Program-made: the position numbers and the translations under genes
Part shown: piece by piece, positions 1-64,000 of the stretch
Numbering within the stretch: the first letter of the stretch is position 1
Layout: each line of letters starts with the position of its first letter
Notes under the pieces: model-generated
Seen by the model: the letters and a program-made list of their open reading frames with translations, nothing else
Databases searched by the model: none
What the model was told of the DNA's origin: nothing
Source of the DNA: an uncultured Actinomycetota bacterium
Lineage (GTDB): Bacteria; Actinomycetota; Actinomycetes; JAHEKZ01
Assembly (NCBI GenBank): GCA_963829525.1
Contig: CAWHIJ010000003.1
Location: 2,240,001-2,304,000, forward strand
Direction: 5' to 3'
DNA length: 64,000 nucleotides

Positions 1-492
1 ACCGTCCATGAGGCAGGCAATTCGCAGGGTGGTGCGGACGGAGTCGTCGACGGTGAACACCCCCGCCGCAACACCGGCATCCACCACGCGCTGGATCTCG
101 TCGCGCCAACGCTTGTCGGAGAGCCGACGAAGTCCGTCGATCCGCTCGTCGTGCAGCCCACGCACCCAGACCTCGAGCCAGAGCTGCCAGTCGCCGAAAG
201 CAGGTCCACCCTCGGCCGAGAGCAACGCCATGCGTACCAGCTGGTCGCGAGCATCTGCTTCGTCACCGTCTGCAAGTTCGGCGTAATAGTCGTCTTCCAC
301 CGATTCGAGGGCTGCGACCAAGACATCTGCCAGGCTGCTGAAGTGATAGAGAACGAGCGCTGGACTTGTTCCAGCGGTGGTAGCGATGTCTGCTACCCGC
401 GTGCCAGAAAATCCTCGCTCACGGAGCACGGCGATGGCTGCAGCGAGGATGCGACGACGACGTTCGTCGGGTGCCTTGGCTGCCAAAGTCAT
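1..492 (-). CDS. TetR family transcriptional regulator (runs off window edge)
   Basis: Not in ORF track; manual translation MTLAAKAPDERRRRILAAAIAVLRERGFSGTRVADIATTAGTSPALVLYHF is a TetR N-terminal HTH; alternative in-frame GTG at 507. Confidence 0.85.
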   Translation of the reverse strand, partial: MTLAAKAPDERRRRILAAAIAVLRERGFSGTRVADIATTAGTSPALVLYHFSSLADVLVAALESVEDDYYAELADGDEADARDQLVRMALLSAEGGPAFGDWQLWLEVWVRGLHDERIDGLRRLSDKRWRDEIQRVVDAGVAAGVFTVDDSVRTTLRIACLMDG

Positions 493-520
493 GCCCTCAT
501 CATTCACCATGCGGCCTCGA

Positions 521-1387
521 TCACCCCGCAACAGCGGCCAGGACGAGCGCCATCACCGGCGCTGTCGGCAGCAGCGAGTCGAGGCGGTCCATGATTCCGC
601 CGTGCTCCGGCAGGAGCCGCCCCATGTCCTTGACGCCGAGGTCGCGCTTGAGCAGCGACTCGGCAAGGTCACCGGCCGTGGCCGTCGCAACCGCGACGAG
701 CCCAACCAGAGCGCCCTGCCACCAGGTGGCATCGAGCAACAGTGGAACAGCAACCGCCGACCCCGCCGTCGCCGCGACGACCGAGCCGGCCACGCCCTCC
801 CATGACTTCTTCGGACTCACAGACGGTGCCATCGGGTGCTTGCCGAATCGCACCCCAGCTGCGAATCCGCCCGTATCACTCAACGCAACAGCCAAGATGA
901 AGATCACAATTCGGTCAGCACCGTCGTCCGCGGACACCATGAGGACCGCAGATGCCGCCAGCAGGGGCACGTAGACCGCGACGAACGCTCCAACAACCAA
1001 GTCCTGGGCCAGTCGATCCTCCGGACCGACGAGGCGCGCCGCCGCCATCGCCACGATGGTCAGAGTCAGCGCAACCGTAAGGGCATCGGTTCCGTCGACG
1101 TACGCTGCGACGACCATGGCTGCCCCACCGACCATGAGAGGAACGACAGGTACATCTATCGAGCGCCCGGACAGAACCTGACACACCTCATAGACGGCGA
1201 TGACAACCGCAACGACCACCAGAGCGACAAAAAGCGCTGTCACCGTGTAGAGGGTGATCAGCACGAGAGCGGCCAATGTCACGCCGACGGCGGTCGCCAC
1301 AGGGATGTTACGGCCAGCTCGGCGCTTCGCTCCCGTGGTGGAACTAGGTTCGGTCGCTGGCACCGGTGACCCAGGTGAGTCCGTCAT
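521..1387 (-). CDS. cdsA: phosphatidate cytidylyltransferase
   Basis: SDTGG and SPKKSWEG...KDMGRLLPEHGGIMDRLDS motifs; follows frr. Confidence 0.95.
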   Translation of the reverse strand: MTDSPGSPVPATEPSSTTGAKRRAGRNIPVATAVGVTLAALVLITLYTVTALFVALVVVAVVIAVYEVCQVLSGRSIDVPVVPLMVGGAAMVVAAYVDGTDALTVALTLTIVAMAAARLVGPEDRLAQDLVVGAFVAVYVPLLAASAVLMVSADDGADRIVIFILAVALSDTGGFAAGVRFGKHPMAPSVSPKKSWEGVAGSVVAATAGSAVAVPLLLDATWWQGALVGLVAVATATAGDLAESLLKRDLGVKDMGRLLPEHGGIMDRLDSLLPTAPVMALVLAAVAG

Positions 1388-1944
1388 TAGACCTCGAGAA
1401 GCTCAGCTTCCTTGTGCTTCAAAAGATCGTCGACCTGTGCAGTGAACTTGTGGGTGAGCTCGTCGAGGTGCTTCTCGGCCCGTCGGACGTCGTCCTCACC
1501 GACTTCCCCATCTTTTTGCAGCTTGTCGAGGTGATCTTTGGCATGTCGACGGACGTTGCGCATTGCCACCCGTGCGTCCTCAGCCTTGTGCTTTGCGACC
1601 TTGATGAACTCCTTCCTGCGCTCCTCGGTGAGGGGCGGAAAGGAGATTCGGATGATCGTGCCATCGTCGACCGGGTTAACGCCCAAGTCGGAGTCGCGGA
1701 TCGCCTTCTCAATCGCGGTGAGTGCACTCTTGTCGTACGGACTGACAATCATCTGCGACGGTTCCGGCGACTGGAACGACGCGAGCTGGTTCACCGGAGT
1801 AGGAGTTCCGTAGTAGTCGGCGAGGATTTTGTTGAACATGGCTGGGTTTGCCCGACCGGTCCGGATCGTCGAGAAGTCCTCCTTGGCAACGGCGATGGCC
1901 TTGCCCATCTTTTCCTCGGCCTCACGCATTGTCTCGTCGATCAT
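1387..1944 (-). CDS. frr: ribosome recycling factor
   Basis: IRTGRANP and [10 protein letters not shown] motifs. Confidence 0.97.
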
Positions 1945-1961
1945 CGACTCCTACCTTCTTC

Positions 1962-2715
<754 letters not shown>

Positions 2716-2751
2716 GAGCAGCTCCTCGGTCGGTCCTGCGCGCAGTCTGCC

Positions 2752-3573
2752 TCAGACCTGGCCGACCTCGAAACGGGCGAACCGGGTGAGCGTGACACCA
2801 GCTTCGGCGAGCACCTGCCTTACCGTCTTCTTCTGGTCTTGGACGCTCGGCTGATCGAGCAGGACGACCTGCTTGTAGAAACCAGTGACACGACCATCGA
2901 CGATCTTCGGAAGCGCCGCTTCCGGCTTGCCCTCCTCGCGGGCGGTCGCCTCGGCGATCCGGCGCTCGTTCTCGACGACGTCGGCGGGAATGTCCTCACG
3001 ACTCAGGTACTGCGGCCGCATCGCCGCCACCTGCATTGCGGCCCCGCGAGCTGCATCGACGTCGCCGCCCTCGTAGCCAACGAGCACACCGACCGACGGC
3101 GGAAGGTCGCTGGCCCGCTTGTGGAGGTAGACCGTGCTGGCACCTTCGAAGACCGCCACACGACCGAGGACGAGCTTCTCGCCGATGACCGCGGCCAGTG
3201 CGTCGATGGCCTGCTGGACGGTCTGGCCGTCCGCAAGTGCCGCGGCCGCCAGCTGCTTCGCTCGACGCCGCCTTCGTGGCAGCCGCGGCTGCGGCGATCT
3301 GCGCACCGCAGGTCCTGGAACTTGTCGTTCTTGGCCACGAAGTCGGTCTCGCAGTTCAGCTCGATCAAGCGCCGATCGGTGGAGGCGACCAGACCATTGG
3401 CGGCGGTGCGCTCGGCTCGCTTGCCAAGACTCTTGGCGCCCTTGATGCGCAGCAGCTCGACGGCCTTGTCGAAGTCGCCTTCGGCCTCTTCGAGTGCCTT
3501 CTTGCTGTCCATCATCCCGGCGCCCGTTGCCTCGCGGAGGCGCTTGACATCGGCGGCGGTGAACGTTCGCCAT
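2752..3573 (-). CDS. tsf: elongation factor Ts (several apparent frameshifts)
   Basis: [25 protein letters not shown] and C-terminal FARFEVG are split across frames. Confidence 0.93.
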
Positions 3574-3622
3574 GGGGTTCCTTCCCTCGTCGATCTGGGT
3601 ACGTGCAGTTGGTCAGGCTTGG

Positions 3623-4518
3623 TCAGCTGGGCTCGGTCTGCGGCCGCGGGCTCGGTCGGTGCGTCGCCGACGACCGGACTCTCGGCCGCCGACTCCTCGA
3701 CTGCCGGGGCATCCACTCGCGACGGGCGGTCGGTCGTCACCGCTGAGCAGCTCGCGCTCCCACTCCGGCAGCGGCTCTGCGGCGCCTGGTTCGGCCGCTC
3801 AGGCTTGGCGTCACCAGTAGCCGCCCCGGCGCGCGAGACCAGGCCATCGGCCACAGCGTCTGCGATCACGCGGGTAAGCAGTGCGACCGAGCGAATGGCG
3901 TCGTCGTTGCCCGGGATCGGGTAGTCGACGACGTCAGGGTCGCAGTTGCTGTCGAGGATCGCGACGACCGGGATGCCCAGCTTGCTTGGCCTCATCGACC
4001 GCGATCGACTCCTTGTTGGTGTCGATGACCCAGAGCGCGCTCGGGGATCTTGGCCATGTCACGGATTCCGCCGAGGGTCCGCTCGAGCTTGACCTTCTCC
4101 CGGCGGAGGACGAGCAGCTCCTTCTTCGTCAGGCCTGAGCCGGCGACATCGTCGAAGTCGATCTCCTCAAGCTCCTTGAGACGCTGCAGCCGCTTGTGCA
4201 CCGTCTGGAAGTTGGTGAGCATGCCACCCAGCCAACGGTGGTTGACGTAGGGCATGCCGACTCGGGTGGCCTGCTCGGCGATGGCCTCTTGGCCTGCTTC
4301 TTCGTGCCGACGAACATCACTGAGCCGCCGTGGGCGACGGTCTCCTTGACGAACTCGTAGGCGCGGTCGATGAAGGCCAGCGACTGCTGCAGATCGATGA
4401 TGTAGATGCCGTTGCGCTCGGTGAAGATGAAACGCTTCATCTTCGGGTTCCACCGACGGGTCTGGTGCCCGAAATGGACACCGCTCTCAAGCAACTGCCT
4501 CATGGTGACGACGGCCAT
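3623..4518 (-). CDS. rpsB: 30S ribosomal protein S2 (several apparent frameshifts; 3' end approximate)
   Basis: [37 protein letters not shown] and [10 protein letters not shown] lie in three frames. Confidence 0.95.
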
Positions 4519-4700
4519 AGCCGAAACTCTCCTCACCCGCGCTGGCGCGCGGTACTCGGTTCTGTGCCCGCGACGGCGCCGCGAACCCTGATGTCTGTCG
4601 CGGCCTGCCGAACCGATCGCGAGATCGGGCCGGACCGAGTGGCCAACCCCCGCGCCCGTGCGAACGGGGCGAGCGGGACGGACATGCGAAGTCACTCTGC
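4519..4700 (-). promoter_or_regulatory. long GC-rich 5' leader of rpsB (candidate S2 autoregulatory leader)
   Basis: About 180 nt non-coding stretch with several inverted repeats upstream of rpsB; call is mainly positional. Confidence 0.4.
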
Positions 4701-4851
4701 GAACAGAGTGCTGGTGCGGAGTCTACGGGCCCGGTCCGGACGGGCCTAATCCGGATTCTCCGACCATGCACAGGTTCCTCGGGTACCCCCGATCCACCGT
4801 CCGGCAGGGGCACGACTCCCATCAGCGGCCCTGGCCGGAAGATCGTCGGTC

Positions 4852-5436
4852 ATGAACCCCTTTGCCCTTGGCCTGGCTACCGCGACCTTGGCCGCCCTTG
4901 TCGCCAATCTCCCCCTCACCGCCGCGACTCTCCCGGCTCGCCAGCCGCCCCCCGCCCAGCGTGCTGCGGGTCTTGCCACTCCACGTGACACCGCGGCGTC
5001 ATGGCCAACGACCCCAGCCACGGTCCTCCGCCCCTTCGAGCCGCATGAGGCCTTCGGGCCGGGGCACCGCGGAGTCGACCTCGCGGCCGTTCCTGGGCAG
5101 GAGGTCAGATCGGCCCTGATCGGTAGGGTCTCGTTCGCGGGAGAAGTCGCTGGGCGGCCGATCGTGGTCATCGAACACGAGGGTGATCTGCGCACCACAT
5201 ACCTACCGTTGGCCGCCACGGTGGCCGTAGGTACTCGCGTCGACGCTGGCCAACCCATCGGGACACTCGCGGTGGGCGCACACTGCCCGGTGAGCAGCTG
5301 TTTGCACTGGGGGGCGCGGCTTGGCAACGAGTATGTGGATCCGCTGACACTCTTGGGGCGTGAGGTAGTGCTTCTTCCGCTCGACGGCGACACGACCTCT
5401 GCGGCTTACGGCAGCCTCAGACTGAGTGAGCCCTAG
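4852..5436 (+). CDS. M23 family metallopeptidase, secreted
   Basis: Signal peptide, HRGVD and CLHWG motifs; usual position divergent from rpsB. Confidence 0.88.
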
Positions 5437-6497
5437 TCGGGGGCGTCTGCCAGCCGTCCTCGCAGCTGCAGAACCGCCTTGGTATGCATCTGACAGATGC
5501 GGCTCTCGGTAACCCCAAGGACCTGCCCGATCTCGGCCAAGGTGAGCCCCTCGTAGTAGTAGAGCGTCACCACGATCTTTTCGCGCTCTGGCAAATGGTT
5601 GATCGCCTTGGCGAGCAGATACTTGGTCTCCTCGGACTCAAAGGCTGCCACCGGATCTTCGGCCTTGGTGTCCTCAAGCGTGTCGACCAGGCTCAGCTTG
5701 TCCCCCTTCTCACCACCAACGTTGAGCAACTCGTCGAGTGCTACGACGTTGACGAACGAGACGCGGCTGAAGATCGTGTGGAGCTCGTCGAGGGTGATGC
5801 CCATCTCCTCGGCGACCTCTGGTTCGGTGGGAGTCCGGTGCAGCTTCGCCTCCAGCGCTGCGTACGCCCGCTCGACCTCGCGAGCCTTGTAACGCACGGA
5901 CCTGGGAATCCAGTCGATCGACCTCAGCTCGTCGATGATGGCCCCGCGGATCCGGCTGATCGCATACGTCTCGAACTTGATGGCGCGCTCGAGGTCGAAC
6001 TTCTCGATGGCGTCGATGAGGCCGAAAATGCCGTAGGAAACGAGATCGGCTTGCTCGATGTTGGGGGGTAGACCCACGCCGACTCGGCCGGCGACGTACT
6101 TCACCAACGGCGAGTAGTGCAGGATCAACCGCTCCCGCAGGCTCTGCTCGGCCGTGTCTTTGAAGTCCCTCCAGAGCTGCTGGAGCGCCTGCTCTGCCAC
6201 CGCCGCCTCGTCGAGTGCATCGAACGCGTCGGCCGCGGCAATCGCGGCCGCCGCCTTTGCAGCGGTCCCCTTCGACTTCGCAGGCGGCGCAGCAGCTGCC
6301 TTCTTCTTCGCCGGCGAGGAGGCTTTCGACGCTGGCGTGGACTCCGCCGATTTGGCCGCCGGGGACTTCTTGGCGGTCGCCCGCTTGGCAACGGTTTTCG
6401 CCGGCGCCTTGGCGGCACTCTTCTCGGTGCTCGATCGCCCAGAGGACGCCCGTGACGCCGCTGCGTCCGGTTCAGGCGCGGGGGTGCGCTTGGTCAT
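5433..6497 (-). CDS. whiG: FliA/WhiG family RNA polymerase sigma factor with Ala/Lys/Pro-rich N-terminal extension
   Basis: [42 protein letters not shown]. Confidence 0.93.
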
Positions 6498-7420
6498 ACG
6501 CCCTCTTCAGTCGGTCAACGGAGACATGGGTGTAGATCTGGGTCGTCGCGAGCGTAGCGTGCCCCAACAGCTCTTGGACGGAGCGCAGGTCGGCGCCGCC
6601 TTCAAGCAGGTGCGTGGCCGCGGTGTGCCGCAGTCCATGCGGGCCGAGATCGGGTGCGTCCTCGACCGATGCCAGGTGTTCGTGTACCAGGGTACGAACC
6701 GCCCGCTGGTCGATGCGACGCCCCCTCCTCCCGAGGAAGAGCGCTGGCCCGCTTCCGGAGCGTGCCAGCTCAACTCTCGGACCCGCAAGCCACCGATCGA
6801 TGGCCACCTGGGCTGGGATCCCGTAGGGCACCGTACGTTCCTTGGCGCCCTTTCCGAAAACTCGAACCGTGCGCCGCCCGTCGTCGACGTCGTCGACGTC
6901 GAGCCCGCATAGCTCACTCACACGGATACCGGTGGCATAGAGCAGCTCCAAGATGGCGACATCTCGTGGACCGACCGGGTCGTCGCCCTCGGCAGCACGC
7001 TCGGCGGCGGAGTCGAGTAGGTCGATGACCTGGCCGGCACCCAGGACCTGGGGAAGCGTCCGATGTGCCTTTGGGCGCGCCAACCGGGCACCGGCGTCGC
7101 GGTCCCCTCTGCCGCTGCGTTCAAGCCACCGGGCGAAGGTACGAGCTGCCGACGCCTTTCGTGCGATAGTGCTGCGCGCCCGGCCGGTGGTCTGTTGCAA
7201 CGCCAGCCAACTGCGTAGGTCAGCGAGATCGAGCTCACCAGCCGTTGCGCGCCCCCTGCGGCTGGCATGTTCGAGCAAACTGCCGATGTCGGTGCGTGTA
7301 AGCCCGCACCGAGCTCGGCGAAAGCCCGCGCTCCGATCGCAGATGGCGCTCAAATGCCTCCGCGGCCTCCGCTAACGCGCCCGGAAGCGCCTCTTCGGCG
7401 GCCACTGGTTGATCAGACAC
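6472..7420 (-). CDS. xerC: tyrosine recombinase XerC (apparent frameshift near 7295)
   Basis: [36 protein letters not shown]; N-terminus in ORF 7235-7420. Confidence 0.92.
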
Positions 7421-7426
7421 TGCCCT

Positions 7427-7455
7427 ACCGTGCGTGACAGCGAACCTCGAGGCAA
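7427..7455 (-). promoter_or_regulatory. sigma70-type promoter, probably leaderless, for xerC
   Basis: TTGCCT-N17-CACGGT, then 6 nt to the GTG start. Confidence 0.45.
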
Positions 7456-7474
7456 GCCCCCGCGCCGCCCGACC

Positions 7475-8608
7475 TCAGCCCTCCCGACGAAGAACGGTGT
7501 CAGCGGCGCCGGGAACCCGGACGAATCCGGCGGCCACCTCACGGATCAGCCCGGTAGCCGCCAGACGGAGCACGATGCCGCCTGTCACGCCGACGTCCAC
7601 CCCCGCGCTGACCGCCAGCTGGGCGACCCCCACCGGGGATTCGGTTGGCATGGCCTCCAGCACCCGCAGGGACATCGGATCGAGTGAGTCACTGACCCGG
7701 AGCAGGGGGCTCGCGCGATCGGCGAGCTCGCCGATCAACCCGACCTCCTCAATCACCTCCGACGCGTCGGTGACGAGGCGGGCCGGCTCGTCACCGCGGG
7801 CCAATCGGTGACAGCCCGCGGACAGTGCCGAGGTGACCGGGCCGGGGACGACGAGGACCGGACGTCCGAGCCGGCGGGCGGCAGCTGCGGTGTTCAGCGC
7901 CCCCGAGCGATGGGCTGCCTCGACCACGACGGTGCCTCGAGTAAGTGCCGCGATGATCCGGTTGCGCAGGAGAAACCGGGGCTTGGTGGGGGTGGTACCA
8001 GGAGGGAACTCCGAGACGAGAGCCCCGCCCTCATCACGAAGCCTGGCAAAGAGGCTGACGTGCCCCCGCGGATAGGCAACATCAGCGCCGAAGGCGAGGG
8101 CTGCGATGGTGACGCCACCGGCTGCGAGGGCACCACGATGGGCTGCCGCGTCGATGCCGTAGGCCCCTCCGGAGACCACGGCCCATCCCCGCGCTGCCAG
8201 GTCGGTGGCCAGTTCACTGGCCACGTGCACCCCGTACTGCGTCGCGGCTCTGGCGCCAACGATGGCCACCGACCTGGCTGCTGCGGCGCGCAGCTCGCCG
8301 CCGACGACGAACAGGCCCCAGGGAGCGGCAGGGCCCAACGCCATGAGCTGGGTGGGCCACTCACCGTCGCCCGGTACGAGATAACGCCCACCGTGAGCCG
8401 AAAAGGCTTCGCCTTGGTCGATCGGGGGTAGCGCGAGCCTGGCACGGTAGTGCTCGACCCCACGCACGGTCCGGTCATTGGCCTCGATCCGCGCCAGCAC
8501 CTCACTGCCCGAGCTGCTCGCAAGCTCTGCGCCGAGACGTTCGTCTCCAGGTTCGGCGAGCTGCGAGAGCCTCATCCGTGCCACCCGCTCGTCGGCTAAA
8601 CCGCCCAT
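7475..8608 (-). CDS. dprA: DNA-processing protein DprA
   Basis: VAIVGARAAT, VVSGGAYGIDAAAH, FLLRNRIIAAL motifs. Confidence 0.95.
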   Translation of the reverse strand: MGGLADERVARMRLSQLAEPGDERLGAELASSSGSEVLARIEANDRTVRGVEHYRARLALPPIDQGEAFSAHGGRYLVPGDGEWPTQLMALGPAAPWGLFVVGGELRAAAARSVAIVGARAATQYGVHVASELATDLAARGWAVVSGGAYGIDAAAHRGALAAGGVTIAALAFGADVAYPRGHVSLFARLRDEGGALVSEFPPGTTPTKPRFLLRNRIIAALTRGTVVVEAAHRSGALNTAAAARRLGRPVLVVPGPVTSALSAGCHRLARGDEPARLVTDASEVIEEVGLIGELADRASPLLRVSDSLDPMSLRVLEAMPTESPVGVAQLAVSAGVDVGVTGGIVLRLAATGLIREVAAGFVRVPGAADTVLRREG

Positions 8609-10125
8609 GGGAGGCCACCTCCGCGCAACACAACCGCCGCGGACACCTCAGCGGCTCCGGGCTGATCGAGGCCACCGAGGTCGGCGATAGTCCACGCGAC
8701 CCGCAGTACGCGGTCAACACCGCGGGCGGTCAGCCGACCACGACCGACTTCATCAAGCACGACAGCTGTTCCCTCTCGGTGTACCCGGTGCGTCGAACGC
8801 AGCGCCGGACCGGGCACCTCAGCGTTGGTGGTCCAGGGCTGTCCTGCGAACCGGCGACCAGCTAGTTCTCGGGCGACGAGCACGCGCTCGCGCACGGCGG
8901 CGCTCGGCTCGCCGCCCCGGCCCTCGACGAGCTCGGCCCTGGTCACCGGAAGCACCGGCACCTGTAGGTCGACCCGGTCGAGAAGCGGGCCACTCAGCCG
9001 GGCTGCATACCGCCGTTTCTGATCCGGAGTACAGACACAGTCCAGCCCGCGGCCACTGCTTCGGCCGCAGGGACAAGGGTTCGCCGCCAGCACCAGCTGG
9101 AAGCGGGCCGGATACGTGACGGTCGCATCGCCACGTGCCAACTCGACCTCACCGCGCTCCATTGGCTGCCGAAGTGTGTCGAGCACGATCCGACTGAACT
9201 CCGGTGCCTCGTCGAGGAAGAGGACGCCGCGGTGCGCGAGGCTAACAGCCCCAGGTCTCGCAACACCGACGCCGCCCCCGACCAGCGCAGCCGCCGACGC
9301 CGTATGGTGCGGTGCCTGATAGGGCGGCCGCACCACCATGGGTCGTTCGGGCCGCAGAGCACCGGCCACCGAGTGGATGGCAGTCACCTCAAGAACCTGT
9401 TGCTCGGTCAGCGGCGGAAGCAGGCTGGGCAGCCTTTCGGCGAGCAGGCTCTTGCCGGCGCCGGGTGCGCCGTGGAGCAGCAAATGGTGACCACCAGCGG
9501 CCGCCACCTCAACGGCCAGACGCGGCGTCGCCTGCCCATTGACGTCTTCGAGGTCGGGACCGTCCGGTGGCACTGCGTCAGGGGAGATCGCCTCGGCCCA
9601 CCGGGGCTCCCGGACGCCACGCAGAACTTCGACGACTTCGGACAGATCCGAAGCAACAGCGACTTCGGCACCAGGCACGACTGCCGCCTCACCGCCGGAC
9701 CACTCGGCCACCATCAGCCGCCGACAGCCTGCGGCCACCGAAGCCAGCACCATGGGGAGAACACCGCGTACTGGCCGGACGGCCCCGTCGAGGCCGAGCT
9801 CGGCGATCAGCACCCACTCCTCGGTAGACCGCTGGGGCACCACCTCGAAGGCGGCCAAGCAGGCACAGGCGAGCGCGAGGTCGAACCCGCTCCCCCGCTT
9901 GCGCACCGAGGCCGGCGACAGGCTGGCCGTCACCTTGCACGACTTCCAGACGGCGCCACTGTTGGTGATCGCCGCCCGCACACGATCGCGAGCATCGCGG
10001 ACGGCCGCGTCTGGCAGCCCCACCAGGGTCAGCCCGGGCACCCCAGGGCTGGCATCGACCTCAACACGCACCAGCGTTCCCACAACACCGGTCAGCGTCA
10101 CCGTGTATGCGCTCGCGGTGCTCAC
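8596..10125 (-). CDS. comM: YifB/ComM family AAA+ helicase (Mg-chelatase-like)
   Basis: GAPGAGKS Walker A, LAHRGVLFLDE, SGPLLDRVD; GTG start overlaps yraN stop. Confidence 0.93.
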   Translation of the reverse strand: MSTASAYTVTLTGVVGTLVRVEVDASPGVPGLTLVGLPDAAVRDARDRVRAAITNSGAVWKSCKVTASLSPASVRKRGSGFDLALACACLAAFEVVPQRSTEEWVLIAELGLDGAVRPVRGVLPMVLASVAAGCRRLMVAEWSGGEAAVVPGAEVAVASDLSEVVEVLRGVREPRWAEAISPDAVPPDGPDLEDVNGQATPRLAVEVAAAGGHHLLLHGAPGAGKSLLAERLPSLLPPLTEQQVLEVTAIHSVAGALRPERPMVVRPPYQAPHHTASAAALVGGGVGVARPGAVSLAHRGVLFLDEAPEFSRIVLDTLRQPMERGEVELARGDATVTYPARFQLVLAANPCPCGRSSGRGLDCVCTPDQKRRYAARLSGPLLDRVDLQVPVLPVTRAELVEGRGGEPSAAVRERVLVARELAGRRFAGQPWTTNAEVPGPALRSTHRVHREGTAVVLDEVGRGRLTARGVDRVLRVAWTIADLGGLDQPGAAEVSAAVVLRGGGLPWAV

Positions 10126-10478
10126 CCGACCGCCCCGCGAACGTGTTCGATCTCCGGGTCGCCGAAGCCCAGCACAATGCCGACGAGGTCGATACGAATC
10201 TGGAGAGGATGGACGTCGTGCGCGTGAACCCAGCACGCCGCCAACCGCCGAAGCCGGGCAGCCTTCGCCGTTGTCACCGCCTCAAGAGGGCTGCCAAATC
10301 GCCGGCTGCTACGCGTCTTCACCTCGCAGATGATCAAGGTGTCACCGTCCCTGGCAACGATGTCGACCTCGCCAACGTCGCAGCGCCAGTTTCGGTCCAG
10401 GACGATGAGTCCTTGGGCGATCAGGTGAGCCGCAGCCAGCTCTTCCCCGAGTCGGCCCCGTGCGTCTTTCGCACGCAT
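10122..10478 (-). CDS. yraN: YraN family nuclease (UPF0102)
   Basis: GRLGEELA, RNWRCDVGEVDIV, EVKTR motifs. Confidence 0.92.
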   Translation of the reverse strand: MRAKDARGRLGEELAAAHLIAQGLIVLDRNWRCDVGEVDIVARDGDTLIICEVKTRSSRRFGSPLEAVTTAKAARLRRLAACWVHAHDVHPLQIRIDLVGIVLGFGDPEIEHVRGAVG

Positions 10479-10500
10479 GAGCACCACCTCCACCCGAAGG

Positions 10501-10522
10501 AGGGTGGTCGGCTGGCTCGACA
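10501..10522 (-). promoter_or_regulatory. RecA-NDp/PafBC-like promoter upstream of yraN-comM-dprA
   Basis: TGTCGA-N10-CACCCT resembles the TGTCGG-N10-TANNNT consensus. Confidence 0.4.
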
Positions 10523-10596
10523 GAACTCCGGTGTCGCCCCCGGATTGGGGAGAAGTGGGCTACCGCTTCGCTGTGGATGGAGAGGGTGACGCGAGG

Positions 10597-10917
10597 TCAC
10601 GCCGAAGGAAGCGTCCCTGGATCAAACTCCGACGGCACAGTCTCCTCGACGTTGACGTCCTTGAAGGTCAGCACCCGCACCTCACGGATGAAGCGGGTTG
10701 GCCGGTAGAGGTCCCACACCCAAGCGTCATTAAGCCGCACTTCAATGTAGGCATCGGACCCATCGACTGGTCTGACCTGCACGTCGACGGCGTTAGCGAG
10801 GTAGAAGCGGCGATCGGTCTCCACTACGTACCTGAACAGCGAGACCACATCGCGGTACTCCCGGTAGAGGGCGAGCTCGAGCTCGGCCTCGTACCGCTCG
10901 AGATCTTCAGCGCTCAT
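10597..10917 (-). CDS. DUF2469 family protein
   Basis: MSAEDLERYE...YVVETDRRFYLAN...DAWVWDLYRP signature; typical rnhB neighbour. Confidence 0.92.
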   Translation of the reverse strand: MSAEDLERYEAELELALYREYRDVVSLFRYVVETDRRFYLANAVDVQVRPVDGSDAYIEVRLNDAWVWDLYRPTRFIREVRVLTFKDVNVEETVPSEFDPGTLPSA

Positions 10918-10977
10918 TGGTACGCCTCGCTCCTCACCACGTTCTAGCGGCGATTTGTTCGCGTCGCGCGGGCTCCA

Positions 10978-11352
10978 TCACCCGCCAGGAAGGATGAGAC
11001 AAAAGGGGTGGTCCTCCGGATCGAGGTACACCCGAAAGAGGGTGCCCGGCTGCACCGCGTGCTTGCGGGCGCCCAAGGCCAACACTGCCGCCTCGCCGAC
11101 ATCGAGGTCATCGAGCTCGAAGTCGAGATGCTCTTGCTGAGGGTGCTCTTGGCCTGGCCACTGCGGAGGTTGGTAGTCGTCGACCCGCTGGAACCCCAAC
11201 GTCGCACCGACGTCACTTCTGAGAGCAACCCAGTCACCGTCAGAGGCGCCCTCGTCGATCGGCCAGCCGGTGATCGCCGAGTAGAACTCCGCAAGGGGGC
11301 GCGGCTCCCGGCAGTCGACGGCAGTCCACGCAAGTCGGCCTATTCGATTCAT
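10978..11352 (-). CDS. VOC/glyoxalase family protein
   Basis: LAEFYSAITGW, PQQEHLDF, VYLDPEDHPFCL. Confidence 0.88.
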   Translation of the reverse strand: MNRIGRLAWTAVDCREPRPLAEFYSAITGWPIDEGASDGDWVALRSDVGATLGFQRVDDYQPPQWPGQEHPQQEHLDFELDDLDVGEAAVLALGARKHAVQPGTLFRVYLDPEDHPFCLILPGG

Positions 11353-11497
11353 GGCAGGCAGTATGGCACCTTCATGGTCGGCGGTTATCAGCGTTTTGGC
11401 GGCACCTGGCTGCAGACCCGGGTCGCGATGGTTTGCGTCTGTCGCAGTAACTCTGGCATGCCGTGGACCACATCGTCGATGCTGCCCGGTTCATGAA

Positions 11498-12208
11498 CTA
11501 GAGGCTCCAGCTTCGGCGGTGATGATCACAGGGACCGTGTACTCGAAGTTGGTCGCGATGGTGGTCGGATGCATAGCCTTTGTTCGTGTCCCACCCGAAG
11601 TGAGGGTGCGCGCCGGCAAGATCGACCATCATCGCGTCCCGCGTGGTTTTGGCCAGGACGCTCGCTGCCGCCACCGACGCACACGTCAGGTCCGCCTTGA
11701 CCTGGGTCACCACAGGCGGGACGGAAAGCACGGGCCAGGGCGGGGATGCCTTCACGTTACTGTCGCCGGCTTCACTGGCCCCGAGCTCCCAGAGCCCCGG
11801 TTCCTCCGTTGGCAACACGGTCCCCTGATGAGTCAGCCAGTCGAAGGACCCGTCGAGCAAAAGGAGGTCCGGCGCAAGTTCAAGGTCGGCCAGCGCCCGC
11901 AGACCAGCCAGCCGGAGTGCGCTGGTCAGTCCCCACTCGTCGATCTCCTCTGGAGCCGCATGCCCGACAGCGCTGGCTCGGACCCATCGGTGGATCACCG
12001 GCACGAGTGCCTCGCGACGAGCGGGAGACAGGAGCTTGCTGTCTGCCAGCCCCGCCGGAACGCGACCAACGTTGGCGTCGATCACCACAACGCCCACAGA
12101 CACCGGACCCGCAAGTGCGCCACGCCCGACCTCGTCGCACCCGGCCAATAGCTGGACACCGCCACGCAATATCGATCTCTCCCGACGCAGCGAAGGGCGG
12201 GTGATCAT
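11498..12208 (-). CDS. rnhB: ribonuclease HII
   Basis: GCDEVGRGALAGPV, DSKLL, SVAAASVLAK. Confidence 0.95.
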   Translation of the reverse strand: MITRPSLRRERSILRGGVQLLAGCDEVGRGALAGPVSVGVVVIDANVGRVPAGLADSKLLSPARREALVPVIHRWVRASAVGHAAPEEIDEWGLTSALRLAGLRALADLELAPDLLLLDGSFDWLTHQGTVLPTEEPGLWELGASEAGDSNVKASPPWPVLSVPPVVTQVKADLTCASVAAASVLAKTTRDAMMVDLAGAHPHFGWDTNKGYASDHHRDQLRVHGPCDHHRRSWSL

Positions 12209-12696
12209 GGCATCACCGCCGGGCCGACCTCGACCGGCGCGCTCGGCGGTCCGTCGCGGAGGAGCAGGTGCAGCTGGTCGGCGATATCCGGCGGGGCTAC
12301 CAGCTCCTCCAACTCCCTCAGTTCAGCGACCGAGAACCAACGGTGCCCGGATAGGTAGCGACGTTCCAGCGGGGTCTGGCGCGAGTCGTCGACTTCGTGA
12401 CTGCCCACCCGAGCGAAGTAGAACACCTCGTCCTGGTCATAGACCACGCCATCGAAGGAGAACTCAAAACGCCTCGTCCAGACAAGGGGACCGGGAACGG
12501 TGAGCTCAAGACCGACCTCCTCGGCCAGCTCGCGGACCGCCGCGTGCTCGGCAGTTTCACCCGGGTCGATCCCACCCCCCGGCGTGTGCCAGACGGCTGG
12601 CCCTGGACGCTGCGGGTCACCGCCACGGAGAAGCAGGACGCGATCGTCGGCGTCAACGAGAACAACGCGCGCCGACGATCGCCGGACGGGGGACAC
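12205..12696 (-). CDS. NUDIX hydrolase
   Basis: Nudix box GGGIDPGETAEHAAVRELAEEVG; start placed at the GTG 7 nt after TAGGCT. Confidence 0.88.
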   Translation of the reverse strand: MSPVRRSSARVVLVDADDRVLLLRGGDPQRPGPAVWHTPGGGIDPGETAEHAAVRELAEEVGLELTVPGPLVWTRRFEFSFDGVVYDQDEVFYFARVGSHEVDDSRQTPLERRYLSGHRWFSVAELRELEELVAPPDIADQLHLLLRDGPPSAPVEVGPAVMP

Positions 12697-12790
12697 GGCG
12701 CCCAGCCTATCGACCAGAGCCGAGGACAACGGCCGTGCAAGCCGACACCATTCCAAAACCCCTTACCGTCATGCTGCATTGGAGCAAACG

Positions 12791-13483
12791 CTATGAGACA
12801 TCGTCGAAGGCCGAAGGGCGGTCGACCAGTGCCCAATGACCGAAGGGCCAGACGATCGCGACGGTTCGCCCCTGGATGTTGTCCTCCGGGACGAAATGCT
12901 CGAGGCCCTTCTGGCAACGAGAGTCCTCGGAGACCGCTCGATGATCACCCATGACCCACAGATAACCGGCAGGAACCGAAACCTCAAACTCCCCAGAACA
13001 CCCTTGGGGTGCGTCGCTTGGGCTGTTCCCCGGGTACAGGTACTTCTCCTCGACCGGTGTGCCGTTCACCGTGATCTGGCCGTCAGGAGAGCAGCAGGCG
13101 ACTGTGTCGCCCCCGACACCGATGACCCGCTTGACGAGATCCCCCTCGGCAGGATCTGGGGCTAGTCCTACGAACTCCAGAGCTCGCCGAACGGGATTGG
13201 ACTCCGACTGCGCGTCCGGCAGCCAAGTGCCTGGATCACTGAACACGACAACATCACCGCGGTCGACTGTTCCCCAACGTGTGTAGAGCTTGCTGACCAC
13301 AATCCAGTCGTCTTCCTGCAACGTCTGTTCCATGGAGCCGGAGGGGATGAAGAACGCCTGGGCAATGAATGCACGGACGAAGGCCGAAACGACGAGTGCG
13401 ACGACCACGACGAGCAGGAGCTCGACGAACCAGTGCGTCTTCCGTCTGGAGGAGACGCCACTATGGGTGCCGGACTTTGTCAT
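12791..13483 (-). CDS. lepB: signal peptidase I (paralog 2)
   Basis: IPSGSMEQTL, VKRVIG, MGDHR motifs. Confidence 0.93.
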   Translation of the reverse strand: MTKSGTHSGVSSRRKTHWFVELLLVVVVALVVSAFVRAFIAQAFFIPSGSMEQTLQEDDWIVVSKLYTRWGTVDRGDVVVFSDPGTWLPDAQSESNPVRRALEFVGLAPDPAEGDLVKRVIGVGGDTVACCSPDGQITVNGTPVEEKYLYPGNSPSDAPQGCSGEFEVSVPAGYLWVMGDHRAVSEDSRCQKGLEHFVPEDNIQGRTVAIVWPFGHWALVDRPSAFDDVS

Positions 13484-13594
13484 GTGATCTCCCGAGAAAT
13501 CCGCCGCCGAGGCGCTGACCTCACACTACGGCCCGGGAGCAGAAGGGGCTGGCGCGAATCGCTGTCTGGGTTCTGCCCGAACGCTTACGGCGTG

Positions 13595-14365
13595 CTAGTT
13601 CGAGCTCGACTCCTTGTCGATGGGTTCATCGCTCTGCGCCGCATCGATTGCGTCGTTGTCGATGGTGTCAGGGCGCGTGAGGAGCCCGGCTTCTGAGAAC
13701 GGCCAGATGATGACGAAAGCCCGACCCACGACGCTCTCGACGGGGATCGCGCCACCTCCTGGGTCGCCGATGTGAGCCCGGGAGTCAGAAGATTCTGCGC
13801 GATGGTCTCCCATCACCCACACCCTGTCGGCGGGGACACGCACATCGAAAGGATCGTTGGAGGGCTTGTTCCCCTCGAAGAGGTAGGGCTCTTCGATCGG
13901 TATGCCGTTGACGGTGATCCGGCCCTCTTTGTCGCAGCACTTGACCCGGTCGCCTGGCAACCCGATCACACGCTTGATGTAGTCCTTCTCGGTGGGGCTG
14001 GCGAAGCCGAAGACGCCAGCCACCGACTGCAGAACTCTGGTGACCGGGTTACTGGGCTCGGCAACCTGGATCTCCGGATCCCAGGAGTCGACACCGTTGA
14101 AGACGATGACGTCGCCACGCTGGATGTCGCCCAGGTCGTACGCAAGCTTGTTGACCATCACCCGGTCGCCGACCTGGAGGGTCGTCTCCATCGAACCGGA
14201 GGGGATGTAGAAAGCCTGGATGAGAAACGTCTTGAGCAAGAAAGCCAGACCGAGCGCAATCACGACGAGTATGGGCAGCTCGCGCCAGAAGGATGAAGGG
14301 CGCTTCTGCTTCGGCGTCGCGGACTCAGCCACGTCGACGGAAGGGTTTACCGCGTCCGCCGTCAC
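13595..14365 (-). CDS. lepB: signal peptidase I (paralog 1)
   Basis: [28 protein letters not shown] motifs. Confidence 0.95.
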
Positions 14366-14721
14366 TGGCCGCTGGACGCCTCGCGGCGCTCCTTGATCTT
14401 CGCCGCCTTCCCTCGCAGATCGCGCAGGTAGTAGAGCTTGGCGCGCCGGACGGCACCGCGGGTGAGGACCTCAATCTGTTCGATCACCGGGGAGTGCACC
14501 GGAAAGGTTCGCTCGACACCGACGCCGTAGCTCACCTTGCGGACGGTGAAGGTCTCACGGACGCCACCGCCTGAGCGTCGGATGACGACACCCTGGAAGA
14601 TCTGGACACGACTCTTGTTTCCCTCGATGACCCGGACGTGGACCTTCAGGGTGTCACCGGGGCGGAAGTTGGGGATATCGCTGCGCAGCGACGCTGCGTC
14701 GAGGGAGTCGAGCGTGTGCAT
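14362..14721 (-). CDS. rplS: 50S ribosomal protein L19
   Basis: [20 protein letters not shown]; AAGGAG before ATG at 14721. Confidence 0.97.
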
Positions 14722-14862
14722 TGGGCTCTCCTTCGGCTGCCACAGGTCAACCGAGCGTGGGTCAGCGACGGCGACGAACGCCGTGCGCATCACGGGATGA
14801 ACAGAATGCCTACGGCGCGCGGTGCCCCCTGTGGCAGGAACGACACACGACGAACGGCCTGC

Positions 14863-15670
14863 TTAGTCTGCCACAGGGCCGGGCATCGACCGAAATCGAC
14901 CGTCCGCGACAGTCCAGCCATTCTCGCTGAGTACGTCGAGGTCCCGTGCGTCCAGCTGACCCGGTTCCATGCGCTCGATGAGATCGGGCCGAACACCTGC
15001 CGTTCGTCGGAGCGAAGCATCCCGCCGCCACCGGGCGATAGCACCGTGATGACCCGAGAGCAGAACTTCTGGGACGTCGAGGCCCCGCCACGAAGCCGGC
15101 TTGGTGTACGCCGGCGCCTCGAGCAGTCCGTCGGCATGCGACTCGTCGGTCAGCGAGTCCTCATTCCCCACGACACCGGGCAACAGGCGGCCAACGGCCT
15201 CAATTACTGCCAACGCAGCGACCTCACCACCGTTGAGCACGTAGTCGCCCAGCGAGACCTCGCGAACGCGGAACCGTGAGGCGGCGTCCTCTGCGACCCT
15301 TGCGTCGATGCCCTCGTAGCGGCCGCAGGCAAAGACCAACCAGTTCTCCGCAGCCCATTGCTCAGCCAGCCGTTGGGTGAACGGCTCCCCCGCCGGGCTC
15401 GGGACCACCAGCAGGGGGTCGTCGGCTTCGCGCGAGGCTCTGACATGGTCGAGGGCCGCACCCCAGGGCTCGGCCCGCATCAGCATCCCCGGTCCCCCGC
15501 CGTACGGGGTGTCATCCACCGTGCGGTGCCGGTCGTGGGTGAAGGTCGCGCAGATCATGCACGCTGACCTCGAGCGCGCCGTCGCGGCGCGCCTTACCCA
15601 GCAGCGACAGGTCAAGGACATCGAAGTAGGCAGGGAAGATCGTGACCACGTCGACGTACACGCCGATCAC
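14863..15670 (-). CDS. trmD: tRNA (guanine37-N1)-methyltransferase (apparent frameshift near 15570)
   Basis: VDVVTIFP N-terminus; [31 protein letters not shown]. Confidence 0.94.
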
Positions 15671-16206
15671 CCCACCGTCAGGTCGAGCAGGCCGTCTGGG
15701 AGGTCGACGACGATGCGACCACCGGCGACGTCGACCTCGGGTACGAGTGCCCCGACGAAGGGAATCATGACGCGCCGACCATCGACCCGGGCAACCATGA
15801 GCAGATCTTGAGCGCCATGGACAACGTCGGTGACGCTGCCCAGAGTGGTGCCGCTACGGTCAACGACCCTCAGGCCGACGAGCTGGTGGTCGTAGAACTC
15901 ATCGGGATCGTCGGGGGCCTCATCGGGGTCGACGTCGGTGGACAACAGCACACCTCGCAACGCCTCGACGACGGTGCGGTCGCCGACTTCGGCGAAGTGC
16001 AGAAGCAGCCGACCGCTGTGCCAGCGGAAGTCCTCGACGGTCAGCTGAGGGTGGTCCGCGTGGTCGGTGGACAACACGGTTCCTGGCGCGAAGCGCCGAT
16101 CGGGCTCGTCGGTGCGTGACTCGACGTTCACGTCACCACGGACGCCGTGTGGGCGTCCGATCCGACCCACGACGACCTGCACCGGCTCAGCGCCTCTCGT
16201 GGTCAA
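15667..16206 (-). CDS. rimM: ribosome maturation factor RimM
   Basis: VGRIGRPHGVRG, DEFYDHQLVGL. Confidence 0.94.
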   Translation of the reverse strand: MTTRGAEPVQVVVGRIGRPHGVRGDVNVESRTDEPDRRFAPGTVLSTDHADHPQLTVEDFRWHSGRLLLHFAEVGDRTVVEALRGVLLSTDVDPDEAPDDPDEFYDHQLVGLRVVDRSGTTLGSVTDVVHGAQDLLMVARVDGRRVMIPFVGALVPEVDVAGGRIVVDLPDGLLDLTVG

Positions 16207-16221
16207 GAACGATGGGCAACC

Positions 16222-16464
16222 TCAGCGAGATCCCGCGGAGTCCATGAAGTCGACACGGCACCGGCGTCGGGCCAACGCGTCGACAACGGTTCGCACCGAC
16301 GACGCCGTGCGTCCACCGCGGCCGATCACCCTACCGAGGTCGTCGGGGTGAACCCGAACCTCGTAGAGACGGCCGCCGCGGCGCTGCTCGCGCAGCTGCA
16401 CCTGGACATCGTCTGGGTGGTCGACGATGCCCCGGACCAGGTGGTCGAGTGCCTGCTCGATCAT
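16222..16464 (-). CDS. khpA: KH-domain RNA-binding protein KhpA
   Basis: VHPDDLGRVIGRGGRTA; lies between rpsP and rimM. Confidence 0.92.
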   Translation of the reverse strand: MIEQALDHLVRGIVDHPDDVQVQLREQRRGGRLYEVRVHPDDLGRVIGRGGRTASSVRTVVDALARRRCRVDFMDSAGSR

Positions 16465-17070
16465 TGGCTCGGTGGGGTCTCGGCGACCGCGTCTGCGGTG
16501 GCGTCAGTCGGGGCATCTGCGGCTGGCGTCAGCAACGACCTCTGCTGCGGGCTCGGCAGCTGGCTCAGCGACGTCAACTGCTGGTGCCTCGGCAACAGGC
16601 TCCGAAGGCGCATCGGCGGCCTTCTCACTGGAAGCTTCAGCCTCTGGGGCTGCCTTCTCGCTGGAGACGTCAGCCTTCGGGGCTGCCTTCTTCTTCGCCT
16701 TGGGGGTGGTGGCTGCCTTCTCATTGAGGCCGGCCGCCTCCTTGGCGGCTGCCTCGAAGACCGCCTTCTTGTCAGCCTTGGGCTCGGCCACGAGCATCGC
16801 AGGCGGAGCCGGCTCGCCCTTGAAGGCCTGCCAGTCGCCGGTGACCCGGAGAATGGCCGCGACAGCCTCGGTCGGCTGGGCGCCAACGCCGAGCCAGTAC
16901 TGGGCGCGCTCGGAGTCGACCTGGATGCGCGAGGGGTTCTCGACCGGGTGGTACTGGCCGATCTCCTCGATGGCCCGGCCATCGCGTGCGGTGCGGGCGT
17001 CAGCGACGACGATGCGGTAGTGCGGTTCGCGCATCTTGCCGATGCGCTTGAGCTTGATCTTGACAGCCAC
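16461..17070 (-). CDS. rpsP: 30S ribosomal protein S16 with long Ala/Glu/Lys-rich C-terminal tail (apparent frameshift near 16525)
   Basis: [31 protein letters not shown]. Confidence 0.95.
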
Positions 17071-17236
17071 GGTTGGGCGAGCTCCTGGTTCTGGTGGGTT
17101 CTGCGCTGACATCTGGCGTGGGGTTGCCCGTGTCATCGCAAAGGGACTCGGCGGTGCAAAGCGGTTGAGAGGGCCGCCTGCCCGTCGGGTTCAACAGGTC
17201 AGTCTGCCAGAGGAGCCGCCGCCTGCCCAAACCGCC

Positions 17237-18788
17237 TCAGCGGCCGAGCAGATCGGTAAAGGCATCCGGCAGCTCGGTCAGGGTGTTGGGCGGCGCATCG
17301 GCTGGGCACCGGCGTCATCTCGGACTGCGCCGTCGGCGGCCTGCTGGGCGCGCTTGGCGGGGTTACCACTGACTCGTCCCTTCTTGCCCTTGGCACCCTT
17401 CTTGCCTTCTTGGGGCGCCCGCCGGCTGGGCCGCCACCCAGGCCGCCCGGAAGCCCTGGCATTCCGGGCATCCCTGGAATCCCGCCGCCCTTGGCCATCT
17501 GGCTCATCATCTTGCGCGCCTCGAGGAAACGGTTGACCAGCTGGTTCACGTCGCTGACCTGGGTGCCCGACCCCGAGGCGATGCGCTGCCTACGCGAGGC
17601 GTTGAGGACTTTGACGTCAGCCCGCTCACCCGGGGTCATCGACTGGATGATCGCCCTGATGCGGTCGAACTCTCGGTCGTCGAGGTTGGCGATCGCCTCC
17701 TTGTGCTCACCCATCCCCGGGAGCATCCCGAGCAGCTTGCCGATCGAGCCCATCTTCTGGACAGCCTGCAGCTGCGCCAGGAAGTCGTCGAGGGTGAAGT
17801 CGGTGCCTGTCGCGAGCTTGGTCGCCATCTGCTCGGCCTGGTCGGCCTCGAAGACCTTCTCGGCCTGCTCGATCAAGGTGAGCAGGTCACCCATGTCGAG
17901 GATCCGTGAGGCCATCCGCTCGGGGTGGAAGACGTCGAAGTCCTCGAGCTTCTCGCCGTTGCTGGCGAACATGATCGGCTTGCCGGTTACCCCGCGCACC
18001 GAGAGCGCGGCGCCACCGCGGGCGTCACCGTCGAGCTTGGTCAGCACGACGCCGTCGAAGCCGACACCGTCCAGGAACGCCTGGGCGGTAGCCAGTGCGT
18101 CCTGGCCGATCATGGCGTCGAGGACGAAGAGCACCTCGTCGGGCTGAACGGCGTCGCGGATCTGCCGCGCCTGCTGCATCATCTCTTCGTCGATACCAAG
18201 TCGTCCGGCTGTGTCGACGACGACGACGTCGTACATCTTCTCGTTGGCGTAACTGATGGCGTCTCGAGAGACGAGCACGGGGTCGCCGACGCCACTGCCT
18301 GGCTCCGGCGCGAAGACCGCGACTTCAGCTCGCTCCCCCACCACCTGCAGCTGCTGTACGGCATTGGGACGCTGCAGGTCCGCTGCGACGAGAAGCGGCT
18401 GGTGGCCCTGACTCTTCAGCCAGAGCGCCAGCTTTCCGGCGAGGGTCGTCTTCCCGGCTCCCTGCAGCCCGGCCAGCATGATCACCGTCGGCGGGGTCTT
18501 GGCGAACCGAATGCGTCGCGTCTCGCCGCCGAGGATTCCGACGAGCTCCTCGTTGACGATCTTGACGATCTGCTGTGCCGGGTTCAGCGCCTGCGAGACC
18601 TCGGCGCCCTTGGCCCGCTCGCGAACAGCAGCAATGAAGTCCTTGACGACCGGAAGAGCGACGTCTGCCTCGAGCAGGGCGACCCTGATCTCGCGCAGCG
18701 TCGCGTCGATATCGGCGTCGGACAGCTTGCCCTTGCCGCGCAGGTTCTTGAACGTGGCGGTCAGGCGGTCCTGGAGCGTGGTGAACAC
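17237..18788 (-). CDS. ffh: signal recognition particle protein (apparent C-terminal frameshifts)
   Basis: GLQGAGKTT, DTAGRL, TKLDGDARGGAALS; SGNPAKR C-terminus lies in another frame. Confidence 0.95.
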
Positions 18789-18906
18789 GGGCAACCTTCG
18801 GGTGTGCGGGTGGTCCTACGAGGGTAACGGTTGCGCGTCGTCCCTCATCGCACCCTCATCGCCCAACTGCCGCATTCGGCTCACCAGAGGGGTTCTTGAA
18901 CACCAC

Positions 18907-19248
18907 TCACTCAAGCCAGAACAACTCAGCGAGGGTGGTCAGGCCAAACAGCACCGGAAAGACCAACAGGGGGATCCAGAGCAACGACCAACTCTCATTC
19001 CTCACCTTGGCGACCACGCCGAGTACGAAGGCCAACAGCGCGACCAGCAGCCCACCGAGCAGCGAGATGCCCCCGAGGTAGCCAACGAAATTGTCCTCGA
19101 TGGCCTCGGTGCCTCCGACCGCCAGGGCGATCAAGACGACCGCGTAGGCCAACGAGACGATCACCGCCACCAGTGACCCAAGCCCAACAGCCCATCGGGC
19201 GAGCTTGCTTCTCTCCTGCGGAAGATCGACGACCGGAGTGACTGTCAT
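18907..19248 (-). CDS. small membrane protein, 3 predicted TM segments
   Basis: Three hydrophobic stretches; GGAGG upstream of ATG 19248. Confidence 0.7.
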   Translation of the reverse strand: MTVTPVVDLPQERSKLARWAVGLGSLVAVIVSLAYAVVLIALAVGGTEAIEDNFVGYLGGISLLGGLLVALLAFVLGVVAKVRNESWSLLWIPLLVFPVLFGLTTLAELFWLE

Positions 19249-19431
19249 CGAACTCACCTCCTCGGAGTAGCGATTCGCTTGCTCCACTTCAAGGATCCTC
19301 CAGTGGCAGACCCATCACTAGGGCACAAGGCACCACGCCGTTGCAGTGATCCCGTCGCATCGTCGCCGTTGCCAGCGCTCTCACCCGAAGACCGGGCCGC
19401 CTGGGTAGCCGGATCGCTATCGGCGCGGAGG

Positions 19432-19755
19432 CTACCTGCGGCGGCTGATCTCCCGGTCGACGTCGGCGTTGGTGATCGGGCGCCGCCCGAAGACCTCCCA
19501 TGCGTGCAACGCAAGGAGAACGCCCCAACCGGCCATGACCCATCCGGGCCAGAAGTATCCGGCACCGGTGACGAGCCAAACGAAGACGAGGAAGACGTTG
19601 ATTACGACGTACGACACGACGTCCGCAATTATCTTCCGTCGGGCCTCCAGATGCCTGCGCGCCTCGGCGCGCTCGTCAGCGGCCGGGTCTCGGTCGGCAG
19701 GACCTGCGTTGCCGGACGCTGGGCCAGAGTTCAAAAACGGGGTAGGCACTGACAT
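19432..19755 (-). CDS. 2TM-domain protein
   Basis: SYVVINVFLVFVW...YFWPGWVMAGWGVLLALHAW pattern; AGGAGG SD. Confidence 0.8.
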   Translation of the reverse strand: MSVPTPFLNSGPASGNAGPADRDPAADERAEARRHLEARRKIIADVVSYVVINVFLVFVWLVTGAGYFWPGWVMAGWGVLLALHAWEVFGRRPITNADVDREISRRR

Positions 19756-20051
19756 CTCGCACCTCCTATGCACTGATCCCCTCTTGCTCCCATTGTCCAG
19801 CGGTTCACGGCACGCTGGCAGAGTCAAAAGCCTGTGATCTACTCGGTCAGGCTGGGGCTCCCGAGCCGTCCACCACGTTTCGACGGTACTCGTCGAGAAT
19901 GCTCTTGAACATCCTCTGACGTAGCTGCGGGGCGGGCCCAACGCCTCTTGCCCGAACGGGCTCCTGGGCGGATGCTGCGAATGTCAGCGGCGATTGAGGC
20001 CTTCGGTCTATTTGGCGTCCTGTTGCTGACTCGGGGGATGGGAGGACGATC

Positions 20052-20471
20052 ATGAAACTCCAGAAGCGAGATCTTGTCGCAACCGGCTTGGTGGTAGTTG
20101 CCGGGGTGATTTACCTGCTGTGGCTCCTTGACTCCGTTCCCACAAAGATGAGCGGTGTCCGGACAACAGGCGCCGTCATCCTTGTGCTCGGATTCGCAGC
20201 CTCTGCCACTGCGGTCGTGCCAACTTTCGATCAGCTTCTCCGCGGTAACAAGGTGTACCTAACCGTGACATCCTTGCTTGGCTTGGTGGCCCTAGTTGCC
20301 GGCGTATTGATGCTGGTCGAAGCGAGCGAGACCGCGCTGGCCGTGGTGATGTTCGCCATGGTCGCGATGTGGCTGATAGCGACAACCCATCACAGCCTCC
20401 TGGCCCAGACCACTTCGCCGAAGCCTGCACAAGGGGCACGTGAGACCTGGCGGCCAAAGGTCAACGTCTGA
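20052..20471 (+). CDS. membrane protein, 4 predicted TM segments
   Basis: Four hydrophobic segments; GGGAGG SD. Confidence 0.72.
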   Translation: MKLQKRDLVATGLVVVAGVIYLLWLLDSVPTKMSGVRTTGAVILVLGFAASATAVVPTFDQLLRGNKVYLTVTSLLGLVALVAGVLMLVEASETALAVVMFAMVAMWLIATTHHSLLAQTTSPKPAQGARETWRPKVNV

Positions 20472-20610
20472 GGGCTGCACTGTGGTGCGACCAACCTGAC
20501 CAACGCCCTGCAGCTCTGCCAGGTCCTCGGCACTGCAGTGTCGTACCTCGACCACATCGGGAGGTCGATCTCCAACAGACCCCAGATCGTCATCGAGCAT
20601 GCGATCTCCG

Positions 20611-21790
20611 CTAGCCCAGCAGGGCGTCGACGAAGACCTCTGGGTCGAACGGCGCAAGGTCGTCGGGGCCTTCGCCAAGGCCGACGAGCTTGACGGGAAC
20701 ACCGAGCTCGCGCTGCACCGAGACGACGATCCCGCCCTTGGCGGTGCCGTCGAGCTTGGTCAGCACAACGCCGGTGACATCGACCACCTCGGCAAAGACC
20801 TTGGCCTGCGCCATGCCGTTCTGACCGGTCGTCGCATCGAGGACCAGCAAGACTTCGTCGACAGGAGCCTTCTTCTCGATGACTCGCTTCACCTTGCCCA
20901 GCTCGTCCATCAGGCCCGGTCTTGGTGTGCAGGCGCCCCGCGGTGTCGACGAGCAGCACGTCTGCCTCCGAGTCGATCGCAGCCGTCACCGCGTCAAAAG
21001 CGACACTCGCCGGATCACCACCTTCGGGTCCACGAACAACAGGCACTCCGACCCGGTCGCCCCAGGTCTGTAGTTGGTCGGCGGCTGCGGCCCGGAACGT
21101 GTCTGCCGCTCCCAGCACGACGTCGCGATCTTCTGCAACCAGTACGCGCGCCAACTTGCCGGTCGTCGTGGTCTTGCCGGTGCCGTTCACTCCGACGACA
21201 AGAACGACCGCCGGTCGACCAACAGCCTCAACGGCCAACGACCGGTCAGCGGCAGGGTCGAGGAGACCGAGCAGCTCGAAAACGCAGAAGTTTCGAGGCG
21301 AGGCTCCTGGCTCAGCGCGCAGTGCCGCCCGCAGACCCTCGACGACCTCGGCGGCGATGCCAACGCCGGTATCGGCGGCGATCAGTGAGTCCTCGATCTC
21401 TTCCCACGTCGCATCGTCGACGGTCGACCGTGATAGCAGGGCGACGATCCCCTGCCCTAGTCCACCCGACCGGGCCAGGCGGTCCCGGAGTCTGGCCATT
21501 CGCCCGGCGACCGGAGCCGGACGGTCCAGGATGGCGAGGTCGCCGCTACCATCTGCACCGCGCCTAAATCGGCGTCGTCCGGCAGCGGCACCGTCGCGAT
21601 GGTCCGCTTCGGAGTGTCACGCGGCGGCGCAGCATCGTCGCCCACTCCCGGGACGTGCGTGCTCACGCGGCGGCGCCCCCGCGGTCGGGGCCGAGCGGCC
21701 CCGACCGGCTCGGAATGCGAGCATGCCAAGCCCGAAGACGAGCGCGAGCGCCAGAAGGCTGATGAGCACGATGAGCGCGATGGGATCCAC
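20611..21790 (-). CDS. ftsY: SRP receptor FtsY (apparent frameshifts)
   Basis: N-terminal [44 protein letters not shown] across frames. Confidence 0.93.
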
Positions 21791-21916
21791 GGTCGGAGTC
21801 TCTCAGAGCGTCAACCCTGCCCGGCAAACGGTCCAGTGGGCCACCGCAGCCGGCGTGGGCCGCTCAGCCGGCGTGGGGGCCTCTAGAGAGCTCGCTCCCA
21901 GTAAGCCTCTCGGTGG

Positions 21917-24900
21917 TCAAGCAGACTCGGCCTCGCGCAGCCGCTGGCTGATGACCGCGCTCACTCCGTCGCCGCGCATGGAAACGCCGTAGAGCGCGTC
22001 GGCTACCTCCATGGTGCGCTTCTGGTGGGTGATCACGATCAGCTGGCTGTTCTCGCGAAGCTCCTCGTAGATATCGAGGAGACGGCCAAGGTTGGTGTCG
22101 TCGAGCGCCGCCTCGACCTCGTCCAGGACATAGAACGGGCTCGGCCTCGCCTTGAAGAGTGCGATGAGGAAGGCAACTGCCGTCAGCGACCGCTCACCAC
22201 CGGAAAGCAACGAGAGCCGCTTGATCTTCTTGCCTGGAGGTCGTGCCTCGATGTCGACACCGGTCGAGAGCATGTCCGACGGGTTGGTGAGTACGAGCTG
22301 TCCCTCGCCTCCGGGGAAGAGTCTGGCGAAGACGTCGACGAACTCGCGCGCGACGTCGTGGTACGCCTCGGTGAAGACCTGCTCGACGCGCTGGTCGACC
22401 TCGCGAACGATCTCGTAGAGGTCGCGTTTGGTCTTCTTGAGGTCTTCAAGCTGCTCGGTGAGGAACTGGTGACGCTCCTCCATCGCGGAGAACTCCTCGA
22501 GCGCTAACGGGTTGACCTTGCCCAGGATGGCAAGGTTCCGCTCGGCGGCCCTGAGCCGCTTCTCCTGCTCGGCGCGGACGTACCGAATGGGCTCCCGAGG
22601 CGGGTCGGGCTCTTCTTCGCCCGGGGCCAGCAGCACTGGTGGCACGAGCTGGTCAGGTCCGTACTCGGCGATCAGCGCGTCGACGTCGACCCCGAACTCT
22701 TCCATGGCTCGAGCCTCGATCTGCTCGATCCGAAGACGTTGCTCGGTGCGGGCCACTTCATCACGGTGGACGGAGTCGGTCAGCTGCTCGAGCTCGCCGG
22801 CGATTGATCGCGAACGCGCACGGACATCGAGGAGTTCGGCCTCCAAGACGGTCCGGCCGTGCTCGGCCGCCGCGCGGGCTTCGGTGGCCAAATGTAGGGA
22901 GCGGTCCAGCCTGCTGCCGACGATGTCGCAGGCGCGAAGTACTGCCCTGGCGACCTCCGCTTCGCGCGCCGCTCTCTCGGCGAGCTGACGAGCCTCTTCG
23001 CGTGCCGTGCGCTCATCCTGAGCTGCGCGGTCGAGTTGGTCGGCGCGCCCGTGCAGAGCTCTGGCTCGCTCCTCGCCGGTGCGCACGGCGAGCCTGGCCT
23101 CGGTCTCAGATTCGCGGGCAACAATGAGTCCGGCCGCATACTGGTCACGCAATCCGGTGTCCGGCTCCCCGACGTCCGGCGCGTCCTCGGCGGCGGTGAG
23201 TCGGCCCTCGAGCTCGTGGAGCGTGGCCTGCGCCTCGTCATGTCGCTGCACCGCTGAGGCGATGGCCGACTTCAGCCGGTCGGCCTCGGCTGCTGCCGAG
23301 CGGGCGGCCGAGCCGAGGTGCCCGAGTTGCTCGGCGACCGCCGACAGGCGTGCGTCAGACTCGTGCAGCCGGGCAAGAGTGCCGTCGACCCGCTGCTGGG
23401 CTTCCTGCTCGGCCGCCGTGCTCTGGGTGAGTGAGAACCGAAGCCGCTCACTGCGGTGGGTCGTCGCGACGAGCTGCTCCTTCGCCTCGTCGACCGCAGC
23501 CTGAACCTCCAGGAGACTCGGCGCGTGTGATGAACCGCCTTGGGCGAACGCAGCTCCGAGCAGATCGCCGTCACGGGTGGCGGCGGTGACCGACGGCTCA
23601 GCCGCGACCAACGACCGCGCCTCGCCCAGACCATCGACAACGGCAACGCGCTCCAGGAGGAGCCGCAAGGCGGGCCGTACCTGCTCGGGCGCCTGGACCA
23701 GGTCGACGGCGTAGGTGGCATAGCCGGGTAGTGACGGCCATCCAACCGATCCATAACGCTCACCCCCACCGACCAAAATTCCGGCGCGGCCAGCGTCGTC
23801 GCGCTTGAGCTGTGTCATGGCGGCAACTGCAGCGTCGAGCGAGTCGACGGCGACAGCATCGGCGGCCGCGCCAAGGGCGGCCGCGACCGCAGCTTCTGCC
23901 CCCGGCTCAATGGTGAGGATCGCCGCAACGGATCCGAGCAGGCCCGAGACGGTGTCGGTCGCAGCGAGCAGTGCCGCCGAACCATCCTTGCGGTCCAAGC
24001 CCATCTCCAGAGCCTCTACCCGGGCGACAAGACCCACCCGCTCCTGCTCAGCGGCACGCTCCTCCTCGCGCAGGGCGGCAACTCGCTCCTGCGCCTGGGC
24101 GAGCGCTTGCGATGCCCCTTCAAACTCGCTGTCAAGGTCGACCTCACCTTCGTCGAGCCCAGCGATCTGTGACTCAAGGCTGGTGAACTCCTGCTGGGCC
24201 GTACGCGCACGCGCTCCTCGGCGTCGGCCATGGTCGCGTTCAGCCGCTCCTGCTCGGCAGCCGCACTTTGAACGGTGGTCCGCGCCGCGCCCACCTTCCC
24301 GACCAGCCGTGCCATGCCCTCGCGGCGGTCGGCGATCGCCATGAGCTGCTCGGCGATCTGCGCCTCCTCGGTGGCCAGCGCACGCTCGGCCTCCAGCCGG
24401 TGCTGCTCGGCCACGGTCAACGTCACACGGTCCTGCGCCACCGTCGACTCAAGAGCCGTTTCCTGCTCGCGGATCTCGCGCGCTTCCGCCTCCATGTCCT
24501 CTGGCTCACGACCCGAGGTGCGGTGCGTCGGCACATCTGCGGCGAAACGGACCCGCTCAGATGCCAACGAGGCGAGTCCTCTGAATCTGTCACGAAGCCC
24601 GGAGAGTCGGAACCAAATCTCCTGCGCATTGGTAAGTGCCGGGAGCGTCGCAGCCACGGCACCCTCGAGCTCGATCTCGCGCTGCTGCGACAACGCGAGA
24701 GCCGCCTCCGCCTCAGCACGCAGCTTGAGGAGAGCGTTTTCGTCGGCAACCTCCTGCTCAAGGGCCAACCGGAACCCCGATAGATCATCGGAGAGCAGAC
24801 GAAGCCTGGCATCGCGCACGTCAGCCTGAATCACGCTGGCACGCTTGGCGACCTCAGCCTGCCGACCCAACGGCTTGAGCTGGCGTCGCAGCTCGGACGT

Positions 24901-25482
24901 GAGGTCGGTGAGCCGAACGAGATTTGCTTCCATGGCGTCAAGCTTTCGCAGCGCCTTTTCTTTGCGCTTGCGGTGCTTGAGGACGCCCGCCGCTTCCTCG
25001 ATGAAGCCCCGGCGGTCCTCTGGCGTGGCCGACAGAACGGAGTCCAGCTGGCCCTGTCCCACGATGACGTGCATCTCGCGGCCGATTCCGGAGTCGGAGA
25101 GCAGCTCTTGAACATCAAGGAGCCGGCAAGGCTCCCCGTTGATCGCGTACTCAGAGCCGCCATTGCGGAACATCGTTCTGGCAATCGTCACCTCGGCGTA
25201 GTCGATCGGCAGGGCGCCGTCGGTGTTGTCGATGGTGAGCACAACCTCGGCGCGTCCCAGCGGAGGTCGTCCCGAGGTGCCCGCGAAGATGACGTCTTCC
25301 ATCTTGCCGCCGCGAAGCGACTTTGCGCCCTGCTCACCCATCACCCACGAGAGCGCGTCGACGACGTTGGACTTGCCTGACCCGTTAGGTCCGACGACAC
25401 AGGTGATTCCCGGTTCGAAGCGGAGGGTCGTTGCCGACGCGAACGACTTGAAGCCGCGGAGCGTGAGGGTCTTGAGGTACAC
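21917..25482 (-). CDS. smc: chromosome segregation protein SMC (apparent frameshift near 24200)
   Basis: GPNGSGKSN Walker A; LSGGE signature and LDEVEAALD. Confidence 0.96.
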
Positions 25483-25795
25483 CGGCTGTTACTCCTGCGG
25501 TGTCGGCCCAAGTGCCGGGACCCCGTACGCAGAGCGCGGGCCCTCCCAGGACAAGGGTGGGGCGGACCGATGCAACTTGCGCCACACCGGCAGTGACCCG
25601 GCACGGTGGGGAATGCCTGTGCCAGTCGAAAGCAAGCGAGTCAGATTGAGCAGGTTGGATTCGAAGCCATTGGAAGAGACGAACGGGCGCCCTGAGCCTA
25701 CCCAGCGAACCTGTCACCTTGACACCGGACGCGCGGACACCGCGAAACAGGTTGGAGCAGACCCGATGGCAGAGCGACAGGCAAGTGCCGTTGCG

Positions 25796-26017
25796 TTAGG
25801 CGAGAGCCGGAGCAGAGCGCTCGGGCAGCGGAGCATCCAGCGTGATGATCTCCTCGGCGAGCGAACCACCGATCGAGTCAGGCAGAAGGGCCTGGTTCTC
25901 GGCGGTCAGCCGGTCGACCTCGGACTGCAGCTCGGCCACCCGGCGACGCAACCGCGCCACCTCGGACAAGAGTCGTGGGTCAGGACCGCCGATGTGGCCA
26001 AGAATCGCCTTCGCCAT
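25796..26017 (-). CDS. small coiled-coil hypothetical protein
   Basis: MAKAILGHIGGPDPRLLSEVARLRRRVAELQSEVDRLTAEN; AAAGGGG SD; resembles proteins found before smc in actinomycetes. Confidence 0.8.
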   Translation of the reverse strand: MAKAILGHIGGPDPRLLSEVARLRRRVAELQSEVDRLTAENQALLPDSIGGSLAEEIITLDAPLPERSAPALA

Positions 26018-26211
26018 TTCTGGGAAGCCCCTTTCCTCGTCATGCGCGGCAAGTACCGAGAACCTGGTGGTCTCTCGACACGTCCGAGCGCAGCTCTGGC
26101 TGTCTGCTGGTCTCCGGTGCTGGTGGCCGGGCTCCTAGCCCGTGCAGATGATTCACCTGCGCACCACACCGCCCCTTCAGGGTGACATCCCGGTGTCGAA
26201 CAGGTCAAGAA

Positions 26212-26231
26212 GCGGTCACGATCGTGACCGC
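26212..26231. repeat. perfect 20-bp palindrome (mutM terminator or operator)
   Basis: GCGGTCACGATCGTGACCGC. Confidence 0.6.
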
Positions 26232-26259
26232 AGACCGCCTGTCACATCACCCGATCGGG

Positions 26260-27195
26260 CTAGTCCAATGGGGTGCTCGCACAGCTGACGGCTCTAGGTA
26301 CCGCAGCGGAACGGGGCCGCGGAGGCCGCTGGCATCGCTGGCACACGAACGAGGATCGATTCTGAAAGTGCAGTCGTCGAATCGAGGCCCCGCAGCGCAG
26401 GCAGGCCTGGTCCTGCCGCCCGTAGACCGCCAACGAACGCTCGAAGTAGCCACTCTGGCCGTTGACGTTGACATACAGGGCATCGAAGGAGGTGCCCCCC
26501 TGCTCGAGCGCCTCTGCCATCACCTCCTTCGCCGCATCCAGCACTGAGGCGACCGCCTGCCTCGACAGCCCATGGGCCGAGCGCGCCGGATGTACGCGGG
26601 CCCTCCACAATGCCTCGTCCGCGTAGATGTTGCCGATCCCCGACACCACCGACTGGTCGAGGAGCACCCGCTTGATCTCAGAGTGACGCCGCCGCATCTT
26701 CGCCACCACCCGCCCTAGCTCGAAACTCGGTTCGAAAGGGTCGGCCCCGATGTGAACCAGCGAACTTGGCACCGCCCGAAGTCCGGCGGCGTCAGGTCCC
26801 AGGTGGTCCCACGCCAGACCGCCAAAGGTGCGCTGGTCCAGGAACGAGAGCCAGCGGCCGTCGTCGAGCTGAGCGTCGAACCGAAGGTGCGGGTGGTCGC
26901 TGAGGTCCTCGTCACTGACGCGGAACTGGCCGCTCATTCCGAGGTGGGCGACGAGAACATCACACACGGGAGCCGATGCCTCCCCCTCGGCGACCAAGCA
27001 AACCCACAGATACTTGCCGCGCCGCTCAACGCTGGCGCAGGTGCGGCCGGCCAACCGCGCACACAGATCGGCGCCCCCTGCCTGGTGGCGCCTGGCCACC
27101 CGGGGGTGGTGAGCGTGCGCGCTGACAATCGTGCGTCCGGCGAGGTGGCCGGCCAAGCCCCGTCGGACCGTTTCGACTTCGGGAAGCTCAGGCAC
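26260..27195 (-). CDS. mutM: formamidopyrimidine-DNA glycosylase
   Basis: PELPEVE start, [16 protein letters not shown]-terminal zinc finger. Confidence 0.96.
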
Positions 27196-27949
27196 GTGAC
27201 TCGTTGGCCCCTGGCGAGTCTCCGGGGCGCGCAGCTGCATCCCCTGGCCTGCCCGCCAGCGACTCCCAGGTGGCGGCCGCCGCCTCCTGCTCAGCCTCTT
27301 TCTTGGAGTGACCGCGACCACTTCCGTGCGGGCCGTCGCGGAGTACGACGGTGGCGACGAACGATTTCGCGTGATCTGGGCCAGACTCAGTGATCCGGTA
27401 CTCCGGAACCCCGAGCTCGAGGGTGGCGGTCAGCTCTTGAAGGCTGGTCTTCCAGTCGAGTCCAGCCCCAAGGTGCGGAGCTCGGTCCAGCAGTGGGTCA
27501 AAGAGCCGGTGGACGACCAGCGCGGCAACCTCGTCACCACGGTCGACGTAGACAGCCCCGATCAGCGCCTCCAAGCCGTCGGCCAGGATCGAGGCCTTGT
27601 CACGACCGCCGGTCGCTTCCTCGCCCTTTCCGAGCCGGAGGTGTTGGCCAAGACCGATGGCGCGCGCCACTTCGGCCAGGGCACGCATGTTCACGACCGC
27701 GGAGCGCAGCTTTGCTAGCTGGCCCTCGGGAAGGTCGGGATGGCTGAGGTAGAGGCTTTCGGTGACGACCAGGCCGAGGACTGAGTCGCCGAGGAACTCC
27801 AGGCGCTCGTTGGTCGGCAGTCCACCGTTCTCGTAAGCGTACGAACGATGGGTCAGCGCCTGATCGAGCATCTGCGGCGCGAGCTCGACATCCAGGGCGG
27901 TCAGCAAGGGGTGCGGACCGGGCAGGGAACCCGATTCTGGGGTGGTCAT
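27188..27949 (-). CDS. rnc: ribonuclease III
   Basis: [12 protein letters not shown]; ds[11 protein letters not shown]. Confidence 0.97.
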
Positions 27950-27962
27950 GGGTGCTGACCGG

Positions 27963-28136
27963 TCAGACAGCGGTGACCTGTCGCTTGTTGTAGGTACCGC
28001 ATGTCGGGCATGCGATGTGCGGCAGCTTGGGCTCGCGACAGCGATCGCACGCGACGATCGTTGGGCGACTGGCCTTCCAGTTGGCCCGTCGCGAACGGGT
28101 GTTGGAGCGCGATGTCTTCCGCTTCGGGACGGCCAC
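27963..28136 (-). CDS. rpmF: 50S ribosomal protein L32 (Zn-ribbon form)
   Basis: Manual translation [21 protein letters not shown]...CDRC...[10 protein letters not shown], 57 aa, missing from the ORF track. Confidence 0.95.
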
Positions 28137-28156
28137 AGCGATGCCCTTCTAGTCCT

Positions 28157-28720
28157 CTAGGACGCGCTAGGCGCGTCTGGTGCGTTCGAGTCCTGCCGAT
28201 GCAGGCCCCCCAGGGCGGCCCATCGAGGGTCGACCTGGTCGTGCTGGTGCTCCGGGTCATCGTTCAGCCGAGCGCCGCACATGGCGCAAAGGCCGAGACA
28301 GTCGTCCTGGCACACCGGTTGCAGGGGCAGGGCGAGCACCACGGCGTCCCGCAGAACTGGCCGGAAGTCGACGAGCTCGTCCTCCACCTGCGTGATCTCT
28401 TCCGCATCCGCAGCCGCGGTGTCGGGGTAGGCGAAGAGCTCCTGGATGTCGAGGTCTAGATCGAAAACCAAAGGATCTAGACACCGCACACACTCACCAC
28501 TTGCCTGTGTCCGACAGGTGCCGGACACCAGCACCCCCTCGATCACCGACTCGAGCCGCAACTGCAGCTCGATCGGGGCACCTTCAGGGACACCAACCAC
28601 GTCCGTGCCGAGTCCGGGCGGCGCATCGAGCGTGCGACTCACCTCAACCATTGCCCCTGGGCGCCTCGCCACCGCTTGGGTGTCGAGAACCAACAGGTCA
28701 CGCGGGTTGAGGCGAGACAC
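28157..28720 (-). CDS. YceD/DUF177 family protein
   Basis: CVRCL and CQDDCLGLCAMCG, DPRWAAL; upstream of rpmF. Confidence 0.92.
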   Translation of the reverse strand: MSRLNPRDLLVLDTQAVARRPGAMVEVSRTLDAPPGLGTDVVGVPEGAPIELQLRLESVIEGVLVSGTCRTQASGECVRCLDPLVFDLDLDIQELFAYPDTAAADAEEITQVEDELVDFRPVLRDAVVLALPLQPVCQDDCLGLCAMCGARLNDDPEHQHDQVDPRWAALGGLHRQDSNAPDAPSAS

Positions 28721-28928
28721 GAGCGGTGTTCTCCTGGCGCACACCGCTCAGCTCGCCAGGTGGCGAGGTGTTAGGCGTGCCCTTGGGCAGTCCGGACCAC
28801 GGCCTCGGGGACGAGACCGCTGTCTAGGGTAGCCGAGCACGACCACCGCCCCAAACCGGCATCGGCCCCCTCCCTGCCTGGATGCTGGCCCGGATGCTGG
28901 GGGTGGCAGGTTGTGTGCGGCACCGGGC

Positions 28929-29483
28929 TCAGCGCTGAGCCGGATGATCTGAGTCCTTGCCGTCCTGATCGCTTTCACCGTCGGCCCCGTGCCCTTCATC
29001 GAAGTCGGGCAGCGAGATCCCGGAGAGCTCCTCGACGGCCCGGCGGCCTGCGATCTTGTCCCGGCCTCGCGCCACGGCTTCAAGCGTCTTGGTCAGCACC
29101 AGTTCGAAGTTGGCGAGCTTGGCATCGATGTAGTCGTCGATCTCGCGCCGCATCCGCTCGGCCTCGGCCTCGGCGCCCGCGATGATTCGGCCGGCTTCAC
29201 GCTCGGCCTGAGCCTGCACCTCGGTCTGGGACACCAGGCGCATCTTCTCCTGGTGGGCGCCGGCAATGATCTCCTCGCCCTGCAGCCGCGCCTGGGCGCG
29301 AACGCCTTCGGCGTCAGCCAGGAGCGCGTCAGCCCTGGTCAGGTCCGATGGCAGTTGGCGTCGCACCTGGTCGAGCAAGGCGAGGACGTCAGCCCGGTTG
29401 ACCATGCATGACGCCGACATGGGGACAGCGCGAGCGCTCTCGATGACCTCACCGAGCTCGTCGAGCTTGTCGTGGATCTCCAC
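28929..29483 (-). CDS. SepIVA-like (DivIVA-related) coiled-coil protein
   Basis: ARAVPMSASCMVNR, DDYIDAKLANFE; between coaD and yceD. Confidence 0.8.
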   Translation of the reverse strand: MEIHDKLDELGEVIESARAVPMSASCMVNRADVLALLDQVRRQLPSDLTRADALLADAEGVRAQARLQGEEIIAGAHQEKMRLVSQTEVQAQAEREAGRIIAGAEAEAERMRREIDDYIDAKLANFELVLTKTLEAVARGRDKIAGRRAVEELSGISLPDFDEGHGADGESDQDGKDSDHPAQR

Positions 29484-29563
29484 GAGACCTCCTGGGGTCG
29501 AAGCGGACCGGGGGGTGCTGCTGATGCGAAGTCTGGATTAGGCGGGTGGTCGACCAGGAGTCC

Positions 29564-30055
29564 TCATGGAAGTGGGTCCGGCGGTGTCAGCGCCGCCACG
29601 AGCGGGGCGAGCACTGGTGGGGGCACCAAGCCCTCGACGTCACCACCGAAGGCGACGACCTCTTTGATGAGAGTCGATGACAGGAACGAGTAAAGCGGGT
29701 TGGTCGCCACGAAGAGCGTGTCGACCTCGGTGAGCCGGTGGTTCATTTGTGCCATCTGCAGCTCGTAGTCGAAGTCGCCGACTGCACGCAGTCCCTTGAC
29801 GATCGCACGGGCGCCTCTTGCCTGGCAGTAGTCCACGAGCAGCCCTGAAAACGTCTCGATCGTGATGTTGTGGAGGTGGTCCAGCGACTGCGTCAAGAGG
29901 TCGATGCGGGTATCGACCTCGAACAACCCACGCTTGTTGGGGTTGACCATCACCCCGACGAAGACCCGGTCGGCAAGCTTGGAGGCGCGCTCGATGATGT
30001 CCACGTGTCCGTTTGTGACCGGGTCAAATGACCCGGGGCACACGACGCTCAGCAC
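29564..30055 (-). CDS. coaD: pantetheine-phosphate adenylyltransferase
   Basis: PGSFDPVTNGH, KGLR..DFDYELQMA. Confidence 0.97.
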   Translation of the reverse strand: MLSVVCPGSFDPVTNGHVDIIERASKLADRVFVGVMVNPNKRGLFEVDTRIDLLTQSLDHLHNITIETFSGLLVDYCQARGARAIVKGLRAVGDFDYELQMAQMNHRLTEVDTLFVATNPLYSFLSSTLIKEVVAFGGDVEGLVPPPVLAPLVAALTPPDPLP

Positions 30056-30078
30056 GTCGCGACGCTATCACTGGGCGC

Positions 30079-30678
30079 TCAGTCGCTCGCGAGGCCGGCG
30101 ATCCACAGATGCGCCTCGCCATAGGCGCGGTCGCGGATTGCCTGAAAGCCCGGCGGCCAGGTCCAAACCGGGTCGCGGCGGCCTCGCTCCACGACCACGA
30201 CTGCGCCGTCCGCAAGCAGCTGGTGCCGCCTCAGTCTCTCCAGCACTGAGCTCACCACTGAAGCAGCCACAGAGTACGGCGGGTCGCAGAAGACGACGTC
30301 GTAACCCGGGCCACGGTGGCTCATGGTGATCCACCGCTCGACGGTGATCGCGTGCACGTGCGCCCTGCCCCCTGCGGACGAGCCGGTTCCCGAATGCACG
30401 CCAGCGCTGACCGCCGATCTGTTGGCCTCGATCACCTCGACCGCTTGGCGGTCTGACTCGACGAGGTCGACGTGGGAAGCACCCCGGGAGAGTGCCTCCA
30501 GACCAAGCGCACCCGATCCCGCATACAGGTCGAGAACAACTGCACCGGAGAAGGGGCCGCGCACCGACTCAAGACTGGAGAAGACCGCCTCGCGTGCCCG
30601 ATCGGAGGTGGGGCGGGTCCCGGCACCGGGGACCGCGAGCCGCCGACCTCTGGCACTGCCTCCGATGATTCTTGTCAC
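30079..30678 (-). CDS. rsmD: 16S rRNA m2G966 methyltransferase
   Basis: TRIIGG, TRPTSDR, DLYAGSGALG, DPPY. Confidence 0.95.
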   Translation of the reverse strand: MTRIIGGSARGRRLAVPGAGTRPTSDRAREAVFSSLESVRGPFSGAVVLDLYAGSGALGLEALSRGASHVDLVESDRQAVEVIEANRSAVSAGVHSGTGSSAGGRAHVHAITVERWITMSHRGPGYDVVFCDPPYSVAASVVSSVLERLRRHQLLADGAVVVVERGRRDPVWTWPPGFQAIRDRAYGEAHLWIAGLASD

Positions 30679-30680
30679 GC

Positions 30681-30753
30681 ACTCTCCAGGTACGTCATGG
30701 CTTCTCCAGGTACGTCATGGCTTCTCCAGGTACGTCATGACTTCTCCAGGTAC
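30681..30753 (-). repeat. 20-bp tandem repeat (about 3.6 units) encoding overlapping mini-ORFs
   Basis: Unit cttctccaggtacgtcatgg repeated between recG and rsmD. Confidence 0.95.
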
Positions 30754-32939
30754 TCGGCCTGCTCATCAGACTCGAGGATGGTGACAGCGGCCTCCAGGTC
30801 TGGGTAGGAGGTGAGCGATGCGTCGTCAGCGACCAGTGAGACCGCGTCATCCCTGGCAGCAACGATGATCTTCTCGTCGGAGACAGCTCGCAGCACCTTC
30901 AGACTCGACCGGACCCCCGACTGGGCTGCGCCAAGCACGTCGCCCTCCCGGCGTTGCTCGAGGTCTATCCGAGCCAGCACGAATCCGTCGCTGGTTCCGG
31001 CAACCGCTTCAAGCCGCTCGCGAGCCGGACTCTGGTCGGGCAGCTCGGTGACCAGGAGACAGAGGCCGGCGACGTCACCTCGACCCACACGACCACGGAT
31101 CTGGTGCAGCTGCGAGATACCAAACCGATCAGCGTCCATGACCACCATGACGCTGGCGTTGGGGACGTCGACACCGACCTCAATCACGGTGGTGGCGACC
31201 AGGACGTCGATCTCGCCGGCGGCGAAACTCGACATCACCGCCTCCTTGACCTCAGACGGAAGCTGTCCGTGCAGGACGCCCACGCGGCAGTCGGCCAGCG
31301 GACCGTCAGCAAGGAATCGAGCGAGGGCGAGCACCGAATGCTGTTCTGGCACAGCGGGCTCTCCAGGCGCAGCACCACCGGGCCCGTCGAGGTCGTCACC
31401 GATCCTCGGGCAGACGACATAGGCCTGCCGCCCCTTGCCGACCTCCTCGGTGATCCGCTCCCAGGCGCGGTCGAGGTACCTCGGCCGATCCGCGGCCGGA
31501 ACCACGTGGGTACTGATCTGCTGGCGGCCCTGGGGTAGCTCGGTCAACGTCGAGACGTCGAGGTCGCCAAAGATCGTCATGGCAACGGTCCGCGGAATCG
31601 GAGTTGCCGTCATCACAAGCACATGTGGCGGAGTCTCGGCCTTGGCACGCAGAGCCTCGCGCTGCTCGACCCCGAAGCGGTGCTGCTCGTCGATGACGAC
31701 CAGCCCGAGGTCAAAGAAGTCCACATGCTCCTGCAGCAGCGCATGGGTACCGACCACGATCCCTGCCTCGCCCGACGCGACGTCGAGCAAGGAGGCTCGA
31801 CGCTGCGCAGTGGGTTGGCTTCCGGTCAGCAGCCGGACACGAGTTGCTTGAGGGGGTGAGCCGAGCAGACCACCGTCGGCCAAGGGCCCCAGCATCGCCG
31901 TCATCGTGCGGAAGTGCTGCTGGGCCAACACCTCAGTCGGAGCCAGCAGAGCCGCCTGGCCACCGGCGTCGACAACGCTGACCATGGCCCGTAGCGCGAC
32001 AACCGTCTTGCCTGAGCCGACCTCGCCCTGCAGCAACCGGTGCATCGGATGCGTCTGGGCAAGATCGCCGGCGATCTCTTCGTTGACCTCGCATTGACCT
32101 GCGGTAAGAGCGAATGGAAGGCGGGCGTCGAACGCGGTGAGCAGCCCGCCGTCGAGAGGTACCCGCGGCGTGGCCGCAGTCTCGGCGAGCACCGCTCGTC
32201 TTCTGGCGAGGACAGTCTGAAGCACGAGCGCCTCGTCGTACGCCAGCCGCCGACGCGCGGCGTTCACCTCGTCCATCGAACGCGGGCGGTGCAGCGTTCG
32301 ATAAGCCTCAGTGCGAGACATCAGTCCCTCGCGCGCCGTGACCGCTGGCGGCGTCAGCTCGGGCAGTTCGGGCATGGTGTCGAGCAGGACGGAGACGGCC
32401 TTCTGGATGCGCCAGGTGGGCAGCTGTGCCGTCGCCGGGTAGATCGGGATCAGGAAGCCGGTGAACGCGGCAAGGGTGCGCAAGTCACGCTCGATGTCAC
32501 CGTCTGCGCCGAAGTCGTCGGTCGCACCGAAGATGACGTAGTCAGGGTGGGTAAGTTGTCGGCGTCCCGCGCGAACGTCAACCGTGCCCGCGAAGAGACC
32601 TCGCATGCCCACCTGCAGCTGACGCTCGCGCCATGGCTGGTTGAAGAAGGTCAGCGACAACTTCTGTTTTCCGTCCGTGACGATGACTTCGCAGATTGTT
32701 CCTTTGCGCTGCCGCATGCGGCGCGATGACACCGCTGCAACCTGAGCCAAGACCGTCGCCTGCTCCCCCACCTGCAGGCGTCCGATGTCGGAGAGCTGCC
32801 CGTGTTCGCCATAACGTCGAGGCAGATGGTCGAGGAGGTCACCCACTGTCTGCAGATCCATGGCACCGAAAGCCTTGGCGGTGGCGCCGCCGACCACGCC
32901 CCGCAGTGGCTGGCGCAGCCAATCGGCGGAGTCGGTCAT
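30735..32939 (-). CDS. recG: ATP-dependent DNA helicase RecG
   Basis: QGEVGSGKT, DEQHRFG, MTATPIPRT, QIRGRVGRG. Confidence 0.97.
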   Translation of the reverse strand: MTDSADWLRQPLRGVVGGATAKAFGAMDLQTVGDLLDHLPRRYGEHGQLSDIGRLQVGEQATVLAQVAAVSSRRMRQRKGTICEVIVTDGKQKLSLTFFNQPWRERQLQVGMRGLFAGTVDVRAGRRQLTHPDYVIFGATDDFGADGDIERDLRTLAAFTGFLIPIYPATAQLPTWRIQKAVSVLLDTMPELPELTPPAVTAREGLMSRTEAYRTLHRPRSMDEVNAARRRLAYDEALVLQTVLARRRAVLAETAATPRVPLDGGLLTAFDARLPFALTAGQCEVNEEIAGDLAQTHPMHRLLQGEVGSGKTVVALRAMVSVVDAGGQAALLAPTEVLAQQHFRTMTAMLGPLADGGLLGSPPQATRVRLLTGSQPTAQRRASLLDVASGEAGIVVGTHALLQEHVDFFDLGLVVIDEQHRFGVEQREALRAKAETPPHVLVMTATPIPRTVAMTIFGDLDVSTLTELPQGRQQISTHVVPAADRPRYLDRAWERITEEVGKGRQAYVVCPRIGDDLDGPGGAAPGEPAVPEQHSVLALARFLADGPLADCRVGVLHGQLPSEVKEAVMSSFAAGEIDVLVATTVIEVGVDVPNASVMVVMDADRFGISQLHQIRGRVGRGDVAGLCLLVTELPDQSPARERLEAVAGTSDGFVLARIDLEQRREGDVLGAAQSGVRSSLKVLRAVSDEKIIVAARDDAVSLVADDASLTSYPDLEAAVTILESDEQAEYLEKS

Positions 32940-32962
32940 GACGGCGTCACCGAACCTTCATG

Positions 32963-34672
32963 TCACTCGACGCCGATCAGCAACGGATAGTGCGACTGGC
33001 CTCCGTCGTAGACCACGACCTCTACGTCGAGCCGCGTCTGGTGGAGGTGTCGTCGCACCGCCTCGGCCAAGGGCCGACCGGGCAGCGGATCCTCACCACA
33101 AACGAGGGTGACCAGCTCACCTCCCGCGGCCAGCATCCGGTCCGTGACAGCGCAGGCGACCACCTCTGCGGCGTCACCGAGTACGACGATGTCGTTCTCC
33201 ACCAAACCGAGGATCTGTCCGGGGTGGCAGATCCCAGCCGACGTCATGGCTTCCCGCTCGGCTCTGGCTAGCCCTCCGAACCGGGTGGCTGCGGCCGCAG
33301 CGGACATGGCGACGACGTCCTCGGTGAACGTTCGCTCGACATCTCGCACGGCCATCGCGGCTAACCCCTGGACGTCGGCGTGCGTGGGCAGAACGGCGAC
33401 CTGTGTGCCCTTCTCGCGCAGCTCGACGGCCGCCGCCTCGGCCGCCGCTCGATGATCGTCGTCGTTGGGCAGCAGCAGAACTTCCTCCGCAGACCCGGCT
33501 GAGGCAACGAGCGCAGCCGGGGTGGGACGGTGGCCCGACCCACCGATGACGACCGCTGCCCCAGCCGCTTCGAAAAGTGCCGCAAGAGCCGGACCCGATG
33601 CCACGGCAACAACCTGCCGAGGGCCGCCACGCCCCAGCACGTGATCGCCATGGCCAGTTGGCAGTGTCGGCGTCATGGTCGATTGCGGGCGGAGCGGGGT
33701 GATGCGGATCCGATAGACCCGACCGGCGGCCACGCCGATCTCGACAGCTGGGCCGGCGTCGTCGGTGTGCACGTGGACGTTCCACAAGCCGTCTCCGCCC
33801 ACCACGACCACCGATGCCCCGATTTCATCGAGCCGCTGACGAACCTGCGAGGCGGCATCGTCACCAGCATCGAGCAGGTACATGACCTCGAAGGCGCCGT
33901 CACCGTCGCCGAGGAGCTGAGCGGCGTGGACTGCGGCCGACAGGTGCCCGGGCTCGGGCGCCGGAGCGTGGCCGAGCCCAAAGCTGCTGAGCACCGCGGC
34001 CGCAGATGAGGCGCTCGGGTCGACGGTGGCCCGCAGGGCTTCCAGGATCAGGACCAGCCCCTGACCGCCGGCATCAACCACCCCCGCTGCCGCGAGCACG
34101 GGCAATAGCTCTGGCGTCACCGCCAATGCATCGGCGGCGCCATCGGCAGCTGCCGCGGTCACAGCGGCTAGGCCGGCGCTCACCTGATCTGTTGCGGCTA
34201 CGGACGCAGCAGCGGAGACGGTCAAGATTGTCCCTTCAACCGGTCGCGCCACTCCTGTGTAGGCGAGCTCTGCGGCCCTGACCAATGCGGCCGCCAGCAC
34301 CGACGCCGCATCGGCCGCTTGGAGTCGTTGGTCCTGCGGCCCGGTGGACTCCGCGAACGTCTCCGCAATCCCGCGCAGGAGCTGGGCCACGATGACACCT
34401 GAGTTGCCCCGGGCACCGAGCAGGGCGCCACGCGACCAGGCGGCTGCGGCGGCGGCGAGGGGCGGCACGCCGTCGGGTCGGCCGGCAATGGCCTCAGCCA
34501 GCGCCGTGGATGCTGCCTGCCAGGTCAACAGGAGATTTGTGCCCGTGTCGCCGTCGGGCACCGGGAAGACGTTGAGTGCATCGATGTCATAGCGAGCCGC
34601 CTGCAGGAGGACCTCACCGCGGCTGGCCCAGTCTGTCAGCTGGTCGCATCCGAACTCTGTCGTCACGCTCAC
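32963..34672 (-). CDS. DAK2-domain protein (fatty acid kinase FakA-like)
   Basis: NVFPVPDGDTGTN, GARGNSG, VVDAGG, GGQSHYPLLIGVE. Confidence 0.92.
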   Translation of the reverse strand: MSVTTEFGCDQLTDWASRGEVLLQAARYDIDALNVFPVPDGDTGTNLLLTWQAASTALAEAIAGRPDGVPPLAAAAAAWSRGALLGARGNSGVIVAQLLRGIAETFAESTGPQDQRLQAADAASVLAAALVRAAELAYTGVARPVEGTILTVSAAASVAATDQVSAGLAAVTAAAADGAADALAVTPELLPVLAAAGVVDAGGQGLVLILEALRATVDPSASSAAAVLSSFGLGHAPAPEPGHLSAAVHAAQLLGDGDGAFEVMYLLDAGDDAASQVRQRLDEIGASVVVVGGDGLWNVHVHTDDAGPAVEIGVAAGRVYRIRITPLRPQSTMTPTLPTGHGDHVLGRGGPRQVVAVASGPALAALFEAAGAAVVIGGSGHRPTPAALVASAGSAEEVLLLPNDDDHRAAAEAAAVELREKGTQVAVLPTHADVQGLAAMAVRDVERTFTEDVVAMSAAAAATRFGGLARAEREAMTSAGICHPGQILGLVENDIVVLGDAAEVVACAVTDRMLAAGGELVTLVCGEDPLPGRPLAEAVRRHLHQTRLDVEVVVYDGGQSHYPLLIGVE

Positions 34673-34925
34673 CTCCTCTCGGCACTCTGCTAGGCGTCCA
34701 GCGGATGCCGGCCCGGCACCAGACGGGTGAGCCTAACGGGACCAACCGACGTCCGGTTTGGGTCCGCCAGAGCCGATCGGGTAGTCTGACGTGGCTGTCG
34801 CAGGCAGGTCTCGGCCCCCGAGAACCCCCGCTCAGCATCCCGAGATACCGGTAACTACCCGCGCATGCGCTCCGGCGATGCGCCCCTGCGGCAGAAGACG
34901 CCGCCTGAGTCCTGGAGGAGCCACC

Positions 34926-35111
34926 GTGGCTGCCAAGTGTGACGTCTGTGGCAAGGGCCCGGGCTTCGGTAACAGCATCTCCCACTCGCACCGCCGCACG
35001 CCACGCCGCTGGAACCCGAACGTCCAGACGGTTCGTACGACGATCGGTGGCACGCCCACCAAGCTGACTGTCTGCACGTCGTGTATCAAGGCCGGCAAGG
35101 TCACCCGCTAA
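34926..35111 (+). CDS. rpmB: 50S ribosomal protein L28 (Zn-ribbon form)
   Basis: [14 protein letters not shown]...RRWNPN...[11 protein letters not shown]; GGAGG SD. Confidence 0.96.
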
Positions 35112-35120
35112 CCACCGTTG

Positions 35121-36125
35121 TTACCCGTCGAAGTGCCGGTGGCCCGACGGTCCGCTCCACTGCTCCCCGTCGACGGTGACTAGATGCTCCCCTTGAGGGT
35201 CAGCCGATGATCGTGCGCGCTCCTTCACGCTCCCGATTCGGGTGAACCCCTCTGGTAGCAGAGCGTCGGCAGCAAACGCTCCCACCAGGGCGTGGTCGTG
35301 GCCTCCGGTCAGGACCCATGGCAGGGGATCACTTCCGTAGGCAGCCGCCACCGTCGCCACCGGATCACCGATGGCGACGAGGTTGCTCTCGATGTCGATA
35401 CGCACGTCACTGCTGACGGCGATGTGCCCAAGGTCAGCAACGAGGCCATCACTGACGTCGCACATCGCGTGCACCCCTGAAGCCGCAGCACCCAAGGCCG
35501 CCTCGTACGGGACCTCAGGGCGACGGTAGGCCTCGACAAGTGCCCGCGGCGACCGAAAGCCGCGAGTCAGCACGGCCAGTCCGGCTTCGGCCCATCCCAG
35601 ACGACCGGCGACGGCGACCTGGTCCCCAGCAACGGCTCCGCTGCGCAACACAGGAGCTCGTCCCCCGAGCCCCCCGATCCCTGTCACCGTCACCGAGATG
35701 GTCTCTCCTCCGGACAGGTCGCCCCCGACGACCGACGCCCCCGTGAGCGCTGCCTCGTCGCGCAGTCCGTCGGCGATCCGAAGCACCCAAGCGGCATCAG
35801 TCGAACGAGGAGCGGTCAGGGCCACCACAAGCGCCACCGGGCTCGCACCCATCGATACGAGGTCTGCCAGGCTCGCAGCAGCGGCTCGCCTGCCGATGTC
35901 GTCGGCGCCCGACCAGTCTGTCCGGAAGTGCACTCCGGCCACCAGGACGTCGGTCGTGAGCACGATGGGCGTGTGGTCGACCAGCACAACGGCGGCGTCG
36001 TCGCCTGGCGGCACCGAGACCTCCGCACCCTGGGGCAGACGGCGGGTAATGGCCTCGATCAAGGCGAACTCGCCCCTGCCCCCGATCGAGTCGGCAGGGT
36101 TCTGGGCTGCTGAGGGGTCGCTCAT
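35121..36125 (-). CDS. thiL: thiamine-monophosphate kinase
   Basis: GEFALI, GDDAA, DVSDGL motifs. Confidence 0.94.
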   Translation of the reverse strand: MSDPSAAQNPADSIGGRGEFALIEAITRRLPQGAEVSVPPGDDAAVVLVDHTPIVLTTDVLVAGVHFRTDWSGADDIGRRAAAASLADLVSMGASPVALVVALTAPRSTDAAWVLRIADGLRDEAALTGASVVGGDLSGGETISVTVTGIGGLGGRAPVLRSGAVAGDQVAVAGRLGWAEAGLAVLTRGFRSPRALVEAYRRPEVPYEAALGAAASGVHAMCDVSDGLVADLGHIAVSSDVRIDIESNLVAIGDPVATVAAAYGSDPLPWVLTGGHDHALVGAFAADALLPEGFTRIGSVKERARSSADPQGEHLVTVDGEQWSGPSGHRHFDG

Positions 36126-36170
36126 CGCACACCCGACCGGGTACGGTCATGGCCTGCAGACGGGAGACTT

Positions 36171-36407
36171 GTGATGGTCACGGCATACATCTTGATCCAG
36201 ACCGAGGTGGGGCGCGCAGCCGAGGTGGCTGACCAGATCGCAAAGGTCGCCGGTGTCACGCTGTCGGAGAATCTCATCGGGGCCTACGACGTCATTGTGC
36301 GCGCCGAGGCCAACAGCGACGACGAGCTCGGCCGGTTCGTGGTCGCCCAGGTCCAGGCGGTCCCCGGAATCACCCGAACCTTGACCTGTCCAGTCATCAA
36401 CCTCTGA
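36171..36407 (+). CDS. Lrp/AsnC ligand-binding-domain protein
   Basis: AYILIQTEVG...GAYDVI...RTLTCPV. Confidence 0.9.
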   Translation: MMVTAYILIQTEVGRAAEVADQIAKVAGVTLSENLIGAYDVIVRAEANSDDELGRFVVAQVQAVPGITRTLTCPVINL

Positions 36408-36410
36408 GGC

Positions 36411-36893
36411 GTGCGAGTCGCCCCGCTGCTCACCCTCCTTGCGGTCGTGTCCGGCTGCTCTGGCGCCGTGGAAGTAACCGCTCCGAGCAATGTCGACCCG
36501 GAAACCGCGCAGATCTGTGCTGACCTCGTCGGCGCGCTCCCCGAGAGGGTGTCCGGTCAAGATGCCCAGGACACTGACCCGGAGTCGACGCTCACTGCCG
36601 CCTGGGGTGACCCGGCCATCGTCTTGCGATGCGGCGTACCGCGACCCGCCGCCCTGCAAGCCACGTCATCGCTGACCAACGTCAATGGAGTCGACTGGTT
36701 CGCCGAAGAACTGACTGGCGGCTACCTCTTCACCACCTACGGACGCCAGCCGTACGTTGAGGTGACTGTTCCTGACACGTATTCGCCGGAGATCGGACCG
36801 GTCGCAGAACTCTCCGCGACCGTCGCCGACACCGTGCCGGAGGGATCGGAGGCGGAACCGACGCCCTCCCCCAGCCTCACGACGTCACCGTAG
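36411..36893 (+). CDS. DUF3515 family lipoprotein
   Basis: Lipobox VSGC; AAWGDPAIVLRCGV; VNGVDW. Confidence 0.85.
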   Translation: MRVAPLLTLLAVVSGCSGAVEVTAPSNVDPETAQICADLVGALPERVSGQDAQDTDPESTLTAAWGDPAIVLRCGVPRPAALQATSSLTNVNGVDWFAEELTGGYLFTTYGRQPYVEVTVPDTYSPEIGPVAELSATVADTVPEGSEAEPTPSPSLTTSP

Positions 36894-37997
36894 GCCGCGG
36901 CGCTTTCCCAGGGCCGTGCGTACCAGGCGGGCGACGAGATCGGGATACTCGACGCCGGAGGCCTGCCACATCCGTGGAAAGAGTGAGATGTGCGTGAAGC
37001 CGGGGATGGTGTTGATCTCGTTCAGCACCACCTCACCGTCGTCGGTGACGAAGAAGTCCACCCGGGCATAGTCCTCGCAACCCACAGCGTCGAAGACGGC
37101 ACAGGCGGCTCGCCGTACGCGCTCGGAGACCTCCTCGGGAAGATCAGCCGGAACGGCCAGCTCGGTGACATCGTCAAGGTACTTGGCCTCGAAGTCATAG
37201 AACGTATGGTCCCCAAGCACGCGAACCTCGGCACACACACTCGCTTCCGGTCCACGACCGTCGGTGCGAGCCAACACCCCACACTCGATCTCGCGGCCGA
37301 CGATGCCCTGCTCGACCACCACCTTGGGGTCGTGCTCACGCGCCGCCTCGATCGCCGGCTCGAGGTCGGCCCAGTCGGTCACGCGGGTGATGCCGACACT
37401 GGAACCGGCCCTGGCGGGTTTGACGAAGACCGGCAGCGACAGAACACGCACCGACCGCAGCGCGCGCTCCCGGTCGAACGACCAGTCGCGGTCAGCGATG
37501 ACGACGAACGGGGCCTGCGCGATTCCCGCCGCCGCCACCAAGATCTTCGTGACCGCCTTGTCCATCGCAGCCGCACTGGCCAGGACCCCTGATCCCACGT
37601 AAGGGACCCCGGCAAGCTCGAGCAGGCCCTGGATCGTCCCGTCTTCCCCATAGGGACCGTGCAGGAGCGGGAAGACCACGTCGACATCGGCCAGCACCTC
37701 GGGAACGTGGCCTGGCTCGTGCACACTCAACGCCCGGGAAGGGTCAGCGGTCCACGCCACCGGGGGGCCGGTGTCGTCGCCGACCGAGGGAAGCCGACCG
37801 TCGTCGATCGCGAGCCGTTCAGGATCGGAGTCGACCAGCACCCAGCGACCCTCTGGGGTGATCCCTACCGGCACGACATCAAACTGCTCGGGGTCGAGCG
37901 CTCGTAGGACGCCACCGGCGGAGATGCACGAGATCTGGTGCTCGGTGCTGCGTCCCCCGAAGACAACGGCAACGCGAATACGGGGTGAGGAGATCAC
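36885..37997 (-). CDS. ddl: D-alanine--D-alanine ligase
   Basis: FGGRSTEH, LHGPYGEDG, NEINTIPGFT. Confidence 0.96.
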   Translation of the reverse strand: MISSPRIRVAVVFGGRSTEHQISCISAGGVLRALDPEQFDVVPVGITPEGRWVLVDSDPERLAIDDGRLPSVGDDTGPPVAWTADPSRALSVHEPGHVPEVLADVDVVFPLLHGPYGEDGTIQGLLELAGVPYVGSGVLASAAAMDKAVTKILVAAAGIAQAPFVVIADRDWSFDRERALRSVRVLSLPVFVKPARAGSSVGITRVTDWADLEPAIEAAREHDPKVVVEQGIVGREIECGVLARTDGRGPEASVCAEVRVLGDHTFYDFEAKYLDDVTELAVPADLPEEVSERVRRAACAVFDAVGCEDYARVDFFVTDDGEVVLNEINTIPGFTHISLFPRMWQASGVEYPDLVARLVRTALGKRRGLR

Positions 37998-38001
37998 CGG
38001 C

Positions 38002-39027
38002 TCAGCCTATGTCGGGCGCCACGGCGCGGTGCCACTCCGGCTTGGCAACCCGACTCATCAACGACACAACCATGTCACGCGGCGACCAGCCCTGCTCGAT
38101 CACTCCGGAGACGTGCTCGGTGATAGGCATGTCCACCTGGTGCTCCTGGGCCAGCTCCAGTACCGCTGCGCAAGACGTGACGCCCTCGGCTGTCTGGGCG
38201 GTGATCGCGGCAACCTCATCCATCGTCATCCCACGGCCGAGGTTCTCGCCGAACGTGCGGTTCCGTGAGAGCGGGGACGAGCAGGTCGCGATCAGGTCTC
38301 CCACTCCAGCCAGCCCCATGAAGGTCAGCGGGTCTGCCTCCATGGCAACCCCCAGTCGGGTCATCTCGGCCAGTCCCCGCGTCATGATCGCCGCTTTGCT
38401 GTTGTCGCCGAAGCCCATCCCTTCGGCCATGCCGGTGGCCAAAGCGATGACGTTCTTCACCACTCCGCCGAGCTCAACCCCGACGACATCGGCGTTGGTG
38501 TAAGGGCGAAAATAGGGGGTTCTGGTCCACTCCTGGACCTGGGTGGCGACGTCCCCATCGGCACACGCGATCACGCTGGCGGTCGGTTGACGCTGTACCA
38601 CCTCGCGGGCGAGGTTCGGGCCGGAGAGCACCGCGATGCGTTCGGCCGGACAGTTCCCCTCCGACGCCACCACCTCGCTCATCCGGGCGTGCGAGCCCTG
38701 CTCGAGGCCCTTCAGGAGGCTGAGCACGACGGCCTTGGGCGGGATCTGTTCCGCCCACATCGAGAGGTTGGCCCGCAGTGACTGAGCCGGGACAGCCAAC
38801 ACCACCAGATCGGCACTGGACAGTGCCTCGCGCGTGTCAGCGAAGGCTGTCACCCTCGCTGGCAGCTCGAGGTCTGGATGGAACTGGGCATTGCGGCGTG
38901 ATGAGTTCACGGCGGCAACTGTTGTCGGGTTGCGCCCCCAAAGGCGTACCTCGTGGCCGGCGTCGGCAAGGACGAGACCGAAGGCGGTGCCCCACGAGCC
39001 GAGCCCCATGACGGCTGCCTGCATCAC
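38002..39027 (-). CDS. gpsA: NAD(P)H-dependent glycerol-3-phosphate dehydrogenase
   Basis: GLGSWGT, LSGPNLA, GLAGVGDL..TC.S..SRN. Confidence 0.96.
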   Translation of the reverse strand: MMQAAVMGLGSWGTAFGLVLADAGHEVRLWGRNPTTVAAVNSSRRNAQFHPDLELPARVTAFADTREALSSADLVVLAVPAQSLRANLSMWAEQIPPKAVVLSLLKGLEQGSHARMSEVVASEGNCPAERIAVLSGPNLAREVVQRQPTASVIACADGDVATQVQEWTRTPYFRPYTNADVVGVELGGVVKNVIALATGMAEGMGFGDNSKAAIMTRGLAEMTRLGVAMEADPLTFMGLAGVGDLIATCSSPLSRNRTFGENLGRGMTMDEVAAITAQTAEGVTSCAAVLELAQEHQVDMPITEHVSGVIEQGWSPRDMVVSLMSRVAKPEWHRAVAPDIG

Positions 39028-39082
39028 GGCCTCCTTCTAGTTCTGACGTCGCTCAGGTGATCACAGTCGCGCTCACGACGCG

Positions 39083-39835
39083 TCACACCGGGTCGCGACC
39101 GGCGCGGCTCTGATTCTTGCGTGGGTTACCGGTCCGTGGCAGGTCGGACGCGCGCGGGTCGAACAGTGAAGTTGGCGCGAGGTCGTGCCGGAGATCGGCG
39201 AGCAGTCCGCTCACCGACGTCATGATCGCGCCGGTGAGTGCGCGAAAGTCCGGAGGATCGGTCGTCGAGAGCTCAAGAGGGGGCCCGGCCAGCACCCGAA
39301 TCAGCGGTCTGCGCCACACCCGGGGTACCCGACCGTACGGCGCAAGGAGTTCTTCTGGCCCCCACTGTGCGACCGGAATGACGGGGCACCTGGTCTGCCA
39401 CCACACGCGGGCGGCCCCTGTCTTGCCCAGCATCGGCCAGAGGTCGGGATCCCGTGTCAGCGTTCCCTCGGGGTAGATCACGACGCACTCACCCCTTCGC
39501 ACCGCGTCCACGGCAGCCGCCAGGGCCGAGCCCGCGTGCTCGCTCTCTCGCTGGACGGGGATCTGACCGGCCGCGTGGAGCAGGTCACCGAGGACCGGAA
39601 CGTCGAAGAGTTCAGCCTTCCCCAAGAATCGCGGACGCCGGCCCGCGGCGTCGACGAAGTCAGCAATGGTCAGAGGGTCCGCGTGCGAGACGTGGTTGGA
39701 CACGACAACACAGCCGCCTTCGGCCGGAAGGTGCTCCTGGCCGCTCCATTCCCGGCGACTGGCGATTCGCAGGGCGGGGCGGAGGATCGCGCGGGCCACC
39801 GAGTACGTGGCACCAGGGCCGCTGGCAGCGCCCAC
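39083..39835 (-). CDS. 1-acyl-sn-glycerol-3-phosphate acyltransferase (PlsC family)
   Basis: NHVSHAD and YPEGT motifs; start approximate. Confidence 0.9.
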   Translation of the reverse strand: MGAASGPGATYSVARAILRPALRIASRREWSGQEHLPAEGGCVVVSNHVSHADPLTIADFVDAAGRRPRFLGKAELFDVPVLGDLLHAAGQIPVQRESEHAGSALAAAVDAVRRGECVVIYPEGTLTRDPDLWPMLGKTGAARVWWQTRCPVIPVAQWGPEELLAPYGRVPRVWRRPLIRVLAGPPLELSTTDPPDFRALTGAIMTSVSGLLADLRHDLAPTSLFDPRASDLPRTGNPRKNQSRAGRDPV

Positions 39836-39958
39836 ATGCACCTCTCTCCACACCTCTCCCCGCCGGGCTGCCCTTGAGTCTCGTCCCAGCACCCCGCGGT
39901 GTCGAGGACCGCCACCTGCCAGCCGCCCGGCACGAACCATCCCCGTACGCTGCCCCAA

Positions 39959-40588
39959 ATGTGGCACGTGGTCGTTCCCCTCAAAGGCTGGGGCGCTGCC
40001 AAGTCGCGTCTTGCGCTGCCGAAGGCTGCCAGGCGCCAGATGGTGCAGGCGATGGCATCAGACACACTCGCGACACTCACGGCCTGCCCAGAGGTTCAGA
40101 CCGTCTCGGTGCTCGTGCGCGATCGCGATCTCATCCGTTCGCCGGTGCTGCGGGATATCGCCACCGTTGTTGCCCAACCGGATGACGCCCCCTCGCTCAA
40201 TGCGGCGCTCACTTGGTTCGCGACGACCGTCCTCACCGAGCCGGGGCCGCTCGCGGTCGTGGTTGCCGATCTCCCCGCCCTGACGGTCACCTCGCTGTCA
40301 AAGGTTCTCCGTCAGGCGCAGCAACACTCCTCCGCCATGGTTGCCGACCGCTCAAACTCAGGGACGACTGTCCTGACCGCACTCGTGGCCGCCCACGTGG
40401 ACCCGCACTTTGGGCCGCGCTCTGCGGCAGCCCATCGAACGGCCGGCGCGACTTTGGTGACCAGTCCTGCCGACGTGGCCTGCGACGTCGACACGCTCGC
40501 TGATCTCGCCCATGCGCGACTGCTCGGGGTGGGTCCGCAAACCGCCACTTTGCTGACCGACTCGGCTATCAGCACCTGGCTAGGCTGA
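39959..40588 (+). CDS. cofC: 2-phospho-L-lactate guanylyltransferase (F420 biosynthesis)
   Basis: VPLK...AKSRL, ADLPAL, DVDT.ADL. Confidence 0.9.
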   Translation: MWHVVVPLKGWGAAKSRLALPKAARRQMVQAMASDTLATLTACPEVQTVSVLVRDRDLIRSPVLRDIATVVAQPDDAPSLNAALTWFATTVLTEPGPLAVVVADLPALTVTSLSKVLRQAQQHSSAMVADRSNSGTTVLTALVAAHVDPHFGPRSAAAHRTAGATLVTSPADVACDVDTLADLAHARLLGVGPQTATLLTDSAISTWLG

Positions 40589-40593
40589 CCGTC

Positions 40594-40824
40594 ATGAGCG
40601 GCCACCCCATGCAGGCAACGGTGCATGAGTTCGACGCCAGGACCGGAGTCGGGTCGGTGATCACCGACCAGGGTCTGGTGATTCCGTTCGGACCTGACTC
40701 GTGGGAGTCAGGTCCCCTGCTGACAATGCGTCAGGGCCAGCGAGTTCGCGTGGCGATCGCTGGAACAGGTGTCGACGCCGCGGTAACCGCGCTGACGCTG
40801 GTGACGTTCCCACCACTTTCGTAG
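40594..40824 (+). CDS. small cold-shock/OB-fold-like protein
   Basis: MQATVHEFD..TG.GSV.TD.G...GQRVRV; common cofC neighbour. Confidence 0.75.
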   Translation: MSGHPMQATVHEFDARTGVGSVITDQGLVIPFGPDSWESGPLLTMRQGQRVRVAIAGTGVDAAVTALTLVTFPPLS

Positions 40825-40834
40825 AAGCATGCGA

Positions 40835-40866
40835 GAAGGCCCGGACCGCATGCGGTCCGGGCCTTC
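40835..40866. terminator. bidirectional hairpin terminator
   Basis: Perfect 32-bp palindrome GAAGGCCCGGACCGCATGCGGTCCGGGCCTTC between convergent genes. Confidence 0.8.
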
Positions 40867-40880
40867 GTCGCCTGCCTGGT

Positions 40881-41333
40881 CTAGCGCTTACGCGCCGTCT
40901 TCTTGGCTGCTGTCTTGCGAGCCGGGGCCTTCTTGGCAGCGGTCTTGCGGACCGGGGCCTTCTTGGCAGCGGTCTTGCGAGCGGGCGCCTTCTTGGCGGT
41001 GGCCTTCTTTGTCGTCTTCTTGGCAGCGGCCTTCTTGGCCGGAGCGGCAAGCTTCTTCTCGCCGTTCACGACAGCCTTGAACTCCGCACCCGCTGTGAAC
41101 TTGGGAACGGACTTCTTCTTGGTCTTGACGGTAGCGCCGGTCTGCGGGTTACGGGCAGTGCCAGCGGGACGGATGCGACGCTCGAACTTGCCGAAACCGG
41201 TGATCGCGACGGCCTCACCCTTGGCCACCTGGCGAGTGATCGTGCCGATCACCGCCTCGAGCGCGTTGTGGGCAGCGCGGCGGTTCCCGTCGAACTGGCC
41301 GGCGAGTTCATCAATCAACTGAGCCTTGTTCAC
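40881..41333 (-). CDS. hup: HU family DNA-binding protein with Lys/Ala-rich tail
   Basis: MNKAQLI, GFGKFE, RNPQTG; KKAPARKTAA repeats (30-bp tandem units at about 40900-41000). Confidence 0.95.
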   Translation of the reverse strand: MNKAQLIDELAGQFDGNRRAAHNALEAVIGTITRQVAKGEAVAITGFGKFERRIRPAGTARNPQTGATVKTKKKSVPKFTAGAEFKAVVNGEKKLAAPAKKAAAKKTTKKATAKKAPARKTAAKKAPVRKTAAKKAPARKTAAKKTARKR

Positions 41334-41500
41334 TACTTCCCCTTCGAAAGCCTGTGCGGTCGGGCGTTTTCCCGACCGATGGGAACGTTAGGCAATCTGG
41401 GGCCAGGACACAATGCATACACGCCGGAAAACGCCTTGTGTTGCAAGGAGATTCGTCACACCTGGACTCATCATGCTTGGCGATCGCTCTGGGCGAACCC

Positions 41501-42094
41501 TTACCCGGTAACGGTTGTGGGCATCCAGACTGGTCGAGCCGCCTCGAACTCGGTGATGAGATCGGTGTGGCGCAAGGTCAAACCCACGTCATCGAGACCC
41601 TCGAGCAGACGCCACTGCGCATAGTCATCGAGCTCGAACGGCACTGTTTCACCAGCAAATCGCACACCGCGAGCCTGCAGATCCACGCTGACCTCGATCG
41701 CGGGGTCGGCCTCGGCCGCTTCCCACAAGCGCTCAACGACATCTTCGGGGAGCTCAATGGTCAGCAGCCCTCCCTTGAGGCTGTTGCCTCTGAAGATGTC
41801 AGCAAAGCGTGGCGAGATGACGACGCGGAACCCGTAGTTCTGCAGTGCCCACACAGCGTGTTCGCGAGAGGATCCGGTGCCGAACTCAGGTCCGGCGACG
41901 AGGACGGTGGCTCCCGCGTACTGCGGCTGGTTGAGGACGAAGTCGGGGTCCTTGCGCCATGCCGCGAACAAACCGTCCTCAAACCCGTCGCGGGTGATTC
42001 GCTTCAGGTAGACGGCAGGGATGATCTGGTCGGTGTCGACATTGCTACGACGAAGCGGCAACATGCGACCCACGTGCGTGGTGAACTTCTCCAT
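41501..42094 (-). CDS. leuD: 3-isopropylmalate dehydratase small subunit
   Basis: [19 protein letters not shown]. Confidence 0.97.
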
Positions 42095-42109
42095 CGTTGG
42101 CTCCGATTC

Positions 42110-43555
<1,446 letters not shown>

Positions 43556-43644
43556 GGTTCCTCCTTGCTCAAGGGTTCTCTGCAACGACTCTTCGTCTCA
43601 CGGGTGTCGTGTTTGCTCACTTGCTTTTCTTCACCACTGCTTGC

Positions 43645-43661
43645 GTCTCAGATGTCGAAAC
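43645..43661. promoter_or_regulatory. candidate NdgR/IclR operator in the leuC-ndgR intergenic region
   Basis: Imperfect palindrome GTCTCAGATGTCGAAAC; 15/17 identical copy upstream of leuB. Confidence 0.6.
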
Positions 43662-43675
43662 GGCAGTATCGGGTT

Positions 43676-44392
43676 ATGGACAACTCTAGCGGAGTCGGTG
43701 TTCTGGACAAGGCCAATCTCGTGCTGGGCGCCCTCGAGGCCGGGCCACAGAACCTCGCAGGGCTGGTCACCGCAACCGGACTCGCAAGGCCAACGGCCTA
43801 CCGGCTCGCCGTCGCCCTCGAGCACCACCGCTTGGTCGGCCGTGACCTTCAGGGTCGCTTCGTGCTGGGGCCACGCCTTGGCGAGCTCGCCGCCGCGGCC
43901 GGCGAGGACCGCCTGCTCGCCGCGGCTGGTGGCATTCTCAACGCGCTTCGGGACACCACCGCAGAGAGCACTCAGCTCTACCGCCGACAGGGTGAGCAAC
44001 GTATGTGCGTTGCCGCGGCTGAACGGCTCTCCGGTCTTCGAGACACCGTCCCGGTTGGCACGGTCCTGTCGATGGCCGCCGGCTCAGCAGCCCAGGTGCT
44101 GCTCGCCTGGGAAGAGCCAGACCGTCTGCACCGTGGTCTGAAGGGGGCTCGATTCACCGCGTCCATGCTCGCCGCAGTGCGACGTCGGGGTTGGGCGCAG
44201 AGCATCGGAGAGCGTGAGGCCGGAGTGGCCAGCGTCTCGGCACCGGTCCGCGGGCCCGGCGGCAAGGTGATCGCTGCCGTCTCGGTTTCGGGGCCGTTGG
44301 AGCGCCTCACCCGACAGCCTGGACGCATGCACGCCCCGGCCGTCGTCCACGCGGCCAACTCCCTCACCGAGCTGCTGCGCGCCCACGGCTGA
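43676..44392 (+). CDS. ndgR: IclR family regulator NdgR/LtbR
   Basis: MDNSSGVGVLDKA, RGWAQSIGERE; divergent from leuC; CAGTAT 6 nt before ATG (leaderless). Confidence 0.92.
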   Translation: MDNSSGVGVLDKANLVLGALEAGPQNLAGLVTATGLARPTAYRLAVALEHHRLVGRDLQGRFVLGPRLGELAAAAGEDRLLAAAGGILNALRDTTAESTQLYRRQGEQRMCVAAAERLSGLRDTVPVGTVLSMAAGSAAQVLLAWEEPDRLHRGLKGARFTASMLAAVRRRGWAQSIGEREAGVASVSAPVRGPGGKVIAAVSVSGPLERLTRQPGRMHAPAVVHAANSLTELLRAHG

Positions 44393-44442
44393 GACATGGT
44401 CTCCTGACGCACCGCTCTCCGGTGGATCGGGGCTAATCGCGG

Positions 44443-46134
44443 CTAAACGGTGCCAGGACCCTCAGAATCCCCCGGATCGGCATCGATCCACCGCTGGGCC
44501 TCGGCGACCGCACGGGCGAGCGCTGCGCCTATACGTTCGTCGCCAATGACCACGCCGTCCGGCCCGACGATGTCGGTCACACCGCCCGACAGCAGTTGCC
44601 GCATCACTCGCTCGTCGACTGAGACGACGACGAGCCGGGACCCTGCATCATCGAGCTGCGCGGCATACCGGGCCAGAACGTCGATGAAGGTGGTGCCGAG
44701 GTCCATGTGTCCACGAAGACGCACGATGACCACAGACCTCCGGCTGCCGGCTTCGACGCGGGGCAGGGCTGCCTCGAACACAGGAGCCGACGCGAAGAAG
44801 AGGCTTCCGTATGGCTGCAGCACCACTACCTGGCCGGCAGGGACGACCGCGACCGGCTCGACCTCGACGACGTCACCCGAGGGTGAAGCGATGCGCTGCC
44901 TTACCAGCACCTGGTTGGACTGCTGAACGACGTGCAGAACGACCGACACACCGACACCGACGAGGACCGCATACTGCAGCGGCACGAGCATCGTGAGCAC
45001 GAACGTGACGACCAACACCGCCCGCTGTACGAGGCCCGCCTTCCACACGGACATGATGTCGTCCGGCTTGATCGTCCGTACACCGACAAGGATCAGGAGG
45101 CCGGCGAGGGCGGGCATGGCCAGGTAGCCGACGGCCGACCCGAAGAAGCAGCACCACGACCGCCATGACCAGCGCAGCGATCATCGGCGCGAGGCGCGTC
45201 CGTGCACCTGCAGCCGCGTTGATCGCAGAGGCCGACGCGGAACCACCGACAGGCATGCCGCCGGTCATGGCGCACGCGACGTTGGCGAAACCCTGGCCGA
45301 CGAAGTCCCGCGAAGCGTCCGCCCGCTGGCCATCCGCCTTGCCGTAGGTGGCCGAGATCCCGGCCCCCTGGACCAGGCCAACAAAGGCGAGCGACGCGGC
45401 CGGCAGGAGGAGGTCTGGAGCGAGTGCGGCCGACGGCAGCGTCAGCGGAGGGAGTCCTTCGAGGGCCACACCCAGGTCGCTGAGCGTTGCGACACTTGAC
45501 CACCCCAGCAGCGCCGCGAGCGCCGACGTGGCGATCACAGCGACGACGAGCCCGATCGACCCCGACTCGCGTTCGCTCGAGGACGACGATGAGCGCGATG
45601 GTCGCGAGGCCGATCGTCACGCTGGGCCAGTCCACGCTCGCCGGCGAGAGGACGGTGTTGACGTGCGCACGATTCGGTTGTCCCCCGGGGCGGCGTAACC
45701 GGTGAGGTTGGCGACCTGGCCGAGCACGATGTTGACGCCGACGGCGTTCATGAAGCCCACGAGCACCGCGTTCGACACGAACCGCAGGAGCGAGCCGAGC
45801 TTCAGCAGCCCGGCCAGCAGCATCACGGCGCCGGTGAGGACCGCAAGGGTGGCCACCGCCTGCGCCTGGTCTGCGCCGCCATGAAGCCCCGGCACGTCGG
45901 CGATGACCATCGCCATCGCGCCGGTGCCCTGCACGACCATGAAGGCCGAGGACGTCACCGCGGCGCCGGCGAGCGTGCCGACCATGTAGCCGTAGAGGCC
46001 GTTCAACGGGCTCAGCCCAGCGAGCAGCCCCGTGGCCAGGCCGTCCGGGACGCTCTGCACGCCGAGGACGACGCCGGCCTGCGCGTCGTGCCGCAGCGTC
46101 CGCGACCACGCGATGGCAGCCTGATGCGCGTCAC
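44443..46134 (-). CDS. SulP family anion transporter with STAS domain (several apparent frameshifts)
   Basis: VPDGLATGLLAGL.P..GLY, GGMPVGGS.S, YGSLFFASA across frames. Confidence 0.85.
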
Positions 46135-47201
46135 GCGCGGTCCTCCACAGGCAGGTCGGCCGAGGGCAGCCTCCCCGTGCCGGTCCGCCAGCGCCACCAG
46201 CCGAACGTGAGCGCACCGAGCAGCAGGGTCCCGATGAGGGTGACGACGCGCCACACGACCAGCGCTGCCACGATCTCCGGCTCTGCCGCATCCCTGCCGT
46301 CTCGGTGTAGGTGACGACGAGCGCGGCATCGAGCACGCCGAGGCCGGCCAGGGGCAGTGCGGTGAGCGGGTAGTAGATGAAGAAGCTGCCCAGGACGATC
46401 GCCACGGGTAGCAGCGTCGCGTCCACGCCCACGAGCCGGAGACAGAGCAGGACGATGACCCCGTCGGTCACGACCATCGCAGCCAGCGCGGCGAGCGACG
46501 GCGGGAGCCCCGGACCAGGCGGGTGGACATACGCGCCCGGAAGCCGGCCGCCGTCTCCGCCCAGTCGTCAGCATCGACACCCTCGCGGAAGCGGGCGGCG
46601 ACGAGGGCCGCCCGGCGTCCGACCAGTCGCGGCGAAGCGCTCGCCGCGGGCGACCAGGATCAGAGCCACGACGATCGCGGCAGCGACCACCAGCGAGAGC
46701 ACGGCCGACCAGACCTGCGCTCCCGACAGGTCCTCACCGACGAGCAGCCAGGACGCCGAGGATGGGGATGCTGAAGCGGATGACGTAGAACGCGAGGCTG
46801 TTCAGCGTCACCCCTGGCATGCCGTCGGCCGGCGTGATGCCCCAGGAACCGGAACATCGAGACTCGGACGACGATGTCGCCCGGAGGCGGCGCCACGGTG
46901 CCGACCAGGTTCGCCGTGAGGTCATTCTGGAACCCCCGCCAGAACCCGAGCCCAGGCACGAACACTGCCAGGGGCACCGAGTTGAACGCCTGCCGAGCGA
47001 GCAGCAGTGCGAGGAGCGCGGGGGCCTGCGCCCAGTCCAGCTGCCCGAGCGCGGTCGCGACCTGCTGCCAGTCGACCGAACCCACCAGTGAGACGAGCAG
47101 CCTCGCGACGAGGAAAGAGACCACCAGGAAGAGGAGCGGCCGCAGGACAGCACCCACCAGCGGCTCTCGGCGAAGCCTGCGCACCCGTCCATCGCGCTCA
47201 C
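46131..47201 (-). CDS. multi-TM membrane protein, probable lysylphosphatidylglycerol-synthase TM/flippase-like family (frameshifted)
   Basis: Hydrophobic segments; NLVGTVAPPPGD, PLAGLGVLDAAL and EIVAALVVWR in different frames. Confidence 0.6.
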
Positions 47202-47241
47202 CGGTGCATCAAGGCTGGCCCTGTGTCGGTCGGCGCCCAGA

Positions 47242-49595
47242 TCACTGCCGAGCCAGCGCCGCGGACAGCCGCAGCTGCGGGTCGACGAGGTGGTTGAAGT
47301 CGGCGGCGCCGTCGGCCAGCTCGATGAGCACAGAGTGCACGGTGCCGGTGAACTCGCAGTCCTGGGCGCGGTAGTCGTCGCTGACCGGCAGGCCCCCGTC
47401 GCGTCCCACGTCGCACGTCTCGTCGAGCGAGAAGACGAGCGGCACGGTGCGCTCGAGCCTGCCCTCGGCCACCGTCTCCCCGTCGACCGTCAGCGACGAT
47501 GTCGCCGCCACGCCCCGGCCCCCCGCCGTCGTACGCGAAGGACATGACGACCCGGTGGCTGCCCGCGGGGAGCGCCTTCGTGCCGGCGACCTTCGTGACC
47601 TGCAGGCCCATGAGGTTGTAGCAGTAGACGGGGACGCCGTCGTGGCGCAGGTAGAGGCTCCAACCGCCGAACGCGCCGCCCTGCGCGATGATGACGCCCG
47701 ACGCGCCCCCCTCCGGGACCTCGATGTCGGCGGCCACGGCGTGCGAGACGTTCTTGATGTTGATGACGGTCGCCTCGGTGAGACGGCTCATGCCGCCGTA
47801 GAGGATCTGCTTGCGGCCGGTGATCAGCTGTGGCCGCCCGGCGATGGTGGCGTCGAACCGCTCGACCCGCCTGTCGTCCAGCGGCAGGACGTTGTACTTC
47901 CTCGCCTCCACCAGGAAGAGCTCCTGCAGCTCTCGGAGCTTCTCCGGCATCCGCTCGGCGAGGTCGTCCGCCTGCGTCCAGTCGTCCGGCGCGTACAGCT
48001 CCCAGACGTCGTCGACGAATGCCGGCAGCTCGGCCATCGCGATCCACGGGGTGGCGTGCTTGGTGACCGCGGTCCAGCCCTCGTGGTAGATGCCCCGGTT
48101 GCCGCCGATCTCGAAGTACTGCGTCGTGTGGCGGTCGGGCGCCTCGGCGTCGTCGAACGCGTACCTCATGCTCACGCCGTGCAGCGGGGTCTGCTCTGCC
48201 CCGTTGACGCTGCTCGGGGTGCGGGATGCCCGCGACCTCGAGGATGGTCGGGGCGATGTCGATCACGTGGTGGAACTGGTGGCGGACGCCGGTCGATGCG
48301 ATGCCCGACGGCCAGTGGACCACGGTCCCGTTCCTCGTACCGCCCCAGTGGGACGCCACCTGCTTCGTCCACTGGTACGGCGTGTCCATCGCGTGCGCCC
48401 ACCCGACCGAGAAGTGGTTGTACGCCTCAGGCGTGCCGAACTGGTCGATGCGCGCGGCCATGAACTCCGGCGTCTCGAGCGCGGCGGCGCCATTGAAGAA
48501 GAGGTACTCGTTGAAGCTGCCGTTGATGTGCCCCTCGGCCGAGGCCCCGTTGTCGCCGATGACGTAGAAGACCAGGGTGTTGTCGAGAGCCTCCAACTCG
48601 TCGAGAGCGTCGACCAGACGACCGATGTGGTGGTCGGTGTGCTCCAGGAAGCCCGCGTACACCTCCATCTGGCGCGCCAGGACAGGCTTCAACTCGGGCG
48701 GCATGTCGTCCCACGCCGGGATCTCGTCGTGGCGAGCCGTGAGCTCAGCCTCTTCGGGGACGACTCCCCGGCGCTTCTGCTCGGCGAAGATGCGCTCCCG
48801 CAGGGCGTCCCATCCGTCGTCGAACTCGCCCCGGTACTTGTCCGCCCACTCCAGCGGCACGTGGTGAGGCGCATGCGTCGCCCCGGGTGCGTAGTACATG
48901 AAGAAGGGGCGATCAGGGGTCAGCGCCGACTGCTGACGGACCCAGGCGATCGCGCGATCGGTCATGTCCTCGGTGAAGTGGTAGCCGTCGTCCGCCGTCG
49001 CTTCTTGCTCGATCGGGGTCGTGCCGCTGTAGAGGGCGGGCGCGTACTGGTTGGTCTCGCCGCCGAGGAAGCCGAAGAAGTGCTCGAAGCCACCACCACC
49101 CGTTGGCCACGCGTCGAAGGGCCCGACTGGGCTGGTCTGCCACACGGGGACCTCGTGGCACTTGCCGAACTGCGCGGTCGCGAAGCCGTTCAGCCGGAGC
49201 ACCTCCGCCAACGGTGCGGTGGACTGCGGCCGGACCGACGTGTACCCGGGAGCCGAAGTCGCGATCTCGGTGATCGCGCCCATCCCTACGGCGTGATGGT
49301 TGCGGCCCGTCAGCAACGCCTGCCGGGTGGGCGCGCACAGCGCCGTCGTGTGGAACCGGGAGAAGGACAGGCCGTTGCCCGCCAGTCTCTCGGCGGTGGG
49401 CGTACGGCAAGGCCCGCCAAAGGTGCTCGCCGCCCCGAAGCCGACGTCGTCCAGCAGGATCACGAGCACGTTGGGTGCACCCTCCGGCGGCCGTACAGGG
49501 GCTATCGGCTCGAACACCGCCCGAGGATCCTTGGCGTCCTCGTAGACAGGACCTGCGTACTGCTTGTCCGGCATCGGAAGGATCGAACGGTCCAT
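47242..49595 (-). CDS. Cys-type arylsulfatase (apparent frameshifts near 48200 and 47500)
   Basis: PNVLVILLDDVG, CAPTRQALLTGR (CxPxR), FGKCHE; C-terminal domain in other frames. Confidence 0.9.
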
Positions 49596-49733
49596 CCAGC
49601 ACTCCCTGGTGTCAATCGCTGGTCGTCAACAAGAGCGGGCCAACCGTACTCCGCGGATCCCACGAGGGCTTGTTGCCGGGACAGCGGTGCCCTCGGGCAA
49701 AGCCCCGCCCGCTCAGCCGGACATGAGGCACAG

Positions 49734-49767
49734 CGAAGGCCCAGGTCTGTAAAGACCTGGGCCTTCG
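49734..49767 (-). terminator. hairpin terminator after tRNA-Glu
   Basis: 15-bp perfect stem CGAAGGCCCAGGTCT-GTAA-AGACCTGGGCCTTCG. Confidence 0.8.
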
Positions 49768-49772
49768 GCACG

Positions 49773-49845
49773 TAGCCCCGACGGGATTCGAACCCGCGCT
49801 ACCGCCTTGAGAGGGCGGCGTGCTAGGCCGCTACACAACGGGGCC
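49773..49845 (-). tRNA. tRNA-Glu(CTC)
   Basis: Acceptor GGCCCCG/CGGGGCT, anticodon loop CTCTCAA, GTTCGAATC T-arm; CCA not encoded. Confidence 0.96.
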
Positions 49846-49944
49846 GTGCGTACTCAACTCGCCACTCGGACTGACCCAAAGGGACGGGCCGGGCGGGACC
49901 GGACGTCAGGTGACAGTACCCAGGCGGGGAACCGCACCAACGCG

Positions 49945-50016
49945 CTGGGGTACCAGGACTCGAACCTAGACTAACGGAACCAGAAACCGTCGGGCTGCCA
50001 ATTACCCCATACCCCA
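49945..50016 (-). tRNA. tRNA-Gln(CTG)
   Basis: Acceptor TGGGGTA/TACCCCA, anticodon loop TTCTGGT, GTTCGAGTC T-arm. Confidence 0.96.
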
Positions 50017-50087
50017 TGGGTGCCGAGAAGTTCCGGCAGACCCCCGAGGATACCCAACCCGGTCACGCCTACCCAAACCGCCTCACG

Positions 50088-51581
50088 TCAGGCTTCCGCA
50101 GACATCTGCAGGGCGAGTGTGAGGCGCCCGAGACTGCGTTCCTTGCCCAAGATTTCGAGAGACTCGAACAGCGGCGGTGACACTCGACGGCCACTCACGG
50201 CAACGCGAACAGGCCCGAACGCGACGCGCGGCTTGAGGCCGAGACCCTCGATCAACGCAGTCCGAAGCTCGGCCTCGATCCTCTCCGTCGACCAGACATC
50301 AAGACCGTGGAGCGCCAGGTATGCAGCGTCAAGAACGGGCTGGCTCTCGGCCGTGAGCTGCTTGGCCGCGTCCTCCGGATCGACGGTGAACGTCGCCTCG
50401 TCGACCAAGAGGAAGTGCAGCATGTCGGCTGCCTGTCCGAGGGTCTCGACCCGTTCCTGCACCAGGACTGCGGCAGCGCGTACCGTCGCCTCGGACGCTG
50501 CATCCAACGTGACACCGCGCTGGTCGCGAAGGAATGAGACCAACCTGACCACGAATTCCTCCCCATCGAGGATTCGGATCCAGTCGGCGTTGAGCGCGGT
50601 GCACTTCTTCAGGTCGAATCGCGCCGGGCTCGCATTGACTCGTGAGAGGTCGAACGCTTCGGCCATCTCCCGAAGTGAAAAGCGGTCCCGGTCCTCGCTC
50701 AACGACCACCCCAGCAGCGCCAGATAGTTCGTCAACCCTTCTGGCAGGAACCCCTGCTCGACGTAGAAGAGCAGCGACGACTCCGGGTCACGTTTGGAGA
50801 GCTTCTTGTTCCCCTCCCCCATCACATAGGGCAAGTGTCCGAACTCGGGGATCGGTCCCCCTGCAACACCGATCTCACGCAGCGCGGCCCACAGCGCCAA
50901 CTGGCGCGGGGTCGACGAGAGGAGATCCTCGCCGCGTAGCACGTGGGTGATCTGCATCAGGGCGTCATCGACGGGGTTCACCAGCGTGTAGAGCGGCTCA
51001 CCATTGGCGCGCACCAAGACGTAGTCGCGTACCTCTCCAGCCGGGAAGGTCACCTCGCCGCGGACGAGGTCATCCCAGCTGAAGGCGCCGTCTGGCATCC
51101 GGAACCGAACCACCGAGGTTCGTCCCTCCGCTTCGTAAGCGGTCTTCTGGTCATCGGTGAGCTCGCGACAGTGACCGTCATAGCCAGGAGGCCTCTTGGC
51201 GAGACGGTCGGCCTCGCGGCGCTGCTCAAGCTCTTCTGAGGTGCAGTAGCACCGGTAAGCGTGCCGGCCGGAAAGTAGCTTCTCGGCGACTTTGCGGTAG
51301 CGCTCCAGGCGCTGCGACTGTCGGTACGGTGCGAACGGTCCGCCCACCTCCGGTCCTTCGTCCCAGTCAAGACCGAGCCACCGCAGTGAGGCGACCAGCT
51401 GCTCATAGGACTCCTCGGAGTCGCGCTGGGAGTCGGTGTCCTCGATCCGGAAGACGAACGTGCCGCCGTGGTGCCGGGCGAAGGCCCAGTTGAACAGTGC
51501 CGTCCTGGCCATGCCCACGTGTGGGTTCCCCGTAGGTGACGGGCAGAAACGGACGCGGACGGGAGCAGCTGGGGAGGTCAT
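50088..51581 (-). CDS. gltX: glutamate--tRNA ligase
   Basis: [25 protein letters not shown]. Confidence 0.97.
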
Positions 51582-51658
51582 GACATCTCTCGGACGAGGG
51601 GACACACCTGACGGGTGAAGGGTACCTACCGGCCCGGGTGACGGTGGCGGACGACTGC

Positions 51659-52441
51659 TCAGCCGGCTGCGCGGACCGTATTGTCGAGTCGGCCGACCCC
51701 ACCGACGGTGACGGAGACGCGGTCACCATCAGCCAGTGGACCGACTCCAGCCGGAGTGCCTGTCAAGATGACGTCCCCTGGGATGAGGGTCATCACCGAT
51801 GACACGAAGACCACGAGATCGTTGATGGAGTGCACCATCGTCGACGCCGCGGCCGACTGCCGGACTTCGCCATTGACCTCGGTCTGCACGTTGAGCGCCT
51901 CGGCGTCGACCTCGGTCGAGATCCACGGGCCAAGAGGACAGAACGAATCGAAGCCCTTGGCCCGCGTCCACTGGCCGTCGCTGCGCTGGAGGTCGCGCGC
52001 GGTGACATCGTTGGCGCAGGTGTAGCCGAGCACGACTTCCTCGACGCGTGCAGGCGGGACGTCTCGGGCGAGGCGGCCGATCACGACAGCGATCTCGCCC
52101 TCGAACTCCACCTGCTGCGACTGCGGCGGCAGGACAACCGATTCTCCTGGCCCGATCACGCTGGTCGACGGTTTGAGGAACATCACCGGGGTCGTGGGAG
52201 CCTCACCACCCATCTCTCGCGCATGCTCGGCGTAGTTCTTACCTATTCCGATCACCTTGTTCGGCAGAACCGGAGGCAGCAGCCGCACGTCACTTAACGC
52301 CAACCGCGCCGACGTCCGCTCATACGGGGCAAAGGGATGACCGTCGATGGCATTGACCGTCAGGGATGCAACGTCGTCGAGGTCGCCGTCAACGACCCCG
52401 TAGGCAATCTGGTCTGCGACGGTGAAACGGGCGATACGCAC
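51659..52441 (-). CDS. fumarylacetoacetate hydrolase family protein
   Basis: [35 protein letters not shown]. Confidence 0.93.
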
Positions 52442-52472
52442 CCGCCGGACGTTACCGGGTTCGGTGCCTTGG

Positions 52473-54377
52473 TCACTTCTCGGGCTCCTGAAGGGCCTCG
52501 AGAATCAAGCGGGCATAGGCCTCCTGACCACGTGGGGTCAGGTGGGTGCCATCTGCTTCGAAGTACTCAGGATGTCCCACCGACGCTCGCGCCCAGTCGG
52601 CAACCATCACATTCTGCCGGCCCTCCGCGGCCCGCCTGATGGTGTCGTTGCTCTGTTCCATCCACGGCACCTGGGAGCGCACAGTCGTCACCACCACGCG
52701 GTCCAGAGCAGCCAGACTCTTCAAGAAGTCCGGAAACCCCTGCGGGTCAGGCGGGCCATTCGTTCCGGTCTGCAGAATCAGGATGTCCGCCAGCCGGTCA
52801 ACCGCGATCCGCTCACGAACCCGTTGGGCGATCTCGACGGGCTGGCGTCCAATCGCGGCGTCGACGGTGACCCGCGGCAACTCCGCTCTGAGCGCGACTC
52901 GGGCACCGAGCAACACAGAGTCGCCAACAGCGGTAATCGGACGCTGTTCCGGTGGCAGAGCGTCCAGGCGGTTTGCCCGGCGCTTCTCACGTCGCTCTTT
53001 TGCAGACTTCTGAGCATCGGAACTGGGCTGAACGGAGTCTGCCTTCGGTGTCAGCTCGCCAGCTCCGGATTCGGTGACACCCCCGAGGTAGGTAGTGCTG
53101 TCGATGGCCGGCATCGCAGCGAGCGCCACCCCACCGGCGAACACGGTCACAGCTGCCAGGCCTGCGACAGCAAGAGCCTCGGCCTTGGTTCGCGTCGATC
53201 CATGGCTGAGCCGGGAGCGCCAGCGGCCAAGAGCTCCGTTGCGGATCGGCATCTCCAACCAGCGGTAACTGACCTCTGCCGCCCCGAAAGTCAGGCCAAG
53301 CGAAACGGCCGCCCCCCACCAGCCGCGAAGGCCGATATCAAGGTCAGGCCGCGTCACCATGAAGATCGGCCAGTGCCACAGGTAGATGCCATATGAGCGG
53401 GTACCGAGCCAGCTCATCACGGGGTTTCCGAGCAACAGGCCAAACCTGGCAGCCGGATGCGAGGCAGCCATCACCAGCAGAGCGGTCATGAGCGCAACGA
53501 CGAGGAAGCCCCCACGGAAGAGCCACTCCGACGCCTCCGAGCTCCACGAGAAGATCGCGATCAAGGCAAGGATCGCACCCACTCCGGTCACGGCCACAGC
53601 GCTTTGGGCAGAGTGCGGGATCTGCCGGGGGAGGGCGCCGGGGCGCCAGAAGACGGCCAACGCCGCGCCAACGAGCACGGTCATGGCATGGGTATCTGAG
53701 CCGAAGTAAAGCCGTGCGGTGTCTGCCGACGCAGGGATGTCGCCCTGCACGGCAAGGAATGCCATCAGCGCAGTCGACACGAGAGCGCCCGCGATCGCTG
53801 CAACGCCAACACCTCGGCGTCCCCATCGCTTCCACGCGAAGTAGGCCACCGCTGGCCACACCAGGTAGAACTGTTCCTCGATGCCCAGGGACCACAGGTG
53901 CTGCAACAGCGGTGGGCGGCCAAGCACGTCGAAGTAGCTCCGCTCGTCGAAGATGTACCACCAGTTCGTCGTGTAGGTGAGGGCTGAGAGGACATCCTGG
54001 CGGAAGGTGGCGGCGGCGTCCCTGGCCACGGTCAGCACGAGGACACTGCTGACGGCCAGAACAGCAAGAAGCGCCGGCAGAAGGCGGCGAGCGCGCCGAG
54101 CGTAGAAAGACCCGAACCGCAGGCGCTCGGTCGTCTCCATCTCGCCGAGCAACAGCGACGTGATGAGAAAGCCCGAGAGCACGAAGAAGACGTCAACCCC
54201 GAGAAATCCTCCAGGTAGCACCCTTTGCGGAAGGTGGAAGAGGAGCACCGCGACCACCGCAATCGCCCGAACACCATCGAGGCCGGGCAGGAACGGCAGC
54301 TTCGGGATTCCCGAGGGGCGAGACGCGGGCTCGGTGGTCGACCTGGCGATGACCTGCGTGGTGGTATCTGTCATCAC
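52473..54377 (-). CDS. OatA-like acyltransferase-3 with C-terminal SGNH domain
   Basis: LDGVRAIAV, GVDVFFVLSGFLIT, HLWSLGIEEQFY; GDSV, GTN, DGTH. Confidence 0.92.
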   Translation of the reverse strand: MMTDTTTQVIARSTTEPASRPSGIPKLPFLPGLDGVRAIAVVAVLLFHLPQRVLPGGFLGVDVFFVLSGFLITSLLLGEMETTERLRFGSFYARRARRLLPALLAVLAVSSVLVLTVARDAAATFRQDVLSALTYTTNWWYIFDERSYFDVLGRPPLLQHLWSLGIEEQFYLVWPAVAYFAWKRWGRRGVGVAAIAGALVSTALMAFLAVQGDIPASADTARLYFGSDTHAMTVLVGAALAVFWRPGALPRQIPHSAQSAVAVTGVGAILALIAIFSWSSEASEWLFRGGFLVVALMTALLVMAASHPAARFGLLLGNPVMSWLGTRSYGIYLWHWPIFMVTRPDLDIGLRGWWGAAVSLGLTFGAAEVSYRWLEMPIRNGALGRWRSRLSHGSTRTKAEALAVAGLAAVTVFAGGVALAAMPAIDSTTYLGGVTESGAGELTPKADSVQPSSDAQKSAKERREKRRANRLDALPPEQRPITAVGDSVLLGARVALRAELPRVTVDAAIGRQPVEIAQRVRERIAVDRLADILILQTGTNGPPDPQGFPDFLKSLAALDRVVVTTVRSQVPWMEQSNDTIRRAAEGRQNVMVADWARASVGHPEYFEADGTHLTPRGQEAYARLILEALQEPEK

Positions 54378-56053
54378 AAACCGGCGACCGCGCCAGGACT
54401 CGTGTCGTCGACGCCCTCGGCGATCCTTCCGGCGCGGAGCAAGCCGTAGGTGATGGCGTCGTCCAACGCCATCCAGGACGCCGCGATCACGTTCTCGTGG
54501 ACTCCGATCGTGTCCCACTCCCCCTGGCCGTCCGACGACTCAACCAGGACGCGGGTCACGGCGCCGGTACCCTCGTTTCCCTCGAGGATGCGCACCTTGT
54601 AGTCAACGAGCTCCAGTGCGGCAAGCTCGGGGAAGATCTGCTCCAAGGCAAGACGCAGGGCCTTGTCGAGAGCATTGACCGGTCCGTTCCCCTCACCGGT
54701 GGCCACAATCCGCTGGCCCTTGGCGAAGACCTTGACGGTGGCCTCGCTGGCCACCAGACCACCTGGACGCTGTTCGACGATCGTTCGCCACGACTCGACG
54801 GTGAAGTAGCGGCGACGCTCGCCCTCGGTGACCTCGCGCAGCAACAGCTCGAAGGATGCATCAGCTGCTTCGAACGAGTAACCCTGCGACTCCAGGCTCT
54901 TCACCCGGTCGACAACGGCGCCGAGCGCGTGCCGATCATCGGTGAGGTCGTAACCGAGCTCTTTGCCCTTGAGCTCGATCGAGGCGCGTCCGGCCATCTC
55001 GGTGATCAAGACGCGCATGTCATTGCCGACGATCGTCGGGTCGAGGTGGTTGTAGAGGTCGGGCGAGACCTTGATCGCACTGGCGTGCAGACCCGCCTTG
55101 TGGGCGAACGCAGAAACTCCGACATAGGCCTGGTGTGTGTTCGGCGCGATGTTGGCCAGCTCGGCCAGCGCGTGCGAGACCCGCACCAGCTCAGGAAGCC
55201 GGCCAGCCGGGAGCACCCGACGATCGAGTTTGGTCTCGAGGTTTCCAATCACGGCGAACAAGTCAGCGTTACCGGTTCGCTCACCGTAACCGTTGGCTGT
55301 GCACTGGACGTGCGTGACGCCGGCTTCGACTGCGGCAAGGGTATTCGCGACGGCACACGCGGTGTCGTCCTGACAGTGGATGCCCAGTCGAAGAGCGCCG
55401 CCACGCGCGACGATGTCGCTCACGATGCTGTGGATCCGTAGAGGTAGAAGTCCCCCGTTGGTGTCGCAGAGTACTCCGACGTCAGCCCCAGCATCTGCGG
55501 CTGACTCCAGCACACGCAGTCCGTAATCGCGGTCGTGACGGTAGCCGTCGAAGAAGTGCTCGAGGTCGACGAAGACCCGACGGCCTTCGCCCACGAGGTA
55601 CTCGACCGTGTCGTGCACCATGGCGAGGTTCTCGTCCAAAGTGGTCCGGAGCGCCTCGGTGACGTGCCGGACGTCTGACTTGGCGACGAGCGTGATGACC
55701 GGTGTCTGCGCGTCCAACAGTCCCTGCACCTGGGCGTCCTCGCCGACGGCGAGCCCAGGTCGCCGGGTGGAGCCGAACGCCACCAGCTGAGCACTTGTGA
55801 GAGTCAGCTCGGCGCGCGCCCTCGCAAAGAACTCGGTGTCCTTCGGCATCGCACCCGGCCATCCACCTTCGATGAACCCGACTCCAAGTTCGTCGAGCAG
55901 CCGGGCGACTGCCAGCTTGTCGGCCACCGAGTACGAGATGCCCTCGCGTTGGGCGCCGTCGCGCAGCGTCGTGTCGTAGACATGGAACGCGTCGTCGACG
56001 CGGACGGCGTCATCGACACGCTTCGCACTCGGGTCTTTCACCGGGTCTTTCAC
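54374..56053 (-). CDS. cimA: citramalate synthase
   Basis: DTTLRDGAQREG, EGGWPG, FAHKAGLHAS, GNGPVNALD. Confidence 0.92.
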   Translation of the reverse strand: MKDPVKDPSAKRVDDAVRVDDAFHVYDTTLRDGAQREGISYSVADKLAVARLLDELGVGFIEGGWPGAMPKDTEFFARARAELTLTSAQLVAFGSTRRPGLAVGEDAQVQGLLDAQTPVITLVAKSDVRHVTEALRTTLDENLAMVHDTVEYLVGEGRRVFVDLEHFFDGYRHDRDYGLRVLESAADAGADVGVLCDTNGGLLPLRIHSIVSDIVARGGALRLGIHCQDDTACAVANTLAAVEAGVTHVQCTANGYGERTGNADLFAVIGNLETKLDRRVLPAGRLPELVRVSHALAELANIAPNTHQAYVGVSAFAHKAGLHASAIKVSPDLYNHLDPTIVGNDMRVLITEMAGRASIELKGKELGYDLTDDRHALGAVVDRVKSLESQGYSFEAADASFELLLREVTEGERRRYFTVESWRTIVEQRPGGLVASEATVKVFAKGQRIVATGEGNGPVNALDKALRLALEQIFPELAALELVDYKVRILEGNEGTGAVTRVLVESSDGQGEWDTIGVHENVIAASWMALDDAITYGLLRAGRIAEGVDDTSPGAVAGL

Positions 56054-56064
56054 CTGAATTCGAT

Positions 56065-56145
56065 AAAAAAGTAACCCCCCGCAGATGCGAGAGGTCGGCG
56101 CACCGGCGATCCGGCGCGCTAGGCGATGATGAGGGGGACTGACAC
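56065..56145 (-). promoter_or_regulatory. attenuator: leader peptide MSVPLIIA followed by an intrinsic terminator
   Basis: GTG..ATC ATC GCC TAG at 56145-56119; stem ACCTCTCGCA/TGCGGGGGGT followed by TACTTTTTT. Confidence 0.75.
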
Positions 56146-56233
56146 GGCACTAGTGTGACACACCGAACCGGGCCCGGCGTCACCGCGGACCAGGGCCCTT
56201 CTCCCGCCAGTCCTCCGGCGAAACTGGAGCAAA

Positions 56234-56986
56234 GTGGACCACGCCAAGCACCGAGCCGGGCGTCGCTCTGCGGTCGGCTGGGGCGCCGCCGGGCTGGTGG
56301 GGGGCCTCCTTGTGGGGGCAGCGATGGTCCTCGGGACGTGGGCAGCCATCGATGGCCCTCCTTGGGTGTCCGACGAGGTTGCCGCCGCTTCGACGTGGCC
56401 GACGGCTAGCCCCCGAATCGGGGCTTGGCCGTCACGCTCCGATCGCGCCCAAACGGTTACACCACCACAGGTCAACGCCGCCCCTACGAGCAGCGCACCC
56501 ACCACGCCGGTCCACCTCCTGGGCGACTCGTTGGCCGTGGGAATCGCCCCCTACCTGGACGCCGGAGTCGGCGAGCGCCCCCTCACAACCGATGCGGCCG
56601 AAGGTCGAGGAACAGCAACGATGGTTTCGCTCCTCGCCCCCTACGCCACCTCATCGGCGCCGATCTGGGTCGTCAGTCTTGGCACGAACGACAACCCGGC
56701 GGAGTTCTCCGACCGAGCCGCGTCTGTCATGGATCTCGCGGGTCCGAACCGCTGCGTCGTCTGGTTCGACGTGTGGCGGGCCGACACGGACGAGGCGATT
56801 AACGCGACCCTGGACCAGCTAGCCGCCGAAAACCCGAACCTGCACCTCGTCCCCTGGCATGACACCTCAGCGGCGCATCCGGAGTGGTTCAGCGGCACCG
56901 ACGTACACCCGTCGGCCACCGGCTACGCCGTGCGGGGGCAGTTGGCCGTCGACGCCGTCAAGAGCGAGTGCGGCGAAAGCCCCTAG
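56234..56986 (+). CDS. membrane-anchored SGNH-fold protein
   Basis: N-terminal TM; LLGDSL, SLGTND, DVHP catalytic blocks. Confidence 0.8.
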   Translation: MDHAKHRAGRRSAVGWGAAGLVGGLLVGAAMVLGTWAAIDGPPWVSDEVAAASTWPTASPRIGAWPSRSDRAQTVTPPQVNAAPTSSAPTTPVHLLGDSLAVGIAPYLDAGVGERPLTTDAAEGRGTATMVSLLAPYATSSAPIWVVSLGTNDNPAEFSDRAASVMDLAGPNRCVVWFDVWRADTDEAINATLDQLAAENPNLHLVPWHDTSAAHPEWFSGTDVHPSATGYAVRGQLAVDAVKSECGESP

Positions 56987-57005
56987 CGGGACTCCGATTT
57001 AGGAT

Positions 57006-58103
57006 TTAGCTCGAAACCAGTTCGTGCATCCAGCTGTGGGTGTCTTCGGTTCGGCCGTGCTGCAGGTTCAGCAGATGCTCCCTAAGCCGCACGGTGATGG
57101 CCCCGGGGTTGCCGTCACCAACCGTCCACTCCCCCCGCGACCAACGCACCTTGCCGACGGGGGTCACCACCGCGGCCGTTCCGCAGGCGAAAACCTCGGT
57201 GATCGATCCGTCGGCGTTGCCCTCACGCCAGTCATCGATGCTGATCCGTTCCTCCTCGGCGTCGATTCCCAAATCGTCGGCCACCTGCAGGATCGAGCTT
57301 CTTGTGACGCCAGGCAGCAACGCCCCGGTGAGCTCAGGGGTAACCAGCCGGGCGGATTCGCCTGACCCGAACACGAAGTAGAGATTCATTCCCCCCATCT
57401 CCTCGACCCACCGATGCTCGGCAGCATCGAGCCAGACCACCTGGTCGCACCCTTCTGCGGACGCCTGTGCCTGGGCGATCAAACTCGCTGCGTAGTTGCC
57501 GGCACACTTGGCTTCACCGGTGCCGCCGGGAGCGGCCCGCACGTACTCGGTCGACAGCCACACCGAGACCGGCTTGATGCCTCCGTGGAAGTAAGCCCCC
57601 GCTGGCGAGGCAATGAGCATGAAGAGGTAGGAGCTGGCTGGCTTCACGCCAAGCCCGACCTCGGTCGAGAACATGAACGGGCGTAGGTACAGGCTCGTCT
57701 CGTCGTATCCGGGCACCCACGCCCGGTCTTGGTCGACCAACGCTTCAATCGCTCCGATGAACAGCTCTTCGGGCAGCTCTGGCATCGCCAGCCTGCGCGC
57801 CGAGCGCTGGAAGCGTCGGGCGTTCATCTCGGGACGAAAGGTCGCAATCGAACCGTCTTTGCGTCGGTAGGCCTTCAGCCCCTCGAAGATCTCCTGCCCG
57901 TAGTGCAAGGACATCGTCGCGGGGTCGAGCTCAAGGGGCCCGTACGGGACCAACTGGGCGTCATGCCACCCTCGACCCTCCGTCCATTCGATGGTGACCA
58001 TGTGGTCGGAGAAGAACCGCCCGAAGCCTGGGTTGGCCAAGATCGCCTCGCGTTGGGCGTCCGCCATCGGCTGCGACGTTGGCTTTCGCGCGATCGATGT
58101 CAT
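57006..58103 (-). CDS. ilvE: branched-chain amino acid aminotransferase
   Basis: [33 protein letters not shown]. Confidence 0.96.
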
Positions 58104-58157
58104 GGACGGGACGCTACCTTTCGGTTGGCCTCAATGTGGGATGACCAGCTGAACAAG

Positions 58158-59210
58158 TCAGGATCCGGCCACAGCTTCAGCGAGGGCGTCGCCGATCTGT
58201 GCGGTCGAGCGTACGCGGTCTCCCCTGGCCGCCAGATCATCTGACACCGCCTGTTCGACCGAAGCCGCCGCCTTGTCGAGACCGAGATGGTCGAGCAGCA
58301 GCGCCACTGAGAGCACCGTCGCTGTCGGGTCAGCCTTCTGCTCACCTGCGATGTCGGGAGCAGAACCGTGCACGGGCTCGAACATGCTGGGATTTGTGCC
58401 GCTCATGTCGAGGTTGCCAGACGCGGCTCGTCCGATGCCGCCCGCTATTGCAGCACCGATGTCGGTGATGATGTCGCCGAAGAGGTTGTCGGTGACCACG
58501 ACGTCGAACCGCTCGGGATTCGTAACGAAGAACATCGACGCCGCGTCAACGTGCAGGTACTCGGTCCGAACCTCCGGAAAATCGACGGCGGCGGCGTTGA
58601 ACGTGCGGGTCCAGAGGTCACCGGCATGTGTCAGGACGTTGTTCTTGTGCACCAACGTCAGGGTGCGGCGCGGCCGACGGTTGGCGCGGGCGAAGGCATC
58701 TCGGACCACCCGATCGACGCCATACGCGGTGTTGAGGCTCTCCTCAGTGGCTACCTCATGCAGAGTTCCCTTGCGCAGCGAGCCACCTGAGCCCGCATAA
58801 GGGCCTTCGGTTCCCTCACGCACTACGACCATGTCGATGTCGGCCGGGGTCTTGCCAGCTAGTGGAGTGGAAACCCCGGGATAGAGCTTGACCGGTCGGA
58901 GGTTGACGTGGTGGTCGAGCTCGAAGCGCAATCGCAGCAACAGCCCCCGTTCAAGAACGCCGCTCGGGACGCTCGGGTCACCAACGGCGCCGAGCAGGAT
59001 CGCGTCATGGCCGCGGATCTCCTCGAGCACGCTGTCCGGGAGCGTCTCACCGGTGCGGTGCCAACGCTTGGCTCCCAGGTCGTAGTCGGTGCGTGCGAAA
59101 GCAACGTCGTGGCGGCCGGCAACGGCGTCGAGGACCTTCATACCCTCGGTGACGACCTCAGGGCCGATCCCGTCCCCGGCGATGACAGCGAGTCTGTACG
59201 AGTTGGACAT
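58158..59210 (-). CDS. leuB: 3-isopropylmalate dehydrogenase
   Basis: [28 protein letters not shown]. Confidence 0.95.
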
Positions 59211-59250
59211 GCCACCAGGGTACGAGTCAGTCTCAGAAGCTGGTGAGGCT

Positions 59251-59267
59251 GTCTCGGATTTCGAAAC
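59251..59267. promoter_or_regulatory. candidate NdgR/IclR operator upstream of leuB
   Basis: GTCTCGGATTTCGAAAC, 15/17 identical to the site at 43645. Confidence 0.55.
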
Positions 59268-59305
59268 CGTTGTGCGCCGACAAGGCGCCGCGGCATCCTT
59301 GACCG

Positions 59306-59641
59306 ATGGCCTACGACAACGATTTCGCCGCACGGGTCCGCACGCTTCTGGATGGCGTACCCGGCCTCAGGGAGCTGTCGATGTTCGGCGGTCTCGGCTG
59401 GACAGTAAATGGAAACCTCGCGGTCGGCACTCTGGGTGAGGTGCTCATCTGCCGGGTGGGCCCAGAAGCCGATGCACTACTAGGCGAGCCAGGTGCCGAT
59501 GTCTTCGACCTCACCGGACGAGTGATGAAGGGGTGGCTCACTGTTGCGATCGAGGTGCTTGACGACCACGAGTCACTTCAGGAGTGGCTCGACCGCGGCG
59601 TCCGGTTCGCCTCGAGTTTGCCTGCTAAGCCAGGGAAGTAG
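59306..59641 (+). CDS. TfoX/Sxy N-terminal-domain protein
   Basis: MAYD...MFGGL...VNGNL...MKGWLTV pattern. Confidence 0.85.
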
Positions 59642-59655
59642 CGGTCGCGATCAGG

Positions 59656-61260
59656 TCAGAGCAGGTCGTCGAGGTCGAGCGAGCGTCCCTCGTGGGCGCC
59701 GATCGCTTCGACGATCTCGGCGAGCGCCTCGGGATCGATCGGTGAGTCGACGGTCATCGCGATGAGTGCATGCCCACCTTGCTCGTCACGACTCACCTGC
59801 ATGCCGGCGATATTCACTCCGTGCTCACCGAGGATGCGGCCCAACTCTCCGACAACACCAGGACGGTCGTGGTAGCGGAAGAACGCGAGGTGCTCCGCGG
59901 GCTGCAGGTCGATGTCGTAGTTGTCGATCTCGACGAGCTTCTCGATGTGCTTGGGACCGGTGAGGGTTCCACTCACCGACAGCTGGCGGCCATCGGCCAG
60001 TCCCCCTCGGACTGTGACAAGGTTGCGGTGGTCCGGACTCAGCGGGTCGACCGACAGCTTGACCGCGACACCGCGCTCGGAAGCCAGCACGGGGGCATTC
60101 ACATACGAGACCTGCTCCTCGACACCTCCAGCGAAGACCCCCTTGAGCGCAGCGAGTTCGAGCACCCGGACGTCAGACTCGGCGATCTCCCCACGCACCT
60201 CGATGGTCAGACCCTCCGGGGCTCCCCCGGCCAAGCCGGTGAAGATCCGTCCGAGTTTCTCAGCCAATGGGATGAACGCTCGAACATCTTCGTCGATGAC
60301 ACCACCTTCGACGTTGACGGCGTCTGGTACGAGCTCACCTGCTAGGGCGAGGCGCACCGACTTTGCGACGGCGATGCCGGCTTTCTCCTGCGCCTCGTCG
60401 GTGCTGGCACCAAGGTGCGGCGTCGCTACCACGCGCTCAAGATCGAAGAGAGGCGATTCGGTGCACGGCTCCTTGGCGTAGACGTCAACGCCGGCCGCGT
60501 GCACCCGACCTTCCGCGACCGCATCAGCCAGCGCCTGCTCGTCGACAATGCCTCCACGCGCCGCGTTGACGATGATCACAGAGGACTTGACCCTACGAAG
60601 CTCGGTGTCACCGATGAGTCCCACCGTCTCAGGCGTCTTTGGCAAGTGCACTGTGATGAAGTCGCTCTCGGCGAGCAGGGTGTCGAGGTCGACGAGTGAG
60701 ATCCCGAGCTGCGCTGCGCGCCCAGGCTGCACGTACGGGTCATACGCGATCACCTTGGTGCCAAACGCCATCAGCCGCTGGGCAGCCAAGACGCCGATTC
60801 GTCCCAGACCGACGACGCCGACGGTCTTCTCATAGACCTCGACGCCGGTGTACTTCGAGCGCTTCCACTCGCCGTTCTTGAGGGCGGCGTTGGCCGGTGC
60901 AATGTTGCGCGCTGCCGCAAGCAGCAGCGCGACGGCGAGTTCAGCGGCGCTCACGATGTTTGAGGTCGGTGCATTGACCACCATGACTCCGGCCTGAGTT
61001 GCTGCCGGGACATCGACGTTGTCGAGGCCGACGCCAGCGCGGGCGACAACCTTGAGCTTGCGGGCGGCCGCGAGGGCCTCGGCGTCGATCTGCGTCGCGC
61101 TGCGTACCAGGACGGCGTCGGCGTCCGCGATCGCCGGCAGGAGCTCGGTACGGTCGGCACCATTGCAGTGACGGATCTCGAAGTCGGGACCAAGAGCCTC
61201 GATCGTGGCCGGCGAGAGCTCTTCGGCGATGAGGACGACAGGCTTGGCAGGTTCAGTCAC
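59656..61260 (-). CDS. serA: D-3-phosphoglycerate dehydrogenase
   Basis: RAGVGLDNVD, GLGRIG, TPHLGAST, C-terminal ACT domain. Confidence 0.96.
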   Translation of the reverse strand: MTEPAKPVVLIAEELSPATIEALGPDFEIRHCNGADRTELLPAIADADAVLVRSATQIDAEALAAARKLKVVARAGVGLDNVDVPAATQAGVMVVNAPTSNIVSAAELAVALLLAAARNIAPANAALKNGEWKRSKYTGVEVYEKTVGVVGLGRIGVLAAQRLMAFGTKVIAYDPYVQPGRAAQLGISLVDLDTLLAESDFITVHLPKTPETVGLIGDTELRRVKSSVIIVNAARGGIVDEQALADAVAEGRVHAAGVDVYAKEPCTESPLFDLERVVATPHLGASTDEAQEKAGIAVAKSVRLALAGELVPDAVNVEGGVIDEDVRAFIPLAEKLGRIFTGLAGGAPEGLTIEVRGEIAESDVRVLELAALKGVFAGGVEEQVSYVNAPVLASERGVAVKLSVDPLSPDHRNLVTVRGGLADGRQLSVSGTLTGPKHIEKLVEIDNYDIDLQPAEHLAFFRYHDRPGVVGELGRILGEHGVNIAGMQVSRDEQGGHALIAMTVDSPIDPEALAEIVEAIGAHEGRSLDLDDLL

Positions 61261-61392
61261 GAGGAAACCTTCGAAGGTTCGACAGTTCACGGGAGTTGAC
61301 CTCCGATGTGGAGGCGGCCCCATTCTACCGAGCCACACCTACCCCGCCGAATGTCCCCCTGGGCGCCACTTCTGGGCGTCGAGTGTGGGATC

Positions 61393-61635
61393 GTGACCAC
61401 GACCGCGTACTTCCACCGCCCCGAGGAGATTCGACAGGAGTGCCTCGACGCCGGTCTTGACGTGTTGACGGTGCTAGGCGTCGAGGGACTGGCGGGTTGG
61501 CTCAGCCACCTGGCCGAACGGTGGGACGTCCCTGCCGATCGCGAAGTCATACTGCGTTCTGCGGCGATCACCGAAGACGAGGAAAGTCTGCTCGGGATGA
61601 GCGCTCACCTCATCGCTGTTGCCGCTGTTCAGTAG
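61393..61635 (+). pseudogene. C-terminal remnant of a class I SAM-dependent methyltransferase
   Basis: TTAYFHRPEEI...GVEG...SLLGMSAHLIAVA resembles the C-terminus of such enzymes; no SAM-binding N-terminus. Confidence 0.5.
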
Positions 61636-61700
61636 TCGAACCAACCGTCGGCCAACCATCAGCCAAGCGCCTCGGCCTCGCACCGAAGGTCAGCGAAGAG

Positions 61701-61722
61701 TGTCGGAGGTAGGTGGCAGGGT
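61701..61722 (+). promoter_or_regulatory. RecA-NDp/PafBC-like promoter, leaderless
   Basis: TGTCGG-N10-CAGGGT, 7 nt before ATG 61730. Confidence 0.6.
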
Positions 61723-61729
61723 TAGCTTC

Positions 61730-63028
61730 ATGCAGAGTTCACCGGACCCCATCGCGCAGCAGGTCGTCGACCTGGTGTGCTCCGGGGCGCCGCTGGGTGA
61801 TCGCGAGGACTCGCACCTTGTCGACCTGCTCGCCCAACTGGAGCGTCTCGCCAATGCAGCTGGCGCTGTCCAGGCAGAGGTGATAGTCGAGATGTCGCGG
61901 CGGGCCCAGCGCGCCGATGGCGAGGACGAGCGGCAGCGAGGTCGGACGCTGATACCGCACGAAGGGCGCGCTGAGTTCGTCCCAGACGAGGTGGCCGTCA
62001 CCCTCGCGTGCACCAAGGCAGTCGCGGCGCAACGGTACGGGCTCGCGCTGGCCGTCTCCGAGCACCCGGCGGTACTGGCCGCCTGGAGGCGCGGCACTAT
62101 CGACGCACGCAAGGTGCAGGTGATCTGCGACGGCCTGACCGACGTGTCCAGCCCGGCTGTAGAGGTCCTCGCCGAAGAGGCTGCCTGCTACGCGGCTTCC
62201 CGCACCGCACCCGAGGTTCGGCGCTGGTTGTCCCGTCGGGTGATCACTGCCGACCCCGGCATGGCCGAGATCCGGCGCATCCGGGCCAGCGCCGACCGGA
62301 AGGTCACGGTGACGCCACTATCCGACGGCGTCTCCGAGCTCTATGCGCTGCTGCCGAGCGTGCAGGCGCGACAGGTGTACGACTCGGTCAACGCCCTGGC
62401 CTACGCGTGCGCTGCCGACGATGCCCGGACCATGGACCAGAGGCGCGCCGACGCCCTGATGGACCTCATCTGCGGGCGGGCCGACCCTCCACAGGTGAAT
62501 GTGCAGGTCGTGGTGCCGGTCGACACCCTTCTCGGGGAGTCAGCAGAACCCGCCAATGTATTCGGTGTCGGACCTATCACGGCTACCGAAGCGCTCCAAC
62601 TGGCCGGACTTAGTGCGCCCGCACCGTGTGGTTGCCAGGACATGTCACCGGCACCTCACGACGTCGTCTTCCGCCGGTTGCTCACCGACCCCGACACCGG
62701 CTATCTCGTCGATGTCGCCGAGCGTCAGTACCGGCCGTCCCCTCAGCTCGACCGTACGGTCCGCAGCCGCGACGGCGTATGCCGCTTCCCCGGCTGCAAC
62801 CGCCCCGCCACGACCACCCGCTCCGGCACCGACCTCGACCACACCATCCCGTGGCCACGCGGCCAGACCACGGCAGCCAACCTCGCCGTCCTGTGCCGGC
62901 ACCACCACCGCCTCAAGCACTCACCGGGGTGGAGAGCCGAGCTCGGTTCCGATGGCGTCATGGAGTGGACGTCGCCAGCGGGCCAGATGTTCCGCACCGA
63001 ACCGTGGGTGTACGCCGACACCGGATAG
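61730..63028 (+). CDS. DUF222 (13E12-repeat) domain protein with C-terminal HNH motif
   Basis: DQRRADAL, RDGVCRFPGC, DLDHTIPW, NLAVLCRHHHRLKH. Confidence 0.92.
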   Translation: MQSSPDPIAQQVVDLVCSGAPLGDREDSHLVDLLAQLERLANAAGAVQAEVIVEMSRRAQRADGEDERQRGRTLIPHEGRAEFVPDEVAVTLACTKAVAAQRYGLALAVSEHPAVLAAWRRGTIDARKVQVICDGLTDVSSPAVEVLAEEAACYAASRTAPEVRRWLSRRVITADPGMAEIRRIRASADRKVTVTPLSDGVSELYALLPSVQARQVYDSVNALAYACAADDARTMDQRRADALMDLICGRADPPQVNVQVVVPVDTLLGESAEPANVFGVGPITATEALQLAGLSAPAPCGCQDMSPAPHDVVFRRLLTDPDTGYLVDVAERQYRPSPQLDRTVRSRDGVCRFPGCNRPATTTRSGTDLDHTIPWPRGQTTAANLAVLCRHHHRLKHSPGWRAELGSDGVMEWTSPAGQMFRTEPWVYADTG

Positions 63029-63064
63029 CGCCGGCTCCCAACTCCACCAGCTCCTCGGCGGCAC

Positions 63065-64000
<936 letters not shown>

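Follow-up and report, generated by a model that had tools for sequence, protein, structure and literature searches.

In this genome, several spacers between co-directional genes are bridged by chains of tiny ORFs, each link of which is a stop overlapping a start, either as RTGA (ATGA or GTGA) or as TGATG. We propose that the long relays among them are probably the traces left by short insertions, for the most part tandem duplications, in junctions where the flanking genes formerly overlapped in one of these two ways, with the survival of such insertions having been filtered. Signs of this filter are confined to spacers of up to about 40 nt. The data fit an insertion filter better than a regulatory layer: the sequence-only reading had inferred from these chains a possible unannotated layer of operon control, but the relays are a known kind of arrangement, namely termination-reinitiation and MIRU-like relays. 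Two of the junctions call for still less, VOC>DUF2469 and much of cdsA>tetR being chance products of a 65% G+C, TGA-rich genome.

The window, i.e., the whole stretch of 64,000 nt that was analysed, belongs to a genome from a freshwater-sediment metagenome (G000), whose nearest named RsmD relatives, at no more than 52% identity, are from uncultured Actinomycetes, Nocardioidaceae and Corynebacterium; a second genome of the same genus (G010) was used alongside it. The chains were re-derived with our own script on the minus strand and the junction sequences then inspected, giving the following features:

504..524, minus strand: cdsA>tetR mini-ORF of 6 codons; GTG 524-522 over the cdsA TGA 523-521, TGA 506-504 over GTG507
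10934..10981, minus strand: VOC>DUF2469 mini-ORF 1; VOC stop at 10978, GTG10981, 15 codons, stop in GTGA context
10914..10937, minus strand: VOC>DUF2469 mini-ORF 2; GTG10937, 7 codons, TGA over ATG10917, the DUF2469 start
30675..30738, minus strand: recG>rsmD relay; recG stop at 30735, three 7-codon mini-ORFs
30683..30753, minus strand: 20-nt tandem repeat CGTACCTGGAGAAGCCATGA, 3.5 copies (TRF period 20), derived from the recG 3' end
32936..32966, minus strand: DAK2>recG relay; DAK2 stop at 32963, three mini-ORFs, spacer of 23 nt
39024..39086, minus strand: plsC>gpsA mini-ORF; plsC stop at 39083, GTG39086, 20 codons, TGA 39026-39024
47198..47245, minus strand: sulfatase>membrane protein; true C-terminal sulfatase stop GTGA 47245-47242, restart frame from GTG47245 to GTGA 47201-47198

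The gene identities at these junctions are confirmed by Pfam (including CdsA and TetR), the genes flanking the relays are co-directional, and at five junctions every link is a 4-nt (RTGA) or 1-nt (TGATG) overlap. From the cdsA stop (521-523, GTGA context) the chain runs through GTG524 (6 codons) to GTG507, in the same frame as tetR, for which ATG510, GTG507 and ATG492 are candidate starts, the last being conserved in the genus (ATGACTTTGGCA). The DAK2>recG chain passes from GTG32966 (2 codons) through ATG32961 (4) and GTG32950 (4) to the recG start ATG32939, and that of recG>rsmD from ATG30738 through ATG30718 and ATG30698 (7 codons each) to the rsmD start GTG30678 (VTRIIGG). At plsC>gpsA the overlap at the TGA of the mini-ORF is 1 nt with the gpsA ATG39024 and 4 nt with GTG39027, one codon ahead of it; the Shine-Dalgarno sequence (AGAAGGAGG) sits within the mini-ORF. 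Six successful RTGA chains had been claimed, and these five are exactly as described, but the sixth lies in a sulfatase gene split over three frames in the assembly, and its restart frame connects to the membrane-protein frame only on the assumption of an indel. Four further chains had been said to fail; the failures at coaD, the 18907 protein and DUF2469 were reproduced, and no counterpart was found for that of an 'acyltransferase'. RimM is the gene that ends in RTGA at 15667-16182.

Comparison with relatives indicates that recG>rsmD, DAK2>recG and plsC>gpsA were once direct 4-nt or 1-nt overlaps, and that insertions within this genus have lengthened them, some as 20-nt or 10-nt tandem repeats carrying an RTGA in each unit. 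The recG and rsmD genes still overlap directly through RTGA at 12 of 29 loci, and where an RTGA stop is followed by a spacer (10-109 nt) the relay reaches rsmD at 9 of 10 loci (8 exactly, 1 nearly); in 20 further Actinomycetes the overlap is direct in 7 and a relay is intact in another. Likewise, plsC and gpsA overlap by 1 nt at 9 of 12 loci in the genus, and the relay is kept at all three loci with spacers (58, 66 and 46 nt); the sequence of the plsC>gpsA insertion gave no sign of having arisen by tandem duplication. At DAK2>recG the overlapping RTG is directly in frame at 10 of 21 RTGA-stop loci, and connectivity is lost in 6 of the 21. The 10-nt unit of this spacer, present in one copy here, occurs in six copies in the relative L004 with the chain unbroken, and in another, L002, a plain in-frame restart replaces the relay within the same 23-nt spacer. 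The cdsA>tetR junction is variable, 3 of the 10 relatives with an RTGA stop having lost connectivity, and VOC>DUF2469 is connected in none of five, the VOC stop being TAG or TAA in all of them. Hence, the frame connectivity that relatives had been expected to preserve is kept at recG>rsmD and plsC>gpsA but absent at VOC>DUF2469 and lost in part at the two remaining junctions.

Each 20-nt unit at recG>rsmD contains, in this order, GGAG, five bases and ATGA. At up to 3 mismatches the unit is found in the genome only at this junction (3 copies), plus one unrelated match with 3 mismatches. Whole units number three in our genome, two in L002 and one in L004, and in two further metagenome studies the contigs of X5 and X6 join 30682 to 30723, i.e., 40 nt fewer, which points to a strain with two fewer units in both of these metagenomes. 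The contigs of the likely source run end inside the repeat, so the copy number of three stands without independent confirmation. The earlier remark that the units are mostly non-repetitive is wrong for this junction, with its 3.5 tandem copies, and for DAK2>recG and its relatives, given the sixfold 10-nt repeat of L004.

To account for these relays, we envisage the following course of events. The duplicated piece would comprise the last codons of the upstream gene, with an embedded Shine-Dalgarno sequence, and the stop/start overlap; thus, each extra copy would amount to a complete mini-cistron. With a unit length of 2 mod 3 (20, 8 or 14 nt), the mini-ORF would end exactly on the next RTG, making the chain automatic. 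A ribosome terminating at RTGA may then reinitiate at the overlapping RTG. A restart frame that reaches the next start, or stops near it, would be harmless and would probably hand the ribosome on; one that crosses the next start out of frame would be selected against.

A bias of this kind is seen genome-wide when frames opened at the NTG over a TGA stop are compared between real RTG and mock CTG/TTG at gaps of 0-40 nt. Overrun into the next gene by more than 16 nt is about half as frequent for real RTG, affecting 15/55 RTG against 71/127 mock frames in G000 (p=4e-4) and, in G010, 13/50 against 52/103 (p=5e-3). Frames that land on the next start number 21/55 against 31/127 (p=0.07) and 23/50 against 20/103 (p=0.001), respectively. 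Filtering by gene score, gene length or gap leaves this result standing. Over the range of 41-200 nt, where three of the five chains lie, RTG and mock CTG/TTG do not differ in either genome, and the statistical sign of selection on restart landing is confined to very short gaps, 0-40 nt. There, RTGA stops are concentrated in the sole phase that lets the restart frame end on the next start; by spacer phase, their share of stops is 10%, 26% and 29% in G000 and 11%, 31% and 16% in G010, against a baseline of 14.5% and 15.5% where genes converge. At short gaps, some of the purine excess that precedes stops is present at TAG/TAA stops too, which suggests a Shine-Dalgarno effect; the signal thus consists chiefly of a shortage of RTGA when the phase is same-frame (3:26 and 4:16 for gaps of 0-16 nt, both small numbers). 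We infer that ribosomes may restart at these RTGs and that selection may be the cause of the bias. The bias covers two genomes of one genus, which share orthologous junctions and are not independent replicates, and the counts come from an ad hoc gene caller with 83-85% coding density and uncertain starts; a frame-discriminating score replaced the first caller, with similar results. Frameshift fragments were rejected as the main source of the phase bias, the upstream frame out-scoring the downstream one over the final 120 nt of the upstream gene in 98-100% of pairs in every class. Phase tables conditioned on a 'closed' downstream frame were dropped as asymmetric, since the same-frame class is always closed.

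The most serious rival is that RTGA chains reaching the next gene arise from composition and chance, with neither selection nor a special origin. The genome is well suited to this, with 65% G+C, 68% of stops being TGA, off-frame stops rare and RTG followed by A a frequent gene start. When spacers are shuffled at fixed length, loose successes number 118 observed against 113.7 expected over 226 pairs in G000 and 83 against 79.1 over 173 pairs in G010, and strict landings 40 against 37.4 and 29 against 26.3; chain success, which had been expected to exceed that of shuffled spacers, thus equals it in both genomes. The excess of chains with at least two links is small: 6 against 1.9 in G000, including the repeat-made chain (matched by 7 of 300 shuffles), and 3 against 1.3 in G010 (matched by 39 of 300). 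Within the window, about 3.6 loose successes are expected over nine junctions and five are seen, with shuffle probabilities of 0.98 for cdsA, 0.85 for DAK2, 0.77 for coaD, 0.27 for recG>rsmD, 0.26 for plsC, 0.15 for VOC and 0.09-0.15 for three others. The confinement of the VOC>DUF2469 chain to this genome and the lack of an RTG-specific effect above 40 nt agree with chance as well. However, a fixed-length shuffle is blind to any signal in spacer phase because it keeps spacer length, and chance leaves unexplained the ancestral overlaps and repeat units at both recG junctions, the nine of ten recG>rsmD relays kept over differing spacer lengths and, for either genome, the bias in phase and overrun at 0-40 nt. 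It also fits poorly with the strict multi-link forms of DAK2>recG (three links, shuffle probability 0.001) and recG>rsmD (0.033), the only ones individually unlikely. As a general account, we regard chance as rather unlikely.

That spacers of all lengths are positively selected as ribosome relays, forming a layer of operon control tunable, e.g., by repeat copy number, appears improbable. The relays kept at recG>rsmD and plsC>gpsA, the enriched landings at short spacers and the repeat copy numbers differing between strains speak for it, and the earlier supposition that spacers are selected for ribosome coupling is to this extent favoured by the bias at 0-40 nt. Against it stand the shuffles and the lack of any signal above 40 nt; moreover, no relative has connectivity at VOC>DUF2469 and some have lost it at cdsA>tetR and DAK2>recG, L002 swaps its DAK2>recG relay for a plain in-frame restart in a spacer of unchanged length, and the GGAG at the right distance in each 20-nt unit would let rsmD be started without a relay. 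An origin of the chains in indel errors or in a collapsed or expanded repeat is highly improbable. The assembly is indeed imperfect: rpsB lies over three frames and tsf, ftsY and the sulfatase gene are broken too, rpsB, tsf and ftsY each being single-frame in G010, and the source-run contigs break within the repeat. Yet the same layouts recur in assemblies of other species and in contigs from two further studies, the cleaner G010 shows a genome-wide bias no weaker than that of G000, and the spacers are short and without long homopolymers. Barely plausible, finally, is a role of the repeats as DNA, in the form of direct-repeat or palindromic regulator sites, or of the mini-ORFs in encoding functional micropeptides. 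A palindrome at 32940-32950, at the recG start (TGACGCCGTCA), is conserved in L003 and L004, and AATGATGAGGGCATGAC ahead of tetR across the genus; but the peptides have 2-20 residues and sequences not conserved among relatives, and the 20-nt unit copies the end of recG itself and occurs nowhere else in the genome.

Mycobacterial interspersed repetitive units (MIRUs) have a unit length of about 46-101 bp. Reportedly described by Supply et al. in 1997, they are intra-operon intergenic tandem repeats of variable copy number whose small ORFs overlap the preceding stop and the following start, as summarized in a review (PMC12548453). Our relays resemble them in being intergenic tandem repeats with small ORFs overlapping both flanking genes, and in a copy number varying over three, two and one units among genomes and shorter by 40 nt in X5/X6; they differ in their units of 20 nt and (L004) 10 nt, in copying the local junction rather than belonging to a family dispersed in the genome, and in their host, an uncultured sediment actinomycete and not Mycobacterium.

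Bicistronic designs are one case of a short upstream ORF feeding a coupled gene. Others that bring ribosomes to a coupled gene in this way are the short upstream ORFs of Shell et al. 2015 (after PMC12548453), the uORF of iraD (PMC5574718) and a synthetic nonsense-peptide ORF (PMC13255528). Like them, our mini-ORFs are short frames without evident protein function whose stop overlaps the start of a real gene; unlike those single leaders at the 5' end of a message, they lie between two genes and can be chained. The underlying coupling at ATGA/GTGA (4-nt) and TGATG (1-nt) overlaps is documented by Huber et al. 2019 (PMC6728339) and Huber et al. 2023 (PMC10666635), the latter finding that it collapses by a spacer of about 20 nt in E. 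coli and Haloferax. Each link of our chains is such an overlap, with coupling predicted from sequence; what differs is the one to four tiny frames between two real genes.

It is quite conceivable, if a little short of probable, that in these high-G+C actinomycetes any RTG overlapping a stop of the TGA type may serve ribosomes as an active restart point genome-wide, with selection then setting the phase of short spacers. If so, spacers of 1, 4, 7, 10, 13 and 16 nt would be favoured after an RTGA stop, the restart frame then stopping at the next start or slightly within it, and the same-frame phase would be avoided, because the restart frame would continue across the following gene; duplication of junctions would keep supplying new spacers, with only unit lengths of 2 or 0 mod 3 passing the filter. 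This would be a general rule of operon spacing. No description of an RTGA phase rule or of a periodicity of spacers was found in the literature searched; the accessible parts of these sources, including PMC2716372, define spacer phases and report no dependence on stop context. Were the short-spacer phase bias, with its dependence on stop context, to hold on curated annotations, it would make operon models and the calling of start sites more accurate for high-G+C genomes. In addition, one, two and three units at recG>rsmD, and one or six at DAK2>recG, form a natural allelic series usable to measure how distance and the number of restarts affect ribosome hand-over.

Junctions probably evolve by slippage that copies an overlap, with copies preserving ribosome hand-over persisting as relay frames. 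Tandem repeats over RTGA stops have a period of 2 mod 3 in 5 of 9 cases in G000 and 1 of 3 in G010, a weak bias in numbers too small for a mod-3 test, and several of the chains made by stop-covering repeats stop short of the next gene. RTGA stops are associated with RTGA starts in class 1 at gaps of 0-40 nt with odds ratios of 2.1 (p=0.06) and 1.8 (p=0.17), which are suggestive only. Termination-reinitiation coupling would be the main link between neighbouring genes in this genus; among junctions the direct -4 overlap predominates (306 cases in G000 and, within the 2.31 Mb analysed of G010, 245), and a 4-nt overlap occurs in about one of six co-directional pairs.

The sequence-only reading had traced chains of mini-ORFs, each restarting at an RTG (ATG or GTG) that overlaps a TGA stop (RTGA), between co-directional genes at six of ten junctions, and had proposed that such spacers are selected to keep ribosomes coupled. 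Five of these chains match base for base under the same rule, with the gene names of the junctions backed by Pfam:

Mini-ORF chains in the window (upstream gene > downstream gene)
cdsA>tetR, minus strand, one mini-ORF
VOC>DUF2469, minus strand, two mini-ORFs
DAK2>recG, minus strand, three mini-ORFs
recG>rsmD, minus strand, three mini-ORFs
plsC>gpsA, minus strand, one mini-ORF

The sixth sets out from the genuine stop codon of the sulfatase gene (GTGA, 47242-47245), within frameshifted sequence. On re-derivation the chains from coaD, the 18907 protein and DUF2469 failed again; for the failure ascribed to an acyltransferase no match could be placed, and the RTGA-ending gene at 15667-16182 (minus strand) is RimM (Pfam RimM, PRC_RimM).

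The genome under study (G000; 2.96 Mb, 65% G+C, three contigs), whose contig C3 contains the window at 2240001-2304000, comes from a freshwater-sediment metagenome, and the closest named relatives of its RsmD, at no more than 52% identity, belong to uncultured Actinomycetes, Nocardioidaceae and Corynebacterium. Genes were called by a self-trained hexamer score, weighted for Shine-Dalgarno sequences and start codons, yielding 2723 genes at 85% coding density; start sites are uncertain, those behind all counts being the caller's own predictions. We analyzed alongside it 2.31 Mb of a same-genus genome, G010 (about 72-76% DNA identity to G000). The G000 assembly contains true frameshift errors, which spread rpsB across three frames and each of tsf, ftsY and the sulfatase across two or three:

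Frameshifted genes in the window
3003-4695, minus strand, rpsB
2752-3995, minus strand, tsf
20390-21499, minus strand, ftsY
47198-49595, minus strand, sulfatase

Since rpsB, tsf and ftsY each occupy a single frame in G010, we estimate that an indel error occurs about every 8 kb in the assembly of the window.

Chain success was evaluated over co-directional neighbors with an upstream RTGA stop and a spacer of 0-200 nt (226 pairs in G000, 173 in G010), each spacer being shuffled 300 times with length, dinucleotides and end codons held. Success was scored loosely (the start or any in-frame start) or strictly (at most two codons from the called start).

Observed chain successes, shuffled expectation and number of shuffles reaching the observed count
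Loose, G000: 118; 113.7±5.2; 72/300
Loose, G010: 83; 79.1±3.8; 52/300
Strict, G000: 40; 37.4±2.5; 56/300
Strict, G010: 29; 26.3±2.0; 40/300
At least two mini-ORFs, G000: 6; 1.9; 7/300
At least two mini-ORFs, G010: 3; 1.3; 39/300
At least three mini-ORFs, G000: 2; 0.32; 13/300
At least three mini-ORFs, G010: 1; 0.14; 41/300

About half of all RTGA-stop junctions succeed under the loose rule, and for nine junctions of the window the summed per-junction shuffle probabilities predict about 3.6 loose successes against the 5 observed. Hence, six of ten is the rate that base composition yields. The two three-link chains of G000 are both recG junctions of the window. As the shuffle holds spacer length, it is blind to spacer phase.

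It is in the phase of short spacers (length mod 3) that a signal emerges. Spacers of 1, 4, 7, 10, 13 and 16 nt are prominent after RTGA stops in both genomes, and phase 1 alone allows the overlapping-RTG frame to terminate at the following start; a phase-0 spacer puts it in the next gene's stop-poor frame. For spacers of 0-40 nt the RTGA share of stops in phases 0, 1 and 2 is 10%, 26% and 29% in G000 and 11%, 31% and 16% in G010, against baselines at convergent gene ends of 14.5% and 15.5%, respectively; phase 0 differs from phase 1 with p=8.5e-4 in G000 and p=3e-4 in G010, the two genomes having orthologous junctions in common. As an internal control, restarts at real RTGs were compared with mock CTG/TTG restarts over the same TGA, the in-frame phase being excluded. 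Overruns reaching more than 16 nt inside the downstream gene at gaps of 0-40 nt number 15/55 real versus 71/127 mock in G000 (p=4e-4) and 13/50 versus 52/103 in G010 (p=5e-3); landings on the start number 21/55 real versus 31/127 mock (p=0.07) and 23/50 versus 20/103 (p=0.001). The real-versus-mock result holds with a gene score of at least 20, a gene length of at least 450 nt, a C-only mock or gaps of 0-1 removed. The overrun difference peaks at 0-16 nt (pooled, 16/60 real versus 78/121 mock, p=1.7e-6), is a trend at 17-40 nt, and is absent at 41-200 nt (G000 22/89 versus 56/207; G010 20/73 versus 46/150). Purines are also enriched before TAG/TAA stops at short gaps, which fits Shine-Dalgarno sequences adjoining the stop; therefore, the signal is clean only in the RTGA deficit of phase 0, which at gaps of 0-16 nt comes to small numbers (3:26 and 4:16). 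Genome-wide, CTGA stops show a sharp peak of spacers of exactly 1 nt (18 pairs in G000, 17 in G010), and TAG/TAA stops a peak of spacers of exactly 2 nt (14 pairs in G000, 13 in G010).

Among relatives, the frame connectivity that the coupling proposal calls for holds at recG>rsmD and plsC>gpsA but is missing at VOC>DUF2469 and lost at part of the DAK2>recG and cdsA>tetR loci. The relatives also reveal the source of the long chains. The 29 recG>rsmD loci comprise 12 direct RTGA overlaps, two CTGA overlaps, five other stops with spacers and ten RTGA stops followed by a spacer (10-109 nt). Nine of these ten land on rsmD, eight exactly and one (L022) within two codons; the sole failure, L009, is cut by a TAG. 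Of twenty further Actinomycetes, seven have direct overlaps, one (L218, 31 nt) has an intact relay and 12 show no coupled arrangement. The loci L023 and L064, both from genome G025, which is flagged as unpublished, enter these relatives' counts as single rows, and no conclusion rests on either. At plsC>gpsA, 9/12 genus loci have a 1-nt overlap; in the three closest genomes the spacer measures 58, 66 and 46 nt, and the relay is kept in 3/3. No repeat was seen at these spacers. The plsC>gpsA spacer of L052 (genome G007) contains the inverted repeat CCCCTTGT...ACAAGGGG, suggestive of a hairpin in the insertion. The VOC stop is TAG or TAA in 5/5 relatives, and the VOC>DUF2469 chain is thus peculiar to G000. 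Of 21 RTGA-stop loci at DAK2>recG, ten are in frame directly from the overlapping RTG, five land via mini-ORFs and six fail, one of the latter (L005) having a TGATG overlap at the end; a 10-nt unit here is present in six copies in L004, where the chain is intact, and in one copy in G000 and L003. A palindrome, TGACGCCGTCA, adjoins the recG start (32940-32950, minus strand) and is kept in L003 and L004. For cdsA>tetR, 14 genus genomes show ten RTGA stops (four exact relays, three in frame, three broken) and four other stops. Directly before tetR lies AATGATGAGGGCATGAC (492-512, minus strand), kept across the genus (loci L189-L201), which holds a 4-codon frame (ATG ATG AGG GCA TGA) ending on the tetR ATG and may be an operator or ribosome-binding region.

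The recG>rsmD spacer of G000 is a 20-nt tandem repeat copied from recG's own end, each unit including a GGAG that is followed, five bases on, by ATGA; elsewhere in the G000 genome the unit is absent. Two extra units are present in L002 and one in L004, and in a strain of about 96-97% identity, represented by contigs from the sediment metagenomes of two other studies, 30682 is joined to 30723, leaving two units fewer. As the period is 2 mod 3, each unit's frame automatically ends on the following unit's ATG. Coupling declines to near nothing by a spacer of about 20 nt, according to Huber et al. 2023 (PMC10666635); on that account, a duplication splitting an overlapping pair would uncouple the genes unless the copy's frame relays the ribosome. 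This would happen with units of 2 mod 3, the copy's own frame handing the ribosome to the next start; units of 0 mod 3 would simply lengthen the downstream protein; and those of 1 mod 3 would send restarting ribosomes across the next start out of frame. The data fit the survival of 2 mod 3 and 0 mod 3 units. Because each 20-nt unit has its own GGAG, direct initiation of rsmD may be possible, and the recG>rsmD relay may be harmless, not required.

A 2025 review states that some short ORFs may serve solely to bring ribosomes to a coupled gene and that the ORFs of MIRUs are coupled at -4 (PMC12548453); the G000 relays are therefore a case of a known kind. Their junction repeats fall outside MIRUs by unit size, dispersal and host. 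Our literature search found no description of a stop-context-dependent phase bias at short spacers, and this is the one part that merits wider testing.

Other repeats were seen elsewhere in the genomes. Outside the window, on contig C3 of G000 (596373-596418, minus strand), a tandem repeat with the 8-nt unit GTGACCGT in 5.8 copies starts at a gene's GTGA stop and yields four linked mini-ORFs that stop short of the next gene 102 nt away; akin to it are 14-nt repeats at C3:230772 and C3:2206207. Tandem repeats with a period of 32 (2.2-3.5 copies) lie between genes at C3:30431-30509, 59783-59887 and 514799-514909 in G000, matching at 98-100%, and at C17:256850-256920 in G010, matching at 79%; their units have GAGTGC and TTGAC motifs in common, and they may constitute a dispersed repeat family.
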